Shown piece after piece: positions 1 through 64,000 of a stretch of DNA of 64,000 bases (positions are counted from its first letter, which is position 1; each line of letters begins with the position of its first letter). Below the pieces are notes generated by a model. That model saw nothing but the letters and a program-made list of their open reading frames with translations. It ran no database searches and had not been told where the DNA came from. The DNA lies in the IMG/VR virus record IMGVR_UViG_3300027808_000009, positions 53,920 through 117,919 of that record. One strand, 5' to 3'. Made by a program: the position numbers and the translations under genes. The DNA is from a virus.

Positions 1-93
1 GTATCAGATGTAATTGAGTTTTTGAAAAGTCCTTTAAATGAGGATGTTTTAAAAGACTTAAACGCACAGGTTGAAAAACTGTGGAATATGTAA
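1..93 (+). CDS. 3' end of an upstream phage gene (partial, ...EFLKSPLNEDVLKDLNAQVEKLWNM)
   Basis: Frame 1 is open from the window start to TAA at 91-93 and is followed by a terminator hairpin. Confidence 0.6.
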   Translation, partial: VSDVIEFLKSPLNEDVLKDLNAQVEKLWNM

Positions 94-103
94 ATAACTC
101 TAG

Positions 104-133
104 AGTATACCAGTAATGCTGGTATACTTTTTT
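104..133 (+). terminator. Rho-independent terminator
   Basis: Perfect 10-bp stem AGTATACCAG-TAATG-CTGGTATACT followed by a T run. Confidence 0.8.
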
Positions 134-146
134 AAAACTATATATC

Positions 147-317
147 ATGGCTAACGCAAAAGTAAACGCACAAAAAGTTGCAACAGGGAGAGTAGGTGGA
201 ACCAACGCTCCAGTATATGCATTAAAAAATGCAGGTGGAAAAACACCAGGTAAAGTTAACAAACCACAAGCTTCACCTAAAATGAAAATGGGTGGTAGTA
301 AAGGTAAAAAATGTTAA
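147..317 (+). CDS. small basic protein, 56 aa (MANAKVNAQK...MKMGGSKGKKC), not in the ORF track
   Basis: ATG 147 to TAA 317; K/G-rich with the same MKxGG motif as neighbouring genes. Confidence 0.75.
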   Translation: MANAKVNAQKVATGRVGGTNAPVYALKNAGGKTPGKVNKPQASPKMKMGGSKGKKC

Positions 318-328
318 TCTGAAAGATC

Positions 329-1618
329 ATGGCTAGTAAAATTAATCCTAAAGGTATTTCAAACCTTAAACCAAAAGGACCAAATCCAAAGGGTATAAAT
401 AAAGTATCTCCTGCAGCAAAAATTAATCCAAAAGGTATTAACCCAAATGGTATTAATCAAACTAGACCTGGAGTTAATTCTGGTGGAATTAATCCTGGTG
501 GAATAAACCCATCTTCATCTAACAGAACTAGTAAACCTGTAAAATCTATGCAAAAACCTGTTAGGTCAAGTGCTAAACCAGTACGCTCAGGATCTACATC
601 TTCTACTAAAGCACCAGCTCCAAAAGCAACTACCGTTACAAAAACAGAACCTTTATCTTCTAAAACTGCAAATAGAACTAGTAGACCAGTAAGATCAGGA
701 GCAAAACCAGTACGTACAGGAAGTAAACCAGTTAGAACAGGAAGTAAACAAATCAAGACTGGTAAAGGTACAAGTTTTAAATCAGCACCAAAACCAGTTT
801 CAGGTTCAACATCAGTAGCACCAAAATCTAATGTAGGAAGTGGAATTAGTAAATTAAAGGGTGCAGCTGGAAAATTAAAAGGTGTTGCAGGTAAAGCAGC
901 AGGTGCCGCAGCATTAGTACAACTTGGTTCAATGGTTTATAATGATGTCAATGAACGTTCAAAAGCAATGTTTAAAAGAGTAAAAGCTAAAGAAGAAAAA
1001 GCTAAAAAAGATAAAAAAGCTAATGATAATAATAATGCTGATAAAAGTAAAGTTGCTGGAAAAGATAAATGGGGAAGATCTCCATCAGATAAATGGTATG
1101 GATTTAATCCAGAAAAGAAAAAGTATGAAGCTCCAACAGTAAAGAAAGAAGATAATAAAAAATCTGATACTAAAGTTGAAGTTAAAAAACCTGTTGTAAC
1201 TCCAAAAGTTACTACACCAAAAACTACAACTCCTGCAGTTAAAAAAGCTGAACCAGTTGGTACATTAGCTCCTAAGTCTACTTCAACAATTGCTAGTAAA
1301 TCATTAGAAGAAGCTAAAACAGTTACACCAGCTAAAACTACTACTACCACTACTCCTGCAAGTACAACAGCTACTACAAGTTCAACTAGTACATCTAGTA
1401 CAACTTCTCCAACAGTAACAGGTATGCAACCGAGAGCTACAATTGGAAATAAGATTAGAGGTATGTTAAATGAGAGTAGAGAAAGAAGAGCAGGAAGAGC
1501 TGCTTCAAGGGGTAATGAAGATAGATCAGAAAGACTAAAAGAAAAGATTTCTGCTACAGAGAAAAAAATGATGATGAAAAAAGGTGGTGTAGTTAAATAT
1601 AAATCTAAAAAGAAATAA
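329..1618 (+). CDS. low-complexity basic repeat protein, putative virion core/DNA-condensing protein
   Basis: 429 aa; INPKGIN and KPVR(S/T)G repeats, K/T/S/P-rich, C-terminal MMMKKGGVVKYKSKKK. Confidence 0.6.
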   Translation: MASKINPKGISNLKPKGPNPKGINKVSPAAKINPKGINPNGINQTRPGVNSGGINPGGINPSSSNRTSKPVKSMQKPVRSSAKPVRSGSTSSTKAPAPKATTVTKTEPLSSKTANRTSRPVRSGAKPVRTGSKPVRTGSKQIKTGKGTSFKSAPKPVSGSTSVAPKSNVGSGISKLKGAAGKLKGVAGKAAGAAALVQLGSMVYNDVNERSKAMFKRVKAKEEKAKKDKKANDNNNADKSKVAGKDKWGRSPSDKWYGFNPEKKKYEAPTVKKEDNKKSDTKVEVKKPVVTPKVTTPKTTTPAVKKAEPVGTLAPKSTSTIASKSLEEAKTVTPAKTTTTTTPASTTATTSSTSTSSTTSPTVTGMQPRATIGNKIRGMLNESRERRAGRAASRGNEDRSERLKEKISATEKKMMMKKGGVVKYKSKKK

Positions 1619-1620
1619 TC

Positions 1621-2136
1621 ATGAAAAAGTTAGGATGCGCAAAATGCGGTGGTACTAAAAAAATGAAACTCGGTGGTACTAATAATGTTAATATTAGTAA
1701 ACCAGGTGCAGGTTTTGCAAAAGAAACCAAAGGTGATACTAATCAAAAGATGGGTATTTATGGTATTGCTCAAACTGGCCCAACTGGTCCAAATAATTCT
1801 GGTATTGCTACCATGAAAAAAGGTGGTACTAAAAAAGAACATCCAATTACTACTTTTAGAAAAGCTAATGATGCTAGAAATGCAATGGTAATGAAATCTT
1901 TACCTAAAGCAAAAGACGGTGTGTCAACTCTTGCTACTGAATTATATGGTACGAAAAAAGAAACTATTGGTAAAAATGTAAATACCAATAGAGTACTTGA
2001 TAATAAAGGTAGAATAATAGGTTCTAGACCTACAAAAATGTCTACAAGTTCTAAAATTTCAGGTAATAACTCTAATGTTACTAATACTCCTCTTTTTAAA
2101 AAGAAAGGTGGAGTAGTTAAATCTAAAAAGAAATAG
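1621..2136 (+). CDS. basic xxGG-motif protein, putative core protein
   Basis: MKLGG, MKKGG and FKKKGGVVKSKKK; C-terminus nearly identical to that of the previous gene. Confidence 0.65.
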   Translation: MKKLGCAKCGGTKKMKLGGTNNVNISKPGAGFAKETKGDTNQKMGIYGIAQTGPTGPNNSGIATMKKGGTKKEHPITTFRKANDARNAMVMKSLPKAKDGVSTLATELYGTKKETIGKNVNTNRVLDNKGRIIGSRPTKMSTSSKISGNNSNVTNTPLFKKKGGVVKSKKK

Positions 2137-2138
2137 TC

Positions 2139-2516
2139 ATGGCAACTACTAATAGAGCAGTTAAAACATCTTGCAAAAATACTAAAGTAAGAACAGCTGC
2201 AGGTGCATGTGCTCCTGAAAGAAAACCTATGATGAAATCTGGTGGAACTAGTCCATTTGGTATTCTATCTATTATAGCTGGTATAGATAATAATCCTGGT
2301 AAATCTAAAGCAGATAGAATCGCTGGTGCAAAAATGAACAATAAGACAATGAAAGCTGGAGGTACTACACATCCAGGTTTCAAATCTGTACAATCTAAGA
2401 TTGCTGCTAAACAAGGTGTAAGTAAACAAGCTGCTGGAGCTATACTAGCTTCATCAACTAGAAAAGCTAGTGCTAAAGCTAAATCTGCTAATCCTAGACT
2501 TAAAAAAGTAAAATAA
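2139..2516 (+). CDS. basic xxGG-motif protein
   Basis: MMKSGG, MKAGG; C-terminal HPGFKSVQSKIAAKQG...NPRLKKVK segment of a type seen in aquatic phages. Confidence 0.65.
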   Translation: MATTNRAVKTSCKNTKVRTAAGACAPERKPMMKSGGTSPFGILSIIAGIDNNPGKSKADRIAGAKMNNKTMKAGGTTHPGFKSVQSKIAAKQGVSKQAAGAILASSTRKASAKAKSANPRLKKVK

Positions 2517-2521
2517 TTGTT

Positions 2522-2860
2522 ATGCCAAAAGATGCTTGTTATAGTAAAGTAAAATCTTCTTATGCTGTGTTTCCATCAGCAAGAGCTTCTCAAGCTATTG
2601 CTAAATGTAGGAAAGGTTCAGGTACTGTTAGAAAAACAGAAGCTGGTACTAAACTTAAAAGATGGCAAGCAGAAAAGTGGCAAGATACAAAATCAGGAAA
2701 AGCTTGTGGGGCTGGTGGTAAAAATGAATACTGCCGGCCAACTAAGAAAGTATCTAAGGATACACCTAAAACTAAGTATGAACTTACTCCTTCTAAACTA
2801 GCTGCAAAGAAAGCTGAAAAGTCTAAAGTAGGTATGGGTAGAAGAGTTAAAAATGTATAG
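2522..2860 (+). CDS. conserved basic phage protein
   Basis: 112 aa, K/R-rich; CYSKVK...FPSA, LKRWQAEKW and CRPTKKVSKDTPKT motifs; tightly packed in the operon. Confidence 0.65.
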   Translation: MPKDACYSKVKSSYAVFPSARASQAIAKCRKGSGTVRKTEAGTKLKRWQAEKWQDTKSGKACGAGGKNEYCRPTKKVSKDTPKTKYELTPSKLAAKKAEKSKVGMGRRVKNV

Positions 2861-2862
2861 TT

Positions 2863-3423
2863 ATGGCAACTAAAGTTAAACTTACTACAGGTACTGAAAA
2901 GCATGTAGTATATAAAAAGACTACTAAAAGAGGTGAAGGTAAAGTTGGTGATATCATGGTGAATCATACAAATAAAAATAAAGGTTCATATGATACTATT
3001 AGCTTAACTAGAACAGCAAATGCTAAAACTGTTAAGCAAGGTGTTAAAGCTGAAAAGGATTGGCATAAGCAAAATGATAAAATACCTAAAGGTTCTCATA
3101 AAATGCCTGATGGTACTATTATGAAAAATAGTGCACATAAAATGAAGACTGGAGGAACTACTGCAGCTTGGACACGCAAGGAAGGTAAAAATCAAACAGG
3201 TGGTTTAAATGCTAAAGGAGTAGCTTCTTATAGAGCTGCTAATCCTGGTAGTAAACTTAAGATGGCTGTTACAACTAAACCTTCTAAACTTAATCCTGAT
3301 AGCAAAGATGCTAAGAGACGTAAAAGTTTTTGTGCAAGAATGTCAGGGATGCCAGGTCCTGCTAAAAAACCAAATGGAGAACCAACAAGAAAAACTCTTG
3401 CTTTAAGAAAGTGGAACTGTTAA
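2863..3423 (+). CDS. basic phage protein, C-terminal half resembling DUF6321
   Basis: MKTGG linker, then AWTRKEGKN..GGLNAKG...RRKSFCARM...ALRKWNC (family recalled, not searched). Confidence 0.6.
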   Translation: MATKVKLTTGTEKHVVYKKTTKRGEGKVGDIMVNHTNKNKGSYDTISLTRTANAKTVKQGVKAEKDWHKQNDKIPKGSHKMPDGTIMKNSAHKMKTGGTTAAWTRKEGKNQTGGLNAKGVASYRAANPGSKLKMAVTTKPSKLNPDSKDAKRRKSFCARMSGMPGPAKKPNGEPTRKTLALRKWNC

Positions 3424-3435
3424 AATAAATAACAA

Positions 3436-4134
3436 ATGCAGAATAGTGTATTAGTAATAAAAGTAAAGCAGCGTTTAAATAAATTGGACAGCCAAGATTA
3501 CGATAACATAGAGTGCTGGCAAGTTGTAGAGGCGTTTAATAAAGCTCAAGTAGAATGGGTTAGAAGACAACTTCATGGTATTAATATTGTGAAAGAAGGT
3601 GATGAGCAATCAACTAGAAGAATAGATGATTTACAAATATTACTAGGAACTATTGATGTGCCATTTGTTAAAGGTGATATATCATCTTACTCTGACTTAC
3701 CAACTAATTATCTACAATGGAAACGTGTAGATATTATAGCTAAGAAAGGATGTTGTGATGATAGAAGAATGTCAGTGTATCTTGCAGAGGAAGGTAACTT
3801 AAATCAGTTACTTTTTGATAATGCTAAAAGACCTAGTTTTGAGTGGGCAGAAACATTTGCTACTTTAAAGAGTAATAAAGTTAATGTATACACTAATAAT
3901 GATTTTGATATTAGTTCTGGTGCATTAACATATTTTAGACAACCGGTAAGAATAGAAGTACTAGGTTGTGTAGATCCTTATACAAGTGTTCAAACTACAG
4001 TAAATGTAGAATGTGAATTTAAAGATGATATTGTAGAAGTACTAATAGATGAAGCAGCAAGTATTCTAGCTGGTGATATTGAATCTGGTAACCAATTCTC
4101 TAGAGGAACAGAGACAGCAGAAAGAAACAATTAA
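3436..4134 (+). CDS. crAss-like ring / head-tail connector protein
   Basis: 232 aa; RLNKLDSQDYDNI...FNKAQ N-terminus, YFRQP motif and DEAASILAGD helix typical of crAss-like ring proteins; synteny. Confidence 0.65.
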   Translation: MQNSVLVIKVKQRLNKLDSQDYDNIECWQVVEAFNKAQVEWVRRQLHGINIVKEGDEQSTRRIDDLQILLGTIDVPFVKGDISSYSDLPTNYLQWKRVDIIAKKGCCDDRRMSVYLAEEGNLNQLLFDNAKRPSFEWAETFATLKSNKVNVYTNNDFDISSGALTYFRQPVRIEVLGCVDPYTSVQTTVNVECEFKDDIVEVLIDEAASILAGDIESGNQFSRGTETAERNN

Positions 4135-4145
4135 TATTTATAACA

Positions 4146-4643
4146 ATGGAACAAACAAGAATGCTAAAAAGAAATACTGATACTACAAAAATTAGTAGAC
4201 CTCAACCTAAAGTTGAGCAAGCTAAACCTGAACCTGTTATAAATTCTGGTGTAGGTGGTAGTTCATTAGATACAATGGTTGCTGCTTGTGCTACTGAATT
4301 AATGAATGCAAGAACAAGTATTCATAAATTACATTTAAAAGTAACAGGAGAGGGATCCTTTGCAGCACATACAGCATTGAATGAATTATATGATGCTTTA
4401 CCAGGACATGCAGATACTCTTGTAGAAGGATATCAAGGAGCAGCTGAAAAAATTCTTTCTTATAGTGAAGTAGCTCCAAGAACTCTTGACACTGTAGTAG
4501 ATGGTGTAAATTATCTTAGAGACATTTATGCAATGATAAATAAATTACAAGGTAAACTACCTTATTCAGAAATAGTAAATAACCTAGATCTTGTTAAAGA
4601 TTCTATTAATTCTGCTAAATACAAATTATTATTTTTAAAATAA
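4146..4643 (+). CDS. Dps/ferritin-like four-helix protein (DUF5856-like)
   Basis: IHKLHLKVTGEGSFAAHTALNELYDAL..HADTLVEGYQG and NNLDLVKDSINSAKYKLLFLK match the Dps-like helical pattern. Confidence 0.75.
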   Translation: MEQTRMLKRNTDTTKISRPQPKVEQAKPEPVINSGVGGSSLDTMVAACATELMNARTSIHKLHLKVTGEGSFAAHTALNELYDALPGHADTLVEGYQGAAEKILSYSEVAPRTLDTVVDGVNYLRDIYAMINKLQGKLPYSEIVNNLDLVKDSINSAKYKLLFLK

Positions 4644-4705
4644 TTTTGCTAAAACAAAATGTTTTAGTATATTATATATATGTTTATAAATTAAAATTAA
4701 AAATT

Positions 4706-6010
4706 ATGGCTTATTTTAATCATGCCTTTCAAAAGGCTTTTGTTGGAACACAAGGTTTCACAAATCTTAATGATGGACAATTAGGAACACCAGGTAACAT
4801 TCTTACTACAGGTGATTTTGCTTTTGTTGATCCAAAAACTTGGGATATTGTTAATATTAACTCAGCACCTTCAGGATGTTGCCCATTAATTCTTGCTTCA
4901 GGATCATTGTATTCTAAAGATAAGATTGGTTCTCATGGTGGGTACTTAGAATCTAACAAATCTAAAACTATTAATCCTAAATACATTAATAGATTTTACA
5001 GAGTAGATCCTAATCCAGCTCAACAAAATGTAATTAACATTGGATTCACTCCATTTACTGCAGCACAAGGTGGTTCATGTGAGAGAGATTTTTTATGTGA
5101 TGAGACTTATTCTTTACGTATTGACGTTAAAGGTTCTCCAGCATTAAGATTCTTAAATCACAATGCTTACTTAACTGTTGAAGCTTACACAGGATGTTGT
5201 CCAGCAGGTTCAATTGCTCCAGTAGATGTTGATGGTACTTTAGTAATGATCCAATGGGCTCAAGCAATTGTTGGTGAGATTTTACCAAATACAATTGTTA
5301 ATTCAGCAAGAACAATTATCTCTCCATTTGTATTACCAGTAGTTACTGCTGAAGATAATTCTTTATGGTATGCTCCAGGAACTGTTACTGCAGGTTTAGT
5401 AGCTCCAGCTGGTTACACTATCGGTGGTACTTGGGATAACTATGTATCTCCAGGACACGTAGTAGGTCAATACGCAGGTATTACTTTATTTGGTGCTTAT
5501 GTTGGAACTGATTTCAGTGACTGTACATTCCAAACTTCTGACTTCTTTGAAAAAGAGCCAGTTAAATTGTATGCTTCTTTAGTTGATTATAATGGTGCTC
5601 CATGTGAATTTGAAGGATTATGTGTTGTTACTGAGTGTACAGGTTTACAAGCAATGGGTCTTGGTGAATCAGTTGCAAGAGATGTAATCTTATCTGAAAG
5701 ATACAGACAAAACTTCTTTGCTACAGATTTAAGAATCAGAGAGGTGACTCAAGGAAATGAGATTTTAAATACTATCAATAGAACAGCTTTCTATACAAGA
5801 TACTATTTACAACATTCAGTTCCACGTTTCAATAACCCAACTGGTACATTTGATAATGATCAATACTTATTAGAGATTATCACTGATGGTCCTGATTCAA
5901 CATTTGAACAATTTGTTGCTTCATGGACTGATAACTGTGGTCAATGTATTGAGTTAGAAGTAATTGAAGCTATCACAGCTTGTGTTCCTTTAATTGACAT
6001 TACTGCTTAA
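4706..6010 (+). CDS. virion structural protein, probable auxiliary capsid/decoration protein
   Basis: Likely start MAYFNHAF at 4706 after an A-rich leader; 434 aa, beta-rich; has its own upstream promoter-like motif and downstream terminator; position matches the crAss-like structural block. Confidence 0.55.
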   Translation: MAYFNHAFQKAFVGTQGFTNLNDGQLGTPGNILTTGDFAFVDPKTWDIVNINSAPSGCCPLILASGSLYSKDKIGSHGGYLESNKSKTINPKYINRFYRVDPNPAQQNVINIGFTPFTAAQGGSCERDFLCDETYSLRIDVKGSPALRFLNHNAYLTVEAYTGCCPAGSIAPVDVDGTLVMIQWAQAIVGEILPNTIVNSARTIISPFVLPVVTAEDNSLWYAPGTVTAGLVAPAGYTIGGTWDNYVSPGHVVGQYAGITLFGAYVGTDFSDCTFQTSDFFEKEPVKLYASLVDYNGAPCEFEGLCVVTECTGLQAMGLGESVARDVILSERYRQNFFATDLRIREVTQGNEILNTINRTAFYTRYYLQHSVPRFNNPTGTFDNDQYLLEIITDGPDSTFEQFVASWTDNCGQCIELEVIEAITACVPLIDITA

Positions 6011-6035
6011 TAAGTAGATGACTTACAATACTAAC

Positions 6036-6070
6036 AAAGGGAGGTGAATTAGTTTTCCCTCCCTTTTTTT
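6036..6070 (+). terminator. Rho-independent terminator
   Basis: AAAGGGAGG...CCTCCC stem followed by T7. Confidence 0.8.
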
Positions 6071-6080
6071 ATAAATAATT

Positions 6081-6623
6081 ATGGCACATCATATATTAAG
6101 TTTAGAAATACCAACTGTATTAAATACATGTATAATGTCAGTACTTGATACAAGTGTATATACACAATCAATTACTGTATCATGTCCTGCATTAAATGTA
6201 ACAGTACCAGGATTTAATTACTCAACACAACTTACAATTGTACCAGGAGATAATACAATTCTTACAGCATGTGATTTACAGTTACAAACACAAAACTGTG
6301 CAACTGTTTTAAGTGATCTACCAGATGGTATATATGCATTTAAGTATAGTGTATCACCAAATGATTTAGTATTTGTAGAGTATAATCATTTAAGAATATC
6401 TAAAGCATTAAATACTTATAATACTATTTTATGTAATTTAGATCTTGCTGCGTGTGAGCCACCAGCAAATATTAAACAAAAGCTGGAAAAATTAAAAATG
6501 GCAAAAATGTACTTGGATGCTGCTAAAGCAAAAGTAGAGTTCTGTCATGAACCAGGAAATGGAATGTCTCTTTACAACTATGCTGTAAAGTTGATGAAAA
6601 AGATTGAGTGTAAAAATTGTTAA
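6081..6623 (+). CDS. conserved virion structural protein (ring/collar-type)
   Basis: 180 aa; LPDGIYAFKYSVSPN motif and Cys-containing C-terminal helices; synteny with the crAss-like structural block. Confidence 0.55.
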   Translation: MAHHILSLEIPTVLNTCIMSVLDTSVYTQSITVSCPALNVTVPGFNYSTQLTIVPGDNTILTACDLQLQTQNCATVLSDLPDGIYAFKYSVSPNDLVFVEYNHLRISKALNTYNTILCNLDLAACEPPANIKQKLEKLKMAKMYLDAAKAKVEFCHEPGNGMSLYNYAVKLMKKIECKNC

Positions 6624-6641
6624 CCCTTAAAAACCAACAAG

Positions 6642-6776
6642 ATGGCAAATTGTCCAAACTGCAAAATAAGATTATCATGTGGATGTCAAAAAAGAGTTGC
6701 ATCAGATAAAACACAAGTATGTACTGCTTGTATTAGTAAATATGAAATTAAACTTAAGCAACAACCAAAAAAATAA
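6642..6776 (+). CDS. 44-aa Cys-rich (zinc-finger-like) protein, not in the ORF track
   Basis: MANCPNCKIRLSCGCQKRVASDKTQVCTACISKYEIKLKQQPKK; CxxC-CxC-CxxC; fills the gap between neighbouring genes exactly. Confidence 0.7.
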   Translation: MANCPNCKIRLSCGCQKRVASDKTQVCTACISKYEIKLKQQPKK

Positions 6777-6782
6777 AATATA

Positions 6783-8576
6783 ATGGCAGGATCGATGACA
6801 TTCAGATGTTGTAATATATCAGTTACAACAATATATCAAAGTGACTGTGGTGGAGGTACATCTGCATCATGTCCAATTACTGGTAATGTATATAGATTAA
6901 TTATTAACAATGTAAGATCAAATGAATGTTGGGAAGCAGTTGATGGTTATTATCCAGAAGCTATAACTGCAATTATTACATATGATGCTTCATATGAACC
7001 ATATGATTCATGTAATGATTGTTTACAACATAATTATAAATTATATAACTGTTTTGATGATACTATAATATATACTAACTATCTTGAATGCCCCAATTGT
7101 ATAAATTATATTAATCAAATGATGTATACTAATATTGAACCAAATCCATGTTGGTACATTACTGTTGCATCATTACCAATTGGACCAATAATTCCAGTAT
7201 TAGAATTAGAGGGTTTTTGTGATCCTTGTGATCCAAGTTGTTATATTATTACGGGTATAGGTGTCATAACTTATTTTAATCAGTACTATGAACTAGCAAC
7301 AGCAGATGCTCCAGCAAGAGTATGTGCGTCATCTTATCCATCTGTATCAGGAATTAATTATACAATTACTCAAGATGGAGACTGTTCATATAGAAACTCT
7401 TGTCCAACTTATTGTTATGAATTAACTAATTGTATAACTGAAGAAGTAATCAGATCAACAAATCAAGATCTTGCATTTCCATTTGTATTAAATGAAACTA
7501 TTGAGATTGCTGAACGTGATGGTTGTTGGACAATAACTAGAGCATTAGTTGAAATATGCACAGGAGTTATTGAAACTACTATTATAAATACATATGCAAA
7601 TTGTGAAGATTGTATACCAGCTTTTTATTATAGATTAGAATCATGTGGTAACTCAGAACCAATTATACTTTATACATCTCAAGATTTATCAGCGTATGTT
7701 GGTCAAACTGTATCATTAAATGATTATATTGGGTGTTATAATGTAACAATATATCAAGGTCAAGTACCTAATCCAGTAACAATATCATTTAAAAATAATT
7801 ATCCTGACTGTATTGAATGTGCATTACCAAGATATAAATTAATTGATTGTGATGGTATAAGACCAAGTATATATACTACTACAGATGTATCTGCATATTT
7901 ATCTTCAGTAATTAAACTTACATTTTATCCTGATACTTGTTGGACGGTTGAAACAACAACTATTAATTCATCAGATGATTTAGTAATTATTGATAAAGAG
8001 TTTACAGATTGTCAAGAGTGTTCAATTGATTACCCATGTATATGTAGTACAGTAACAAATAATAGTGATTTTACTCAAACTTTTACATATAGAGATTGTG
8101 ATGGTAATACAGAAGGTAATGATATTATACTTGCACCAGGTGAAGTAAGTATTAAACACTGTGTATTAAAATGGATATTTCCTGAGTTCTGGACTCTACC
8201 AAAAATCATTACTGAGTATGGTGAATGTGTAGAGGGCAAATGTGTTGTTGTATTACCTTTTAGAAGTGTAAGACCAGGTTATAATTCTCCATCATGTTCA
8301 GTACAATACTATGAAAGAATTGCATGTGAGTATGCAGAAATACTTTATAGAGATGTAATAGCTCAAAGATATGGTATTGCACCATGTTGTTCTGAAGAAG
8401 AATTATACAGAATAGATATTAAATTCCAATTACTTGAATTACAAGCAATTAATAATCTTGATTATTTATGTGCACAATTTAATCCATGTTGTCATAGAGA
8501 TGATAGTTGTGGATGCGGTTGTAATAATAACTCATGTCAACAAACTACAAATTGCGGATGTGGTTGTAATTCTTAA
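6783..8576 (+). CDS. Cys-rich repeat structural protein (fibre/collar-associated)
   Basis: 597 aa with about 70-aa repeats Y-x-L-x-x-C...C-[WY]...[YF]-x-x-C-x-x-C; Cys-rich tail. Confidence 0.55.
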   Translation: MAGSMTFRCCNISVTTIYQSDCGGGTSASCPITGNVYRLIINNVRSNECWEAVDGYYPEAITAIITYDASYEPYDSCNDCLQHNYKLYNCFDDTIIYTNYLECPNCINYINQMMYTNIEPNPCWYITVASLPIGPIIPVLELEGFCDPCDPSCYIITGIGVITYFNQYYELATADAPARVCASSYPSVSGINYTITQDGDCSYRNSCPTYCYELTNCITEEVIRSTNQDLAFPFVLNETIEIAERDGCWTITRALVEICTGVIETTIINTYANCEDCIPAFYYRLESCGNSEPIILYTSQDLSAYVGQTVSLNDYIGCYNVTIYQGQVPNPVTISFKNNYPDCIECALPRYKLIDCDGIRPSIYTTTDVSAYLSSVIKLTFYPDTCWTVETTTINSSDDLVIIDKEFTDCQECSIDYPCICSTVTNNSDFTQTFTYRDCDGNTEGNDIILAPGEVSIKHCVLKWIFPEFWTLPKIITEYGECVEGKCVVVLPFRSVRPGYNSPSCSVQYYERIACEYAEILYRDVIAQRYGIAPCCSEEELYRIDIKFQLLELQAINNLDYLCAQFNPCCHRDDSCGCGCNNNSCQQTTNCGCGCNS

Positions 8577-8610
8577 TTAAAATACTTATATTATAATATA
8601 TACAAAAGAT

Positions 8611-10065
8611 ATGAAACCATTAAACTTTGATAATTCTCCATGTAGTCCAACATCTTCAAATTGTGTAATTTGGGGTGGACCGGATTTACCATGTATTAAT
8701 TTATGTAAAGGAGATAGTATTACAGATGTAATTGAAAAACTTGCTACTGAATTATGTGGAATTTTAGATGTACTAAACATTAGTGCATATGATATAACTT
8801 GTTTTAATTTAGCTAATTGTGCTCCACAAACATTTACTGATCTGATTAATTTCTTAATAGTAAAAGTATGTGAACTTGAAAATATTCCACCAGATGGTGG
8901 AGGAACTACTCCTTCAACTGGATGCCCTACAGATTGTTTTATAGAAGTAGCACCATGTTTTGTAGTAGGTACTGCAACAACAATGAACTTAATAAATTAT
9001 GTAAATGTAATTGGTACAAGAATATGTGAGCTTGCAAATACTATTGCATTACAACAAATTGCAATTAACAGTTTAGATAATAGAGTAACTGTATTAGAAT
9101 CAGCTGGTCCTCCAGTTATTCCAGTATTGTCAATGGTGATGGCTGAGGAATTACCTTCAGTTCCTTCATTGCCTGCAGGAAGTACACAACTTATTCAAAC
9201 AGTTGTTGATTCATTTGTAAACCAAATATGGTTTCCATTTGTTGCAACAACGGGTGACTCAGGTTTATTAGCTAATGCAATTTCACAACAAACAGTAGCT
9301 GCAACTGACTTATCAAAAGTTAATCCAGCTGCACAAATGTCTGCACAGTATGCTGGTTTATGGACAACACCAACAGGAACTATTGCAGGTACAATAAATA
9401 ACATATGGGCATGTATTAAAGATTTAAGAAATCAAACTCCAGTTACAGTAACAGCATTAGATACTACAACTATTAATATGACTGTTACAGGTGGACCTGC
9501 TTATGTAGTTAGTGCAGATGTAATACCTCAAGCTCCATCAGTTGCAGATACAGCTACTGTTAATTTATCAGTAGGTGTAGGACCAACATACACATTAACA
9601 GCTGATGTTATTGTACCAGGTGCAATGTTTGCCTATGGTACTCCAAGTGATCTTGCTAACATTACTCCTACAATATCTACTAGTTTATCTGATGGTACTA
9701 TACAAATAATGTCTGAAGATTATGATGAAGATAATGCATATAATCCATTAACAGGTATATGGACTTGTCCTGCTACAGGCGTATATAATTTAAGCTTTTT
9801 TATACAACTTCAAAAACCAGTATCAGGTTTTAATAGTGGTTCTATAATGGCTGGTATAACTGATGTAAGTGCAACAAATATTGAACTAGCATCAACTGTT
9901 GCAATAGGAAATATTACAAGACTTGTTTATTTAAACGGTTGTATCTTAGGTCTTAGAATTAATGCAGGTATACAACTATGTCTTAGAATAGTTAATTTTA
10001 CAGATGCTTCATATGTAGCAAACACAAGTGATACAGCAAGGATGACAATTCAAAAAGTTAAATAA
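8611..10065 (+). CDS. tail/head fibre protein with C-terminal C1q/BclA-like domain
   Basis: N-terminal Cys docking motif, coiled coil, C-terminal AYNPLTGIWTCPATGVYNLSF (C1q-like signature). Confidence 0.6.
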   Translation: MKPLNFDNSPCSPTSSNCVIWGGPDLPCINLCKGDSITDVIEKLATELCGILDVLNISAYDITCFNLANCAPQTFTDLINFLIVKVCELENIPPDGGGTTPSTGCPTDCFIEVAPCFVVGTATTMNLINYVNVIGTRICELANTIALQQIAINSLDNRVTVLESAGPPVIPVLSMVMAEELPSVPSLPAGSTQLIQTVVDSFVNQIWFPFVATTGDSGLLANAISQQTVAATDLSKVNPAAQMSAQYAGLWTTPTGTIAGTINNIWACIKDLRNQTPVTVTALDTTTINMTVTGGPAYVVSADVIPQAPSVADTATVNLSVGVGPTYTLTADVIVPGAMFAYGTPSDLANITPTISTSLSDGTIQIMSEDYDEDNAYNPLTGIWTCPATGVYNLSFFIQLQKPVSGFNSGSIMAGITDVSATNIELASTVAIGNITRLVYLNGCILGLRINAGIQLCLRIVNFTDASYVANTSDTARMTIQKVK

Positions 10066-10073
10066 AAAATATT

Positions 10074-11324
10074 ATGAATACATGTATAAAATGCGGTTGT
10101 CAAGATGCTTATCCTTCTTTACCACCATGCCCAACTCCAGCGGCTTGTCCTAATCCACAACCATGTGCAGAAGTATTTGATGCACAGTGTATCGTATTTA
10201 CACTACCTGATATTCTTTGTGGTTTAGATATTGTAGTAGCACAAAATGATTCTTTTGTAGATGCATTAACTGGTATTGTTACTTATTTTTGTCAAAGACT
10301 TGTTACAATACAAGGACAAATTGTAATTATACAAGGTGATATAACAACTTTACAAGGAGATGTAACTACTTTACAAACAACTGTAAATGATCTTTCAGCT
10401 TGTTGTGAACTTGTAGATGGTTTAGTACAATCTGTAACTGGTTTAAATACTGATAATACTGATCCTCAAAATCCTATTGTTAAAATCTCAGTAGATGGTA
10501 CAACTATTACTGGTCTTGGTACACCGGCAAGTCCGCTTATTGCAACTGGAGGTGGTGGTACTGTTGGTGGTTCTGGTACAAATAATTACTTAGCTAGATG
10601 GACACCAAATTCAACTACTCTAGGAACTAGTGTAATACAAGATAACGGAACCCATGCAGGTATTGGTGGAATAACCACAAATACAACTTTTTATGCAAAT
10701 TCATTAAATAATGATATATATGCTTTATCAGCAGCTCAAAATGCAAATTTAAATAATAGTTCTGCATTAAGCACTTCATCACAAGTACCAGGGCCATTTT
10801 TAAATACTTCAATACGTGCTCAAGCAATTAATACATCAACTGGGGGAACAGTACTTATAGATGCATTTTCAAATACTTCTACAACTGGAACTGGGCAATC
10901 AATAGGTTTAAAAGTAAGTTTACAAGGAGCTCTTTCAACAAAATACTCTGCTCAGTTACAAGATGGCACAGAAAGTATTGGTAAAGTTTTAACCTGTATG
11001 ACTACAGATGGAAAAGCAAATTGGGCAACACCAGCATATAATAATTTACAAAAAGTTATAACAACCACATATATATTAACAGATGCAGATAATGATTATA
11101 CTATTTTTATAAATAATGGTGTAACTGCAATATCAATTTCTTTAGGTGCTATTACAGTTGCAAACTTTTGTGTAGGATTCATACAAGAAGGTTCAGCAGA
11201 TGTAACATTTGTAGGTGTAACTAATCCAGTAGGTCTTAAACTTAAAGGACAAGGTTATCAAGCATTCATTGAAAGAAAACTTTCTACTTCTACATATTAT
11301 TTATTAGGTAATACTAAAGTTTAA
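10074..11324 (+). CDS. tail fibre protein
   Basis: Cys-rich N-terminal motif paralogous to the previous gene; heptad IQGDITTLQGDVTTLQ; Gly/Thr/Asn-rich beta region. Confidence 0.6.
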   Translation: MNTCIKCGCQDAYPSLPPCPTPAACPNPQPCAEVFDAQCIVFTLPDILCGLDIVVAQNDSFVDALTGIVTYFCQRLVTIQGQIVIIQGDITTLQGDVTTLQTTVNDLSACCELVDGLVQSVTGLNTDNTDPQNPIVKISVDGTTITGLGTPASPLIATGGGGTVGGSGTNNYLARWTPNSTTLGTSVIQDNGTHAGIGGITTNTTFYANSLNNDIYALSAAQNANLNNSSALSTSSQVPGPFLNTSIRAQAINTSTGGTVLIDAFSNTSTTGTGQSIGLKVSLQGALSTKYSAQLQDGTESIGKVLTCMTTDGKANWATPAYNNLQKVITTTYILTDADNDYTIFINNGVTAISISLGAITVANFCVGFIQEGSADVTFVGVTNPVGLKLKGQGYQAFIERKLSTSTYYLLGNTKV

Positions 11325-11327
11325 TGT

Positions 11328-12572
11328 ATGAATAGTTTTAAAAAAAATATTTATAGTACAGCGACTGAAAACTCATGTCCTGATTGTATTGCACCTGATG
11401 TAACTATTGGTCTTCAAACTTGGACAGCATGTAATGCAGATGTTTCTACTTATAGAGATGGTACATTTATACCTGAAGTTACTGATCCAACGGCTTGGGC
11501 AGGTTTAACTACCGGAGCATGGTGTTGGTATAATAATGATCCAGCTAATGAAGCTACATATGGTAAGTTATATAACTGGTTTGCAGTTAATGATACATTA
11601 CATGGAGGTTTAGCTCCTATTGGTTATCATGTACCAACCCTTTTGGAATTAACTACATTAGTTGATTTTGCAGGAGGACAACTTATTGCAGGAGGTAAGT
11701 TAAAAGAAACAGGATTCTGCTATTGGAATACGCCAAATACAGGGGCTACTGATTTCTATGGTTTTTCTATGCTTGGCGGTGGATTTAGAATTGATACAGG
11801 AGTTTTTGATAATCAGGGTAATATTGGTTACTTATGGTCTACTGATCAATTCAGTCTTACTAATGGTTATGGTAAATTTATGAATCATAATGATACTTTT
11901 GCAAGCAATTTTAATACCAATAAGAAAGCCGGTATGTCTATAAGATTTGTAAAAGATTGCCCTACATGTGCTGATGGAGTAGTTACAATTGGTACACAGA
12001 TATGGACAACATGTAATGCAGATGTTATAGAATATACCGATACTACTCCAATACCAGAAGTAACAGACCCTACTGCTTGGGCTGCTTTAACAACTGGAGC
12101 ATGGTGTCATGTTAATAATAATCCAGCAAATGATGCAATATATGGTAAACTATATAACTGGTATGCAGTTGCAGGTATATATGATGCAGCATCACTTGCT
12201 AATCCCGCACTAAGAAAACAGTTTGCACCAAGTGGATACCATGTACCAACTAATCTTGAAATGGCTACATTAATTACTTATCTAGGTGGTGATACAATTG
12301 CTGGTAGAAAAATGAAAGAAGTCGGAACCACACATTGGGCTGCTACAAATGATGCTACAAATACTTCATGTTTTACTGCTTTAGGTAGTGGTTATCGTTT
12401 TTACGTAACAGGTGTATATGTTCAATTTAATGTATATAGTTACTGGTGGTTAGCAACTGATGTTAATCTTGATACTGCACATACAATATTTATAAGAAAT
12501 GACGCGCCTAATTGTACACCTGGAACAACTGATAAAAATTATGGATTTTCAGTGAGATTGATGCAAGACTAA
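11328..12572 (+). CDS. protein with two tandem Fibrobacter succinogenes major paralogous (Fib_succ_major, C-type lectin fold) domains; probable receptor-binding protein
   Basis: Two copies of VTIGxQxW..N...YGKLYNW(F/Y)AV...AP.GYHVPT..E...L...GG...G.K(L/M)KE.G...W...F....G.G.R...G.S(I/V)R. Confidence 0.85.
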   Translation: MNSFKKNIYSTATENSCPDCIAPDVTIGLQTWTACNADVSTYRDGTFIPEVTDPTAWAGLTTGAWCWYNNDPANEATYGKLYNWFAVNDTLHGGLAPIGYHVPTLLELTTLVDFAGGQLIAGGKLKETGFCYWNTPNTGATDFYGFSMLGGGFRIDTGVFDNQGNIGYLWSTDQFSLTNGYGKFMNHNDTFASNFNTNKKAGMSIRFVKDCPTCADGVVTIGTQIWTTCNADVIEYTDTTPIPEVTDPTAWAALTTGAWCHVNNNPANDAIYGKLYNWYAVAGIYDAASLANPALRKQFAPSGYHVPTNLEMATLITYLGGDTIAGRKMKEVGTTHWAATNDATNTSCFTALGSGYRFYVTGVYVQFNVYSYWWLATDVNLDTAHTIFIRNDAPNCTPGTTDKNYGFSVRLMQD

Positions 12573-12612
12573 AGATATGTCGCAGTTTGTTGGTTTCTGT
12601 GACTGACAACAA

Positions 12613-12648
12613 GACCCCGGTATGTGCTCATTACCGGGGTTATTTTTT
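12613..12648 (+). terminator. Rho-independent terminator
   Basis: ACCCCGGTA-TGTGCTCAT-TACCGGGGT stem followed by TATTTTTT. Confidence 0.85.
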
Positions 12649-12664
12649 ATATGTAACTTATAAG

Positions 12665-12725
12665 TGCTATATTTGTTTTGGCTTGTAAACTTTTATAAGT
12701 CTGAAAAATTTAGTATATTAATTAT
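12665..12725 (+). promoter_or_regulatory. putative promoter region
   Basis: TATATTTG (Bacteroidota -7 consensus TAnnTTTG) at 12668-12675, plus the AAAATTTAGTATATT motif shared with other + strand intergenic regions. Confidence 0.45.
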
Positions 12726-12730
12726 AAGAT

Positions 12731-13318
12731 ATGGAAAGCAAAGTATTTAGAGGACCAGATGTAAAAGGCAAAAGATTTAGGCCTGATACACATTTTATAT
12801 TAACTCCTAAGTTTTTTAAACTGTTTAAAGAAAAGTATCCTAAGTATAGTGACATTGATGATAAAAGCTTAAGACAAATATGTAACAACTTTCATGTACT
12901 CTTTTTAGAAACTGTGATAGATAAAAGAGATGGTGTAGAGTTACCAGAAGGTTTAGGTAATATTTTTATAGGTACATGTCAAACAAGTAAGAAAAAAAAT
13001 ATTGACTATGGTAAGTCAAATAAATATGGAGTAATAGTAACAAATACTAACTGGGGTACTGATGGTAAGTTAGCTAAAATATTCTATTCCAATTTTGCTA
13101 CCAAGTATAACTTTGATAATAGAGAGTGCTGGGCTTTTGTTGGGTGTAGAACATTCAAAAGAACCGTTGCAAAAACATATCCTGATAATTGGCCCATCTA
13201 TGTACAAGTAGATCCAATGAAGAAAATACGTAAACTGTTTTCAGCTGCTAGACAGAGAGCATATTTTAAAGATGTGGAAGATGAAAAATTAAAAACATAT
13301 AATGAATTTGACATATGA
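12731..13318 (+). CDS. HU/IHF-like DNA-binding protein
   Basis: Helix pair then VELPEGLGNIFIG (HU-type V.L.G.G.F strand); position immediately before tail ring genes, as in crAss-like phages. Confidence 0.6.
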   Translation: MESKVFRGPDVKGKRFRPDTHFILTPKFFKLFKEKYPKYSDIDDKSLRQICNNFHVLFLETVIDKRDGVELPEGLGNIFIGTCQTSKKKNIDYGKSNKYGVIVTNTNWGTDGKLAKIFYSNFATKYNFDNRECWAFVGCRTFKRTVAKTYPDNWPIYVQVDPMKKIRKLFSAARQRAYFKDVEDEKLKTYNEFDI

Positions 13319-13986
13319 CAACAATTGGTGAAGCAATATCAAGAGTAAGAAATGCTCTTAAAGCAGTTAAGGAAGATCCGTTCTTAACTGATAGAACTAT
13401 ATATTTTGCAATATCTAAATATGGTAAGTCTTTATTAAAAAGAGAAGACAACCAGAATAGGTTAATGAAAATAAGTTCAATATTTTCTACATTGACATAT
13501 GTAGAATTAATTGATGTGGATAAAGTTGAAGCTGGTTGTGTTGGTGTTACATCAGGTTGTTATATTAAAAGAACTAAAGAGAAGCTACCTAAGTTTTTTG
13601 ATGGACTTAATGGACCACTTATACGTACTGTATCATCATTAGATACATCAGTAGAATTATTCAGAACTGATCCAGGTACGTATTCTTCTATGACTAAAGT
13701 TACAAGTTTTAAATATAATACTAGAAAGTATTTCTGGTATTTGAATGGTTACTTATATATGCCAAATGTACAATGGGAAGCAATTAAAGTTGAAGGTGTA
13801 TTTGAAGATACAATATCTGGTTTTACATGTGATACTACAGAGGAGTGTAGATTTAGAAATGATGATCAGTTACCTTTTCCAGATTATTTATTTGGGGAGA
13901 TTGAACAATATGTATTAAAAGAATTAACTATGTCTATTAATGTACCTACTAATGGTCCTGATGATAGTCAAAACTCATTAAGATAA
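13315..13986 (+). CDS. tail ring / tubular protein
   Basis: 223 aa; YFWYLNGYLY beta region and FPDYLFGEIEQYV C-terminal helix; synteny. Confidence 0.6.
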   Translation: MTTIGEAISRVRNALKAVKEDPFLTDRTIYFAISKYGKSLLKREDNQNRLMKISSIFSTLTYVELIDVDKVEAGCVGVTSGCYIKRTKEKLPKFFDGLNGPLIRTVSSLDTSVELFRTDPGTYSSMTKVTSFKYNTRKYFWYLNGYLYMPNVQWEAIKVEGVFEDTISGFTCDTTEECRFRNDDQLPFPDYLFGEIEQYVLKELTMSINVPTNGPDDSQNSLR

Positions 13987-15002
13987 TGGACTTTAACTAT
14001 ACACTCAAGCTAAGAACATTTGACCAGCTACTGGAAGATGTTACAATTGATTTAAACACATTTGCTCTTGAAAATATGATAGAGCCTCAACAACTTATTA
14101 AAGTTGCTAGGAGAGTAACATATGACTTAGGGTTAAGAATCAATATGACTAAAGAAGTTATATTAGAAGTAGAGCATCATAAGATAAAACTACCTGATGA
14201 TTTTTTTACTATGAACTTTGGTTCTATATGTGGTTCATTTAAACAACACGTGGGTTATAACATTGGTGGTACTACTACTATAGAAGTACCTTATAATGAA
14301 GTACCAAGTACAGTAGATCTATGTGCTCCTCCTACTGTTAACTGTTCAACATGTAATGCTAATCCCTGTAATCATACTGCAGCTTGTCAAGGACATGTTC
14401 CAGACTGTTCTCCAGTAGTAGTTCCAGGATATGATCCACTTAATCCATTTGGTGATACTTGTATAAGACCAAGAGTATTTTCTAACTGTAAAGGAGATCA
14501 ATTTGAGTTAATACAAATTATGCCTACAGGTGAAACAAGAACATATGAAGCTTTAATTCCATTAAGATTTAGAGCATCTCAAGAAATTGAATGTGATTGT
14601 CCTAATTTATATATTAATGCAGCTAATGAAGCATGGATTAAAAACGGATTCTTACATACTACATTTGAATGCGGTAAAATATATCTTAATTATCAAGGAG
14701 CACTTGAAGATGCTGATGGTAACTTATTAGTTCCGGATCATGATGAGATAAATGAATACTATGAGTATGCATTAAAACAAAGAATATTTGAGAACTTGTA
14801 TCTTAATGGTGAAGATGTATCACAAAAATTACAACTTATAGAGCAAAGATTAAAAGCTGCTAGAAACTATGCTTTATCAATTGTTAATACTCCAAATTTT
14901 GCAGAGATGAAAGGTTTATGGATGGCTAATAGAAGAGCACAATATGCTAAATACTATGACATGTTTAAAAGTTATAACTATAACAGCATGCGTTTATTAT
15001 AA
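13986..15002 (+). CDS. tail ring / tubular protein with Cys-rich insertion
   Basis: FECGKIYLNYQG..EDADGNLLVPDHDEINEYYEYALK motif typical of crAss-like ring 1 proteins; directly precedes the muzzle gene. Confidence 0.65.
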   Translation: MDFNYTLKLRTFDQLLEDVTIDLNTFALENMIEPQQLIKVARRVTYDLGLRINMTKEVILEVEHHKIKLPDDFFTMNFGSICGSFKQHVGYNIGGTTTIEVPYNEVPSTVDLCAPPTVNCSTCNANPCNHTAACQGHVPDCSPVVVPGYDPLNPFGDTCIRPRVFSNCKGDQFELIQIMPTGETRTYEALIPLRFRASQEIECDCPNLYINAANEAWIKNGFLHTTFECGKIYLNYQGALEDADGNLLVPDHDEINEYYEYALKQRIFENLYLNGEDVSQKLQLIEQRLKAARNYALSIVNTPNFAEMKGLWMANRRAQYAKYYDMFKSYNYNSMRLL

Positions 15003-15013
15003 TACTTTATATT

Positions 15014-18000
15014 ATGGCAAAGAAAAATATACAAGATACATCACAGAATAAAACAAATACTTTTGTAAAAGGATTAAATAAAGATTCAGATCCTACATTT
15101 GTTGCTGAAGGTATGTGGACACATGCGCGTAATGCTGTAAACAATACTCTTGAAGGTAATATAGGAACTTTATCTAATGAAACATCAAATGTATATTGTG
15201 TTGAAGCAGGTGCAACATTACCAGGTAAAAAATATATCATAGGTACAATTCATTTATACAGTGATAAATGGATAATATTTACGGTTGCCTATCCAACTAC
15301 TGGAGTAGGTACACCTACAGGACATGAAATAGGGTTATTTGAAGAAGATAGATGTACATACAGAATAATTGTACAAGATGATTGTTTAAACTTTGATAAA
15401 AGAAATTTAATAACTGGTGCCTCAAGAGAAAAAGAAGATTGCTCATGGGGTGTATATTTTGCTGATGGTAAAAATCCAGATAGATATTTAAACATTGGTG
15501 ATAATGATTTATGGCCAAGTTCTGATTATGCATGGATTGGAAATAATAAATACGGTAATATTACTAGTGGTGCTACTATGCAATGGCCAGGTGTACAATG
15601 GAAACAACTTTGTCATACAGATTCAGGATGTCAACAAGTTTATCCTGATGAATGGCCATTAGGTTGTCCAGGAGCTAATGACTGTATAATATGTGAAGAC
15701 ACAACAATGTTAAGTTGTGAAGATTTAAGATTAGCAAGATTAATGGAAACACCAACAATTCAAGTTAAACCAGGAGTTGGTGGTGGGGTATTAAGAAATG
15801 GTTCTTATTTTGCAGTTTTAGCATACACTATTAAAGGTCAGAGAGTTACAGATTATTTTTCACCAAGTAATACTCAACCATTATGGAATGTTGATGATGT
15901 TGCAAGTTGTATTGATATATTTATTTCTGCAGATAATAATCATTTTGAAGAATTTGAATTAGTAGTAGTACAAATAATTAATCAAGGAGCAGTTGCTAAA
16001 AGAATCGGTATATATTCTACTAATACATCAGTAATACACCTTGACCAAATCAAAGATGATTTAATCACTATACCAATAGAACAAATACCATTAAGAAACA
16101 TAGTATATGAAACTTCAGATCAGATGACTGAGGTTAATGATTACTTGTTAAGAATTGCTCCAAGATCTAAATTTGATTTTAACTATCAACCTTTAGCTAA
16201 TCAGATACAATCACAATGGACATCAGTAGAATATCCAGCAAATTACTATGTACAAGGAGGAAGTAATACAAATTACTTAAGAGATGAAGTATATACATTC
16301 TTTATAAGATGGGTATATAATACAGGAGATAAAACATCTTCATATCATATACCAGGTAGAGTTGCAGGTACATTCAATGGAATACCAGAAACACAACTTA
16401 CAGCAGATCAAAATTCTTTAAGTCCAGATGATAGATACTTTGAAGTATATAATACTGCAACAGCAAGTGCAGCACCTGGTACAGTTTTACCTGATGGAGG
16501 TATTGTAGTTGCTCAAGGAAGAATGGGTTACTGGGAGTCAACTGAAAAGTATCCAGATAATAGACATGATATATGGGATGCTTCATCTCAATGTTGGTCA
16601 GGTACAACTGATCCACAATTTGATTTATGTGGTAAATATATTAGACACCATAAGTTTCCTGATAACATAACTGGAGGAGGTAATTTAACAAATCATTATT
16701 CACAAGGTGGTCAAGCTATTAGATTAATGGGTGTTGTTTTTAATAATATTATTTTACCAAAAGATAATGATGGAAATGATATACCAGGTATAGTAGGTTA
16801 TGAAATACTAAGAGGATCAAGAGAAGGTAATAGATCTATTATTGCTAAAGGTATGTTAAACAATATGCGTACTTATGAACTTAAAGGTAATGATGCAGGT
16901 GGTAGAAAAGGATTATATCCTAATTATCCATTTAATACTATTACACCTTTATCATCATCAATTGGTGGACATGTTGCAGGATATAATGATCCTTATATTA
17001 GATTAAAAGATGATGTTGCACAGGATATACCACTTAACATGGTAACATTTCACTCACCTGATACTAATTTTAGAACACCCTTTTTATCTACAACTGAATT
17101 AAAATTATATGGTAGAGTATCTGGTACATCAACACAGTTTTTTCAAGAACCAGATCAGCATCCTCAATTTAAATTACTTGCTGATTTTGTTATTATTGTT
17201 GCAGTTATTGCTGGTGTAATTGAAATGGCAATTCAAAATGGAGGTAAATGGACTATTCAACAAAATGGACCAGTAGCAGCAACAGGCGGTGGAGATGTTA
17301 GTGCATTAGCAGCTCGCCCAGCTGCTGGTGTTTTTCAAGGAGTTCAAGCTGCATATGAAATAGGTTTACAAGCTTATTTTGGTCTTGGAGGATTTCTTGC
17401 TGATTCACTAGTTCCTTTTCTTAATCCTGCATTAGCCGTTACAAATATTCAAACAATATATGACGCAGCAACTGTTGTAGCTGCAACAGCAGGTGCTACA
17501 TCTCCTTTAGGAAATACATATACTAAGGAAATTCCTAGATATCAATATGCAGGTCTTATTGGTGCAGGTAATTTTTTACAACAATCAATATCTTATTTTG
17601 CTGAAGGTGCTAATACATCAATAAGACTTGCTTATGCTTTAATACCTTATAGACAATTTGCTTTACAATCAATAGCTGAAGGTTTCTATAGTAATTTTAA
17701 CTCACCTAATTACTCACAAGTTCAAAGATTTAATATTGAAGATAGTTTTTATTTAAAAAACAATATACAAAATGTTAAACCATTTAGTGGTATTAATTAT
17801 GTAATTAATAATCTTAAAAGACAAACATCAGTTACATTAAGAACATCATCAGGTAGTACAGTTAAAGTTAATAATGGTCCAGATTATATTACAGGACCAG
17901 GAGAAGATAAATCATTAGTTACATTAGGTACTGCAATACAAGCAGGTATTGGTTTACCAGTAGATATGACTGATAATAAAACTAATACATTTAGATTACC

Positions 18001-20314
18001 TATTGCAAGTCACTATGGTGGTATTAAAGTAAGATTGAGAAACCAATATGGTCAATTAGATTCTATTAAACAAATACCAATTACACCTTATGAACAAAAA
18101 TTTAGTTATAATGGTGAAAATATACCCAGGTCAAGAAGTTCATTTTACTGTACAATAAGTACTCCAAATGGAAATAGAAATGTTGAGGTAACTCTTAAAG
18201 TAATATCACAAACACCAGTATTCTTTGGTGGTGATACATATGTAAATAGATATACTGAAAAGAATAATATGTTCTTCTTCTATGACTGGTTGTATGGTCA
18301 ACCTGATGGATATGAATATAATTATATTCTAAGACACATGATTGCTGAACCTAGATTCTGGGCAAATAGTCAATTATATGATGTAGCAGATGCTACACCA
18401 ACATCTATTGCTGAGTTAATTGATCCTCCTCCGGGAACTGGTTATAAACCAACAAATTATTATAATTTAGACTATTATGTAGATGATAATAGAAAATATG
18501 ACTATTATGATGATAAACCAAAACCATTAAGTCCTAGTGATAACTATCCTGGAATATTTGGAGCTAAAAATTCATATTTCTATTTATCTAATTCATCAAT
18601 AAGAGATTTCTTTGTTGAGTCAGATGTATTAGTAGACTTTAGAGAACCTGGTACTGAAGTATGGGAACAACATTATGACCGTAATACTTATACAAATTTA
18701 CCTGCAATGTTTAATATGAATCCTGATACTATATCTAAAGGAAACTATTATGCATATGATTATTCATTAAGTATATCTAAAGTATTTACTCAATATTTTT
18801 CTCAAGGTAATTTACAATCAAGATATTACAATCCAATTGTATCTAACTTATGTTATACTTACTATCCTGATAGAGTTGTTTACTCATTGCCACAACAGAA
18901 TGAATCATCTAAAGATTCATGGTTTGTTTATCTAGTTAATAACTATAAAGAATTTAAAAATAGAATTACAAGTATAAAACCATATGCTAAAACTGGTATG
19001 TTTATTACATTCCAGAACTCTAGTCCATTAGTATATCAAGGTGTTGATACTCTTGAAACAGATCTAGGTACTAAACTTACTATAGGTGATGGTGGTTTAT
19101 TTGCAAATCCTCCTCAGAATGTAACTATATCTGATGTAGAATATGAATATGGTTCATCTCAAAATAAGTTTGGTGTAATTGCTACTCCAGCAGGTATGTA
19201 TTATATATCTCAAAATCAAGGAAGAGTATTTGCATTTGAAGGTGGTCTAAAAGAAATATCTCAACAAGGTATGAAATGGTGGTTTAGTTTATTCTTACCA
19301 TATAAACTTACTGAAGATTTTCCTGATTATCCACATACTGATAATCCTGTTGCAGGAATTGGTACACAAGCTGTATATGATAACTACAATGGAGTTATTT
19401 ATTTCTGTAAAAAAGATTATAAATTAAGAAATGATTTAACTCCAGGTACAATTGTTACTTATGATTCATACGGAGATTACTTTTTAGTTAATGGTCAAGC
19501 AAGAGTTGAGTTAGGTGATCCTCTTATATTTGAAAATGCATCGTGGACAGCAAGTTTTGACCCTAAGAGTGATTATTGGATTTCATATCATGACTGGCAT
19601 CCAGATTTTGTGTTACCTGCAAGACAATTCTTTATGACAACTAAAGAAGGTAGATTATGGAAACATAATGTAGCATGTAATAGTTACTGTAATTTCTATG
19701 GTGTTCAGCATCCATTTGAAGTTGAGATACCATTAATAACAGGACAAACAATTACTACTCTTAAATCAATGGAGTATATTCTTGAATGTTATAAAAATAG
19801 TCCAATAAATTGTATTGATCAGTATCATGTACTTGATTATAACTTTGATAAAGCAGTAGTATATAATTCTGAGCAAGTATCTGGATATTTAAATCTTAAT
19901 ATATTCCCTAAGAATAATATTACACTTGCTAATACCTATCCTAAAGTTAATATAACATCTATTGATGTACTATTTTCTAAAGAGGAAAACAAATATAGAT
20001 TTAATCAATTCTGGGATATAACTAAAAATAGAGGAGAGTTTCCTATAGGTTCTAATTACCCTCCTACTGGACCATTAGTTCCAGGCACAACTGTACTTGC
20101 TGGTAACTATACTCAAGAAGTAATATGGAATACTCAATCTAATGGTTATATTAAAACATTAAATACTACTAACTTAGATTATACTAAGAATCAACTTGAG
20201 AGAAAAAAATTCAGACACTATTTAAATTTCTTATATTTGAGCAAAGCTAATTCTCAAGATGTAAATATGATAGTTAAAATTAGTAATAGTAAAAATCAAA
20301 TATCACTCAGATAA
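15014..20314 (+). CDS. muzzle / tail stabilisation protein (P22 gp10-like position in crAss-like phages)
   Basis: 1766 aa; FVKGLNKD...WTHARNAVN N-terminus, beta-propeller-like composition, SWTASFD..WISYHDW motif. Confidence 0.75.
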   Translation: MAKKNIQDTSQNKTNTFVKGLNKDSDPTFVAEGMWTHARNAVNNTLEGNIGTLSNETSNVYCVEAGATLPGKKYIIGTIHLYSDKWIIFTVAYPTTGVGTPTGHEIGLFEEDRCTYRIIVQDDCLNFDKRNLITGASREKEDCSWGVYFADGKNPDRYLNIGDNDLWPSSDYAWIGNNKYGNITSGATMQWPGVQWKQLCHTDSGCQQVYPDEWPLGCPGANDCIICEDTTMLSCEDLRLARLMETPTIQVKPGVGGGVLRNGSYFAVLAYTIKGQRVTDYFSPSNTQPLWNVDDVASCIDIFISADNNHFEEFELVVVQIINQGAVAKRIGIYSTNTSVIHLDQIKDDLITIPIEQIPLRNIVYETSDQMTEVNDYLLRIAPRSKFDFNYQPLANQIQSQWTSVEYPANYYVQGGSNTNYLRDEVYTFFIRWVYNTGDKTSSYHIPGRVAGTFNGIPETQLTADQNSLSPDDRYFEVYNTATASAAPGTVLPDGGIVVAQGRMGYWESTEKYPDNRHDIWDASSQCWSGTTDPQFDLCGKYIRHHKFPDNITGGGNLTNHYSQGGQAIRLMGVVFNNIILPKDNDGNDIPGIVGYEILRGSREGNRSIIAKGMLNNMRTYELKGNDAGGRKGLYPNYPFNTITPLSSSIGGHVAGYNDPYIRLKDDVAQDIPLNMVTFHSPDTNFRTPFLSTTELKLYGRVSGTSTQFFQEPDQHPQFKLLADFVIIVAVIAGVIEMAIQNGGKWTIQQNGPVAATGGGDVSALAARPAAGVFQGVQAAYEIGLQAYFGLGGFLADSLVPFLNPALAVTNIQTIYDAATVVAATAGATSPLGNTYTKEIPRYQYAGLIGAGNFLQQSISYFAEGANTSIRLAYALIPYRQFALQSIAEGFYSNFNSPNYSQVQRFNIEDSFYLKNNIQNVKPFSGINYVINNLKRQTSVTLRTSSGSTVKVNNGPDYITGPGEDKSLVTLGTAIQAGIGLPVDMTDNKTNTFRLPIASHYGGIKVRLRNQYGQLDSIKQIPITPYEQKFSYNGENIPRSRSSFYCTISTPNGNRNVEVTLKVISQTPVFFGGDTYVNRYTEKNNMFFFYDWLYGQPDGYEYNYILRHMIAEPRFWANSQLYDVADATPTSIAELIDPPPGTGYKPTNYYNLDYYVDDNRKYDYYDDKPKPLSPSDNYPGIFGAKNSYFYLSNSSIRDFFVESDVLVDFREPGTEVWEQHYDRNTYTNLPAMFNMNPDTISKGNYYAYDYSLSISKVFTQYFSQGNLQSRYYNPIVSNLCYTYYPDRVVYSLPQQNESSKDSWFVYLVNNYKEFKNRITSIKPYAKTGMFITFQNSSPLVYQGVDTLETDLGTKLTIGDGGLFANPPQNVTISDVEYEYGSSQNKFGVIATPAGMYYISQNQGRVFAFEGGLKEISQQGMKWWFSLFLPYKLTEDFPDYPHTDNPVAGIGTQAVYDNYNGVIYFCKKDYKLRNDLTPGTIVTYDSYGDYFLVNGQARVELGDPLIFENASWTASFDPKSDYWISYHDWHPDFVLPARQFFMTTKEGRLWKHNVACNSYCNFYGVQHPFEVEIPLITGQTITTLKSMEYILECYKNSPINCIDQYHVLDYNFDKAVVYNSEQVSGYLNLNIFPKNNITLANTYPKVNITSIDVLFSKEENKYRFNQFWDITKNRGEFPIGSNYPPTGPLVPGTTVLAGNYTQEVIWNTQSNGYIKTLNTTNLDYTKNQLERKKFRHYLNFLYLSKANSQDVNMIVKISNSKNQISLR

Positions 20315-21852
20315 TGGGATTTAATAAAAAAGTATTATCTAAAGCTGTATCAGAATTAGGTAAAGCAAAAGCACCTGGTAAACCAAGAGATATAATAACT
20401 GATCCTGCTGGTCAATGGAAATACCCAGGTCAGAAAACCAGGATTCCTGGTAGTAGTATTACTATGCAAGGTGTTAATTATCCTGTATGGGCTCAACCTA
20501 ATGTTGGTCCTGGATCAATGATGCAACCTAATCAAGATTATAACTTTCCTGGTGCATCTTATGTAGATGAAACACCAATTGCTAGAAAAGGTGGTACTCT
20601 TAAAAGTCATAGATACTCAAAGAGCATGTCTGCTACTAATAAACTATTTACTAAGAATAGGTTGTTTAAAAACATGAAGAGTAAGATATTTGATCCTAAC
20701 TCTAAGTTTCAAAAAGGAGGTTCTAAATTGGGCCCTATTAATCTTGATCCTAATCCATTAAGTCACTATGAATTAAACTATGGTTTTAATCTACCTACAG
20801 AAGAAGACGGTGGAGAACCATATGCTGAAGAACTAGAGCTTACTGATGAAGAAATACAAGCATATAGAGATGGAGGTTATGTAGTAGAAGAAGTAGCTGA
20901 ATATAAAATAGGTGGTTATGTACAACATGAACTAGTTAAAGCTCAAAAAGGTCTTACTAAAAAACCATTAGAGATTGCTGATCCTAAAGAATTTGCTTAT
21001 AGAGATAGAGCTTATAAAGATAGTTTAGATATGTATAAGAATAATCTTCTTGCTACAAAATATTATGACTTAGCAAATAATCCAGCATATGAAGATGACT
21101 TTTTTATTAATGCAAAAAAGGGATCTACGTATATTGAAAAAATGAAAAAGATTAAAAAAAATTCTCCTGCAAAATTTAATAGTGTATTTGATAAACAAAA
21201 AAAACCAGTACAACCTGTTGTATTTAAAAATGGTATAACAAATATAAACTATACAAAATCTAAACTTACACCATCTAAAAAAGATGATTTTATTAGTATA
21301 CCTCAAAGAAAAAAAATTGAATCATTAAGCACTCAATTTGAAAAACAAAAAATTGATGATAGAATAATTACTGATACAGATGTAGTACCAGAAGGTTATA
21401 GAAGAATAGGTAATTTATATACTGCATCTCGTGATGAAAAAACTGGTAAAGTAACTGAGAAAGAAAAGTTTATGCATGAACTAATTCCTCATCTTAATAC
21501 AAGACCAATACAACAATTTGCATCTTCAGAGCAAAGTATTATACCAGGAAAACCATATGTTAAACCTAAACCTAATGTAGGACCAAGATATGGTACATTA
21601 GCTGGTGATGAAAATTTAGAATTACCAGCAGGTTATACTCAACAAGAAAGAGAAGCAGCTAGAAGACAAAGAGATGCTCAAGAATTTCAACGTAAAACTC
21701 TTGAGTACCAACAACAACAAAGAGGTAATTCTCCTGTTGCTCAAATGCGTAAACAAGGTGGTGCAATTACTGAATCTTGGGAAGATGAATTAGATGACCA
21801 TACTATAGAATTATTAAGAAAAGCAGGTTATACCGTTGAAGAACTTGATTAA
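20314..21852 (+). CDS. virion cargo protein
   Basis: 512 aa, no Cys seen; repeated xxGG motifs and two acidic helix-GY-strand motifs. Confidence 0.55.
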   Translation: MGFNKKVLSKAVSELGKAKAPGKPRDIITDPAGQWKYPGQKTRIPGSSITMQGVNYPVWAQPNVGPGSMMQPNQDYNFPGASYVDETPIARKGGTLKSHRYSKSMSATNKLFTKNRLFKNMKSKIFDPNSKFQKGGSKLGPINLDPNPLSHYELNYGFNLPTEEDGGEPYAEELELTDEEIQAYRDGGYVVEEVAEYKIGGYVQHELVKAQKGLTKKPLEIADPKEFAYRDRAYKDSLDMYKNNLLATKYYDLANNPAYEDDFFINAKKGSTYIEKMKKIKKNSPAKFNSVFDKQKKPVQPVVFKNGITNINYTKSKLTPSKKDDFISIPQRKKIESLSTQFEKQKIDDRIITDTDVVPEGYRRIGNLYTASRDEKTGKVTEKEKFMHELIPHLNTRPIQQFASSEQSIIPGKPYVKPKPNVGPRYGTLAGDENLELPAGYTQQEREAARRQRDAQEFQRKTLEYQQQQRGNSPVAQMRKQGGAITESWEDELDDHTIELLRKAGYTVEELD

Positions 21853-21912
21853 ACTTTTAATGTTTATTGAGTAAACCAAAAATTATTATATTTAATATAT
21901 ATTATACATTAT

Positions 21913-24609
21913 ATGAAAAAGAGAGTAAGAGTATATAAAGCAGGAGGTCAATCAAATGCAGTTTCTCAAGAACAACAGATTGAAGCATATCTTACACAAG
22001 AGATGTCAGCTGACACTTATGATGGTGATGTTGATGCATTAAAAGATAACCTACTTAATGCCGGTATTGATGAAGATGTTGCTGATGATTATATAACAAG
22101 TGTTAGTGATGATCTTGGTTTAAATCAAGATACTTTATCTACTGAAGAAGAACAACAACTTATTGCTCAACAAGAACAACTAGCTGCAGAAAAAAAACAA
22201 GCTTTATTAGAACAAGAAGCTGCTGCAGAAAAAGCAAGAAAAGCACAACTTGCTGCAATATATGATACTGATATTGATATGTCAACTACTGAAGATACAG
22301 CAGAAGATGAAGAAAACTATATGAGACAAGGTGGTACTAAACCTAGTAAAAGAAATTTTATAAAACAATATACTAAGTTTGCTAAAATGGCAAGAGGTGG
22401 TGATACACCTACTCCAGGTTCTAATGATGTACTTAATGGTAGAGAATCACATGTTAAAGGCTTTTTAGGAGCAGTTAAAAATACTGCCGATGAAGCAGCA
22501 ATGAGACAAGAAGCGGAAGCTCAATACAATTCTGCATATGGTGCTCCTCAAGTTGGAGCATTTCAAGAAGGTGGTATACATCAAGAAGAAATTGATCCTG
22601 AAAATCCATTACACCATTTAAGTACATATGGTACTGATACAAGACATATATTCTCTGATGATATGTATACTCAAAATGATGTTGCAGCAATGGAACAATT
22701 TGGAGGTAATACTGGTCAAGGTTTATATAAATTTATTGGTGGAGGAGATAATGAATCTGCTGATGAAGAATACCAAGATGCTGATATAGATTTCAATCAG
22801 GAACAATATCAAATGGGTGGATTCAAAATGCCAAAAAGATCAGGTAGACAATATACTCAAGCAGTTAGTTCACCTTACTATACAGCTACAGGTGAAAGAA
22901 CTCAAGCTCCTAATCTTGCAGGTAGACAAGTATCAAGTGTTAAAGTAACCGATAGAGGTATTTTAGGTAGACCAAAAGCCTATACAATAAACTATGGTAA
23001 TTCAAATACCACTGGATCTAATGCTACTCCACAAATTAAAATGCCTACTGAAGATCAAGCAAGAACACTTGATGCAAATGCTGCTAGTGGTAAAGATAAC
23101 TATGTACTTTCAAAAAATCTTGCTGATCAAATGTCTAATAAACAAGCAAGAAACAATAGACAACCAGTTGCTGATTGGATGATGAGATCTGGTATACCAG
23201 GTATTAAACAAATGGGAGCACATATGACTAGATCAGGTGCTATTCCTGAAATACCTCAAGGTACACAATCAAATGCAGCTCAAGCACCAGCAAGCAATAT
23301 GCCTTATTATCCTCCAATGACAGCACGTGCTCAAAGAAGAGAAGCAAGAGATGATAGTAAACTTAATAGATTTTTAGGTAACAATGAGGCTGATGTATTT
23401 AATGATCCAAAAGAAGTTGCAAGAATACAAAGAAGTAATCCAGGTTATGTACCCTTTGGTGAAGCAACTCCAAATGAAAATGCACCAGTACCAGTAAACG
23501 GTCAGTTAGATCCAAATGTAATGAGTGCTCTTAATGCAGGTAAAAATAACCCAGAAGTAAAAGCTAAAGCTAAATTAGAAGATAAAAAAGAAGAAGCAAA
23601 AGCAGTTGAACAAGAAGATGAAAAAGTTGATGCAGTAGTAAATCCGTTATTACAAGCTGAAAGTGTACAAGCTGCAATTGATAACAATACAGCAGGTGGT
23701 TTAAATAAAAAAGCATTAAACTATGATTATGCAAATGATCCTGGTGCTAAAGCATTTCAAAATAAATACCCATCTTTTAGTGATGGAAGTGATGGAAGAA
23801 ATGAAGAGTTTTGGTCTCAACAACAACCACAAGGTGCTAATAAATATTCTCCTGAGAAAGCAGCAAAAATGAAGGCAATGGGCTTAAACCCAGATATATA
23901 TGGTCATCATTATTTATATCAAAATCCTGATAAATTTAAAGAATACGGTGGTCCAGTAGATTATACAGAATATGCATATGGCGGTGATATTGCCGTACCA
24001 GAATTATATAGAGCACAACAGGGTATGCAAGTAGGTTTTGATCCTAATGCTAACAATATGAATATTAGCAATCTTCAAGGATTTTTTGATAAAGCACCTA
24101 CTAAAGATGTTGCTGGTAATGAAATAACTGCAACAGTTCCGGCAAACATGCAACCAGATAATATTACAATTGATCCAAATCAAGCTAATGCTGAATCAGT
24201 AACTGATCAACCAGATAATATTTCTCAAGATTATAAAATCAAAAAAAATTGGGGTAAAATTGGTAGTGATGTAGCTGATGTAGCTGCTATTGGTAAAGTA
24301 GGTCTTTTAGCTGGATTAGATACTCTTGATAAAATTAATGCAAGAAAACAAGAGAATCAAATGCTTGCTAATACAACTTCTGCCGAAGCTAATTATGGAG
24401 TAAGTAATATAAAAAAGAAAGGTGATTATGATCCTAACTCAGGTTTATTTAGACCAGATCAAATGGGTTCTAATGCAGTTGTTAAATATGGAGGTGGTAT
24501 TTATGCTATGGGTGGTAACACTGAAGATGAAGATGAGGATATTCAATACATGACTCAAGAAGAGATAGATGACTTCATGGCTAATGGAGGAGAATTAGAA
24601 TACTTATAA
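21913..24609 (+). CDS. virion cargo protein (acidic, largely disordered)
   Basis: 898 aa; more than ten [YFM]xxGG motifs; no Cys seen. Confidence 0.55.
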   Translation: MKKRVRVYKAGGQSNAVSQEQQIEAYLTQEMSADTYDGDVDALKDNLLNAGIDEDVADDYITSVSDDLGLNQDTLSTEEEQQLIAQQEQLAAEKKQALLEQEAAAEKARKAQLAAIYDTDIDMSTTEDTAEDEENYMRQGGTKPSKRNFIKQYTKFAKMARGGDTPTPGSNDVLNGRESHVKGFLGAVKNTADEAAMRQEAEAQYNSAYGAPQVGAFQEGGIHQEEIDPENPLHHLSTYGTDTRHIFSDDMYTQNDVAAMEQFGGNTGQGLYKFIGGGDNESADEEYQDADIDFNQEQYQMGGFKMPKRSGRQYTQAVSSPYYTATGERTQAPNLAGRQVSSVKVTDRGILGRPKAYTINYGNSNTTGSNATPQIKMPTEDQARTLDANAASGKDNYVLSKNLADQMSNKQARNNRQPVADWMMRSGIPGIKQMGAHMTRSGAIPEIPQGTQSNAAQAPASNMPYYPPMTARAQRREARDDSKLNRFLGNNEADVFNDPKEVARIQRSNPGYVPFGEATPNENAPVPVNGQLDPNVMSALNAGKNNPEVKAKAKLEDKKEEAKAVEQEDEKVDAVVNPLLQAESVQAAIDNNTAGGLNKKALNYDYANDPGAKAFQNKYPSFSDGSDGRNEEFWSQQQPQGANKYSPEKAAKMKAMGLNPDIYGHHYLYQNPDKFKEYGGPVDYTEYAYGGDIAVPELYRAQQGMQVGFDPNANNMNISNLQGFFDKAPTKDVAGNEITATVPANMQPDNITIDPNQANAESVTDQPDNISQDYKIKKNWGKIGSDVADVAAIGKVGLLAGLDTLDKINARKQENQMLANTTSAEANYGVSNIKKKGDYDPNSGLFRPDQMGSNAVVKYGGGIYAMGGNTEDEDEDIQYMTQEEIDDFMANGGELEYL

Positions 24610-24618
24610 TTTTGTATT

Positions 24619-27198
24619 ATGCACTTTAAAGTAAAAATAACTAAGAGATTACCACAAGCAAAATCGGGAGGTTTTACAGGTAACAATTTAAATAAACAAG
24701 TAATTAGTTTTGGTGGAGCTGACATGAATGCTGCATCAAGACATCTTGAAAATACAAGATACTTGAAACAAGTTCCAAGAGATGAAGCTAATCTAGAAGC
24801 TGAAGGTGGGGAAACCGCATTTGGTGATATCAATGGTGATGGATTCACTGAGCACATGCTTATTGGTGGTAAAAGACATAGTCAAGGTGGAACACCATTA
24901 AATTTACCTGATGGTACTTTTATCTTTAGTGATACAGCTTCTATGAAAATTAAAGACCCGGAGATACTTGCTAAGTTTGGTAAAAAATCTGGTTCATTCA
25001 CTCCTGCTGAATTAGCTAAACCATATGATATCAATAAGTATAGAACTATATTAGAAGATCCTAACTCAGATAAAGTAGATAAAAAAACTGCTGAGTTAAT
25101 GATTAAGAATATTAATCTTAAACTTGGTGCATTAGCATTAGCTCAAGAAGCTAAAAAAGGTTTCCCTCAAGGTATACCAGAAGTTGCAAAACCATATATG
25201 GAAGCAATGAAAATTAGTGAGGAAGATTTAATACCACAAAAACTACAACCTGAAGCTGAGATGAATGCACAAGCAATGCAGAATCCATATGAAAACCAAG
25301 GTATGGGTATGCAGTCTCCTGAAGAAGAATCTATGGAGCAAGTTCAAGGTATGCAGAATCCTCAAGAAGAAATGATGGAAGTACCTCCTATGGCTCAATA
25401 TGGTATAATGACAGGTGATTATAGTTATCCTGGACAACAATTATACAGAAACGGTGGTTCACTAGATAGATATCAAAGTAAAGGTGAAGTAAAATCAAAA
25501 GTTTACAGTAAAGATAACTTACCTAAAGATGCCGTTGTAAGAGAAAGAATTACTACTGATACTAGAGCCGGTGACTATGTTAAACAAGAAGATGGAACAT
25601 ACAAGAAAGTAACAGTAGCAACACTTGGTAAAACTCCTACTGCAGATACAAAGTCTTTAGGTATATCAGTAGAAGAATATAAAAAAGAATCTCCTGAGAA
25701 TGCTAAATTAATTGAAGACGCAAATGCAATTATTGCTAAAGGAATCCAAGCTGGTGGCATCACTACAGATAAAAAAGGTAATGTAAAAATTACAGGTAAG
25801 TGGGATGGTAACTTTAGAGATAGAGTAACATTATCAAGAGCTCTTAATGCTACTAATGCTAAAGGTGTATTTGGTACTGATAAATATAAAGTTGTTAGTC
25901 AAGGTGCAACAGGCCCTTATTCTAAATTAAACAATGGTAAACTTAAAGGTTCTGGTTCATTTGTTGCAGGATTTACTCCTGACTTATATGAACAAAGATT
26001 CATATATGAGCAAGCTAAAGGTTTAGGTATGACAGATGATGAAGCATTTGATGAAACAGACCGTATACAAAAAGATCCTAAATTAAAAGCACAAGCTAGA
26101 AGACAATTTGCAGGTACCCTAGGAATCAAAGATGTACCAGAAGATGATAAAGCATTATTATCAGAAGACTTCTATAAAAAGAATTACGCTGATGTTACAA
26201 AAGGTATTGAAAATTCATTAGGTGAAGGTGACTATAGACCAGCAATTGGAGATGAACAATTAGCAGGATTTGAGCATTTTGATGCAGTAGGTGGTAAACC
26301 TGAGTTTCAATATGAAAATGAAGCACCTGTAACTGAAGATGAAATAGCAAATGAAGAAGCTGCAGTAGCAGAAGAACAACAATATCCAGAAGCAGGAAAT
26401 CCTGAATGGTGGTTACAAGATAAAGTAAACATGGGACTTGCTGCTAGTGATTATTTTGATGTACAAAAAGCTTTACCATGGGCTGCAAGATATGAACCAG
26501 AAATGATGTCTCCTACATTTTATGATCCAACAAGAGAATTAGCTCAACAATCTGAACAAGCAAATATTACTAACAATGCAATGTCTCAATTCTTAGGACC
26601 ACAAGCTGCATCTGCAAGATCATCATCAGTACAAGGACAAGGAGCTAAACAAGCAGCTGATACTCTTTCTAGATACAATAATCAAAATGTAGGTGTAGCA
26701 AATCAATTTGAAGGTAACAATGCTCAAATAATGAATGAAGCACAAAGATTTAATCAAGCACAGAATAAACAATTATATGATCAAAATGTAATTGCTAATC
26801 AACAGTATAAAAATACTAAACGTGCATTTAAACATAACCTTGGTGAAGCATTTAACACTGGTACTACTAATATGATGAAAACAGATGCAATGAATCAGAT
26901 GTATCCTCAATATGCAGTTGATCCAAGAAGTGGCGGTAGAATGCATTTTACTAAAGGTAAAGTAGGTAAACCTGAACTTGCAACATCATTTGATTCATTA
27001 GTACAAAAATATATGGGATCTCCTTATTATATGGAAGGAGCAGATGCCATTAAAGCAGCTAAAACAGCTTCAGGATATTCAAGTGGAACTGATGGTGTTG
27101 ATCCAAATATGATAGCAGCTCAGTATGGTAAAAAAGGTGGGACAACTCAAATGGGATATGTAATGGGTTCTAATGTATTCCCTTTCCAGTTTACTTAA
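24619..27198 (+). CDS. virion cargo/ejection protein
   Basis: N-terminal NLEAEGGET...GGKRHSQGG..L.LPDGTFIFSD domain characteristic of crAss-like cargo proteins; Q/N-rich helical C-terminus. Confidence 0.6.
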   Translation: MHFKVKITKRLPQAKSGGFTGNNLNKQVISFGGADMNAASRHLENTRYLKQVPRDEANLEAEGGETAFGDINGDGFTEHMLIGGKRHSQGGTPLNLPDGTFIFSDTASMKIKDPEILAKFGKKSGSFTPAELAKPYDINKYRTILEDPNSDKVDKKTAELMIKNINLKLGALALAQEAKKGFPQGIPEVAKPYMEAMKISEEDLIPQKLQPEAEMNAQAMQNPYENQGMGMQSPEEESMEQVQGMQNPQEEMMEVPPMAQYGIMTGDYSYPGQQLYRNGGSLDRYQSKGEVKSKVYSKDNLPKDAVVRERITTDTRAGDYVKQEDGTYKKVTVATLGKTPTADTKSLGISVEEYKKESPENAKLIEDANAIIAKGIQAGGITTDKKGNVKITGKWDGNFRDRVTLSRALNATNAKGVFGTDKYKVVSQGATGPYSKLNNGKLKGSGSFVAGFTPDLYEQRFIYEQAKGLGMTDDEAFDETDRIQKDPKLKAQARRQFAGTLGIKDVPEDDKALLSEDFYKKNYADVTKGIENSLGEGDYRPAIGDEQLAGFEHFDAVGGKPEFQYENEAPVTEDEIANEEAAVAEEQQYPEAGNPEWWLQDKVNMGLAASDYFDVQKALPWAARYEPEMMSPTFYDPTRELAQQSEQANITNNAMSQFLGPQAASARSSSVQGQGAKQAADTLSRYNNQNVGVANQFEGNNAQIMNEAQRFNQAQNKQLYDQNVIANQQYKNTKRAFKHNLGEAFNTGTTNMMKTDAMNQMYPQYAVDPRSGGRMHFTKGKVGKPELATSFDSLVQKYMGSPYYMEGADAIKAAKTASGYSSGTDGVDPNMIAAQYGKKGGTTQMGYVMGSNVFPFQFT

Positions 27199-27263
27199 AC
27201 TTTCCAGGTTTAGTAAACTTATAAAATTTTAATATATTTACAGTATAGACAAACATTAACATT

Positions 27264-30200
27264 ATGGCTACATATATTTCAGGCGTTACCGATTATATAC
27301 CTCAGTTTCAACCATTTCAACCTGATTTAAACTTTTATGCAAACGCATTGCAGACTAAGCAAAATCAGTATGATACAAACTATAAAGCATTAAACAATGT
27401 TTATGGTCAATATTTTTATGCAGATTTAACTCATGGAGATAATCTTAAGAAAAAAGATGAATTAATTAAATCAATTGATTTTAATCTCAAGCGTGTCTCT
27501 GGTTTAGACTTATCTCTTGAACAAAATGTTACTCAAGCTCAACAAGTATTTAAACCTTTCTATGAAGATAAAAATCTTATGAAAGATATGGCTTGGACTA
27601 AAAATATAAATAGTCAAAAGTCATATGCAGCTGGATTAAAAAATGCAAGAGATGAAAAAATGAGAGCGCAGTATTGGGAAGCTGGTTTAAAAGCACTTGA
27701 ATATAAAACTGAAGAGTTTAAAAACGCTTCTCTTGAGGAGACAATGTCAATAGGAAATGCAAACTATACTCCTTATGTTAATGTAATGGAGAAAGCTCAA
27801 AAGATTGCTAAAGACCAAGGTTTTAAAGTTGAAAGCATGAAACCATCAGCTGACGGAAGATGGATGATAAAAACTACTAATGGTGAAAATATTCTTGAGC
27901 CCTTAAATAAATTACTTGAAGCACAATTAGGATCTGATCCAGCTGTTATTGATGTATATAAAACTCAAGCGTATGTAAATAGAAAAGATTATGCTTATTC
28001 TAATGCTGCTCAATTTGGTGGAGATCAAAATGCTGCTGAGATGAGTTATCTTTCTGAAAGTTATAAAGCACTTAAAGGTGAAAATGAAGCAAATTATAAA
28101 AAATTAAAAAATTCATCTGATACTTATAATAATCAAATTAGTACAGTACAAAAACAAATCACTGATGGTAATGCACAACCAGGAGCTGAAACATACTTAG
28201 AAAGATTACAAAAAGCTAAAGGTATTAATGACACTGTACTTTCAAGCACAGAATCAAATCATAATGAATTAAAAGATAAAGTAAGTACTGCAACAACTAC
28301 AAGTGGTTTTGAAAATCCATATGGTGATATTGAATCATTAAGATATAAAGTTGATAATGCAATGGCTTCTAGATTAATGCAAAAAGATCTAGGTGAAGCT
28401 GCAGATGTATATGCAATGTCTCATAGAGAAGTTGATTATGAAGCAAATATATATGCAGTTAAAGCTCAAGAGCATGCATATAGAATGCAAGAAGTTGCAT
28501 CTGCTAATGCAAGTAGAGAAAGAACTGCACAAATAAGAAATGCAGGTGAAGAAAAAAACATGTTTAATGCTCAAAGACTTGCGTCTGGAGGATACCATGT
28601 AGATGATAGACCTAAATTAGAAAATGGACAACCTAATCCTGAATATAACACTGTAGTTCCAAATGAAGACGGTGTCATGATTAATAATAGAGAGCATAGA
28701 AGTGGTACAGCTACACCTGAAATTAATATGAAAGTTAAAGGTGCAGAGAATATGAAACGTATGAGTGCTGAATATGCTGAACCAGTGTTTAAAAATATGA
28801 CTCAAACTCTTGAACAATTAAAAACTCAAGGGTTAATATCTAATGAAGACTTAACATCTATACTAGGATATGATAGATTTAAAAACATTAGTCTTACTAA
28901 ATTTAAAGACAAGTTATCTACTAATTCATATGGTTTCTTAAATAAAGAAGTAGGTGCTAAAAACTTAGATAATATTTATAATAAATTTAATAGATGGATT
29001 AAAGATCATAATGGTAATGGTGCTGTAACAGATGCTTATGAGAAATCAGGATTAGAGACTGCTGGTACTAAATTTACAGGATATAGTAAAAATCTTGCTA
29101 ATTATGATAAATGGAAAAAAGAAACATCTTCTGTTGTAGAACAAGAATTTTCAAGATCAGAAGATAGTGATGTAAAAAGATATGGTAAATACTTATATAC
29201 TGAAAGTGGTAGATTAAGAACTCAAAAAGAGTTTGATATATTAAGTAAAGTTGTTGGACAAAAAACTGAAAGATTAATAAATCCAATAAGTGGTTATTCA
29301 AGTAGTTCAACAACTGTACAAAATAATAAAGAATTATATGATAAACTTGTTCAAGCAGCAGGTAAAGTTTATAATACATCTTCAAAAATGATTAAAGCTC
29401 CTCCAGGAATTAGTGGAACAGGAACTGGACTTGCATCTAAAGAAAACTTTATATCTGTATATCATAATGCATTTGATCATGCAGGTAATGCATTCATGAG
29501 AGAAACAGTTAATGACTTAAATAATCTTGATTTAACTGATGATAATCAAGTTAAGATTTCATATGATGGTACAACTAAAATGGCTGGTGCTAAAAATAAA
29601 CCAGGTGGTGAAGGTGCACAATTAGTAAGAGATTATATAGCTGAATATCAAAATACTAAAGGATTAAATAAACCTTTTGAATTAGGTGCGGTAAACATTG
29701 CAGAAAATAATTCTAAAAGAGGTGCAATGATTATTAGACCTGATGATGAATGGTTGAAAAAACAAATATATACACTTGATGCAAGCGGTAAAAGAAAAGC
29801 AGGTAGAATAAGTGAATCTGAATATAATGCAATTGTAAAAAATGGTATATCTGTTATTGCAGATTCAAAAAGTTTTAATAATGGTTTATATAAATCAGCT
29901 TACTTAGATCCAGTTCAAGCTGTAGTAGCATATGATGGTAAGTATGAATATGTAGATCCATTAGATGAGGAGAACTATAATAAATTTACTATAGTACCAG
30001 ATAAATTAGGTACAACAGATTATGTTGCTAAAACACAATATAAAGTGTGGGATCCAAATGCAAAAAAATGGGACTATCAAGGAACATATGATGCACTTAT
30101 TTCAAAAGAAGAAGGGCTTACAAATACTGTAGAATATGCAGAAAACTTTTTTAAATCATTAAGAACTCATAATAAAGATCAGTACAATGTTGACAGATGA
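27264..30200 (+). CDS. virion cargo/ejection protein
   Basis: 978 aa; MATYISGVTDYIPQFQPFQPD N-terminus, long helical body; lies between cargo genes and the RNAP cluster. Confidence 0.55.
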   Translation: MATYISGVTDYIPQFQPFQPDLNFYANALQTKQNQYDTNYKALNNVYGQYFYADLTHGDNLKKKDELIKSIDFNLKRVSGLDLSLEQNVTQAQQVFKPFYEDKNLMKDMAWTKNINSQKSYAAGLKNARDEKMRAQYWEAGLKALEYKTEEFKNASLEETMSIGNANYTPYVNVMEKAQKIAKDQGFKVESMKPSADGRWMIKTTNGENILEPLNKLLEAQLGSDPAVIDVYKTQAYVNRKDYAYSNAAQFGGDQNAAEMSYLSESYKALKGENEANYKKLKNSSDTYNNQISTVQKQITDGNAQPGAETYLERLQKAKGINDTVLSSTESNHNELKDKVSTATTTSGFENPYGDIESLRYKVDNAMASRLMQKDLGEAADVYAMSHREVDYEANIYAVKAQEHAYRMQEVASANASRERTAQIRNAGEEKNMFNAQRLASGGYHVDDRPKLENGQPNPEYNTVVPNEDGVMINNREHRSGTATPEINMKVKGAENMKRMSAEYAEPVFKNMTQTLEQLKTQGLISNEDLTSILGYDRFKNISLTKFKDKLSTNSYGFLNKEVGAKNLDNIYNKFNRWIKDHNGNGAVTDAYEKSGLETAGTKFTGYSKNLANYDKWKKETSSVVEQEFSRSEDSDVKRYGKYLYTESGRLRTQKEFDILSKVVGQKTERLINPISGYSSSSTTVQNNKELYDKLVQAAGKVYNTSSKMIKAPPGISGTGTGLASKENFISVYHNAFDHAGNAFMRETVNDLNNLDLTDDNQVKISYDGTTKMAGAKNKPGGEGAQLVRDYIAEYQNTKGLNKPFELGAVNIAENNSKRGAMIIRPDDEWLKKQIYTLDASGKRKAGRISESEYNAIVKNGISVIADSKSFNNGLYKSAYLDPVQAVVAYDGKYEYVDPLDEENYNKFTIVPDKLGTTDYVAKTQYKVWDPNAKKWDYQGTYDALISKEEGLTNTVEYAENFFKSLRTHNKDQYNVDR

Positions 30201-33200
30201 TAATCAAGAATTTAACTCACTAGATCCACTTGGACCTCAGTTTGGAAAAGCTAATCAACAAGAAATTAGCAGTGAAGCATTAAAACCTTTTGAAGGAGCT
30301 CCCATTAAACCAGTTAAAGATTACTTTCCTGTTATTCCTCAGTCAGGTGCATTAACAAGAGGTGACTATGCAGTTAAAGATATTATAACTGGTCAGGCTC
30401 CAAATCAACCACCTGCAAGATCTAAACAAAAAGTATCTGCAGCTGATTTTGGTAGAGCAGCTCAACAGCATTTTGATATGCAGTTGAGAACTAATCAAAA
30501 TAAAAATAATATATCTAAAGTAGCAGCATATAATGCTGGACCTTCAGGTAATTCTTTTTATAAAAGGTATGCTGCATATGGTCAAGAAAAATTTGATAAG
30601 ATTGGTTTTAGTCCTACAAGAGATAATGAGGCATTATACAATAGTCATACTACTGCATGGAATGATTTCAGCAGAATGATGACTAATTCATTTGTACCAT
30701 TATTTAGTAGAGGTTTTGTATCAGGTCCTAAGAGTTTAATAAATGCACTAGGTGGAGATTTTAGTGGAGACACTGAAGATGCAAAAATATATGAAGAAGC
30801 AGCAGCAATTGGTCAATCTACTAAAGGTGGCTTTTCTGGTTTCTTTAATAATACTGCAATGAACTTTGCTTATACAGCAGGGATCATGACTGAAGCAATT
30901 GCAGAAGAAGTTGGTATGATGGCAATTACTGCAGCAACAGGTGGTGCAACATTACCAGCATTGTTTGCAACTACAGCAAACGCAGGTAAAAATATTTTAA
31001 GAGGTATAAAAGGACTTGATAAAGTTGGTGATGGTTTTAAAGCTGTTAATAAAACTCTTAAAAGTTTAAATAATATTGATGAAACAAGAAAGTTGTTTAC
31101 TACAATAAAAGCTGGAGCAAATTCTAAAGTGGGTAAATTTTTAAATCCATTTGAAAATATGACTGAAGCATTTGGTACTATTGCTAAGAATGAAAATAAC
31201 TTAGAAGGATTAGCAAGAACTGCATCTGCAATAAATAAAACAGCAGGGGGATTGTTTAGAGATGTAAGAAATGCTAACATGGCATTATCTGAAGCAAGAC
31301 TTGAAGCAGGTATGAATGAAAATGCAGTATATGATAAAATATATACTGAATATTATAAAAAGAATGGTGTACCACCAGATAATGATACTCAATTTCTTAT
31401 GCTACAAAAAGCAAAAGAAGCGGGAATGAGTACTCTTATTATGAATTCAGCATTAATATTTGGTTCAAATAAAATTGTATTACCAAACATACTTGGACCA
31501 AAAGGTGGACCAGCTGGTTTTTTAAGAAGTAAAGTTGATGATGTAATGAATCTTAAAGATGGTAAAGTAGTCTTTGAGCAATTTGGTAAAAAAGCAAAAG
31601 AAGGTGTTAAGCAAGTAGGTAAAGGTGAATTTAAATATGTTGAAGATAGTTTAAAAAATACTGCAAAACAAATATTGAAACAACCTGGTAGAGCACTATT
31701 AAAAAGTTCTGCGGGTTACTTTAAAGGTAATATAATGGAAGGTGTACAAGAAAACTTACAAGAAGTTATTGCTGGTGCAAATGAAAAATATTACTCAGAT
31801 GCATTAAGTAATAGAGTACTTGGTACTCACATTAATGAAAGAGGTAAAGCATCAATAATGATGGATGAATTTGGTAAACAATTTACATCACAAGGATTTG
31901 AGACTTTTGCTTCAGGTTTCTTTATGGGTATGTTTGCTAAACCATTTAATGCTGCATTGCCTACGTTGTTTAATGGATACAATAGAGTATTTAATAAAGA
32001 TGAATACTTAAAATATAAAGAGATAAGAAAATCATATGGTGAGGGTTTAACAAATAGATTAAACACTATGTATTCTGACCCTAAAGATTTCTTTAACTCA
32101 AAGTTTTTCAACTATGGTGTTCAGAATGAATTAGCAACTACAATTGAAACTGCAGACAGCAAGCTTAAAAAAGATGCTATGGATGAGGCTTTTGGTAATC
32201 AAGTAATGACAGCTTTAGAAACAAACACTGTTAACTTTTTTACTGAGCACTTAAGTTCAATGAAGGACATGACACCTGATGAATTTGAAGAAGCATTTAG
32301 ATTTGAAAAAGGTACTGGTGCAAAATATCAAGGAAGAATTGATGGTATCATTGATACAGCTAAAAATATGGAAAAAAGCTATAAGTATGCTAATGATAGA
32401 TTTCCAAATCCAATTAACTTAAGCCCATTAAAAAAAGGTACTGAAGAATATAATGAAGCAACTATTTTTTCTAATGCATGGGAACATGGTAAAAAAAATT
32501 ATGTTTTATTAAATCAAAGTTTTAATGATACCATGGGTAGAATGAGAGATATCATGGGTACTGTTAAAGATAATCCTTCTTTAAAAAATATGGCTCAGGC
32601 AGATATTGATTTAATATTTGAACCAAATAAGATTGGTAATGAAGCAGCAATGCTTAAAACTGAAATTGAAGGTTTAAAATTATCTCAAGATCCAGCATCT
32701 AAACAACAGGCCGTTGAAAAACAAAATAAACTTGATGCATTAAGCAACTTTTTAGATATACATACTAAACATAATGCATATCATAATAGAGCTGACTATG
32801 CAGAAAATATATTTGAAGCATATAAAAAGAAAACGGGTGAGACTGAGTTATCAGATGATACTAAACAATATATACTTGATACCGCATTTGGTGAAAAGAA
32901 TGATGAAAATACTTTAAAAGCAAACTCTGAACTTGAAGATGTTTATAAAAAATATTTAAAAACAGTTAATGGTGTAGATAACAGTTATGTATTTGATACT
33001 GATATTGATGAAAGTTTTAATAAACTATTAGATCATTATTTACTTGATGCTGAGTCTAAAAAACTTGTTACATATATTAATCTATTACATAATCCAAAAT
33101 CATTTGTTGAACACGTAGAGAAAACAAAACAATGGATGACTAATATGTATAATAACAGAAAAGAGTATTATACAGATATGGTTAATAAACAGTTGGCTGG

Positions 33201-36200
33201 TATTGAAACAAATGCATTATTAAATCAATTAGCAGATTTAAATGTTTTTGTTGACTTAGATGTATTACAAGACTACATGGAGAATGATGTTATACCTAAA
33301 GAATTTTTTGATGAAACTACTAAACAAGTAATACCAAAAGGTACTAAAAAGTATAATGAGATATTTAATATTCTTGCATTAAATAAAAGATTAAAAGCTG
33401 AAGATGTAGAAAAACCTACACTTGATGATACACTACAAGAAAAAGTTGATACACTTGAGATACAAGAAAATAAAGAGTTAGATGAACTTGAAAAAGTAGA
33501 GGTAGTTAAAGTTATTAAAAAACAAGTTGCAACTACTACTAAATTAACAATTAATGATATATTAAATGATATTGAGGAATATCAATATGTTGATGCTAAA
33601 TACGATGGTACTGAACAAATAGTTACAATGTATTTTGGATTTGCTGGATTAAAAGCAGATAATAATCAAGGTGAACTACTTGATGCTGATGCTATTAAAG
33701 ATAAGTTTTCTGAATATACTATCTATAAAAAATCATTACAAGCTGATCCTGAAGAAGTTAAAGCTATTAAGGAAAAGTATAATGCATTAAGAGATCAAGC
33801 AGCTGAAGCATTTAATGAAAATAAAGCTAAAACAAAAGCTGATATATATTCTAATTTTACTCCAGTAGAACAATTACCTAAAGATTTAGTAACACAACTA
33901 AAGACTGCATTTTCACAAACTGAAGAAGCAATAAAAGCTGATGAAGATGATATAAGTGGTGAAGAACTTGATGATATATTTAAAGTCTTTGTAAAAAATA
34001 ATTCACTAGCCGATGATATTATTTCAGAATATAATGATAAAAGTAAAGATGCAGTTGAAAAAGAAAAATTAGGTGAGATAGATGACTTTGATTTTGTTTC
34101 AAATAATAAAAGATTAAATACTGCTAATTATTCAACAGAAGATATTAAAGTATTAAGAAAACAATTTGAGGAATTGAGAGATAATGCAGATACAACCCTT
34201 AAGAAAACTGCTTATCAAGATGTTATTACTAAATTCAACAAGTTAATATCTACAAGAGATGTACAAAACTTTACACCAGAGGTACAAGAGATAATTAAAA
34301 CATTAAAGAATGAGTTATTTGCTAAACAAAGTGGTATAAATAAACTTGGTGAAGAAGGTTATGCAGTTAAAGGACAAATATTAGCAAGAGTAAGTAATTT
34401 TATTGAAAAGTATAAAACTGAAAAATATAGATATACAGGTGCAGATATAGTTAAAGATGCTTATGACATGACAATAGGTAATACAGGGTTTAATGAAAGA
34501 GGTATACAATTTTTTATTAATAAATTAAAACTTGACTTACATATTGATTCAGTTAAAAAGAACTATGGTTATACAGATGAAACTGAGGCATTACTTAAAA
34601 AACACTTAAAGAATTTATTAGTACAAGATTTAAATAAAGTATTATTTAAAAATAAAGAAGAGTTATTAGAAGATATTCAAGCATTTATAAGTGAAAATAC
34701 ATATGAGGCATCAAGAGATGGTGGTACTTATGTAGATGATGAGTTAAGAAAATTCTTTACAAAAGGTGGAGCACCCGTATTTGATGAGAAAAAAATTACT
34801 AGAGAAGCATATGATAATTTATTTGGGCCAACAAGTTTCTTAAAACCTATCAAGCAAAGAATTGATGCTGGTCAATTATATACAGTTGCAACTAATCTTA
34901 AAGTATATGATGTAGATTCTAACGTAGCAGGTGAGATGGATTTACTACTTATTGATAAGGAAGGTAAACTACACATCATTGATTTTAAAACAGGTAATGA
35001 AACTAAATGGGATGGATTTGTAACGCAGACTAAATTCAGTAAAAATAAACTTGAAGCATATACGCTTCAACAATATACTTATGCAAGGTTGTTAAAAAAG
35101 ATGACAGGTCTTGATGCTGATATTAATATATTCCCAATAGAAACTACATTAGATCAAAACAGTAAAAAAGTATTAACTGCTGGTGCACCTACTAATACAA
35201 AACTTAATGGTCCAGGTAAGTGGTACTTCTCACTTGATCCTAATTTTACAGATGCTAAAGCTAAGATTGATAAAGCAATACCTATTGAAGCACCAGTTAT
35301 TAAAGTAGCAACATCTATTAACCCAGTGTATAAAAAACAACTTGTAAACTTAGGTTATCCAATTGGTATTATCAATGACTTAACTAAAGAACAAGCAGCT
35401 GAACTTACTAAAGATAATGTACCATACAAGGAGTTTATTAAACAAACTAGTGGAGCTAAAATGTCATTTGGTAAAGCAGCTGCTGAAACAGTTACACCTA
35501 CAGATACTAAAGCTGATATAGAAAAAGAAATAAAAGAAACTCTTAGAAACATAACATATGCTAATGGTACAAAACCTTATGATAATCTTGATATTCAAAA
35601 TGAATTAGAAATCAATCAAGCATCTAGAAATATAGTAAATGCTTTATCTAAAGATCAACCTCTTACTTTTGAGTTTCTTAAAGCTAATTTAGGTGGAATA
35701 TTTACAACAACTAATAATAATGTAATTAAGATAAATATTAATAAAGGAACCAGTAATATAGAACTTTCTGAAGTAGGTACTGTTAGAACTATTATTATAG
35801 ATAAAAATAATAACATATCTTATGATTTTGAAGATAGGGGTAAACAATTAAATCTTAAAGCAGCTAGAGCTATTAGTCAAGCAGAAAGTAAACATCAAGA
35901 TAAATTAAAAGATATTTTTAAAAAATATGATGCAGAACTAACTTCTTTAACACAATTTACTGAAACTACAACTACTACAGATACTAAAGCTGACTTACTT
36001 AATAAGTATAATAAAGACGTAGCTAAAATTACAAATAACTATGCTAAACAAATAGATTCTGTTGGTAAAGCAAGATATAGAAACAATCTTGAAGAAGCTA
36101 GGGATAATGAGTTATTAAAATTAAAAGAAGATTATGATGCAGAACTAGCTGCTTTAGAAAAAACTACTGAAAATAAATCAGTTGTTGAATCAGTATTGGA

Positions 36201-36804
36201 TACTAAAGACATAGATAAAAGAAGAAATAAAGCATACGGTAGCATACAGTTTAATTACTCAACTGATGAAGGTTACTATGGTGTATATACTGATGCACAA
36301 GGTAAAGAAGAACTTATTGAAAGTGGGAATGAAAAAGCAATTAAAGCAATACTTAAAGAGAAGTATGATGCTGAAGTAGCTGCATTACAACCTCAAACAG
36401 GACCAGTTACTAAAGCATCTGAGCTTAATCTACAAAAAGAGGATACAGTAGTTGTTAAAGAACCAATACCTGAATTTGCAGAAAAAGGTGATACATTAAC
36501 TGTTTTGAAATCTGATGAAAATTCAGTATCTTTTACAAATAAGGGTAAAGAAAAAACCTTATCTTTACAAGAGTTAAATAAACACACAACAACAATGGAT
36601 ATTCTTAAAACAGAGCAAGCAGAATCAACACCAGAAATACTTGATGCTATTGATAAACAGACTATTAATGAGACAGTTAATGCATTGACTGATTTTATTG
36701 GTGATAAAAAAGCAATTCAAGATGCTATTAAAAAAGCGGCTTCAAGTAATGTAACTGCTGAAAATCTTACAAATGATTTACTAGACAACTTAGAGTGTCA
36801 ATAA
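30187..36804 (+). CDS. giant ejection protein of the vRNAP cluster, with internal PD-(D/E)XK nuclease-like domain and C-terminal repeats
   Basis: 2205 aa; amphipathic/hydrophobic N-terminal helices; VAGEMDLLLIDKEGKLHIIDFKTG...QQYTY near 34920-35140; DTKAD...YDAEL repeats. Confidence 0.7.
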   Translation: MLTDDNQEFNSLDPLGPQFGKANQQEISSEALKPFEGAPIKPVKDYFPVIPQSGALTRGDYAVKDIITGQAPNQPPARSKQKVSAADFGRAAQQHFDMQLRTNQNKNNISKVAAYNAGPSGNSFYKRYAAYGQEKFDKIGFSPTRDNEALYNSHTTAWNDFSRMMTNSFVPLFSRGFVSGPKSLINALGGDFSGDTEDAKIYEEAAAIGQSTKGGFSGFFNNTAMNFAYTAGIMTEAIAEEVGMMAITAATGGATLPALFATTANAGKNILRGIKGLDKVGDGFKAVNKTLKSLNNIDETRKLFTTIKAGANSKVGKFLNPFENMTEAFGTIAKNENNLEGLARTASAINKTAGGLFRDVRNANMALSEARLEAGMNENAVYDKIYTEYYKKNGVPPDNDTQFLMLQKAKEAGMSTLIMNSALIFGSNKIVLPNILGPKGGPAGFLRSKVDDVMNLKDGKVVFEQFGKKAKEGVKQVGKGEFKYVEDSLKNTAKQILKQPGRALLKSSAGYFKGNIMEGVQENLQEVIAGANEKYYSDALSNRVLGTHINERGKASIMMDEFGKQFTSQGFETFASGFFMGMFAKPFNAALPTLFNGYNRVFNKDEYLKYKEIRKSYGEGLTNRLNTMYSDPKDFFNSKFFNYGVQNELATTIETADSKLKKDAMDEAFGNQVMTALETNTVNFFTEHLSSMKDMTPDEFEEAFRFEKGTGAKYQGRIDGIIDTAKNMEKSYKYANDRFPNPINLSPLKKGTEEYNEATIFSNAWEHGKKNYVLLNQSFNDTMGRMRDIMGTVKDNPSLKNMAQADIDLIFEPNKIGNEAAMLKTEIEGLKLSQDPASKQQAVEKQNKLDALSNFLDIHTKHNAYHNRADYAENIFEAYKKKTGETELSDDTKQYILDTAFGEKNDENTLKANSELEDVYKKYLKTVNGVDNSYVFDTDIDESFNKLLDHYLLDAESKKLVTYINLLHNPKSFVEHVEKTKQWMTNMYNNRKEYYTDMVNKQLAGIETNALLNQLADLNVFVDLDVLQDYMENDVIPKEFFDETTKQVIPKGTKKYNEIFNILALNKRLKAEDVEKPTLDDTLQEKVDTLEIQENKELDELEKVEVVKVIKKQVATTTKLTINDILNDIEEYQYVDAKYDGTEQIVTMYFGFAGLKADNNQGELLDADAIKDKFSEYTIYKKSLQADPEEVKAIKEKYNALRDQAAEAFNENKAKTKADIYSNFTPVEQLPKDLVTQLKTAFSQTEEAIKADEDDISGEELDDIFKVFVKNNSLADDIISEYNDKSKDAVEKEKLGEIDDFDFVSNNKRLNTANYSTEDIKVLRKQFEELRDNADTTLKKTAYQDVITKFNKLISTRDVQNFTPEVQEIIKTLKNELFAKQSGINKLGEEGYAVKGQILARVSNFIEKYKTEKYRYTGADIVKDAYDMTIGNTGFNERGIQFFINKLKLDLHIDSVKKNYGYTDETEALLKKHLKNLLVQDLNKVLFKNKEELLEDIQAFISENTYEASRDGGTYVDDELRKFFTKGGAPVFDEKKITREAYDNLFGPTSFLKPIKQRIDAGQLYTVATNLKVYDVDSNVAGEMDLLLIDKEGKLHIIDFKTGNETKWDGFVTQTKFSKNKLEAYTLQQYTYARLLKKMTGLDADINIFPIETTLDQNSKKVLTAGAPTNTKLNGPGKWYFSLDPNFTDAKAKIDKAIPIEAPVIKVATSINPVYKKQLVNLGYPIGIINDLTKEQAAELTKDNVPYKEFIKQTSGAKMSFGKAAAETVTPTDTKADIEKEIKETLRNITYANGTKPYDNLDIQNELEINQASRNIVNALSKDQPLTFEFLKANLGGIFTTTNNNVIKININKGTSNIELSEVGTVRTIIIDKNNNISYDFEDRGKQLNLKAARAISQAESKHQDKLKDIFKKYDAELTSLTQFTETTTTTDTKADLLNKYNKDVAKITNNYAKQIDSVGKARYRNNLEEARDNELLKLKEDYDAELAALEKTTENKSVVESVLDTKDIDKRRNKAYGSIQFNYSTDEGYYGVYTDAQGKEELIESGNEKAIKAILKEKYDAEVAALQPQTGPVTKASELNLQKEDTVVVKEPIPEFAEKGDTLTVLKSDENSVSFTNKGKEKTLSLQELNKHTTTMDILKTEQAESTPEILDAIDKQTINETVNALTDFIGDKKAIQDAIKKAASSNVTAENLTNDLLDNLECQ
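35498..36380 (+). repeat. intragenic dispersed repeats in the 2205-aa gene
   Basis: CTACAGATACTAAAGCTGA at 35498 and 35975; TATGATGCAGAACTA at 35926 and 36133; degenerate copies near 36198 and 36364. Confidence 0.75.
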
Positions 36805-36815
36805 ACTAATTAAAT

Positions 36816-39800
36816 ATGAATATTACTTGTGCTTTAACTAAAACGCAAATAGAAAAGCTATTTGCTAAAATTTATAGAGATTTATTTGATTCATTAAATG
36901 ATAATAAGTCTGTTGATGTAAAGTCTTATATGCAAACTTTATTCAATACAATTGAATCTAAATCAGATGCAGATAAAGCAGCAACATTTTTACAGAATGT
37001 ACCATCACTATTACATACTGCAATAGGTGATTATAGTTTAGCACGTCTTGAAATTGATGATAGTAGTATTAGACCATTAATTAATAAGTTTCTTAATCCA
37101 GAAACGGGTTTATTAGATGTACTACAATACTTTAGACCTAAAGATATTATCAAAGAGATACAGAATGATGTAAATATAAAGAACAATAGTATTAACAGTC
37201 CTAAGTTTACTGAGGATGCTGATGTACCAGTATCTCCAAGATATAAAGCATCAAGTGCATTTACAACTACAATGCAACAGTTTATTACTAGAGATCCAAA
37301 TAATAACTTAACTATTGAAGAAATAGATCCTAATAAGGTAAGAATATATAATACATTAGAAAAACTTAAAAAAGCATTTAATTCAAAAGATAATAGTGTA
37401 CTAAATCCAAAATACCAAGGTAGACTATTAAAACTTAAAGGTGTAAGATTAGATAGTGTTGCAGCTAGTTTAGATAAAACTACAGCTGCTTTATTAGTTA
37501 AAGCAAACTCAATTAAAAAAAAAGGTGGTGTAAACTTTCTTGAAGATGCAATTATATTAATGGTGACTGATGAGTTTGGTACTCCAATAAACTTTAGTAA
37601 AGAAGGTGATATTACATCTAAAGAAGAAGGTGGTAAACCTGTGTATCAATTTTTAAGAAATGTTACTGTTGATGAAGAAACAGGTGACTATACTATAAAA
37701 GATATTTATGGTAAAGAAGAAAGAATACAATCTGTAGAAGATCAGATTACTAATTATGGATCTAGTATATATGGTACAAAGTCTCTTAATGAATTCAAAC
37801 AAGTTTTAGAAGCAGAAGGTGAAAGCTATGATGATTTGTATAATGATTTAAAACAACAGCAACAAGCTGACTTTAAAGCTCTTCTAGATGTACATAAAGA
37901 AATACTAAAAGAAAAAGAAAAGCTATTTGATATAATGGATGTTAGTGCTGGTATACCACTTGATTTTACAGGTGGTAATATGCCTTTAAATGATTTTTTA
38001 AAATTAACCGATAACTTAAATACCAATTATAAATTTACTACACTAAGAACAGAAAGAGATGATATAAAAGCTGGTAATACTGTTATATCTATTAATGATT
38101 ATGAGATACCAGTTGATAGAAAAAATATGTCTGCGGACTTAATAAATAAAATTGCAGCTGCATTAGTTAGTAGTAAAATGGATGGTAGGGAAAAGTATGC
38201 CTTTTATGATCAGTTTTCTCATAATAATATAAACTTTGATGATAAAAAGTTATTTGTAGTTTATAAGCCTGAGTCTGGTTTAGAGGTAAGCTATAAAGAA
38301 GATACAAAAAATCCTAAAAGAGAAATAGTTGATTTAACTAATAAAGAAATAGCAAAAGCAATTATTATAAAAGCATTAGGCACTGAAAGAGGTACAGCTA
38401 GTAAACCATATTCTGCTAATATGAAAATTAATGCTGACTTATTAGAAAAGAGTACTCAGTTTTTTGATTATGATTTATTAAAGGATGAACCTGTTGAAGC
38501 ATCATATAGAGAATTTTTAAGTAAAGTAAATCCTACTGTTAAATTTAAAAATAATGAACCAGGTGTATATAACTCATACTTTGCATTTAGAGTTAATGAT
38601 AACTTAAGTAAAGAGTTAAAGAAGGCTAAAGAAAAAGTTCAAGAGAAAACATATACTACAGACTCTTATATAAGACAAGCTAAAGATGCTTTATTACTTA
38701 AACTTACAGAGAATAAAAACATATCTGGTACTGTAACAGGTAGTGTAACAAAAACTACATTTATAATCCAAGTTGATGGTAAGTCTGTTCAAGGTAGATT
38801 TGAAGAGGGTTTGTCAATTACATCAGTACCAACAAATTATACTGTAAGATTTTCTGTAGGTGAAGCAATAGTAGATGGTAAAAGAATAACAGATGTTATA
38901 TCTATCTATGCAGGAGATAAAAAAATTGGTCAAGTAAGTGAAACTGATTATAAAGCTGGAGAAAAACCAAGAACTTATGAAGATGCTAAAATAGCTGATG
39001 AAAAAGTAATTAATCCAATTGATGTACCACAACCATCTGATAAAAAAGGTAAGAGAAGTGGAATTAGTAAATTATGGGATAGGTCAAGTAAACTACCAAG
39101 TGATGTTACAAGAGAAGAAGTTGATGCTGCTCAAGAGTGGTGGGAGAATTCTCCGTTGTCTAAGTTTATTGAACTTGAGCACATGGCTAACATTGTTAAC
39201 TCTGATGTTTATGCAAGATTTATTATATCTGGTAAAAGATTAGAAGATACTAAAATACAATTAGATACTGCTACTGGTGGTTCTGCTGTAGATTTATACC
39301 ATGAAGCTTGGCATGCATTCTCTCAATTGTACTTAACTAAAGATCAAAAGACTAAGTTATATGCTGAGACAAGAAAAAGATTAAATAATAATGACCTTAC
39401 TCCACTTGAAGTAGAAGAAATAATAGCTGAGGATTTTAGAACTTATGCTAAAAATCCTAAACCAACAGGAGATGCACCAATAAGAAATACTTTATTCAGA
39501 AAAATCTGGAACTTTATCAAAGCACTTTTTGGTAAACGTAATACTAAAGATGAGTTATTTAAAGAATTATTCTTTGCAAGTAAAAATCCTAAGCTTTTAA
39601 ACAAGTATGCACCACTTGTTGATAACGCAATGTTTGACATACTTAATAGAGATAGAGGTATCTTAAATGTTGAAACAAAAGAACTTGAATTAAGCTTTCA
39701 AGACTCAATGACTGTATCAAGTCAAATTGATTCTGCTTTATCAGAATTAATTGATGAAATATATACAGATAGAGTAGAGAGAGAAAAGCAAGGAGAAGTA

Positions 39801-42800
39801 GGTAAAAACAATGTACCAATTAAAGCTACTAGAAATGGTACTATATCTTTATTAACAAATGATAAAGATAAAGCTATAGCTTATCAAGCTATATATGAAA
39901 GATTTGAAGACAATCTTACATATTTTCAAGATCAACTTGATACTGTAGATGAAGATGACTATAATAAAGTTACTCTTCTTACAGATAAAATAAGAATATT
40001 AAAAGCTGCAATAGATAACTGGGGTGACTCAAAAAGTGGTGTAGTTAAATTCCATATTGATAATAGTACATTTGATTTAATCAAGCAAAACTATATTGAA
40101 ATAGAAGCTGAAGATGAAGTAGATGAAGATGATGATAATACATCTCCTGAAACAGCAAAAGAGTCAGAACAATTTGCTAATAAAGAAGTAGGTGATAAAT
40201 CATTATTACAATTAGCTGAGAAAGAAACTCTTTATATCATAAAAAGTCTATTTAAAATAGCTGATGGTAAACAGGTAATGGGTAAACTTGGTTTTCCTGA
40301 GCTTGCTGATTTTAGTAAAACATGGAATATTGTTACTAAAGTGATTGGTGGTGAGAAAGATCCAGTTAAAATGTATGAAAAACTTGTTGCAGGTATTAAA
40401 AGTTTTCCTGAGTTAAAACAATTAATTGAAAATAAGATACCTGACCCAAGAGAAATACATAACATTGAGGAGTTTAATATTAAAGCTGCTTTCTGGCAAG
40501 ACTTTAAAAAGACTAAACTTAAATATCTTCAATTAACTGTAGATAACCCAGATGGTACTGAATATAAATCTGAGGTTACTGAAGCATCAATTGAGTTTAC
40601 AAATGTTATAAATAAGTTTAAAAGTGAATTTAAAGCATCACCAAAAAGTACTTATATCAATAAAGGTGATGATAACAAATCTATATTAAATCTAGACAAG
40701 GTAATTGCTGATTTTGATGATAAGAGTTTTGATAGTAGAAAATCAATCCAATTTGCAAGAGCAATTGGAATTAACCTACAAGATTTATCTGCATTAAAAA
40801 CAGAACTAGATAATAATAAAGATGATTATGGGATTCAATATTTATTTAATGTAACTAAATCTATACATAAAATAAGTAAAGATCCTAATGCAAGTACTGA
40901 ACATAAAAAGTTTATTAAAAAGTTTTTATCAGATCCAATTGGAGCTTTATATGGTGAAATACCAAAAGGTATCTATAAAGATGTTACATCTGAAAAGAAT
41001 ATAATTCAAAAATTAGCAAAACTACAGAGTGCATTTGGTACTAACTATTCTAGTTTCAGTGTATTAAACCCTGAAAAGAATCTTGTTAATGAGTTTATAG
41101 AAGACAATACTGTAAGTATGATTGTTGACGCAATCAATAATGTTTCTACTGGTAATGCTTTATGGACAAGTGATGAATACCAATACATGAGTTACCTTAA
41201 TCCAGAGATAAATGGATTTACATTACAGTCTCAAATATTAAAAAGTATATTTGAATACAGTAATAATACTTTAAATGAAAGAAAAGGTGATGCTAAGATT
41301 GAATTAGCAATGGTTGCAGGTTCACAAATTGTGGATGAAAAAGGTGCAAATACAACTTCTCTTGATGTACAAAGTAAATACATACAAGAATTAAATATGA
41401 TGCTAAAAGGTGGTATCGTAGAATTCATGAGGCATGCATCTAAGTCTTCATCATTTGGTATGAGATTAGCAAATAGTGTATCAGGTGGTCTTGGTAAAGC
41501 CGATCCTAATAGTAGATTGTATGTAGATATTGATATGTTTGGACCTAATGGTAATGCAGATCAGTATGCTGTTAATAATATATTCATAGGATACATACAG
41601 GCTGAGTTAACTAGAATACAAAAGTTTAAAGGCAATAAAGAATTATTCAAACAGTATAATGGTTACAATAGAAATGTTGGCACTGAAGAAAATCCTATTT
41701 ATGCTGGTGAACAATTTACAGCTTTTGATAATGTATTAAAAGACTTTACTACTACAATAAATGATAAAGAAACTACTACAGATTTAAAACAGTACTTGAT
41801 TGACAATGTAAAAGATGGTGATCTTAAGAATTATTTAAAGTCTAATCCAGAGATTAAAAAAGCTATTACTGAACAAGTAACAAAATATTTTAATGGTCAA
41901 ACAGATAAAAACTATAAACAATTCTCTGAGTCTCCATTCTATGACCCAGCTTTAATGAATAAGCTTAATGTGTTTACAACTTTGGAAAAAGAAGATAAAC
42001 ATAAGTTACTTGTTAAAGCATATACAATGAATGCTTGGATACATAACTTTGAAACAGCAAGTTTAGTATATGGTGATATAGTACAATATAATCATGCTAA
42101 ACAAGAGTTACATAAGAGAAACACGGGTTCTACATCTGGTGGAAGAGGTTTTATGGATGATATTTATACTCAACAGTTTTTAAATAGTGATCTTATTAAG
42201 AAATCATCTTATGCTTTCAAGCTTGCTAATAAAGCAGGATATGGAGCTGATTACAATACTTTTAATTATAGCAATAAATACAACACTGCAATACTTCAAG
42301 ATGTAAGTAGAGATTCAGTATACATTGATCATATTGAAAAAACATTAAGAGCTGATTATATTAAAAGAGGTGTAGCTAAAGATGTTATTGAGTATAGATT
42401 AAAGAAAGAGTTAAAAGCTTATACAAATATGGAAGAAGGTGATGGTCAAGGTTTTATAGCTATTGATGCATACCGTAATTTAAGATTAGCAGAAAAAAGT
42501 TGGAGTGCAGATCAAGAAAAACTATTCCAGGATATTATTAATGAAAAAGAAATCAAAGCAGAAGATGTAGTAAGATTCTTTCCTGTATATAAATTACAAC
42601 ACTTTGGCCATTTAGCTAACACAATGTTACCAGTTAATGCAATGCATAAGTTTGCATTGATGCCATTAATCCCATCAATGATTAAAGGTTCTGACTTAGA
42701 GTCTTTACATCATCAGATGATGAAAGGTAATATACAATATGCTACATTCCAAACTGGATCTAAAACAGGTGGTGTTACATCTCAATTAGATAAAAATGGA

Positions 42801-45800
42801 AAAGCTGTAGCAGATCAAATATATGATGATAAGGGTGTTGAAAAAACATTAAAATCTGATATCAAGTTTACGCCTAATACTATATACTTAGCTAACTTAA
42901 AGAATGTTACAGCAGTACCAACTAAGTATAAAGGTAAAACTGTATTCTCAACTCAGTTAAGAAAACTTATTCTTGAAGGTTTATACCAAGATGGAGAAAT
43001 AGTAAATAAAGATTATGCTCCATATATTAAAGCATATGAAACAGCTATCAAGGATTACACTGATCTTCTTAAAACAGAATTACTTGAGGAGATTGGCTAT
43101 GAGAAAGTAAACGGTAAATATGTAAGTGGTGATATTAGTAAGTTCATGGATGTAGTTCAAAGAGAGCTAGAAAGAAAGGATTTACCAGAGCACTTAATTA
43201 AGTATATACAGGTAGGTAAAGATAATAAGATTACAAAAGATTTGTCTTTACACTTATTAGCTGATGATATTGAAAAAATATTAGTATCTCTTGTAGAAAA
43301 AAGAATAGTAAAACAAAAAGTAAAAGGTGAAGCATTAGTACAGGTAGCAAGTTCTATGTCTAATGGATTGTGGGATTCAGGTTTTAAATTTGATAAAGCA
43401 AATACTAAAGACATAGAGAAATACTTAGGTAGTAATAACTTACCATTTTACTATCCAGGTGAAGATGGTAAAACAACTGCAATGAAAGTTGCTATTGCAT
43501 TACAAGGTGACTTTAAAAATCTCTTAAAGCTTAACCATATTGATAAAAAACCTATTGGTACAAGAGAAAGATTAAATGAGATGATCAAGAATGATGAGTG
43601 GTTGAATAAAGGTAATAACCGTAAAGCAATCACTATGACAGCTGTAAGGATTCCAGTACAAGGATTAAACTCTATGGAGTTTATGGAAGTGTATGAATTC
43701 TTAGATCCGTCTGCAGGTAACATTATTATTCCTCCATCAGAAATAGTTGCTAAGTCAGGAGCAGATTTTGACGTTGATAAGCTTACTACTTTCATGCCTA
43801 ATATAGATGCAGAAGGTCACTATATAGAAACAAGCATGGATGCTAAGAAATTAGAGACTCAGATTAATGCAGCTAAGAAGAGTGGTGATAAAGGTGAGAT
43901 GAAAAGATTAATCAAAATGCAAAAAGCTGCATTAGAAAATAGATTAATTGATTCAATCAGAGGTATTCTTGAGTTACCAGATAACTATGCTACATTAGTA
44001 AGACCAAATGACACTTACTTATTAAAAGATATAGCTGATGAACTTGTTAATTCATCTCCTGAATATAAAGAATTTAAAACTATTAGTCCAACAAATGTAT
44101 TAGAGGTAGGTTATAACTTACACAAACATGAGGCTAATATGATTGGTAAAGATGTATTAGGTATTATTGCATTAGAAAATGCATTACATCCGTTGCTTAC
44201 ATCATTAGGTGCAGCATTACCAAAAACATATAAACATCAAACATGGGATGATGAGAATAAAAGATATGTTGAAGTACCAGAGATAGATTATGAAATGAGA
44301 TTACTACTTAATCATAATAAAACAAATGATGGTAGAATATCTTTATCAAAAATTAACAGTTCTGATAACCAGGATAAGATTGCGGATTTAATATCTCACT
44401 TGATGAATGGATCTGTGGATGTTGAGAAAGATGCATGGATATTCTTTATTCAAGCTAATAAAGAAATTGTACCTGTATTACTTTCATTATTAAAAGCAGG
44501 TGTACCTAAAAGAGAAGCTATCTATTTTGTGTCTCAACCATTAGTAAAAGAGTATGCAAGACAACAAAGATTAATAGGTAGTGCTTTTGCTAATGTTACT
44601 GAAAATGGTGTGTTACCTAATGAAAATGAAAAATATATAGCATTACAAAATACATTAGCTGTATCAGGAATAAGTTTTAGATATCCATACTTATCTAGAG
44701 ATGCAAGTAACTTAAAAATGTTTGATGCTCTTAAAGCTACTAAAGATAAGGTAAAAGTTAAATTTAAAGATAATAGTTTTAAAGTTTTTGCACCAAAAGA
44801 ATTACTTAAAGCAATTGCTAATAATACTATTAAAAAGAATAACATATCTGATATATATAATGCAGTAGTAAAATATAAATTAGATGAAGAGGGTAATCCT
44901 GAGTTAGATCCGTATACTGGTGACAAAATTCAAATACCTTTATATAAAAAGGTTAGGGCATCTCATTTACTTTCAAATGACAACTGGTATTATGTTACAC
45001 AAGTTTTAACAAAAGATGTTAATAAATTTAGTGAAGCTGAATTAAAAACAAATATTGATAATAATGATTTTATCAGTGATTCTGCAATAAGAGCATTCTT
45101 ACACTTTATTGAATTTGAGAAAGAGATAAAAGGCTTATCTAATTTAAAAAGACAAGCTAATCCTGATACTAAGACTTCAAAAACAATACAGGAAGTAACA
45201 CAAAAGTCTTTATCACTTGAAGAAGCTGCAGATTCATCTAAAATAGAACCTGAATTAGCAAGAAAGCTCCAAGACGAATCTATATTAGGTACCTTCTTTG
45301 ATAAAATGATTATTACAGATATAGTATCACCATTATTTAATGTAACAAATAATAAAAATGTATCAGATCACATGGTTAAAACCATTACAAGAAAAGGTGG
45401 TCAAATAACTACTAAATTTGGTGAAGGTAAAGATGGTGTTGAAGCATACATAACTGCATACAAAAATGCAATAGTGAATTATATCTATCAGAATAAACTA
45501 AACAATATTATCACTACTGAGGAATCTTTCCCTGGAATACCAGAGTCATTTACAGATATAGACTCAAAAGAGTATATTGATAATTTTATGATAATGTTGA
45601 GTGAGCATTCTCACTTAAAAGAATTGTATCCTATACTTGAACAAATTACTGATATACCAGTAAAAAGTAAGAAAAAAACTGCTGTAGGTACAGAAACTAT
45701 ATATACTGCAACATTAACATTAAATAATAAATCTGCTGTTAAAGGTGCATTAGCCGAGGCTTATCACCAAAACTTAGTTGATCTTGCTGATGATAATATT

Positions 45801-48800
45801 ATTAAAGTAAATGATCCGGAGCAAAACAAAGAGATATCAGACATGTTTAAAATGTTACCTCTTATGTCTATTCTACAAAATGGAGTAGGTAGTACTAAAT
45901 ATGGTTTAAGTTATGTCTTACCAGATACTACATTCTTTGAAATAATAGAGCCTGCATCAAGAGAATTTTTAGCTTTAGATTCTGAGTCAAAAGATAAAAC
46001 ATTAGATATAATAGATAATTTATTATTTGAAAATGGTGTTGGTCAAAATAATTATATTTTATCAAGAGCTTCACGCAAAGCTTCTAACATAAAAGATACA
46101 GATGTTGATATAGAAGTTGAAAATGAAAAATATGTACCTAAAGGTGTAGGATTTGCTGGTGGTCAAGGTATGACTTTTGGTGCTAAACCGTCTACTAGTG
46201 TTAATAGTAATGATATATATTCTCAATTAGAAAATAAAAATGTAGTTATTTCTAACATTAAAACTAAAGATGGTAAATATGATAGGGATGCTAATATAAA
46301 AGAAGCAAAAGCTAATAATAGAGTTTATACTATGGAAATGGTTAGTGATATAAATAGTTTTAGTAATCCTTGGGCTCATTTTATTAGAACAGGTACTATA
46401 AAAACTAATACTACCAAAGAAGCAGTTATAAATTATATTGATTGGTTAACTACTGATAAATTTAAAGATGTTAAACCAAAAAGAAAAGCATTTATTCTAG
46501 ATGTTTTAAAATCAGGTAAATTAAAAGGAAGACAACTGCAATATTATGCAGAACTTGGAGAACCGTCTCATGCTATAGCTTTAGATTATTTAATTAATAA
46601 ATATGATTGGAATACTCAACAACAACAAGATGTTACAAGTAAAATTAATTTTGAAGAAAATCAAACTGGTGGTTATCCAGCTAGAACTAGAATTAATGCT
46701 TCTGCTGATGCAACAATACATATAGCAGATAACTTTGAAACTCCTGGTGAAAAGCTTACTGAAAAATCTGTAAAAGAACAAGGTAAGGTTTATAGAGCAA
46801 TAGAAACAAATGGTATACCTTTGAATGCAATTAGTAAAGATACTGTGTCATTAGCAATCAATAATATTGTAAAAATATTAAATACTGTAAATGCAAAAAG
46901 TTTAAATATTGCAGGGAATGGTATATATGATATGAAAGGCCGTACTCAAGAAGAAGTTGATAAATTTACTTATGACTTACTAAATGGTATAGTTAATTCA
47001 CCAAACCTTAAAAACAAAATCACATTAATAAGAAGTGGTGGTCAAACAGGATTTGATGAAGCAGGTGCAAAAGCGGGTATGAAATTAGGTATCCCTACTA
47101 CAGTATTAGCACCAAAAGATTGGGAGTTTAGAACTAATGAAGGTAATGTTAAAAATGAACAAGCTTTTAAAGCTAGATTTAATACTCAACAACAAGCTCC
47201 AGTTAATATAAAAACAATATCTGAACCATATGGTGTTGTATCAGTAGAAACTAATCCAACTGATTCTAAAACAAAAGAGTTTATTAGTTTACTACAACCA
47301 CAGATTAAAAAACAAGCTTATCAAGAAAATGTAACTGGTAATAAAATGTTTATGTATGGTTTAAGATGGACAAGAAAAGGTAAAGCTACTAAACCATTAA
47401 ATAATAAAAGCTATGCTAATAAGGGATTACCAATTACTGATGCATTAGCAACTGATGGTTATGTTTATGATACTGTAGATCAAAATGGAAATCAATTAGC
47501 ACCTCTTTCAAATTTACAACCAATTATAAATGAGATACAAAATACATTAGGTATTGATATGTCAAATTATGATGCTGTAATTGGTAATATTTATTTGCCG
47601 GGACAGAGAATTGCAACTCATAGAGATACTACTGAAAGTTTAAGTGCTAGAAATTATCCTGTAGTAGTTTATACTATTGGTGCAGGTAACGCTATAAATA
47701 TTTATGAAAATCAAAAAACACCTGGTTCTGCCTCATTTGCTTCTGACAAGAAAACATCAATACCTACTCAAAATGGTAGTATATACACCTTTGGTATGGG
47801 TGGTAAAGGAAGATTTGAATTAGGTCATGATACTCCACATGCGATTCAGAAAGGTGATACCTTAATACCTATTACAATGCCTGACGGTACAGTGATTAAA
47901 GACTATACTATTACACTTACATTTAGAAGAGCTGCTGACTTAGAACCAGGAATGCCAACAGCACCTGTTAAAATATCTACTCAATCATCTACTAGTGTTG
48001 AAGCTAAACAAGAAAGAATAAAAAAAGTAATTCCAAATACTATAGTTGATAAATTAAAGGGTTATACATTTAATTTACAAGAACTAAATAATGTTAAAAA
48101 GATATTTGAAAATACAAATCCATTTAATACAGATCCATTAGATTCAGAAACTATAAAAGATGGAAGAGTTTTTGAAGATCCAGGTCTTAGAGAGTATGGA
48201 ATGAGTGATCAACAATATAGTTGGGCAAAAAATAATGAACCTATATTGAGTAAACTTAATGAACTATTATACACTGATGAGTACTCAGCAATAAATTTTG
48301 AGGACTTAGTCTCTATGTTAATTGATGATAATACAAAGTTAGTAGATACTGCACAGACTAGTTTATTTGATGATGAATCTATTCAACAACAAGCTCCAGT
48401 AACTGAAGTTAAAGAAGAAAATAATACTGTTACATATAAACCTACAGGTAAAGAAAAACAAACTTATACTGTTTTAAATAATCAGATCTTTAATAAAAAT
48501 GGTGATGAAGTATTTAAAGAAGCTAGTGTAGACAGAAATAAAATCCTTGCTAATCTTGCAGTTAAAGAAGGTAGAGCAGTTATAGTAGAATATAAAACAT
48601 ACACAAATAAAGAAGGTGTTGATGTACCAGCTAAATACGTTGTTAATAATAAAGATGTAATTATATCTGTTAGAACAGGTGATATAATGAAATGGCCTGA
48701 GAATAATGGTGATAGAAAAGCTGTCATTGCTCTTGCAAAAGCTGCATTTGCTGAAGCTGCCTCTGAAGAACCAGAGATAACTCAAGACATGGAAGCATTC

Positions 48801-49166
48801 AATGCTGAAGTAACTAAACAAGGTAAGTTACCTACAGAGTTTATAGTTGATCAAAGAAAATGGGTATTAAATAATATGAAACTTTATGATCTAGTTGACA
48901 AATCTACAGGTATGATGTTTATGAAAAACATGAATATGTTTACAGGTGCTCAAGTAGAAGAAATTCCATCTAATAAACCAGTTAATAGAAAACAATTAAT
49001 TAACTTTGAGAAACAATTAGCAAGTGGTATTACAAGTTACAAATTAGATCAAATACTTGCAGTTAAAGGAATAAGTGTTGATGATATATATAATGATATT
49101 AGGAATATTACAACTCAGAGTCAATTGAATGATAAAATAAATAAAATACTTAAAGCAATATGTTAA
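36816..49166 (+). CDS. virion-packaged single-chain RNA polymerase (crAss-like vRNAP) with zincin and accessory domains
   Basis: 4116 aa; DLYHEAWH zincin motif (~39300), AVRIPVQ and catalytic GADFDVDK (43764-43781) as in phi14:2 gp66-type RNAPs; C-terminal DUF4326-like, SLOG-like and AlkB-like domains. Confidence 0.9.
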   Translation: MNITCALTKTQIEKLFAKIYRDLFDSLNDNKSVDVKSYMQTLFNTIESKSDADKAATFLQNVPSLLHTAIGDYSLARLEIDDSSIRPLINKFLNPETGLLDVLQYFRPKDIIKEIQNDVNIKNNSINSPKFTEDADVPVSPRYKASSAFTTTMQQFITRDPNNNLTIEEIDPNKVRIYNTLEKLKKAFNSKDNSVLNPKYQGRLLKLKGVRLDSVAASLDKTTAALLVKANSIKKKGGVNFLEDAIILMVTDEFGTPINFSKEGDITSKEEGGKPVYQFLRNVTVDEETGDYTIKDIYGKEERIQSVEDQITNYGSSIYGTKSLNEFKQVLEAEGESYDDLYNDLKQQQQADFKALLDVHKEILKEKEKLFDIMDVSAGIPLDFTGGNMPLNDFLKLTDNLNTNYKFTTLRTERDDIKAGNTVISINDYEIPVDRKNMSADLINKIAAALVSSKMDGREKYAFYDQFSHNNINFDDKKLFVVYKPESGLEVSYKEDTKNPKREIVDLTNKEIAKAIIIKALGTERGTASKPYSANMKINADLLEKSTQFFDYDLLKDEPVEASYREFLSKVNPTVKFKNNEPGVYNSYFAFRVNDNLSKELKKAKEKVQEKTYTTDSYIRQAKDALLLKLTENKNISGTVTGSVTKTTFIIQVDGKSVQGRFEEGLSITSVPTNYTVRFSVGEAIVDGKRITDVISIYAGDKKIGQVSETDYKAGEKPRTYEDAKIADEKVINPIDVPQPSDKKGKRSGISKLWDRSSKLPSDVTREEVDAAQEWWENSPLSKFIELEHMANIVNSDVYARFIISGKRLEDTKIQLDTATGGSAVDLYHEAWHAFSQLYLTKDQKTKLYAETRKRLNNNDLTPLEVEEIIAEDFRTYAKNPKPTGDAPIRNTLFRKIWNFIKALFGKRNTKDELFKELFFASKNPKLLNKYAPLVDNAMFDILNRDRGILNVETKELELSFQDSMTVSSQIDSALSELIDEIYTDRVEREKQGEVGKNNVPIKATRNGTISLLTNDKDKAIAYQAIYERFEDNLTYFQDQLDTVDEDDYNKVTLLTDKIRILKAAIDNWGDSKSGVVKFHIDNSTFDLIKQNYIEIEAEDEVDEDDDNTSPETAKESEQFANKEVGDKSLLQLAEKETLYIIKSLFKIADGKQVMGKLGFPELADFSKTWNIVTKVIGGEKDPVKMYEKLVAGIKSFPELKQLIENKIPDPREIHNIEEFNIKAAFWQDFKKTKLKYLQLTVDNPDGTEYKSEVTEASIEFTNVINKFKSEFKASPKSTYINKGDDNKSILNLDKVIADFDDKSFDSRKSIQFARAIGINLQDLSALKTELDNNKDDYGIQYLFNVTKSIHKISKDPNASTEHKKFIKKFLSDPIGALYGEIPKGIYKDVTSEKNIIQKLAKLQSAFGTNYSSFSVLNPEKNLVNEFIEDNTVSMIVDAINNVSTGNALWTSDEYQYMSYLNPEINGFTLQSQILKSIFEYSNNTLNERKGDAKIELAMVAGSQIVDEKGANTTSLDVQSKYIQELNMMLKGGIVEFMRHASKSSSFGMRLANSVSGGLGKADPNSRLYVDIDMFGPNGNADQYAVNNIFIGYIQAELTRIQKFKGNKELFKQYNGYNRNVGTEENPIYAGEQFTAFDNVLKDFTTTINDKETTTDLKQYLIDNVKDGDLKNYLKSNPEIKKAITEQVTKYFNGQTDKNYKQFSESPFYDPALMNKLNVFTTLEKEDKHKLLVKAYTMNAWIHNFETASLVYGDIVQYNHAKQELHKRNTGSTSGGRGFMDDIYTQQFLNSDLIKKSSYAFKLANKAGYGADYNTFNYSNKYNTAILQDVSRDSVYIDHIEKTLRADYIKRGVAKDVIEYRLKKELKAYTNMEEGDGQGFIAIDAYRNLRLAEKSWSADQEKLFQDIINEKEIKAEDVVRFFPVYKLQHFGHLANTMLPVNAMHKFALMPLIPSMIKGSDLESLHHQMMKGNIQYATFQTGSKTGGVTSQLDKNGKAVADQIYDDKGVEKTLKSDIKFTPNTIYLANLKNVTAVPTKYKGKTVFSTQLRKLILEGLYQDGEIVNKDYAPYIKAYETAIKDYTDLLKTELLEEIGYEKVNGKYVSGDISKFMDVVQRELERKDLPEHLIKYIQVGKDNKITKDLSLHLLADDIEKILVSLVEKRIVKQKVKGEALVQVASSMSNGLWDSGFKFDKANTKDIEKYLGSNNLPFYYPGEDGKTTAMKVAIALQGDFKNLLKLNHIDKKPIGTRERLNEMIKNDEWLNKGNNRKAITMTAVRIPVQGLNSMEFMEVYEFLDPSAGNIIIPPSEIVAKSGADFDVDKLTTFMPNIDAEGHYIETSMDAKKLETQINAAKKSGDKGEMKRLIKMQKAALENRLIDSIRGILELPDNYATLVRPNDTYLLKDIADELVNSSPEYKEFKTISPTNVLEVGYNLHKHEANMIGKDVLGIIALENALHPLLTSLGAALPKTYKHQTWDDENKRYVEVPEIDYEMRLLLNHNKTNDGRISLSKINSSDNQDKIADLISHLMNGSVDVEKDAWIFFIQANKEIVPVLLSLLKAGVPKREAIYFVSQPLVKEYARQQRLIGSAFANVTENGVLPNENEKYIALQNTLAVSGISFRYPYLSRDASNLKMFDALKATKDKVKVKFKDNSFKVFAPKELLKAIANNTIKKNNISDIYNAVVKYKLDEEGNPELDPYTGDKIQIPLYKKVRASHLLSNDNWYYVTQVLTKDVNKFSEAELKTNIDNNDFISDSAIRAFLHFIEFEKEIKGLSNLKRQANPDTKTSKTIQEVTQKSLSLEEAADSSKIEPELARKLQDESILGTFFDKMIITDIVSPLFNVTNNKNVSDHMVKTITRKGGQITTKFGEGKDGVEAYITAYKNAIVNYIYQNKLNNIITTEESFPGIPESFTDIDSKEYIDNFMIMLSEHSHLKELYPILEQITDIPVKSKKKTAVGTETIYTATLTLNNKSAVKGALAEAYHQNLVDLADDNIIKVNDPEQNKEISDMFKMLPLMSILQNGVGSTKYGLSYVLPDTTFFEIIEPASREFLALDSESKDKTLDIIDNLLFENGVGQNNYILSRASRKASNIKDTDVDIEVENEKYVPKGVGFAGGQGMTFGAKPSTSVNSNDIYSQLENKNVVISNIKTKDGKYDRDANIKEAKANNRVYTMEMVSDINSFSNPWAHFIRTGTIKTNTTKEAVINYIDWLTTDKFKDVKPKRKAFILDVLKSGKLKGRQLQYYAELGEPSHAIALDYLINKYDWNTQQQQDVTSKINFEENQTGGYPARTRINASADATIHIADNFETPGEKLTEKSVKEQGKVYRAIETNGIPLNAISKDTVSLAINNIVKILNTVNAKSLNIAGNGIYDMKGRTQEEVDKFTYDLLNGIVNSPNLKNKITLIRSGGQTGFDEAGAKAGMKLGIPTTVLAPKDWEFRTNEGNVKNEQAFKARFNTQQQAPVNIKTISEPYGVVSVETNPTDSKTKEFISLLQPQIKKQAYQENVTGNKMFMYGLRWTRKGKATKPLNNKSYANKGLPITDALATDGYVYDTVDQNGNQLAPLSNLQPIINEIQNTLGIDMSNYDAVIGNIYLPGQRIATHRDTTESLSARNYPVVVYTIGAGNAINIYENQKTPGSASFASDKKTSIPTQNGSIYTFGMGGKGRFELGHDTPHAIQKGDTLIPITMPDGTVIKDYTITLTFRRAADLEPGMPTAPVKISTQSSTSVEAKQERIKKVIPNTIVDKLKGYTFNLQELNNVKKIFENTNPFNTDPLDSETIKDGRVFEDPGLREYGMSDQQYSWAKNNEPILSKLNELLYTDEYSAINFEDLVSMLIDDNTKLVDTAQTSLFDDESIQQQAPVTEVKEENNTVTYKPTGKEKQTYTVLNNQIFNKNGDEVFKEASVDRNKILANLAVKEGRAVIVEYKTYTNKEGVDVPAKYVVNNKDVIISVRTGDIMKWPENNGDRKAVIALAKAAFAEAASEEPEITQDMEAFNAEVTKQGKLPTEFIVDQRKWVLNNMKLYDLVDKSTGMMFMKNMNMFTGAQVEEIPSNKPVNRKQLINFEKQLASGITSYKLDQILAVKGISVDDIYNDIRNITTQSQLNDKINKILKAIC
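46191..48400 (+). repeat. intragenic linker repeats in the vRNAP gene
   Basis: TCTACTAGTGTT at 46191 and 47988; AATACTCAACAACAA at 46611 and 47181; TCAACAACAAGCTCCAGT at 47186 and 48383. Confidence 0.75.
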
Positions 49167-52100
49167 CATGCCCAATTAAAACTAGTCAAGAGTATCAAGA
49201 TATTCTTAAAGAAGCTAATGGTAATGAAGAAAGAGCACTAGAATTATGGACAGAACGTGGATATAATTATGATGCAGATTTAAATGAGTATAAAGAAACT
49301 GAACCTGCAACAGGTATAGATCCAGAAGATACTAGAGATGATAAATTGTCAGCTCTTGTAGATAGAATGCGTCTATATGTAAGCAAGGAGATAAAAATGT
49401 TTGAGGGTAGAAAAGTTAAAGATCAAGAGGTTTTTAAAAAGAAAAAAGAAAAACTACTTGAGACTCTAAAAGCATTAGATGGTGTTGACTCAATTAATAT
49501 GTTTGTTAAAGATGCATATGAACAAGCACTACATGCTAAAAAAAGATTTGATTTGATATTAAGCAATGTTGGTTCTGAAGACGGTAAAGATATATTAAAT
49601 GAGTTAGCATCAATAAATGAATTTGCTAATGGATACTCTATATTAGATGAGATAAATAAACAAGATATATACAATTTTTTCTCTGCTGGAAAAGATGAAA
49701 GAGAACCTGGTACAAATATGACCGCACAGGATATGCTTTCAGATGCTGTTACAATAAGAGATAATATTAAGAAAAAATATGTACAAGTAGGTATTCCATT
49801 GATGGCTGAGTGGTTGTTACAATACCAAGCAGAAGGTATTGAAGATAAAGTATTACCACATCTTGAAACATTAAAGAAAAGATTAGATGAGCTTAAAGCT
49901 TCTACTAATTTATCTGAAAAGAAAAAAGATAAAGAAATTGCTAAACTAGAAGATGCAATTAATACATGGCAAAACTTTTCATTAGATAAAAAATCTCTTG
50001 TAGACTTATTAACTAAAGCTAGTCAAGATGAAGGTGTAATAGATTTCTTAATTAGTCCATTAATATCATCAAATGATCAATCACTTGGATTATTTGCAAG
50101 AGCTGTTAAAACTGAATTAGAAATTGCTAGACTTACTGATATTGATGTTAAAAGATTAGCAAGTGTAGAATTTGATAAATACAAAGATGCTCAATCAGCT
50201 AGTCAAAATAATCCTGCAAAATTTAATGAAGGTTTATATGAGTTTTTAGATTTTACTAAAGAGAAAAGTGATGGTACTGTTGAAGTAACACAAAGAGCAG
50301 CCTTTGTTCAAAAGCATGATATTAATAAGTTTAATGCAGCTAAGAAAAAAATGTATGCTTCTCTTGCTGGTTTATCTGATGCTGAACAAAAAAGAGTGAA
50401 AAATGATTGGTATAGCAATAATACTGCATCAAAAAGTCAAGAGGAAATAGATAAGATAAAAGCAGCTAAGTTAAAATTAAAAAATGGTAAACTAATAACT
50501 AAAGAAGAATATGAAGCTTGGTTAGACAGTGTAGAGGTAATTGGTAAAAATGGTAAAGTATATTATAAAGGTGAGTTAAGTGAGCCATCAATAGATTATA
50601 TAAACTCAAATTGGCAAGCTTTATATGATAAGGATGGTAAACCAAAAAATGCTAAAGGTGAATATCATAAATATTTAGTTGATATGTATCTTGAAGCTCA
50701 AGAGAGATTACCTGATGTACAAAAAAAAGGATATTTATTACCATCAATACTTAAAACTGATCTTGAAAGATTTCAGCAAAATGGTGGAAAAGATTTAGCA
50801 AAATATAAATTTAAAGAAGCAACATCTATTACAACAGATGATGTAGATTATGCATTAGGTGATTTATCTGAACAAGGTACTAAGTTCTTACCTGTAGATT
50901 ATACACGTAATATGGATGCTAAGGATGTAAGTTTAGACTTAGTAAGATCTGTATTAATATTTAACTCAATGACTAATAAATATGAAGCATTGAATAAGAT
51001 AGGTAATGAGATTAATATGTTTAAAACTATTATTGGTGAAAGAGAAATAACAGCAACTAATTCAAAAGGTAAACCAATCTTTGATGCTTTTGCTAAAAAA
51101 ATTGGTTTTACTGAGTTTTTAAGACAGAATGGTGAAAGTTATTCTAAAAGACACGTTGATGCATTTATAGATATGGTTGTATATCAAGAAATGCAAAGAG
51201 CTGAAGAAATACTTGGATTTTCAGGAGGTAAAATTACTAATACCTTAATGGGGTTTTCAGCTATTACAAGTATTGCAGCTGATGTATTAAAAGGTGTTGC
51301 TAATAACTTACAAGGTAATATTCAATTAATTATAGAAGCTAGTTCAGGTGAATTCTTTTCTGTCAAGAATCTTCATACTGGTAAAAAAGAATTTGCTAAA
51401 GCTGTACCAGATTTATTTGCTGATTTTGGAAAATCTTCACCTAAATCATGGGTTGGTAAGATGATTGAAGAATTTGATCCAATGCAAGGTGAGTATAAAG
51501 ATCAGTATGGTAAAAATGTATCACAATCAGCAGTAATTAAACTAATGAGAACAGACACATTATTCTTTAACCAGCATTGGGGTGAATATGAAATACAAGT
51601 ATCTTCAATGTTTGCATTGATGGCAGCTACAAAAACAATAGATAAAGATACTGGAGAAGAAATAACTGTACTTGATGCATATAAAAAATATGGTCCAGAA
51701 GGTATATATGATAATACAGAATTTACATCTAAGAAAAGATTTGATTTACAGAATAAACTACATGCATTAAGTAAAAGATTGCATGGTGTATATAATAACT
51801 TTGATAAAGGTACTGTCCAAAGATTTTCATTAGGTAGACTAGGGTTAATGTATAAAAAACATTTGGTACCAGGATATAAAAGAAGGTTTAAAAAAGCATC
51901 AATGGATCAAGAGTTAGGTAGTCCTGTTGAAGGTTTTTATAGAACCTTTAATTCTACTATGATAAAAGATATAAAACAAATGAAGTTTAATGTAGCTAAA
52001 AACTGGTCAACATATTCTGATTTTGAAAAAGCACAAATAACAAGAACATTAACTGAGTTAACTATTATTTTAACTTTAGCAGGATTATCAGCAATATTAG

Positions 52101-52459
52101 CTTATGCTTTTAGTGGAGATGATGATGATGATGAGGCAGTAAGAAAAAGTTATGCATATAATTTTTTAATGTATGAGTTAATTAGAATGCGTAGTGAAAC
52201 TGCAAGTTATATTTGGCCTGGTGATACAATGCGTATTATAAAGTCACCATTAGTTATTACAGGTACACTTGAAAGAACATTACGTCTGGCTAACCAAATA
52301 TTACCTTGGCATATTTCAGAAACATACAAGAGAGATACTGGTATATGGGAAAAAGGAGATAATAAAGCTTGGGCATATTTCTTAAAACTTATGGGTTTTT
52401 CAGGAAATAATATTGATCCAGCTGAAGCAGTTAAAGGATTTGAAAACGTAACAAGATAA
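49160..52459 (+). CDS. large ejection protein, third gene of the vRNAP cluster
   Basis: 1099 aa, helical; hydrophobic C-terminal segment ELTIILTLAGLSAILAYAF; overlaps the RNAP stop codon. Confidence 0.6.
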   Translation: MLTCPIKTSQEYQDILKEANGNEERALELWTERGYNYDADLNEYKETEPATGIDPEDTRDDKLSALVDRMRLYVSKEIKMFEGRKVKDQEVFKKKKEKLLETLKALDGVDSINMFVKDAYEQALHAKKRFDLILSNVGSEDGKDILNELASINEFANGYSILDEINKQDIYNFFSAGKDEREPGTNMTAQDMLSDAVTIRDNIKKKYVQVGIPLMAEWLLQYQAEGIEDKVLPHLETLKKRLDELKASTNLSEKKKDKEIAKLEDAINTWQNFSLDKKSLVDLLTKASQDEGVIDFLISPLISSNDQSLGLFARAVKTELEIARLTDIDVKRLASVEFDKYKDAQSASQNNPAKFNEGLYEFLDFTKEKSDGTVEVTQRAAFVQKHDINKFNAAKKKMYASLAGLSDAEQKRVKNDWYSNNTASKSQEEIDKIKAAKLKLKNGKLITKEEYEAWLDSVEVIGKNGKVYYKGELSEPSIDYINSNWQALYDKDGKPKNAKGEYHKYLVDMYLEAQERLPDVQKKGYLLPSILKTDLERFQQNGGKDLAKYKFKEATSITTDDVDYALGDLSEQGTKFLPVDYTRNMDAKDVSLDLVRSVLIFNSMTNKYEALNKIGNEINMFKTIIGEREITATNSKGKPIFDAFAKKIGFTEFLRQNGESYSKRHVDAFIDMVVYQEMQRAEEILGFSGGKITNTLMGFSAITSIAADVLKGVANNLQGNIQLIIEASSGEFFSVKNLHTGKKEFAKAVPDLFADFGKSSPKSWVGKMIEEFDPMQGEYKDQYGKNVSQSAVIKLMRTDTLFFNQHWGEYEIQVSSMFALMAATKTIDKDTGEEITVLDAYKKYGPEGIYDNTEFTSKKRFDLQNKLHALSKRLHGVYNNFDKGTVQRFSLGRLGLMYKKHLVPGYKRRFKKASMDQELGSPVEGFYRTFNSTMIKDIKQMKFNVAKNWSTYSDFEKAQITRTLTELTIILTLAGLSAILAYAFSGDDDDDEAVRKSYAYNFLMYELIRMRSETASYIWPGDTMRIIKSPLVITGTLERTLRLANQILPWHISETYKRDTGIWEKGDNKAWAYFLKLMGFSGNNIDPAEAVKGFENVTR

Positions 52460-52463
52460 AACA

Positions 52464-52598
52464 ATGACAGGTAAAACAACAGGAGGAGCAGGAGCTTCAT
52501 CAAAAATATCAAGACCAGGTATTCATGCTAAAACTAAAACATCTAAGCTGAAAAGCTCAAAGTTTTATAAAAAAGCTAACCGCGGTCAGGGTAAGTAG
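52464..52598 (+). CDS. 44-aa basic peptide, not in the ORF track
   Basis: MTGKTTGGAGASSKISRPGIHAKTKTSKLKSSKFYKKANRGQGK; ATG after AAAACA leader, TAG just before the terminator. Confidence 0.65.
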   Translation: MTGKTTGGAGASSKISRPGIHAKTKTSKLKSSKFYKKANRGQGK

Positions 52599-52637
52599 GA
52601 AAAAAAAAGGGAGAACCGTAGTGGCTCTCCCTTTTTT
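52599..52637. terminator. bidirectional Rho-independent terminator between the convergent gene blocks
   Basis: A8-GGGAGA...TCTCCC-T6: A run before and T run after the stem. Confidence 0.85.
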
Positions 52638-52791
52638 ACTTTAAACTTTTAATATTTAACTCTTCTAAATCTGGCAAGTTTACTTTAAATAAACCTATAA
52701 GTTTACTTTTATCATAACTTACTAAAGCATATTCACCATCACTTGATATACGCTTTACATAAACTGTCTTATTGATATACTTTGCTTTCAT
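52636..52791 (-). CDS. 51-aa hypothetical protein, not in the ORF track
   Basis: MKAKYINKTVYVKRISSDGEYALVSYDK...; ATG overlaps the TGA of the upstream gene (ATGA coupling). Confidence 0.6.
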   Translation of the reverse strand: MKAKYINKTVYVKRISSDGEYALVSYDKSKLIGLFKVNLPDLEELNIKSLK

Positions 52792-53003
52792 TCTATTGAT
52801 ACATTATATTCTGAAAAATACTCATGCAATTTATCCCTTAATTCTTGTGCTATCTCAGCTTTATTACCATCCTCACTATACTTGGCAATTGATCTTAAGT
52901 GTTGATCCATGTCCCATAGTATAAGCTTAAACTTATAACCATCAACTGCACTGTTGAAATCTTCTGCCTCTTCAGGTAGATCAAATTTTAATATTGCCTC
53001 CAT
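52788..53003 (-). CDS. small hypothetical phage protein
   Basis: 71 aa, MEAILKFDLPEE...WDMDQHLRS; coupled to neighbours. Confidence 0.7.
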   Translation of the reverse strand: MEAILKFDLPEEAEDFNSAVDGYKFKLILWDMDQHLRSIAKYSEDGNKAEIAQELRDKLHEYFSEYNVSIE

Positions 53004-53401
53004 TATTTAATGAATTGTTTAAGATTTGGTTTAAAGTAGTTATCACCTTTAAGGATTTTGCCGTCTTCTCTTAATAACGGTTTACCATCAGGTCCTAATT
53101 TACTCATATTAGAACTGTGAATCTCAGCAAATACATCCTCAATAATGTTTTGCATACCATGTTTTAATATAGTACCACACAAAATATATAACTGATCACC
53201 TAATGCATCAGCAATACCTTCCAGTCTTTGTTTTGCATTCATAACACCTTCTAAAGCTGCTTGAATATACTCATCATTCTCTTCAGCCATAAGTCTATGT
53301 CTCAATTGAACTTCATCATGACTGATTAATACTGGTTCAGTACCATTTATTTGTTGAAACCCCTCATGGAAATCCTTCACTGCTTGTAATTGCTTTAACA
53401 T
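53003..53401 (-). CDS. MazG-like / PRA-PH nucleotide pyrophosphohydrolase
   Basis: Likely start MLKQLQAVKDFH at 53401; LMAEENDEY...IADALGDQLYI...VFAEIHSSNMSK..DG.P..REDGKILKG. Confidence 0.85.
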   Translation of the reverse strand: MLKQLQAVKDFHEGFQQINGTEPVLISHDEVQLRHRLMAEENDEYIQAALEGVMNAKQRLEGIADALGDQLYILCGTILKHGMQNIIEDVFAEIHSSNMSKLGPDGKPLLREDGKILKGDNYFKPNLKQFIK

Positions 53402-53421
53402 AATTTTATTTTTTGTAAAGA

Positions 53422-53454
53422 TAAAAAAAAGTGGATACATTTCTGTACCCACTT
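53422..53454 (-). terminator. Rho-independent terminator with GAAA loop
   Basis: Minus strand AAGTGGGTACA-GAAA-TGTATCCACTT-TTTTTT; the T run overlaps a TATCTTTA promoter-like element for the next gene. Confidence 0.75.
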
Positions 53455-53497
53455 GATTGATATATTTGTTTAACTATACTCCCTTGGAGCAAGTGTC

Positions 53498-54661
53498 TTA
53501 CAAAAAGAATTCACCACCGTGGTCATCCTTTTTAGTATCATCTAAATCAAAATTAAAATCATCATCCCAATCATCAACTACCTTAGTTTCAGTAGGTTTA
53601 ACCTCTTCTACTTCAACTATTGCTTTAACTTTAGCTTCATCTGCAGCTCTAAGTCCCTCAAGGATAATCTGATCAGTAGTTGGTAAAACTAATTCAGGTT
53701 CTGCCTCAACTTCAAGTAACGGTACTTCAAAAGTATTACCTGCTGGATCTTCATATATCATAGATTCACGCATCTCATTTGCTATGAACTCTTCAAAATC
53801 ATTAGCATCTTGTGCAAGTTGACTAAATTCTGCATCCTCTTCAACTCTTTCTATCTCAGTAAGAATATTTAATTGATTTTCTGGCTCACCATAGTTTAAT
53901 GCTGATGGATCAACTTCTTCTAATTCAATATCCTCAGTAAAGTTAACTAAATCAAACTCTATTGCAATATACCAATGAAACTTTCTCTGATCATCCATCC
54001 AGTTTCTTGGGTGAGCTTTCTTTAAAGCATAAGTAACATGATTATAAAATGCCCATAATGAATTTACTTCACAGTTATAATCATAACTTGGTTTATACAT
54101 TTGTTGTTTAACAACTGACATTTGCTCATTAGTAAGTATCTCATATTCAGCGTACATTACACCTAACATTTCTGCTTGCTTTCTTTCACTAAGAGTAATC
54201 TTTTTCATTATGTCTTTATCATTGACAATTCTATCAAAGTACACATTAGCATTACTGATTTGATCAATGATAGTTTTAACTGTTTCAACATCTGCAGTTC
54301 CAAGATGCTTTCTTCCCCATGAACCCATATCTCCGGTAACTACACCATTCATACATATGAAAACATAACCACCAATAGCACACTTAAATCTCATTTGCTT
54401 GTTATAACTATTAGACCAGGCAAACATCATCCCAACTTCAGGATCTTTTGCATAGTTTAAATAGTATATACCTTGAGCAATTGATCCATCTGCATTAGCT
54501 TTATATGCTTCTTTCTCAATCTCAAAACCATATAACGCTAACTGTTCTTTAGCATGATTAATAATAAATTCATGCGAGATAACCGTATAGCTATCTGCAT
54601 GAGTTGGTAATGGAATACTAGTTAAATATTCTTTTGTACAATTTTGTGTTCTTACAGCCAT
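53498..54661 (-). CDS. DUF932-like protein with long acidic C-terminal tail
   Basis: AWSNSYNKQMRF..AIGGYVFICMNG...RKH...SLWAFYNHVT pattern; D/E-rich tail. Confidence 0.6.
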   Translation of the reverse strand: MAVRTQNCTKEYLTSIPLPTHADSYTVISHEFIINHAKEQLALYGFEIEKEAYKANADGSIAQGIYYLNYAKDPEVGMMFAWSNSYNKQMRFKCAIGGYVFICMNGVVTGDMGSWGRKHLGTADVETVKTIIDQISNANVYFDRIVNDKDIMKKITLSERKQAEMLGVMYAEYEILTNEQMSVVKQQMYKPSYDYNCEVNSLWAFYNHVTYALKKAHPRNWMDDQRKFHWYIAIEFDLVNFTEDIELEEVDPSALNYGEPENQLNILTEIERVEEDAEFSQLAQDANDFEEFIANEMRESMIYEDPAGNTFEVPLLEVEAEPELVLPTTDQIILEGLRAADEAKVKAIVEVEEVKPTETKVVDDWDDDFNFDLDDTKKDDHGGEFFL

Positions 54662-54662
54662 T

Positions 54663-56651
54663 TTAAAATAATTTTAATTGATTAATATTTGGTTCTAGTT
54701 GATGGACCTCTTTATAGATTTTTTGTAGATAATACTTATTATTTATCAGATAATCATTAAAAGGCTTTTCTACAAAGTTAATAAATGGAGTTTGCATCCA
54801 CTTACCACTCTCTACTTGTATTTGTCTACCATCATCTTTATTTTGCTTTACAATCTTGGAGCCTCTTTCAGATATATAATATCTAATAGTATTTTGTAGT
54901 TGTGTTACACTATGAATACCATCATCAACTTTCTCTTCAACAAATCCCCAATTGCCTTTTATCTTAACTCCTCCACAATAATCAAAGATATTATTTTGGG
55001 TTTTCAGATAATCTTCTGGTGCCGTACCATGTACAAAATAGTTATATATAGTTCTAGGAATAATTAAGAAACTTTTATTCTTATGTAAGGCCAGATTATT
55101 AAACTCAAATCTACCTTTACACTTAGTAGCAGCATAATAGAAAGTACCATCACCTTTTTTAAAAAGATAATGTGGATTCTCTTGCTTCATTTCATTATAT
55201 CTATCTTCATCAACAAGTTTATAATCATGTACGGCTATGTAATTATTTACATCACCTATGATCATTTTACTATATGTATCATGTTCTAGTTGAAGACTTG
55301 TAATCTTTTCCCATCTAGCACATATCTCCAAATATTTTTCCTGATATTCTCTTGGTATAATAGTTTCTAAACCATCTGTATTCTGCATTAATGGTACAGC
55401 ATTTGGAATCTCTTCAATTATCATCTCATATAACATACAAAGACTTAACTGACCATTAATAGTTATTCTCATAGTAAATTCTGGATCATACAGAAAACTA
55501 TTTGCATCATTACTTAATCCATAAGTTGAATTAAGAATAATCTTATATACATAATTTCTTACATCTTTCTTACTTATCTTCTTTCTCTCATTAAAGAACC
55601 ATTCATACAGCTCACAGAATTCTACTTTAGGTAAATGTGCAGGAGCCCAATTATTTCTAATAGCTAGATTTGGATAATAACTGACAACATCACTTGACAT
55701 TATCATCATATCTTCATTAGACTTATAAATACCACTTGTCTTTGCACCATGAATACCACCTAAACCAAAATCAGTTTTAACACCTTTATAGTTTATAGAA
55801 TACTTGAAGCCTCCTTTTGTATGTTCTGGATATACAACAATATCATTAAATACTGATAATAGCTTTTGAAAGGTTGCAGTCTCAAACTTTACATAATCAA
55901 GTATAATATCCTTTACAGGAATACTATCTCTTTTAGTTCTTAACTGTCTTAACTCATATTTTTTAATCCCAGTACTCTCACTCAAGAAATGTAAAAATAA
56001 CTCTTTACTTATTCTTGGTTCAGATGCACTGAATAAAGGAATATTATACTCCTCTGTCAATGTTTTTCTTAATGCAATTTGATTTTTACTAAGCTGCATT
56101 ATCTTCTTAGTTGACACAACATCATTGATACAATAATCAACTATCATGTTAATCTGCTCAAATGTGGTCACTATGGTAGTATGATGTAATGGCATATCTT
56201 GGATACTAGGCCAATCCATACTATACTGTATCCATTTTAAACTTGATCTCTTAGCAGGATTATCCCAATGATTTAACTTGAATACATCTACTTGCTTGAT
56301 GCTCATAGTCTTTTCATAAAAATCTAGAAACTCACCAGATCCTTGCTTATTAATCACATATTGAGCTTTACTATAAACCCATTCAGCAATTTCAGATCCG
56401 GCCATGAATGATAGACTACCAGCATTCTGTAATATATACTCAGTTATCTGACCATCAAATCCTAAACCATTATAAGATACATGCCACTCACCATGTAATA
56501 AATTTCTTTTCAAAAACTCAATATAGTCATCCCAATCATTTTGTAAATCATGCATTACAAATGTTAGTGTTTCTTCAGACTTAACATCCTGAAACACAGC
56601 AATAAAACAATTACTCATTGTTTCATAATCCATTACCCAATTCTGTTTCAT
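54663..56651 (-). CDS. polB: family B DNA polymerase
   Basis: Exo motifs MDYET, SYNGLGFD, YCINDV; polymerase motifs SSDVVSYYP, KIILNSTYG, NTDG. Confidence 0.93.
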   Translation of the reverse strand: MKQNWVMDYETMSNCFIAVFQDVKSEETLTFVMHDLQNDWDDYIEFLKRNLLHGEWHVSYNGLGFDGQITEYILQNAGSLSFMAGSEIAEWVYSKAQYVINKQGSGEFLDFYEKTMSIKQVDVFKLNHWDNPAKRSSLKWIQYSMDWPSIQDMPLHHTTIVTTFEQINMIVDYCINDVVSTKKIMQLSKNQIALRKTLTEEYNIPLFSASEPRISKELFLHFLSESTGIKKYELRQLRTKRDSIPVKDIILDYVKFETATFQKLLSVFNDIVVYPEHTKGGFKYSINYKGVKTDFGLGGIHGAKTSGIYKSNEDMMIMSSDVVSYYPNLAIRNNWAPAHLPKVEFCELYEWFFNERKKISKKDVRNYVYKIILNSTYGLSNDANSFLYDPEFTMRITINGQLSLCMLYEMIIEEIPNAVPLMQNTDGLETIIPREYQEKYLEICARWEKITSLQLEHDTYSKMIIGDVNNYIAVHDYKLVDEDRYNEMKQENPHYLFKKGDGTFYYAATKCKGRFEFNNLALHKNKSFLIIPRTIYNYFVHGTAPEDYLKTQNNIFDYCGGVKIKGNWGFVEEKVDDGIHSVTQLQNTIRYYISERGSKIVKQNKDDGRQIQVESGKWMQTPFINFVEKPFNDYLINNKYYLQKIYKEVHQLEPNINQLKLF

Positions 56652-56687
56652 AATCCATATTCAGTTAAGCTGTTTCCCCTATTTAGT

Positions 56688-56722
56688 TAAAATCACAGAG
56701 CATCAGTAATGACACTCTGTGA
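56688..56722 (-). terminator. hairpin/terminator upstream of polB
   Basis: TCACAGAG...CTCTGTGA stem followed by TTTT on the minus strand. Confidence 0.5.
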
Positions 56723-56731
56723 CTTATTAAA

Positions 56732-57118
56732 TTAATTTGCAGGTTGAACTGCTTTGTCTAACGTAGTCTGAAAGTCAAACTCTTTAGAGTTAATACCTAA
56801 ATAGTTAACAAGATTTTTAATATCTTCTTTGTTATCTAAGTAATACTCTTGAAATGTTTCACTTGATACTCTTTCCTCTCTTACATTTCTACCATTAGCT
56901 CTTAAAGCTTGTGTTCCCATTGGGTCACCATTCTCATCAAGTTTAGGTAACATGTGTAAAGTAGTTTTAGTTACCTTACCTATAATTACAAATAATCCTG
57001 ATGTTAAATCATAGATACACTCTACATAAGGTGAATCATTAGATACTGGTATCATTCTAAAAGTGTTGTGACCATTCCATTCTGAACTGATCAACGTCAT
57101 TGTGTTTTCTCCTGTCAT
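56732..57118 (-). CDS. conserved hypothetical phage protein
   Basis: 128 aa; TFRMIP...PYVE.IYD...HMLPKLDENGDP; coupled to the upstream gene. Confidence 0.7.
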   Translation of the reverse strand: MTGENTMTLISSEWNGHNTFRMIPVSNDSPYVECIYDLTSGLFVIIGKVTKTTLHMLPKLDENGDPMGTQALRANGRNVREERVSSETFQEYYLDNKEDIKNLVNYLGINSKEFDFQTTLDKAVQPAN

Positions 57119-57672
57119 ATTATTTTATTTAACTGTTCTACTGATACTAAATATATTTCTTTTTCCATGTCCGGTTTAGTACATAACTCACCTACCTCCA
57201 TTAATACTTCTTCATTTACTCCTAGCAACTCAGAATAAATGTTAAAATACTTTTCAGGAAACAAGAAACTATCCATATACATGTAGTTACTGCCATTTTT
57301 ATCAAAATGATCTCTTATCTTGCGCTTTATTGTGGGATTCATCTTACTATATCTACCGTTGATCAAATGCATCCAATCTGTTTCCATATCAGAAAAGTCA
57401 AAAGTATACAATACTTCAGTATCATTTAGCTTGATGTAATCATTCAGTCTGTTATGCTTCAGTAATACATTCTTTTCAAAATCAACATAATCTTGATCTG
57501 TTCTAGCATGAAATACTGTTACAAGTTTCATATCCTCGGGTGTCACATAGTCATTCCAGCCAAAATAAGTTTGGACTGGAGTAACACTTGAACCCTTTTT
57601 AATACCTAAGAGCGGATAAACAAATATCTTAGATTTTTGAAAATAATTTCTATAAAGCGCATTAATACTCAT
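57115..57672 (-). CDS. conserved hypothetical phage protein
   Basis: 185 aa; YFQKSKIF.YPLLGI...GRYSKM; operonic packing. Confidence 0.7.
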   Translation of the reverse strand: MSINALYRNYFQKSKIFVYPLLGIKKGSSVTPVQTYFGWNDYVTPEDMKLVTVFHARTDQDYVDFEKNVLLKHNRLNDYIKLNDTEVLYTFDFSDMETDWMHLINGRYSKMNPTIKRKIRDHFDKNGSNYMYMDSFLFPEKYFNIYSELLGVNEEVLMEVGELCTKPDMEKEIYLVSVEQLNKII

Positions 57673-57677
57673 AATTT

Positions 57678-58688
57678 TTACAATTTTACATTCCCGGTTG
57701 CTAATTCATATGGTAAAGTAAAGTCCTTATTGGTATAATGATAGTCTACAACTGTCAATATATTTTTAAACTCCTCTTCCCATACCTTCAATGTCTCATC
57801 TGATACTTGAAATGGATAAATTAAATTAGCTCTATCAATCACAATAAATGTAATTACAACTTTCCAATCAAGCTTATCTGGTAAATCTTTAAGATATTTA
57901 CCTAAACTCAATTGTTTATACATAACGGCCTGTATCCAATATTTGTAATATTGCACTGAGTCTGGAAAATCTTGAATGGCTTTACCAGTAGTCTTTAAAT
58001 CATTAATGAATATAGTCTTAGTATTATGATCCATGACCACATTATCTAATATACCTTTAAAACCAAACTTGTATTTACTTGATTTTAATTGCACACCTTC
58101 TTCATTATAGATTTTAATATTCTCATCTCTATCATTATCAAGTTGCATCAAACTTCTTACAGTTGCATGGTTTCTTAGTAACTCTACAGATTCTTTTGCA
58201 GTATCTAATGTAGATTGATCTACAATAGTCTTACCTTGTTTTACTTTTAAAAATTCAAAATATTGTGTATTCTGTTCAGTCACCATCTTTGCAATTCTAC
58301 CCTCATCTGTCTTTAAAGATTGATGAAGATTTATTCCTAATAGCACAGTAATTATGCTATCTGGAAAATCAGCCAATGTTAAATCAGTATCAGGTTGTGA
58401 TTGAAAAACCTTAAAGACTTCATCTACAAGCAATCTGTTGTTATCTTTTGGTAGATTACTTGGTATTACAATAAATTCATCATTGAACTTATCTGGTTCA
58501 AGTAGTAAACAATGTACTACTTTCCCTGCCACTAAATGAGCATCAACCATATCTTCTCTTTGATTTAAGATATAGTGTCTATAAAAAGCTGCTGGTGAAT
58601 ACAACAGCTTATTTATACTTGAGTAACTAAAATAAAAGTCACTATTATAAAATTGATTTAATTCATCATTATAAGAAATAGTCATCAT
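57678..58688 (-). CDS. PD-(D/E)XK exonuclease (RecE/Cas4-like PDDEXK)
   Basis: FSYSSIN N-terminus, GKVVHCLLLE, FKGILDNV...INDLKTT, YWIQAVMY. Confidence 0.8.
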   Translation of the reverse strand: MMTISYNDELNQFYNSDFYFSYSSINKLLYSPAAFYRHYILNQREDMVDAHLVAGKVVHCLLLEPDKFNDEFIVIPSNLPKDNNRLLVDEVFKVFQSQPDTDLTLADFPDSIITVLLGINLHQSLKTDEGRIAKMVTEQNTQYFEFLKVKQGKTIVDQSTLDTAKESVELLRNHATVRSLMQLDNDRDENIKIYNEEGVQLKSSKYKFGFKGILDNVVMDHNTKTIFINDLKTTGKAIQDFPDSVQYYKYWIQAVMYKQLSLGKYLKDLPDKLDWKVVITFIVIDRANLIYPFQVSDETLKVWEEEFKNILTVVDYHYTNKDFTLPYELATGNVKL

Positions 58689-59961
58689 TATTTGTTTTTG
58701 ATTCTACAATTACATTATCAAAGTCAATGATCTCTTTTGTAGATACATTAATTACTTCTTCAATTGTCTCTACCACTTCTTCAACAGTTTCTTCTACAGT
58801 TGCAACTACAGCTTCTTCTTCAAGAGATACTGTTTCTTCTACAACTTCTTCAATCTCAGGAGATTGTGGTATAAAATCACCATGTAATGAATACTCATAG
58901 TTTAAATTCAAAACAGCCAACATCTCTTCAGTCATTGTAATTGTTTTAATCTTAAAATACTTTGAGTCACCACCATCAATGATTTTGTCTCCTAGTTTCT
59001 TTAGTATTATGTCAACACTTTCTTTAGTCAACTTACTATGCTTTTTCAATCTCTCAATTATTTCATCTATATCTAAATGAAAATAATTGCTTCTGATATC
59101 CATTAATGCAAGTAAAGATTTAAAATTCACATGACTTTTACTCCTTGAGTCTTGTATTCTATTATAGTACTTATTAAATAACAAACTTAAATATAAAATA
59201 CTGTCTTCAAACTGTGAATTAGCCATGATCTCCATAGCTAATGTATGATTATCTCTATCTGAGCTATCAAACATCTCACATAGACTTTCATACATGTTCT
59301 CTTCAATAGCTAATGCATCACTACCATTTAAGTACTTTAGTAATTCAGATTCATCATATATTGGACCAGTAAAGTTAAGCATGTCTTTATATGAACTAAC
59401 ATACTCATCACTGATGTATTGCAATCTTTGAGATGAATAACTTACACCTTCAGTTAATCTAAAGGGAATATGAACATCTTCTAATACACTTTTAGTATTA
59501 TATTCAATAGCAATATATTCATTTTCATAGAACTCTAATGCAGTATTTACTTTATTTGCATAATAATCATCAATATAACCAGCATCAACTGCAGCTTGAA
59601 AAAACTCTTTAAACTTTTCAGTTTTTACATAATAATGCCAACGTGCTTCTGTATATTTTGCAGTAGTATTATCTGAAATAAATACTGCACTTGCATCTTC
59701 AATCTTTGTTGTAGCTTTTATTTTATAATCTTTTGTAAGATTTTTAAGCTTTACACGAGGTATATTTACACTTTTAGCAAAAAATAACTTATCACCTGTA
59801 GTTGGTTCATAACCTGTTGTTACAGGAAACAAGGTTTTTACACTGTTAAATGTAGCATATTGTAAATCAACTTCTGTATTAATATCAAGTAATGATAAAT
59901 CATGATTATCATAGTAATCTCTATTACTAATCTCTAGTTTTATAATTAATGTATTTTCCAT
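58669..59961 (-). CDS. hypothetical protein associated with the AAA/VWA module
   Basis: 430 aa; contains MFDSSDRDNHTLAMEI, paralogous to the 63492-63902 protein; acidic tail. Confidence 0.6.
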   Translation of the reverse strand: MENTLIIKLEISNRDYYDNHDLSLLDINTEVDLQYATFNSVKTLFPVTTGYEPTTGDKLFFAKSVNIPRVKLKNLTKDYKIKATTKIEDASAVFISDNTTAKYTEARWHYYVKTEKFKEFFQAAVDAGYIDDYYANKVNTALEFYENEYIAIEYNTKSVLEDVHIPFRLTEGVSYSSQRLQYISDEYVSSYKDMLNFTGPIYDESELLKYLNGSDALAIEENMYESLCEMFDSSDRDNHTLAMEIMANSQFEDSILYLSLLFNKYYNRIQDSRSKSHVNFKSLLALMDIRSNYFHLDIDEIIERLKKHSKLTKESVDIILKKLGDKIIDGGDSKYFKIKTITMTEEMLAVLNLNYEYSLHGDFIPQSPEIEEVVEETVSLEEEAVVATVEETVEEVVETIEEVINVSTKEIIDFDNVIVESKTNNDDYFL

Positions 59962-59967
59962 ATTTTT

Positions 59968-59995
59968 AAATTAAAAGCGGCTTTTACACCGCTTT
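59968..59995 (-). terminator. putative terminator after the AAA ATPase gene
   Basis: AAAGCGG-TGTAAAAG-CCGCTTT then TAATTT on the minus strand. Confidence 0.55.
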
Positions 59996-60005
59996 ATGTT
60001 AATAT

Positions 60006-61181
60006 CTATTTAACTGCCATTTTAATTACATTAGCATTCTGCATTAGTCTAGCAAACTTAGGTTTGTTACCTGCAAGAATCTCTTTTACCATGTAATATT
60101 TAAGGTCAGTTGTGAATGCCTCACAATCTGTAGACAATTTAACCAAACGGTTAATCATTGTATCACTTACTGAATGCTCAGATGCATGCTTCAATGAATA
60201 ATTAATGATTCTTGTAGTAATAATACTACTAATATCAGCTCTGAAATCATCTCCAGTACCTACAGCACCATTCAATGCTCCAACAACATATGCTTCACTA
60301 GGATTAGTCATAATATCTTTAGGAGAAATGATTTTATCCATCTTGTTATTAATAAACATAGTGAACATACTTGAGAAATCTGCACCTACAGAACCTTCAC
60401 CAATCATTTGGATTAATGGTAACTGCTCTTCAAACTTTTCAATAGAACTGATAGCATTGAAGAAAGTAGTAATAGCTCTTGGATTAACTCTTTGAGTTAC
60501 TACTTCTGGATTCATCAACATAAAGTTGATACATCTACCATCAATACCAACTTCTTCAGCCCACTTAGCCCATACATTGATATCAAACTTAACCTCAACT
60601 GAGATAAATCTAGTCTTTTGAGCAACATCTAATGCAGTTACATTATAGTCACCATTGTCTGGATTAGAAGTCAATACAATATGCCAGTTCTTAGGTAATT
60701 TCCAAGAAATATATTCTTGCTGATCAATTAATTCCATAGTAGCTTGCATGAATCTGTGATCCGCTCTAGTGTAATCATCTAAGATTAAGAATCCACCTTC
60801 ACCTTTACCTTGTATCCACTCTGGTGCAGCATGAGACATTCTACTGTTACTTGTTGGTCTATACTTATTCTTGATATAAGTTTCCATCAAGCTTTCTTGA
60901 ACCCATTTAATAACACCATCTTCTCTCTGCATCTCAAACTCTTTGAATGGAAAACCAATCAAATCACCTAATTCTTCTATCTGAGATAAATTTAACTTAA
61001 TAATATCCATACCCATCTCAGTTGCTAATTGCTTAACAGCTGAAGTCTTACCAAGACCAGCATCACCTTCTACATTTATTGCAACAGGTACTTTACCTTC
61101 ACTTTGGATATATTGGTTATTATTAACAATATGTTTTAAGAACCCTTTTAACTCATCTACATTTAATTGAACTTGACTCAT
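60006..61181 (-). CDS. MoxR-like AAA+ ATPase
   Basis: Walker A GDAGLGKTS, Walker B LILDDYTR, IVLTSNP, DVAQKTRF. Confidence 0.85.
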   Translation of the reverse strand: MSQVQLNVDELKGFLKHIVNNNQYIQSEGKVPVAINVEGDAGLGKTSAVKQLATEMGMDIIKLNLSQIEELGDLIGFPFKEFEMQREDGVIKWVQESLMETYIKNKYRPTSNSRMSHAAPEWIQGKGEGGFLILDDYTRADHRFMQATMELIDQQEYISWKLPKNWHIVLTSNPDNGDYNVTALDVAQKTRFISVEVKFDINVWAKWAEEVGIDGRCINFMLMNPEVVTQRVNPRAITTFFNAISSIEKFEEQLPLIQMIGEGSVGADFSSMFTMFINNKMDKIISPKDIMTNPSEAYVVGALNGAVGTGDDFRADISSIITTRIINYSLKHASEHSVSDTMINRLVKLSTDCEAFTTDLKYYMVKEILAGNKPKFARLMQNANVIKMAVK

Positions 61182-61193
61182 CTTTTTAATTTT

Positions 61194-62169
61194 TTAAATT
61201 TCTAACTTGATAACCTTTCCCGGAAGGCTGTTATTCATATGGGATTGCTCAGACAGCACCCATAAAACAGGAGCTTTTGGTTTAACATCAGTATAACATT
61301 CACCATCAGTGAAATATACCAAGCTAGTAAATTTTCTTATATTTTCATTATAATACTCAAGGACGGGATCAAATTCAGTCCCACCTCTACCATATATCTT
61401 AATCTCATTTTTACCTTTATAAGGTTCTATGCTCTTGATAGCAGTATCACATTGTACAATAGTAATATCTACTCCTTGCTTATAAATGTGATGTATCTCA
61501 TTCATGAACTCATGCAACTCTTTATCACATACAGAACCTGAAGTATCAATAGCCAACAACATATGTTGTTTCATTTTAATCTTTAGACCAGGATTATCAG
61601 AATATCTTCTATTCTCTTTTCTCCTTATCTTTTTAGTATACACTTTAGATGATACACCAGTAAATCTTCTGATATAACCTTTCCAATCAAACTTAGGGGC
61701 TGTGATTGCTTCCATTTCAAGTAGTCCCTCAATTTCTCCAGGAACATTACCTCTTTTCTTTTCAGTCATCTCTTTAGCATCATTGAGAATCTTATTCAAT
61801 TGCTTCTCAATTAGCTTCTGTTCAGCTTCAGTCATGTCTTCAAAGTCAGTCCAAGTTGGGTGATCAGAGTCCATACCTTCTCCAGAATCCATCTGATCAC
61901 ATACTTTGTCATAATTTTCATCACCACTTGTACCTTCTTCACCACCTTTGTCTTTCTTCTCTTTAGCTTGTTGTAGTTTCTCATAATAATATCTACAACC
62001 TGCTTTTCTATCTAAGTTTAAATCAGGATAATCATCAATATTAATACCACCTTCAGGTAAATAATCTGAGTTAATATACTGATTAATCTCCATATCCATA
62101 GCAACATTAGCAAGCTTTTTGTCACTAAATTTAAAATACATTGTCAAGTGACCAAATGCAATATGCAAG
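61194..62169 (-). CDS. exon 2 of DUF2201-type metallopeptidase-VWA protein
   Basis: (L)LHIAFGH, NVAMDMEINQ, and VWA MIDAS LAIDTSGS ... GRGGT ... YFTDG; completes HELLH when joined to exon 1. Confidence 0.85.
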
Positions 62170-63278
62170 CATTTTTGTTAACTCATGCTTTCACATGAGA
62201 TCAGACTATACCTTCATCCACTAGGGATGGTCTATTGTAGTCGTTGAACCTCTTTCTTGGTGTATATGTGTCTAAGTAATCAATAAAAACTTGTCTTTTT
62301 CTATTTAAACATAGTGTATGATTTTCATACATAAAGTTATATAAATTAAGTGTATCATGCAAAGAATGCTGTGTAATATAACACTCACTACTTTGCTTAA
62401 TAGTTTTATTTTTTACTGGTAATATTTTTAATAAGTCAATAATAAATTCTTTTGAGCCTGAACAAAAACCTGATTTTAGGATTTTCCAATCACTATTTTT
62501 TAAGTTTTTGTAAGCTCCAACTGTACCGTCACCGTCAAAATAACCTCTAATAAAATGATGAACTAATTCATCCTCTAGTATAGGTATTCTTATTGTTTTA
62601 GTTTTAGCTGGTGTACATCCTAAATTATTTAAATCATTATACATTTGAGCTGATGTTATTTGAGCTTTCCATATATATTTTTTAAATACTTTTTGATATT
62701 CACAATTAGGAGAATTATTTGATCCAACATCTAATAAAAATTGTTCTACCCAATCTTTATCTTTTGATGAAAAAATTATTTGTCCTGATTTACTTGCTTT
62801 TTTTGTAATATTACCATCAGCAAAGAGAACACCTAACCAATATGCTTTTTTTTCTGTATCTATTACATTAAAAAAGTCATCTTGACAAGTGTATTTCATT
62901 GATGATTCAGACAAAGTTCTTGATTTTATATTATTTCTTTTTAAAATTGCAAATACAGTTTTTACATTTACACGTAATATACTTGCAATCTTTTTACCTG
63001 ATAAATTATCAGTAACATAATAATCAATTACTTTTTGTTCTAATTCTATTTTCATATATGTAAGTATTTATGTTACAATATACCAAAAATAAACCATATA
63101 ACCAAGAAATTTGGCTGCGGATTTCCCATTTGGACATCTCTATCTTTTTTACTATACCTGAGTAATTAATTCAGCCACATACTACCTCACGGTGCATGCT
63201 TAGTAGATAGAGCTTTAGGGAGTCCCCGTCAATTTAAGACATTTTACACATACATTACTGCATGAGGAGCCCTAGTTG
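62170..63278 (-). ncRNA. group I self-splicing intron (about 1109 nt)
   Basis: 5' splice site after U in a GAGCU/GGCUC P1 with U-G pair; P AAUUGACGGGGA, Q AAUCCGCAGCC, R GUUCAACGACUA, S AAGGUAUAGUCU, P9 CUCAUG-UGAAAG-CAUGAG, terminal G at 62170; splicing restores the frame and HEXXH. Confidence 0.9.
62201..63055 (-). mobile_element. intron-encoded double-motif LAGLIDADG homing endonuclease with N-terminal HTH
   Basis: YWLGVLFADGNI and FIRGYFDGDGTV; 3' end of the ORF overlaps intron elements R and S. Confidence 0.9.
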
Positions 63279-63505
63279 AGCTCATGTTTCAGTAAACCAT
63301 GCCTATGATCATCACTTAATCCAGTCCAGAAATCCTCATTAATAGTAAGCTGATAATTGATATTATGCTTACTTACACCAGCAGTTGGAACTCTTTTATT
63401 ATCCCATACTTTATTCAACATAATTAAAAAGAACCCATAATAGGGCTCCTTCAACATTAAATCTTTACTGGTTTTTGCTAAACTGTCTTCTCTACTCTTT
63501 GCCAT
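63279..63505 (-). CDS. exon 1 of DUF2201-type metallopeptidase-VWA protein
   Basis: EPYYGFFL...VPTAGV...INEDFW..L...GLLKHEL; the unspliced ORF would stop 3 codons into the intron (TAG at 63272). Confidence 0.85.
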
Positions 63506-63902
63506 CCTTTAATGTTATTGAATAGTTTAATTTATCTACGGGATAACCCCAACTTTTCATGCTTTTCTTTAGTGTTTCAACATGTAATTGTAAAAACATA
63601 TCTACTACATCAGATTCAGCCTTTAAATCAATTAATGTTGTCAAAACATTATTAACTGTAGGTTTATATTCACTATAAATACCCATACCTCTTATAACAT
63701 CAATAACATTAGGTATATTTTCTTCCCAATAATTATTATCTTTATTACTTTCTGCATATAATAAAACTAACCATGCTTTAGATTTCTCAATATCACAGTT
63801 ATTTACTATCTCATTTGCAACCAACCAATTATCTTTATCAGTTGATGCATACATATCCATTACACTTCTTACACTTTCTTTTGTCAGTACTACCTTTTCC
63901 AT
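63492..63902 (-). CDS. hypothetical protein
   Basis: 136 aa; MYASTDKDNWLVANEI motif shared with the 430-aa protein. Confidence 0.7.
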   Translation of the reverse strand: MEKVVLTKESVRSVMDMYASTDKDNWLVANEIVNNCDIEKSKAWLVLLYAESNKDNNYWEENIPNVIDVIRGMGIYSEYKPTVNNVLTTLIDLKAESDVVDMFLQLHVETLKKSMKSWGYPVDKLNYSITLKDGKE

Positions 63903-64000
63903 CAGTCTTCTATTTTAAATAAGTTTATACCAAGTTTAAGATCTTTTATTAATTTTTCACTAAACGGTTTTTCAATACCAGGATGCATACTTTTATTATC
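63902..64000 (-). CDS. 3' end of an upstream gene (partial)
   Basis: Open frame from the window end to TGA overlapping the next ATG (TGATG). Confidence 0.55.
   Translation of the reverse strand, partial: DNKSMHPGIEKPFSEKLIKDLKLGINLFKIED

Follow-up and report, generated by a model that had tools for sequence, protein, structure and literature searches.

Facing terminal cysteines probably join three giant cargo proteins of a crassvirus head to tail

The cargo block and its four cysteines

Crassviruses pack and inject more than 0.5 megadalton of protein, and the polymerase with which infection begins is among it. In the window analysed here, a stretch of 64,000 nt of viral DNA (positions 53,920 to 117,919 of IMG/VR record IMGVR_UViG_3300027808_000009), seven consecutive genes, all on the + strand, would form such a cargo, or ejection, block in the genome of a phage of the Crassvirales. 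A muzzle gene, also on the + strand, lies directly 5' of the cargo genes and marks the start of the block (15014..20314; 1766 aa, 20 Cys; Pfam PF25731 crAss_MUZ, E 4.9e-24). It is followed by four candidate cargo proteins, of 512 aa (20314..21852), 898 aa (21913..24609), 859 aa (24619..27198) and 978 aa (27264..30200), none of which contains a cysteine in this genome. Their cargo role is suggested by position; for the 512-aa protein, which has no Pfam or PHROG match, it is proposed because of its place after the muzzle gene, like that of crAss001 gp45/gp46.

Three giant proteins, called hereafter A, B and C, complete the block. Protein A (30187..36804; 2205 aa) has a profile that matches crAss001 gp47 (E 4e-22) and did not detect phi14:2 g067, whose position A occupies. 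It contains a PD-(D/E)XK nuclease-like segment (aa 1568-1639, 34888..35103; Pfam PF12705, narrowly missing the cut-off at E 2.7e-4), in which D1575, D1585 and D1590 are invariant among the aligned homologues. Protein B (36816..49166; 4116 aa) is the virion RNA polymerase, with an N-terminal extension and an array of C-terminal accessory domains (cpYpsA SLOG, AlkB-like). Its profile matches phi14:2 g066 and crAss001 gp50, and tblastn aligns it to g066 with an E value of 8e-18. The catalytic motif of the polymerase, DFDVD (aa 2317-2321, 43764..43778), corresponds to the DFDxD motif named in the phi14:2 preprint (10.1101/2020.03.07.982082), and the N-terminal extension carries a zincin-like motif, HEAWH (aa 829-833, 39300..39314). 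Residues D2317, D2319 and D2321 of the former, and Y828, H829, E830 and H833 around the latter, are invariant in 44 aligned homologues. Protein C (49160..52459; 1099 aa) is the counterpart of phi14:2 g065 and crAss001 gp49 (phmmer E 7e-38 and 3.7e-58, respectively). Sequence searches of the PDB with A, B and C gave no match. In a PHROG search, six of the seven cargo proteins could be assigned to no family, and B matched only phrog_10774 (function unknown; aa 3275-3448). By homology, A, B and C would be present in the virion and ejected here as well; phi14:2 and crAss001 are the only phages for which mass spectrometry has established virion presence.

The seven proteins, 10,667 aa in all, contain 4 Cys (0.037%), whereas about 166 would be expected at the rate of the remaining ORFs, which hold 362 Cys in 23,225 aa (1.56%) in this genome of 117,919 bp. 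Even against the lowest local background (0.9%), the probability of finding four or fewer in the block is below 1e-35. Base composition was ruled out as the cause of this depletion, since the cargo genes have 4 TGY in frame 0, 112 in frame 1 and 660 in frame 2, and about 111 in-frame occurrences are expected from base composition. The four cysteines are Cys2204 of A, its penultimate residue (codon 36796..36798), Cys5 and Cys4116 of B (36828..36830 and 49161..49163, the latter being its last residue), and Cys4 of C (49169..49171). An earlier, sequence-only reading of the window had reported these counts and coordinates, and the computed count agreed with it for all seven proteins; recounting revealed no extra internal Cys in the three giants. 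It had also described the exterior virion proteins as rich in cysteine, which is confirmed by the upstream tail and fibre ORFs (mean 2.6%), one ORF of this region, 6783-8576, having 51 Cys in 597 aa. Its label of a 'DUF4326-like' domain, on the other hand, found no support in Pfam.

Conservation of the terminal cysteines

Conservation of the terminal cysteines in homologous gene trios had been suggested as a check, and sets of 120 homologues per family show such conservation. In the A family, 117 of 120 proteins have exactly one Cys, located within the last 1-6 residues. In the B family, both ends carry a Cys in 106 of 120 (at residue ~3-6 and among the last 1-9 residues), these two being the only ones in 103; Cys5 and Cys4116 are invariant in the 44 aligned homologues. 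For the C family, a Cys is found at residue 3-6 in 118 of 120, and is the sole one in 108. No Cys is located at the outer end of A or of C in these sets. This 1-2-1 rule holds down to 31-42% identity, and to 31-34% in the B family.

Inspection of 66 distinct IMG/VR loci gave the same picture, with the facing-end cysteines present in 62 of 62 A and 58 of 60 B proteins. The two B proteins that depart from the rule are due to a poly-A frameshift (L017) and a mis-called start (L030). Among other exceptions, P0015 is a contig end and P0044 a frameshift, whose 164-aa continuation ends in ...LDCQ. All traced exceptions were assembly or gene-call artefacts. A few internal cysteines are tolerated in the B protein of some lineages, as Cys1334 of crAss001 gp50, and the fused Suoliviridae proteins have 2-7 of them, which counts against the linkage proposed below.

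The cultured crassviruses obey the rule as well. In phi14:2, g067 ends in its only Cys, the two cysteines of g066 are Cys3 and Cys2179 (2180 residues in all), and g065 has only Cys3. In crAss001, gp47 has one Cys at position -3, gp50 has Cys5 and Cys2404 of 2412 residues, and gp49 has only Cys5.

The depletion itself is less uniform. The sequence-only reading held that some 10,700 aa of cargo are free of Cys save for these four, which is true here and extends to relatives in part. All 60 positional homologues of the 978-aa protein are Cys-free (62,054 aa), and the position of the 898-aa protein shows 0.09% Cys. For the 859-aa family the claim does not carry over: these proteins average 0.55% Cys in relatives, often in CxC...CxC clusters, and 13 of 55 are Cys-free.

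The junctions between the giants and their possible linkage

Two natural rearrangements bear on the role of the facing pairs. A and B are fused in five genomes (cr118_1, cr50_1, cr52_1, cr113_1 and cr108_1), and no Cys pair was found near the mapped A|B junction in any of them, the junction being mapped tightly in three and loosely in cr52_1 and cr108_1. The fused genomes retain the cysteines at the end of B and at the start of C. In addition, the HExxH zincin module, found at aa 829 of B in the window, belongs to A in crAss001, where it lies close to the C-terminus (gp47 aa 2157); the module of B is homologous to gp47 residues 2049-2212 (profile match, E 1.5e-9). The A|B break is thus placed some 900 residues apart in the two lineages. 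In both, the facing Cys pair sits at the break, tracking it as it moved.

Structure prediction of the terminal pairs had been suggested as a check of the linkage, and was applied to the A-B junction. A complex prediction of B 1-450 with A 2056-2205 reached an ipSAE of 0.64, versus 0.00 for the best of three controls. Of solved complexes, 58 of 80 attain the mark used for this score, as do 2 of 110 mismatched pairs, counts that hold only roughly because own alignments were used. Six rows were left out of the alignment. Runs agreed in at least 43% of contacts, with a partner pLDDT of at least 64. The predicted interface includes B 1-18 and A 2201-2205, and the Cys5-Cys2204 pair is absent from its best-scored contacts. 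The model supports docking of the A C-terminus on the B N-terminus.

Conservation in three families, loss of the pair upon fusion, the moved break, the docking model and an equivalent in cyanophage A4 (see below) together give strong support to the view that A, B and C are linked head to tail through the cysteines at their facing ends, as far as comparison, modelling and analogy can tell. The sequence-only reading had proposed bridges running from C-terminus to N-terminus. The joining it called for is supported by comparison, docking and the A4 case, while the chemistry of the bond, its purpose and its reduction in the host are what we infer.

Other explanations of the pattern were weighed. 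It could be functionless, arising by chance, from low-Cys composition or as a by-product of start/stop overlap, and indeed the last Cys codon of B overlaps the ATG of gene C here, sharing TG with it (ATATGTTAA). The chance that four cysteines would fall in the four facing end windows of 5 residues each is, however, about 1e-12. An overlap artefact was ruled out, since the last Cys of B stays at -2 to -5 in relatives whose genes do not overlap, and crAss001 keeps its terminal Cys though gp47 lies on the opposite strand; hundreds of homologues in all retain the pattern, with Cys at -1 to -9. Judged on the sequences compared, it is neither chance nor an overlap artefact, and a functionless origin, extremely improbable in our estimate, appears already refuted by the conservation data. 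The cysteines could instead bond other partners (A-A, C-C, rings or polymers of B, portal, capsid or muzzle) and thereby anchor the cargo. Pairing cannot be read from sequence alone, the portal, muzzle and tail proteins are Cys-rich, and disulfides are common in the crAss001 tail, purified virions carrying them there and in gp57 (PMC10172136). We nevertheless consider such bonding unlikely: the 1-2-1 counts fit a chain exactly, the outer ends being free of Cys, no pair was found near the fused A|B junctions, the pair follows the moved break, and the predicted docking of the end of A onto the start of B holds up against its controls.

The same comparative evidence would suit a non-covalent chain in which the facing cysteines, with neighbouring acidic or other side chains, clasp a metal ion such as zinc. 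In A, the C-terminal Cys often follows acidic residues (...LDC, ...LEC, ...NICE), and the cytoplasm in which particles assemble is reducing. Such a clasp is nonetheless unlikely, as each junction offers only two thiols with no conserved His or second Cys nearby, and phage A4, in which this arrangement was resolved, has a disulfide there. Finally, the cysteines might act only after ejection, through periplasmic oxidation, acylation or a redox switch of the polymerase, with no link in the particle. Once ejected, the polymerase of N4 becomes associated with membranes of the host (PMC11445570), and that of crAss phages has been described as requiring activation (10.1101/2020.03.07.982082). This would leave unexplained why the cysteines form facing pairs, why none was found near fused junctions and why the pair tracks the break, and a lipoprotein signal is excluded by the position of the N-terminal Cys at residue 3-6, which leaves no room for a signal peptide; we regard action only after ejection as improbable.

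The explanation that we favour, and think somewhat better than an even bet, is that A, B and C are joined head to tail by disulfides at their facing terminal cysteines and threaded for ordered injection. In the particle, A would dock with its C-terminal end on helices at the N-terminus of B, which in turn would dock with its own C-terminal end on the N-terminus of C. The two single cysteines of a junction, each no more than six residues from a chain end, would oxidise to an intermolecular disulfide, yielding a linear thread A-S-S-B-S-S-C of about 7,400 residues. That purified crAss001 virions do contain disulfides, as noted above, speaks in its favour. With its links at the very ends, such a thread would act like a single unbranched polypeptide and could be drawn, partly unfolded, along the narrow channel of the tail, with the order fixed and the proteins in a 1:1:1 ratio. 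The purge of all other cysteines would prevent mispairing with the four designated ones, and would also keep internal loops and host periplasmic oxidases from blocking passage. The reducing cytoplasm of the host would then cut the links, so that the three proteins separate. The disulfide itself, the threading role and the reductive release are the presumptive parts of this proposal. Gut crassviruses live mostly without oxygen, which counts against a disulfide. A search of the phage's own genome found no thioredoxin or glutaredoxin, so oxidation would have to be spontaneous after lysis; in a search of the same genome for Erv1 the control itself matched nowhere, so that its outcome carries no weight.

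A wider version, which we put forward tentatively and with somewhat less than even confidence, is that a disulfide-stitched thread is general to Crassvirales, that its cut points can shift along the chain during evolution or disappear by gene fusion, each existing cut having its Cys pair, and that host reduction both frees the parts and activates an auto-inhibited polymerase. If true, this would be a redox-timed protein injection device common to the order. A Cys pair at every protein junction would provide a concrete mechanism for order, stoichiometry and release, and would explain why fusions and splits of the giants are freely tolerated. The terminal-Cys rule may also serve as a simple marker for cargo chains and for true protein ends in metagenomic crAss genomes.

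Comparison with known ejection systems

The blocks g067-g066-g065 of phi14:2 and gp47-gp50-gp49 of crAss001 follow the muzzle gene as A-B-C do here, share the 1-2-1 terminal Cys pattern, and include polymerases with the same DFDxD two-barrel core as B. They differ in several respects: B is about twice as long as its counterparts, it bears an array of accessory domains at its C-terminal end, its N-terminal extension carries the zincin module that in crAss001 belongs to gp47, and four candidate cargo genes lie between the muzzle gene and A, versus two in crAss001 (gp45, gp46) and three in phi14:2 (g070-g068). The terminal cysteines go unmentioned in the descriptions of phi14:2 (preprint) and crAss001 that were examined, and no description of the pattern was found in the literature for Crassvirales. 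On cargo order, the crAss001 structure paper states that it is probably set by packing and mutual interactions, and nothing more.

Cys-poor ejection proteins are already known from N4-like phages and T7. The ejection operon of Schitoviridae (N4 gp50, DEV gp71-gp73) is Cys-suppressed, with 0.00075% Cys in DEV-type gp71 homologues versus 0.865% in the proteome, which was attributed to passage through the oxidising periplasm (PMC11445570); T7 gp15 and gp16 have 0 Cys. As here, the giant polymerase (N4-like) and the co-ejected proteins are nearly free of cysteine. In contrast to the four conserved cysteines of A, B and C, these systems are without conserved facing terminal cysteines, and N4 uses a polymerase of the T7-like single-subunit type, which has no relationship to the crAss enzyme with its two barrels.

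The sequence-only reading put the mechanism forward as one it had not seen described, yet a head-to-tail disulfide between ejection proteins has already been published for cyanophage A4, in which cryo-EM revealed a bond between gp27 Cys1715 and gp26 Cys5 (PMC12002296). In the genome of this cyanopodophage (Anabaena phage A-4L) these are the only cysteines of the 1717-aa and 1114-aa proteins. The single Cys of gp27 lies three residues from the C-terminus, comparable to Cys2204 of A and Cys4116 of B, and that of gp26 is at residue 5, comparable to Cys5 of B and Cys4 of C; in the pre-ejectosome, the C-terminal helix of the upstream protein docks on its partner. Phmmer and profile searches gave nothing significant between A4 gp26-gp29 and the crAss cargo proteins, so that the precedent is one of analogy and not of homology. 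The polymerase is not involved in the gp27/gp26 pair, unlike here, and the A4 paper did not frame the disulfide as a general chain rule (PMC12002296). The A4 bond was seen by cryo-EM, whereas the candidate links described here are read only from Cys positions and a docking model; A4 has two proteins and one link, the crassvirus block three proteins and two candidate links.

Gene content and cysteine usage of the cargo block

By ORF listing and translation, the plus strand of the window encodes a muzzle protein (1766 aa; PF25731, E 4.9e-24), then proteins of 512, 898, 859 and 978 aa (20314–30200), and then three consecutive giants: protein A (2205 aa, 30187–36804), the virion RNA polymerase B (4116 aa, 36816–49166) and protein C (1099 aa, 49160–52459). 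B has a DFDVD motif at aa 2317, matches g066 of Cellulophaga phage phi14:2, a catalytic virion RNA polymerase (tblastn, E 8e-18), and carries cpYpsA SLOG and AlkB-like domains near its C-terminus (Pfam); the DUF4326-like label proposed earlier for a cargo domain found no support. C has homologues in phi14:2 g065 and crAss001 gp49, and the A-family profile matched crAss001 gp47 and did not pick up phi14:2 g067. CheckV rates the whole record, of 117,919 bp, as a complete virus genome. On this evidence the phage is a divergent Crassvirales member, and the block holds its cargo/ejection genes. The product of 11328–12572 (414 aa), in which the Fib_succ_major domain is matched twice (PF09603, E 7.9e-64), probably serves in receptor binding and hints at a host of Bacteroidota or Fibrobacter type.

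The seven cargo proteins contain four cysteines in 10,667 aa: Cys2204 of A (penultimate), Cys5 and Cys4116 (last) of B, and Cys4 of C. All counts and coordinates given for them by the sequence-only reading were right on computational count. Cysteine makes up 1.56% of the remaining genome, which predicts about 166 for these proteins. By frame, the cargo genes have 4, 112 and 660 TGY triplets, where position-specific base use predicts about 111 in frame; base composition is therefore ruled out as the cause of the paucity. Exterior virion proteins had been described as cysteine-rich, and the upstream tail and fibre proteins indeed reach 8.5%. This maximum belongs to a 597-aa ORF (6783–8576; 51 Cys, C-terminus ...NCGCGCNS) that had no Pfam or PHROG match, and fibre-like ORFs beside it have 2.7–5%. 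Outside the cargo block, four more proteins of 418–633 aa lack cysteine altogether (genome C1 29243–31144, 50005–51261 and 51294–52910; window 329–1618).

Conservation of the terminal cysteines

Conservation was assessed in the best 120 homologues of each giant. Exactly one cysteine, within the last 6 residues, was found in 117 A homologues (32–91% identity). For B (31–100% identity), 106 had a cysteine at both ends (about residue 3–6, and the last 1–9 residues), 103 of them with no other; all but one of the remainder had a single cysteine and were apparently truncated or mis-started. A cysteine at residue 3–6 was present in 118 C homologues (42–93% identity) and was the sole one in 108. Among 66 distinct loci collected from IMG/VR in a profile-guided scan, all 62 complete A proteins ended with a cysteine (the sole one in 58), and 58 of 60 adjacent B proteins started with one. 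The two B exceptions were traced to a mis-called start and to a frameshift in an A10 run (L017, about 16790–16810), which shifts frame some 50 codons into the polymerase gene, either through a sequencing error or because the site is slippery. Of two further irregular cases, one lies at a contig end and the other has a frameshift, after which the continuation shows the usual ...LDCQ ending. The terminal pattern is thus real and deeply conserved.

The wider claim that the cargo is otherwise cysteine-free held in the window and only partly beyond it. The purge is strict for A, B, C and the 978-aa family (no cysteine in 62,054 aa), but most relatives of the 859-aa protein (24619–27198, two ORFs upstream of A; L020–L094) have 4–12 cysteines clustered as CxC-x(15-17)-CxC. 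In the window's clade these clusters are lost, or only Cys114/Cys124 are left. A single close pair of cysteines is frequent in the family one further upstream.

The pattern extends to cultured phages. In phi14:2, g067 ends with its sole cysteine, g066 carries Cys3 and Cys2179 of 2180, and Cys3 is the only one in g065. In crAss001, gp47 has one cysteine at −3, gp49 only Cys5, and gp50 Cys5, Cys2404 of 2412 and one internal cysteine. The ATATGTTAA overlap at the B/C junction in the window could be suspected as the cause, but in crAss001, where gp50 and gp49 are encoded on one strand and gp47 on the other, the pattern still holds; it therefore belongs to the proteins and is not an overlapping-gene effect.

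Fusions, a moved break point and a docking model

A link across the break between A and B predicts both that no cysteine pair is found where the two are fused and that the pair follows the break when it moves. A and B form one protein of 4,300–4,950 aa in the crAss-like genomes cr118_1, cr50_1, cr52_1, cr113_1 (Suoliviridae) and cr108_1 (Steigviridae), and all three proteins are reported to be one polyprotein in some phages (10.1101/2020.03.07.982082). No cysteine lies within about 250 residues of the junction in cr118_1, cr50_1 and cr113_1, mapped with phi14:2 gp66, and no pair was seen in cr52_1 and cr108_1, where the junction was mapped only loosely. The fused proteins have no N-terminal cysteine; their genomes keep those at the B end (−2 to −4) and the C start (3–6). 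In cr108_1, about 290 bp (L009 21824–22115) interrupt the fused gene, with a 798-aa continuation bearing the usual C-terminal cysteine; an intron, a frameshift or faulty assembly might account for the interruption. In the Loutivirinae cr52_1 and cr113_1 (L010, L011), TAG recoding is indicated by in-frame TAG codons, which are numerous in late and cargo genes and reach 73 in one of them.

The moved break is marked by an invariant zincin-like motif, YHEAWH (39300–39314; HEAWH at B aa 829–833), in the N-terminal extension of the polymerase. In crAss001 the HExxH module lies instead near the C-terminus of gp47 (HEAFH at 2157), whose residues 2049–2212 are matched by the B profile (E 1.5e-9). The position of the break therefore differs by roughly 900 residues between the two lineages, and each has the cysteine pair exactly at its break. 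The module could be a delivered metalloprotease, for chain processing or attack on the host wall.

B 1–450 and A 2056–2205 were modelled together, with alignments of relatives supplied for both. The ipSAE was 0.64, versus 0.00 for the best of three controls; of 80 solved complexes 58 attain that mark, and of 110 mismatched pairs 2 do, figures that apply only approximately here since the alignments supplied were our own. Model runs shared at least 43% of contacts, with partner pLDDT of at least 64. The interface takes in B 1–18 and A 2201–2205, so that both cysteines lie inside it. The model is evidence for docking of the A C-terminus on the B N-terminus, not for a bond.

The proposal that facing cysteines join the giants thus fits the fusions, the moved break and the docking. 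The likeliest mechanism, and in our view a reasonably probable one, is a putative head-to-tail disulfide chain A-B-C acting as one threadable polypeptide, from which the proteins would be released by reduction. Searches of the phage genome for thioredoxin and glutaredoxin found neither. Within A, the first member of the proposed chain, lies a PD-(D/E)XK nuclease-like domain (aa 1568–1639; 34888–35103) that has invariant Asp residues and might act as a nuclease brought in at entry.

Comparison with known ejection systems

Full-text literature searches found no paper describing a terminal-cysteine rule for Crassvirales: cysteine goes unmentioned in the phi14:2 preprint, and the crAss001 atlas (PMC10172136) reports disulfides in the tail and gp57 and is silent on the ends of gp47, gp49 and gp50. 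To the sequence-only reading such a delivery mechanism seemed undescribed; a head-to-tail disulfide between ejection proteins has, however, been published for cyanophage A4. T7 gp15 and gp16 lack cysteine. Ejected proteins of Schitoviridae are cysteine-suppressed, and a suggestion is cited that such proteins must traverse the oxidising periplasm (PMC11445570). In A4, cryo-EM places the bond between gp27 Cys1715 and gp26 Cys5 (PMC12002296), each of them the sole cysteine of its protein in the A-4L genome (1717 and 1114 aa). The proposed crAss chain is best compared with such cysteine-purged ejection proteins and with the A4 gp27-gp26 link, whose proteins have no sequence similarity to those of the crAss chain but share the same design of sole terminal cysteines.

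Follow-up and report, generated by a model that had tools for sequence, protein, structure and literature searches.

Cassettes exchanged at nucleotide-conserved, in-frame joints in the C-terminal array of a crAss-like virion RNA polymerase homologue

The window analysed here is a 64,000-nt stretch of the genome of a freshwater crAss-like phage (IMG/VR record IMGVR_UViG_3300027808_000009). It contains a giant ORF of 4116 aa (36816..49166, + strand), in which a crAss-like virion RNA polymerase core is followed by a C-terminal cassette array. Judged by its sequence, the product of the ORF is homologous to gp66 (PDB 6VR4), the virion RNA polymerase of crAss-like phages. A profile of the catalytic region (A2) searched against PDB matches 6vr4_A, gp66 of phi14:2, at E 1.5e-19, and the alignment lies on the DFDxD motif, where DFDVD at residues 2317-2321 (43764..43778, +) falls on DFDID 1361-1365 of gp66. 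The profile was required for this assignment, since the core was recognised neither by PHROGs nor by whole-protein phmmer against PDB. DFDxD is present in nearly all of 40 relatives (designated by L numbers below) that served as the comparison set and were taken from IMG/VR, all being metagenomic contigs; none of the phages in GenBank was matched by the tail in blastn. The ORF sits within a cargo/transcription block with other giant cargo genes on either side, and the gene directly downstream is a cargo-block ORF of 1090-1108 aa conserved in L001-L004. In several gut crAss-like records, the polymerase gene bears the name of a single fused cassette ('exonuclease V', 'DNA helicase' or 'DprA-like').

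The tail behind the core (residues 3116-4116) consists of a DUF4326-like module, a cpYpsA SLOG, an AlkB-type dioxygenase, two family-less modules and a C-terminal anchor. It begins with GQGMTFGAK at residue 3116 (nt 46161), ahead of the array. A preliminary description of this DNA had noted a GxxMxFG motif before the array both here and in the giant gene upstream, and the motif is indeed found at both places; among the relatives, it is confined to the closest clade (L001 and L002, with ITFG in L003), and the idea that it generally signals the start of an array was dropped. The first module, M1 (residues 3125-3266; 46188..46613, +), is called DUF4326-like on the basis of its neighbours in a protein atlas and weak fold matches. 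Its best atlas cluster scores 0.91 with 206 shared features, and the ten best family-bearing matches are all DUF4326. The AF2 model is confident (pLDDT 88.9), and most of its top 33 Foldseek matches in BFVD are named DUF4326, but these are weak (E 0.05-3, TM 0.3-0.5), and no solved structure in PDB was matched at E <= 0.001. The Pfam model for DUF4326 (PF14216) does not match M1 even at E <= 10. Thus, of the domain proposed beforehand, the atlas neighbourhood and the weak, consistent viral fold matches stand and the Pfam match does not, and the family label holds only loosely. Two standalone relatives of M1 were found in a near-length homologue search.

The SLOG-like and AlkB-like domains of the preliminary description were borne out by family models. 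M2 (residues 3267-3456; 46614..47183, +) is assigned to the circularly permuted YpsA-type SLOG family (cpYpsA, PF12694) by a match of 41.8 bits, above the cut-off of 26.2, and matches phrog_10774 at 3e-23. Near its C-terminus lies SGGQTGFD, corresponding to the GGxxGxD motif, and PDB 3imk matches it in two stretches in swapped order, the match being weak (E 0.038). M3 (within residues 3457-3723; 47204..47978, +) is assigned to the AlkB-type 2OG/Fe(II) dioxygenases, with 32.7 bits to PF13532 against a cut-off of 31.2. The profile of its family (A8) matches the plant 2OG-Fe oxygenase 5xeg at 8.6e-12 and structures of AlkB, ALKBH2 and ALKBH3 from 3.7e-9, and H146, D148, H215 and R248, that is, the HxD...H iron ligands and the 2OG-binding Arg, are invariant in 15 homologues.

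The remainder, in which two unassigned modules had been expected, is as family-less as anticipated: Pfam and PHROGs returned only noise for M4 and M5, as they did for M1. For M4 (residues 3724-3855; 47985..48380, +), a search of 1.84 billion representatives yielded no more than 16 relatives, of which several are parts of proteins 2360-4923 aa long, and the near-length search found no standalone relative. It is predicted to be helical, with low AF2 confidence (one extra sequence in the alignment); it is 97.7% identical in L002 and missing from L001. M5a (about residues 3869-3984; 48420..48767, +), a small alpha/beta module modelled with moderate AF2 confidence and without Pfam match, is shared with L001 and L002 only. 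M5b (48768..49163, +; pLDDT about 90) is the conserved C-terminal anchor, which comprises a beta part and a three-helix bundle and ends in an invariant Cys; G280, Y301, N315 and C393 are invariant in its alignment (A6), and a separate ORF encodes it in L004. A wide VIA-align search with M4 and M5 jointly gave only generic three-helix-bundle matches to the last 60 residues (Z <= 6.5), so that M4 and M5a have no assigned fold.

A short joint is present at every module boundary. J0, at the border between polymerase core and M1, reads K-P-S-T-S-V (46185..46202, +; PSTSV at residue 3125, 46188), and at the same position L001, L002, L007 and L008 have TQ(P/S)STSV with identical codons. J1 (N-T-Q-Q-Q-Q-D-V; 46611..46633, +; TQQQQ at residue 3267, 46614) is a degenerate copy of the QQQ joint. 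J2 (T-Q-Q-Q-A-P-V; 47184..47203, +; residue 3457) is the first copy of an 18-20-nt repeat, whose second, 18-nt copy is J4 (I-Q-Q-Q-A-P-V; 48381..48400, +; residue 3856). Between them lies J3 (T-Q-S-S-T-S-V; 47979..47999, +; SSTSV at residue 3724, 47985), the widespread 21-nt joint ACTCAATCATCTACTAGTGTT. At the nucleotide level, an exact 18-nt repeat, TCAACAACAAGCTCCAGT, stands at 47186 and 48383, and an exact 12-nt repeat, TCTACTAGTGTT, at 46191 and 47988. Both joint motifs are restricted to the tail, in the 64-kb window (chance expectation 0.05 and 0.00 matches) as in the whole 117.9-kb genome, and the array delimited by repeated linkers is thus as originally described. The 12-nt repeat alone is at about chance level within 3.4 kb, where further exact 12-13-mers occur, and becomes significant only with comparative data. 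The joints are predicted to be disordered, with pLDDT < 50 around J4 in the AF2 model.

Among the 40 relatives, the giants range from 3197 to 4905 aa, their tails from 126 to 2033 aa, and arrays hold up to about 10 modules. Pfam recognised cpYpsA, 2OG-FeII_Oxy_2, NADAR, ART-PolyVal, AAA_30/RecD-like helicase and DprA-like domains in these tails, and many modules have no Pfam match. RecD-like helicase modules occur in several tails, including that of the gut crAss-like phage cr118_1; NADAR is present in L007 and L008. ART-PolyVal exceeds its cut-off in L029 (40.8 bits vs 31.2) and is weak in L022, L032 and L001. Whether close relatives differ in domains and their order had been set beforehand as the test of shuffling, and they do. 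In L001, whose core end is 95% identical, M1 is followed by a SLOG that has diverged (55.6%), another module of 300 aa and M5, whereas L002 (core end 88-90%) has M1, M4 and M5, so that M3 is missing from both. L003 carries two other modules, with an HExxH module among its tail, and L007 has M1, AlkB, SLOG and NADAR, the order of SLOG and AlkB being opposite to that in the window.

The identity of modules is uncoupled from that of the cores. The M1 block (46183-46610) is 99.07% nucleotide-identical to that of L007, whose core end is only 70.8% identical in nucleotides and 55% in amino acids; M1 is also 96% identical in L008 and L110, and 78% in L021 and L039, where it stands at other array positions. 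M2 is 80% identical in L007 and 75% in L038 (core 28%), but 55.6% in L001, the relative with the 95% core. The anchor M5b, on the other hand, tracks the core, with 62% identity in L003 and 30-36% in distant relatives. Modules have accordingly been exchanged horizontally between phages.

The breakpoints of this exchange fall at the joints, in line with the exchange at linker repeats that had been proposed from the window alone. Of 28 ends of homology blocks, 27 are no more than 21 nt away from a joint, against 13.6% expected (P about 1e-22, the ends not being fully independent). One breakpoint, that of the extra module of L001, is situated 17-21 nt past a joint and not inside it. Homology blocks shared with L002, L007, L021, L038, L039 and L110 all end at J1, and L002 lacks 46611-47974. 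L001 lacks 47204-48378, exactly the segment between the two QQQAPV copies, and retains a single copy. An independent lake contig of 2024 has the same join as L001, with one QQQAPV copy where two flank M3 and M4 in the window. The same architectures and junctions recur across separate samples, and several identical pairs stem from different samples. Logan contigs with nothing but a joint of ~30 nt in common and unrelated flanks, and one with a 'goes back 709' join that is possibly a mis-assembly, fit the model but may be assembly effects, and these were left uncounted. Logan contigs also break or branch at the joints.

The joints are conserved as DNA. All 20 ST[SN]V peptides in the 41 giants fall in a joint, and all 19 STSV copies are encoded by TCT-ACT-AGT-GTT, for which codon usage predicts ~0.024 per copy; the single STNV copy differs by one base (AAT for AGT). 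L008 has six identical 21-mers and a seventh with one base changed. The Pro/Ser codon inside the joint varies (CCG, CCA, CCT, TCA). Searched in IMG/VR, an 18-mer of the STSV joint is present in 70 contigs and its reversed control in 4; in 67 of the 70 the 18-mer lies in frame in large ORFs, with about 20 contigs having 2-6 copies at domain-size spacing. At least 30 module families are found after the STSV joint and at least 42 before it; the QQQAPV joint is limited to 5 contigs of IMG/VR. A host origin of the linker was considered and dropped: in 596 Gb of cellular genomes, the 18-mer gives 8 single matches, which are without TQ context and resemble chance occurrences. The idea that the joint signals frameshifting or termination was likewise rejected: the STSV joint does contain a TAG out of frame, but a slippery site is lacking and nothing equivalent is present in the QQQ joint.

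The reading that we prefer, with a probability of about 0.65, is that the C-terminal 1000 residues are a polyvalent-type cargo array of exchangeable cassettes, recombined by crossovers in the joints and carrying counter-defence enzymes ejected with the polymerase. Independent enzyme cassettes, held between a conserved polymerase core and a conserved C-terminal anchor, are gained, lost, re-ordered or replaced by diverged alleles through exchange among related phages. Crossovers fall in short in-frame joints that encode disordered hydrophilic linkers, T-Q-P/S-S-T-S-V and T-Q-Q-Q-A-P-V, and that are kept as DNA over 18-21 nt, including synonymous positions. Because all the joints are in one codon phase, a crossover between any two of them preserves the reading frame and cuts no domain. 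The joints themselves would serve as the recombination substrate, and may drive recombination rather than mark where exchange is tolerated. As for gp66 of phi14:2, the whole protein would be packaged and ejected with DNA, as homology to gp66 and the place of the gene in a block of giant late genes suggest. On entry, the enzymes may then counteract host defence, the DUF4326-like and SLOG modules (with NADAR or ART in relatives) presumably on NAD/ADP-ribose-derived signals or marks and AlkB on alkylated DNA or RNA. Virion-packaged enzymes act before phage gene expression and would thus form a first layer of counter-defence.

The joints could matter as peptides instead, either as flexible linkers or as sites at which a phage protease cuts the enzymes free, be it during maturation or once the protein has been ejected; recombination would in that case occur anywhere, only linker junctions would survive, and identical codons would reflect the recent spread of cassettes together with their linkers. 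This is possible, if on the doubtful side. The joints are hydrophilic as well as predicted disordered, their Pro/Ser codon varies, one relative has an HExxH module in its tail, and it has been proposed both that crAss cargo polyproteins are processed and that polyvalent proteins undergo autoproteolysis. However, selection on the peptide alone explains neither why three different Ser codons are position-specific in 19 of 19 STSV copies from giants whose cores are 25-95% identical, nor why the short form has one repeat copy where two flank the extra segment of the long form. The two views are compatible with each other. The identity of joint DNA could also have arisen if cassettes were transferred recently and repeatedly together with their linkers and selection then favoured junctions in linkers, rather than by homology-driven crossover; 18-21 nt is short for RecA-type recombination, which counts against homology-driven crossover. 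Searches of the phage genome for the RecT, ERF and YqaJ families gave no match, which does not prove that a recombinase is absent. At the other extreme, the 21-nt joint ACTCAA(T/C)CNTCTACTAGTGTT, which contains the palindrome ACTAGT, might be a dedicated recombination signal, an attachment site of a 'protein-domain integron' in environmental crAss-like phages that is read by a phage nuclease or recombinase driving in-frame exchange between co-infecting phages and between cargo genes. This proposal is unlikely; if it were true, the effector repertoire would be reshuffled much faster than by ordinary homologous recombination.

It is very unlikely that the modules instead serve the polymerase or the DNA and RNA metabolism of the phage, with the helicase opening the template, AlkB repairing the ejected genome or early transcripts and SLOG gating transcription as a nucleotide sensor. 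RecD-like helicases in several tails would suit such a role. The AlkB domains that RNA viruses carry in their polyproteins are generally taken to repair the genome. For SLOG domains fused to nucleic-acid enzymes, a regulatory interpretation has been given (PMC9503650). Conservation would, however, be expected of housekeeping partners of a polymerase, whereas these modules are the most variable and horizontally mobile part of the protein, and NADAR, ART-PolyVal, SLOG and DUF4326-like domains make up the repertoire described for conflict-related polyvalent proteins and ADPr processing. Extremely unlikely is an artefact, in which assemblers joined different phages at short repeats, or vertical divergence with differential loss mimicked shuffling. 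Metagenomic contigs such as all the relatives can be mis-joined at repeats, and the broken or branching Logan contigs, with their 'goes back 709' join, point the same way; but the L001-type architecture is found both in an IMG/VR contig and in the 2024 lake run, identical pairs come from different samples, and vertical loss cannot place a 99% identical M1 beside a core of 71% in nucleotides, or a SLOG of 55.6% beside a core of 95%.

If the cargo-array reading holds, it suggests that crAss-like phages hang counter-defence enzymes on their injected polymerase, and an abundant freshwater branch appears to swap them as in-frame cassettes at a fixed joint. The array then looks like a built-in means of reshuffling predicted injected counter-defence enzymes. 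Taking each joint-to-joint stretch as one unit gives a rule for finding cassettes, and the at least 30 families that follow the STSV joint alone, most without Pfam match, are candidate anti-defence activities. The joints may also be regarded as a natural case of recombination-ready linker design for multi-domain proteins.

The array resembles the polyvalent proteins, large phage proteins that string together 2-15 unrelated effector or enzyme domains (Iyer, Burroughs, Anand, de Souza, Aravind 2017, PMC5512222); here a polymerase core shares one polypeptide with DUF4326-like, SLOG and AlkB modules and at least two family-less ones. Polyvalent proteins also occur in conjugative elements, and those encoded among virion genes are predicted to be virion-embedded multi-effectors delivered together with DNA; the idea originated with the virion RNA polymerase of N4, to which ART and metallopeptidase domains are fused, and recombinational variability was raised as a possibility for one system (PMC5512222). 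The kinship, already suggested in the preliminary description, is apt in that ART-PolyVal occurs in relatives' tails; no hallmark domain (ART-PolyVal, zincin MPTase, LPDs) was detected in the window's own tail. The carrier differs, being a two-barrel crAss-type polymerase rather than the T7-like N4 enzyme, and the array is internal, between core and conserved C-terminal anchor. In addition, a nucleotide-conserved in-frame joint recurs here at more than 100 junctions, whereas PMC5512222 does not mention linkers, low-complexity segments or shuffling. The closest characterized polymerase, gp66 of Cellulophaga phage phi14:2 (PDB 6VR4; Drobysheva et al.), is packaged and translocated into the host with DNA (10.1101/2020.03.07.982082), and has the homologous catalytic region with DFDxD and a giant gene in a cargo/transcription block. 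It has, however, about 2200 residues and no reported enzyme array, compared with 4116 residues here, and is missed by a whole-protein search. For gut crAss-like phages, the literature describes only 'large, multidomain proteins' with varying boundaries (PMC7886860).

Exchange behind a short conserved motif is also known from polymorphic toxins, in which the C-terminus changes after VENN (CdiA-CT) or, at Rhs tips, after PxxxxDPxGL (Zhang et al. 2012, PMC3482391). In contrast to these, the array has several serial cassettes rather than a single tip, its cargo is predicted to be counter-defence enzymes rather than toxins, and immunity genes and orphan cassettes are absent, the joints being restricted to the array in the 117.9-kb genome and the next gene being a conserved cargo-block ORF. 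The likeness is therefore one in mode of working, not membership, and crossovers at in-frame joints resemble exon shuffling as well. As to the cargo, DUF4326, SLOG and NADAR form a recurrent viral combination for ADPr processing, typically as standalone proteins or small fusions such as the DUF4326-SLOG-NADAR/Macro ADP-ribose fusions (Iyer et al. 2022, PMC9503650). The same association is seen here, the DUF4326-like module adjoining a YpsA-clade SLOG, with NADAR added in L007 and L008, but as cassettes inside a virion polymerase and mixed with AlkB, helicase, ART and family-less modules.

The C-terminal tail of the virion RNA polymerase homologue is modular, its cassettes have been exchanged, and the joints between them are conserved as DNA. 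This tail forms the last quarter of a single ORF (36816-49166, + strand; 4116 aa), in which every motif quoted in the preliminary description was found at its place. A profile built from 11 relatives, centred on DFDVD at residue 2317, matched 6VR4 chain A (E 1.5e-19). This chain is the phi14:2 virion RNA polymerase, gp66, from a crAss-like phage, and the match coincides with its catalytic DFDID motif; the core of the 4116-aa protein was recognised neither by PHROGs nor by a plain sequence search of PDB. Since gp66 is packaged and goes into the cell together with the DNA (10.1101/2020.03.07.982082), we infer that the 4116-aa protein does the same. In a tblastn search of GenBank, Crassvirales genomes and phi14:2 ranked highest. 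The source record is an IMG/VR virus of 117,919 bp with a completeness rating of 100%, and the stretch is present in public runs of freshwater and lake metagenomes from 2016-2025. A gene for 1099 aa (49160-52459), without a match in PHROGs, overlaps the stop of the giant ORF by 7 nt, and its size (1090-1108 aa) and position are kept in four relatives (loci L001-L004).

M1 (residues 3125-3266) is loosely DUF4326-like: its Atlas neighbours are DUF4326 clusters (0.91), and its confident AF2 model (pLDDT 88.9) matched mostly DUF4326 proteins in a viral structure library, with weak scores, while a Pfam search of M1 and a comparison of the model with PDB structures gave nothing. M2 (residues 3267-3456) is a circularly permuted YpsA-type SLOG domain (PF12694, 41.8 bits against a cut-off of 26.2), its segment order being swapped relative to 3imk in a weak match (E 0.038). 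M3 (residues 3457-3723) is an AlkB-type dioxygenase (PF13532, 32.7 bits against a cut-off of 31.2); the profile of its family (15 homologues), in which HxD...H...R is invariant, matched the structures of AlkB, ALKBH2 and ALKBH3. M4 (residues 3724-3855) could be assigned to no family; 1.84 billion representatives include 16 relatives of it, of which several lie within giant proteins. M5a (residues ~3869-3984), with no match in Pfam, could not be assigned either, and M5b (residues ~3985-4116) is a conserved C-terminal anchor composed of a beta part and a three-helix bundle, with an invariant Cys as the last residue.

The modules had been described as separated by exact DNA repeats, and both repeats are real: the 18-mer TCAACAACAAGCTCCAGT has exact copies at 47186 and 48383, and the 12-mer TCTACTAGTGTT at 46191 and 47988. 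With up to 2-3 mismatches allowed, the two extended joint patterns occur in the 64-kb window only at array sites (chance expectation 0.05 and 0.00), and they are confined to the array in the whole 117,919-bp record too. Unrelated junctions, with unrelated flanks, share ACTCAA(C/T)CNTCTACTAGTGTT (T-Q-P/S-S-T-S-V) at the STSV joint and ACTCAACAACAAGCTCCAGT (T-Q-Q-Q-A-P-V) at the QQQAPV joint. All 20 ST[SN]V peptides in the 41 giants lie within the STSV joint; the 19 STSV copies are all written TCT-ACT-AGT-GTT, for which codon usage predicts 0.024 per copy, and AAT replaces AGT in the sole STNV copy. One tail (L008) carries six identical copies of a 21-mer and a seventh that is one base off. IMG/VR contains 70 contigs with the exact 18-mer of the STSV joint and 4 with a reversed control, and 596 Gb of cellular genomes gave 8 chance-like matches to the 18-mer. 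It is in frame within large ORFs in 67 of these 70 contigs, and about 20 contigs have 2-6 copies at domain-sized spacing; certain copies belong to cargo ORFs that showed no polymerase motif. The STSV joint stands before at least 30 module families and after at least 42, and only 9 of 30 representatives of joint-linked families have a Pfam match. The QQQAPV joint is clade-local (5 contigs), and looser T-Q-P-S/T linkers occur in more distant relatives.

Relatives were collected with the core end as probe, so that tail content had no influence on which loci were found. The 40 IMG/VR loci obtained encode giants of 3197-4905 aa with tails of 126-2033 aa, and even the nearest deviate from the order M1-SLOG-AlkB-M4-M5 of the window. 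L001 (core end 95% identical) has M1, a SLOG domain at only 55.6% identity, another module of 300 aa with a weak ART-like signal, and M5; it lacks 47204-48378, exactly the segment between the two QQQAPV copies of the window, and has a single copy at that place. L002 (88-90%), with the tail M1-M4-M5, lacks 46611-47974. The tail of L003 consists of two modules other than those of the window, L007 has M1-AlkB-SLOG-NADAR, and L008 has about ten modules. ART-PolyVal, RecD-like helicase and DprA-like domains are further modules in other tails, and the 4946-aa gp14 polymerase of the human-gut phage cr118_1 ends in a RecD-like helicase, labelled 'exonuclease V' in RefSeq. L004 has no modules. There the anchor is encoded by a gene of its own (242 aa; 11532-12260), right after a polymerase gene that is shortened, so it can function as a separate polypeptide. 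Within the tail of the window, 27 of 28 ends of homology blocks lie at most 21 nt from a joint, although such windows make up 13.6% of the region.

In gut crAss-like phages, the RefSeq names of the giant polymerase genes, for example at L122 (NC_055872.1 16381-31221) and L123 (NC_055896.1), derive from a single cassette fused to them ('exonuclease V', 'DNA helicase', 'DprA-like DNA recombination-mediator protein'). The polymerase gene of cr113_1 contains 12 in-frame TAG codons within its final 890 codons, which fits TAG recoding. A recurrent cassette family, starting (V)KEGV.ELF..NPEL... directly 3′ of a joint (main cluster, 15 junctions), has copies in L001 (12302-13201) and in the tails of L008 (residues ~1107-1310) and L014 (~163-290). 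Weak signals of ART-PolyVal and of the diphtheria-toxin C domain in the L001 copy raise the possibility that the family consists of divergent ADP-ribosyltransferases.

The M1 modules of the window and L007 share 99.07% nucleotide identity, whereas the core ends next to them share 70.8%. M1 identity is 96% in both L008 and L110; in L021 and L039 it is 78%, and there the module lies several hundred residues deeper in the array. M2 identity is 80% in L007, 75% in L038 (core 28%) and 55.6% in L001 (core 95%). Among tail parts, only the anchor follows the identity of the core, from which that of the other modules is uncoupled; these sequence comparisons show that core and anchor are inherited together while cassettes move between lineages.

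As the joints would share one codon phase and each encode a disordered linker (pLDDT <50), any joint-to-joint crossover should preserve the frame and all folds. Within one array it would delete, duplicate or re-order cassettes, and between co-infecting phages it would bring cassette gain or allele replacement. Cassettes are internal rather than appended, probably because the invariant anchor occupies the far end; we would guess that the anchor takes part in packaging or docking. Assembly artefacts are an unlikely source of the shuffled arrays, since identical architectures turn up in separate samples, and the L001-type join was seen again in a contig of an independent 2024 lake run. The joints could matter mainly as peptides, either linkers or protease sites, and proteolytic processing has been proposed before for crAss cargo and polyvalent proteins, but this leaves the fixed synonymous codons unexplained; a peptide role and a recombination role can coexist. 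The module repertoire points to early counter-defence. The modules might instead serve transcription or repair, as would suit the helicase and AlkB modules, but high module turnover does not fit such a role.

The 2205-aa protein encoded upstream (30187-36804) has a three-part layout like that of the polymerase: relatives conserve the core, which gives a weak PD-(D/E)XK signal, and the final ~130 residues, but not the intervening stretch (variable middle, ~35450-36400). In L051 and L071 a TQPSTSV joint is followed by a module starting SVDTKADI, comparable with TDTKAD starts in the upstream protein. A cassette array there fits. All polymerase giants (the window and L001-L040) end in a helix and a terminal Cys (...ILKAIC, ...ILDKLC, ...YKKSC; 49161-49163 in the window), and in upstream giants Cys is the last residue or adjoins it (...NLECQ, ...DLDC; 36793-36801). 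This Cys may be a packaging or tethering signal common to cargo proteins.

Large, multidomain crAss polymerases with variable boundaries have been described (PMC7886860). In open-access texts we found no enzyme-cassette array on a crAss-type polymerase, no anchored internal layout of such an array and no nucleotide-conserved in-frame joint at >100 junctions; relative to known polyvalent proteins, these three features appear to be new. The combination of DUF4326-like, SLOG and NADAR domains is a known viral set for ADP-ribose processing (PMC9503650). Polyvalent proteins include effectors fused to the N4 virion polymerase, which is unrelated to the crAss type, and both the ART-PolyVal domain and the overall design found here match these proteins (PMC5512222).
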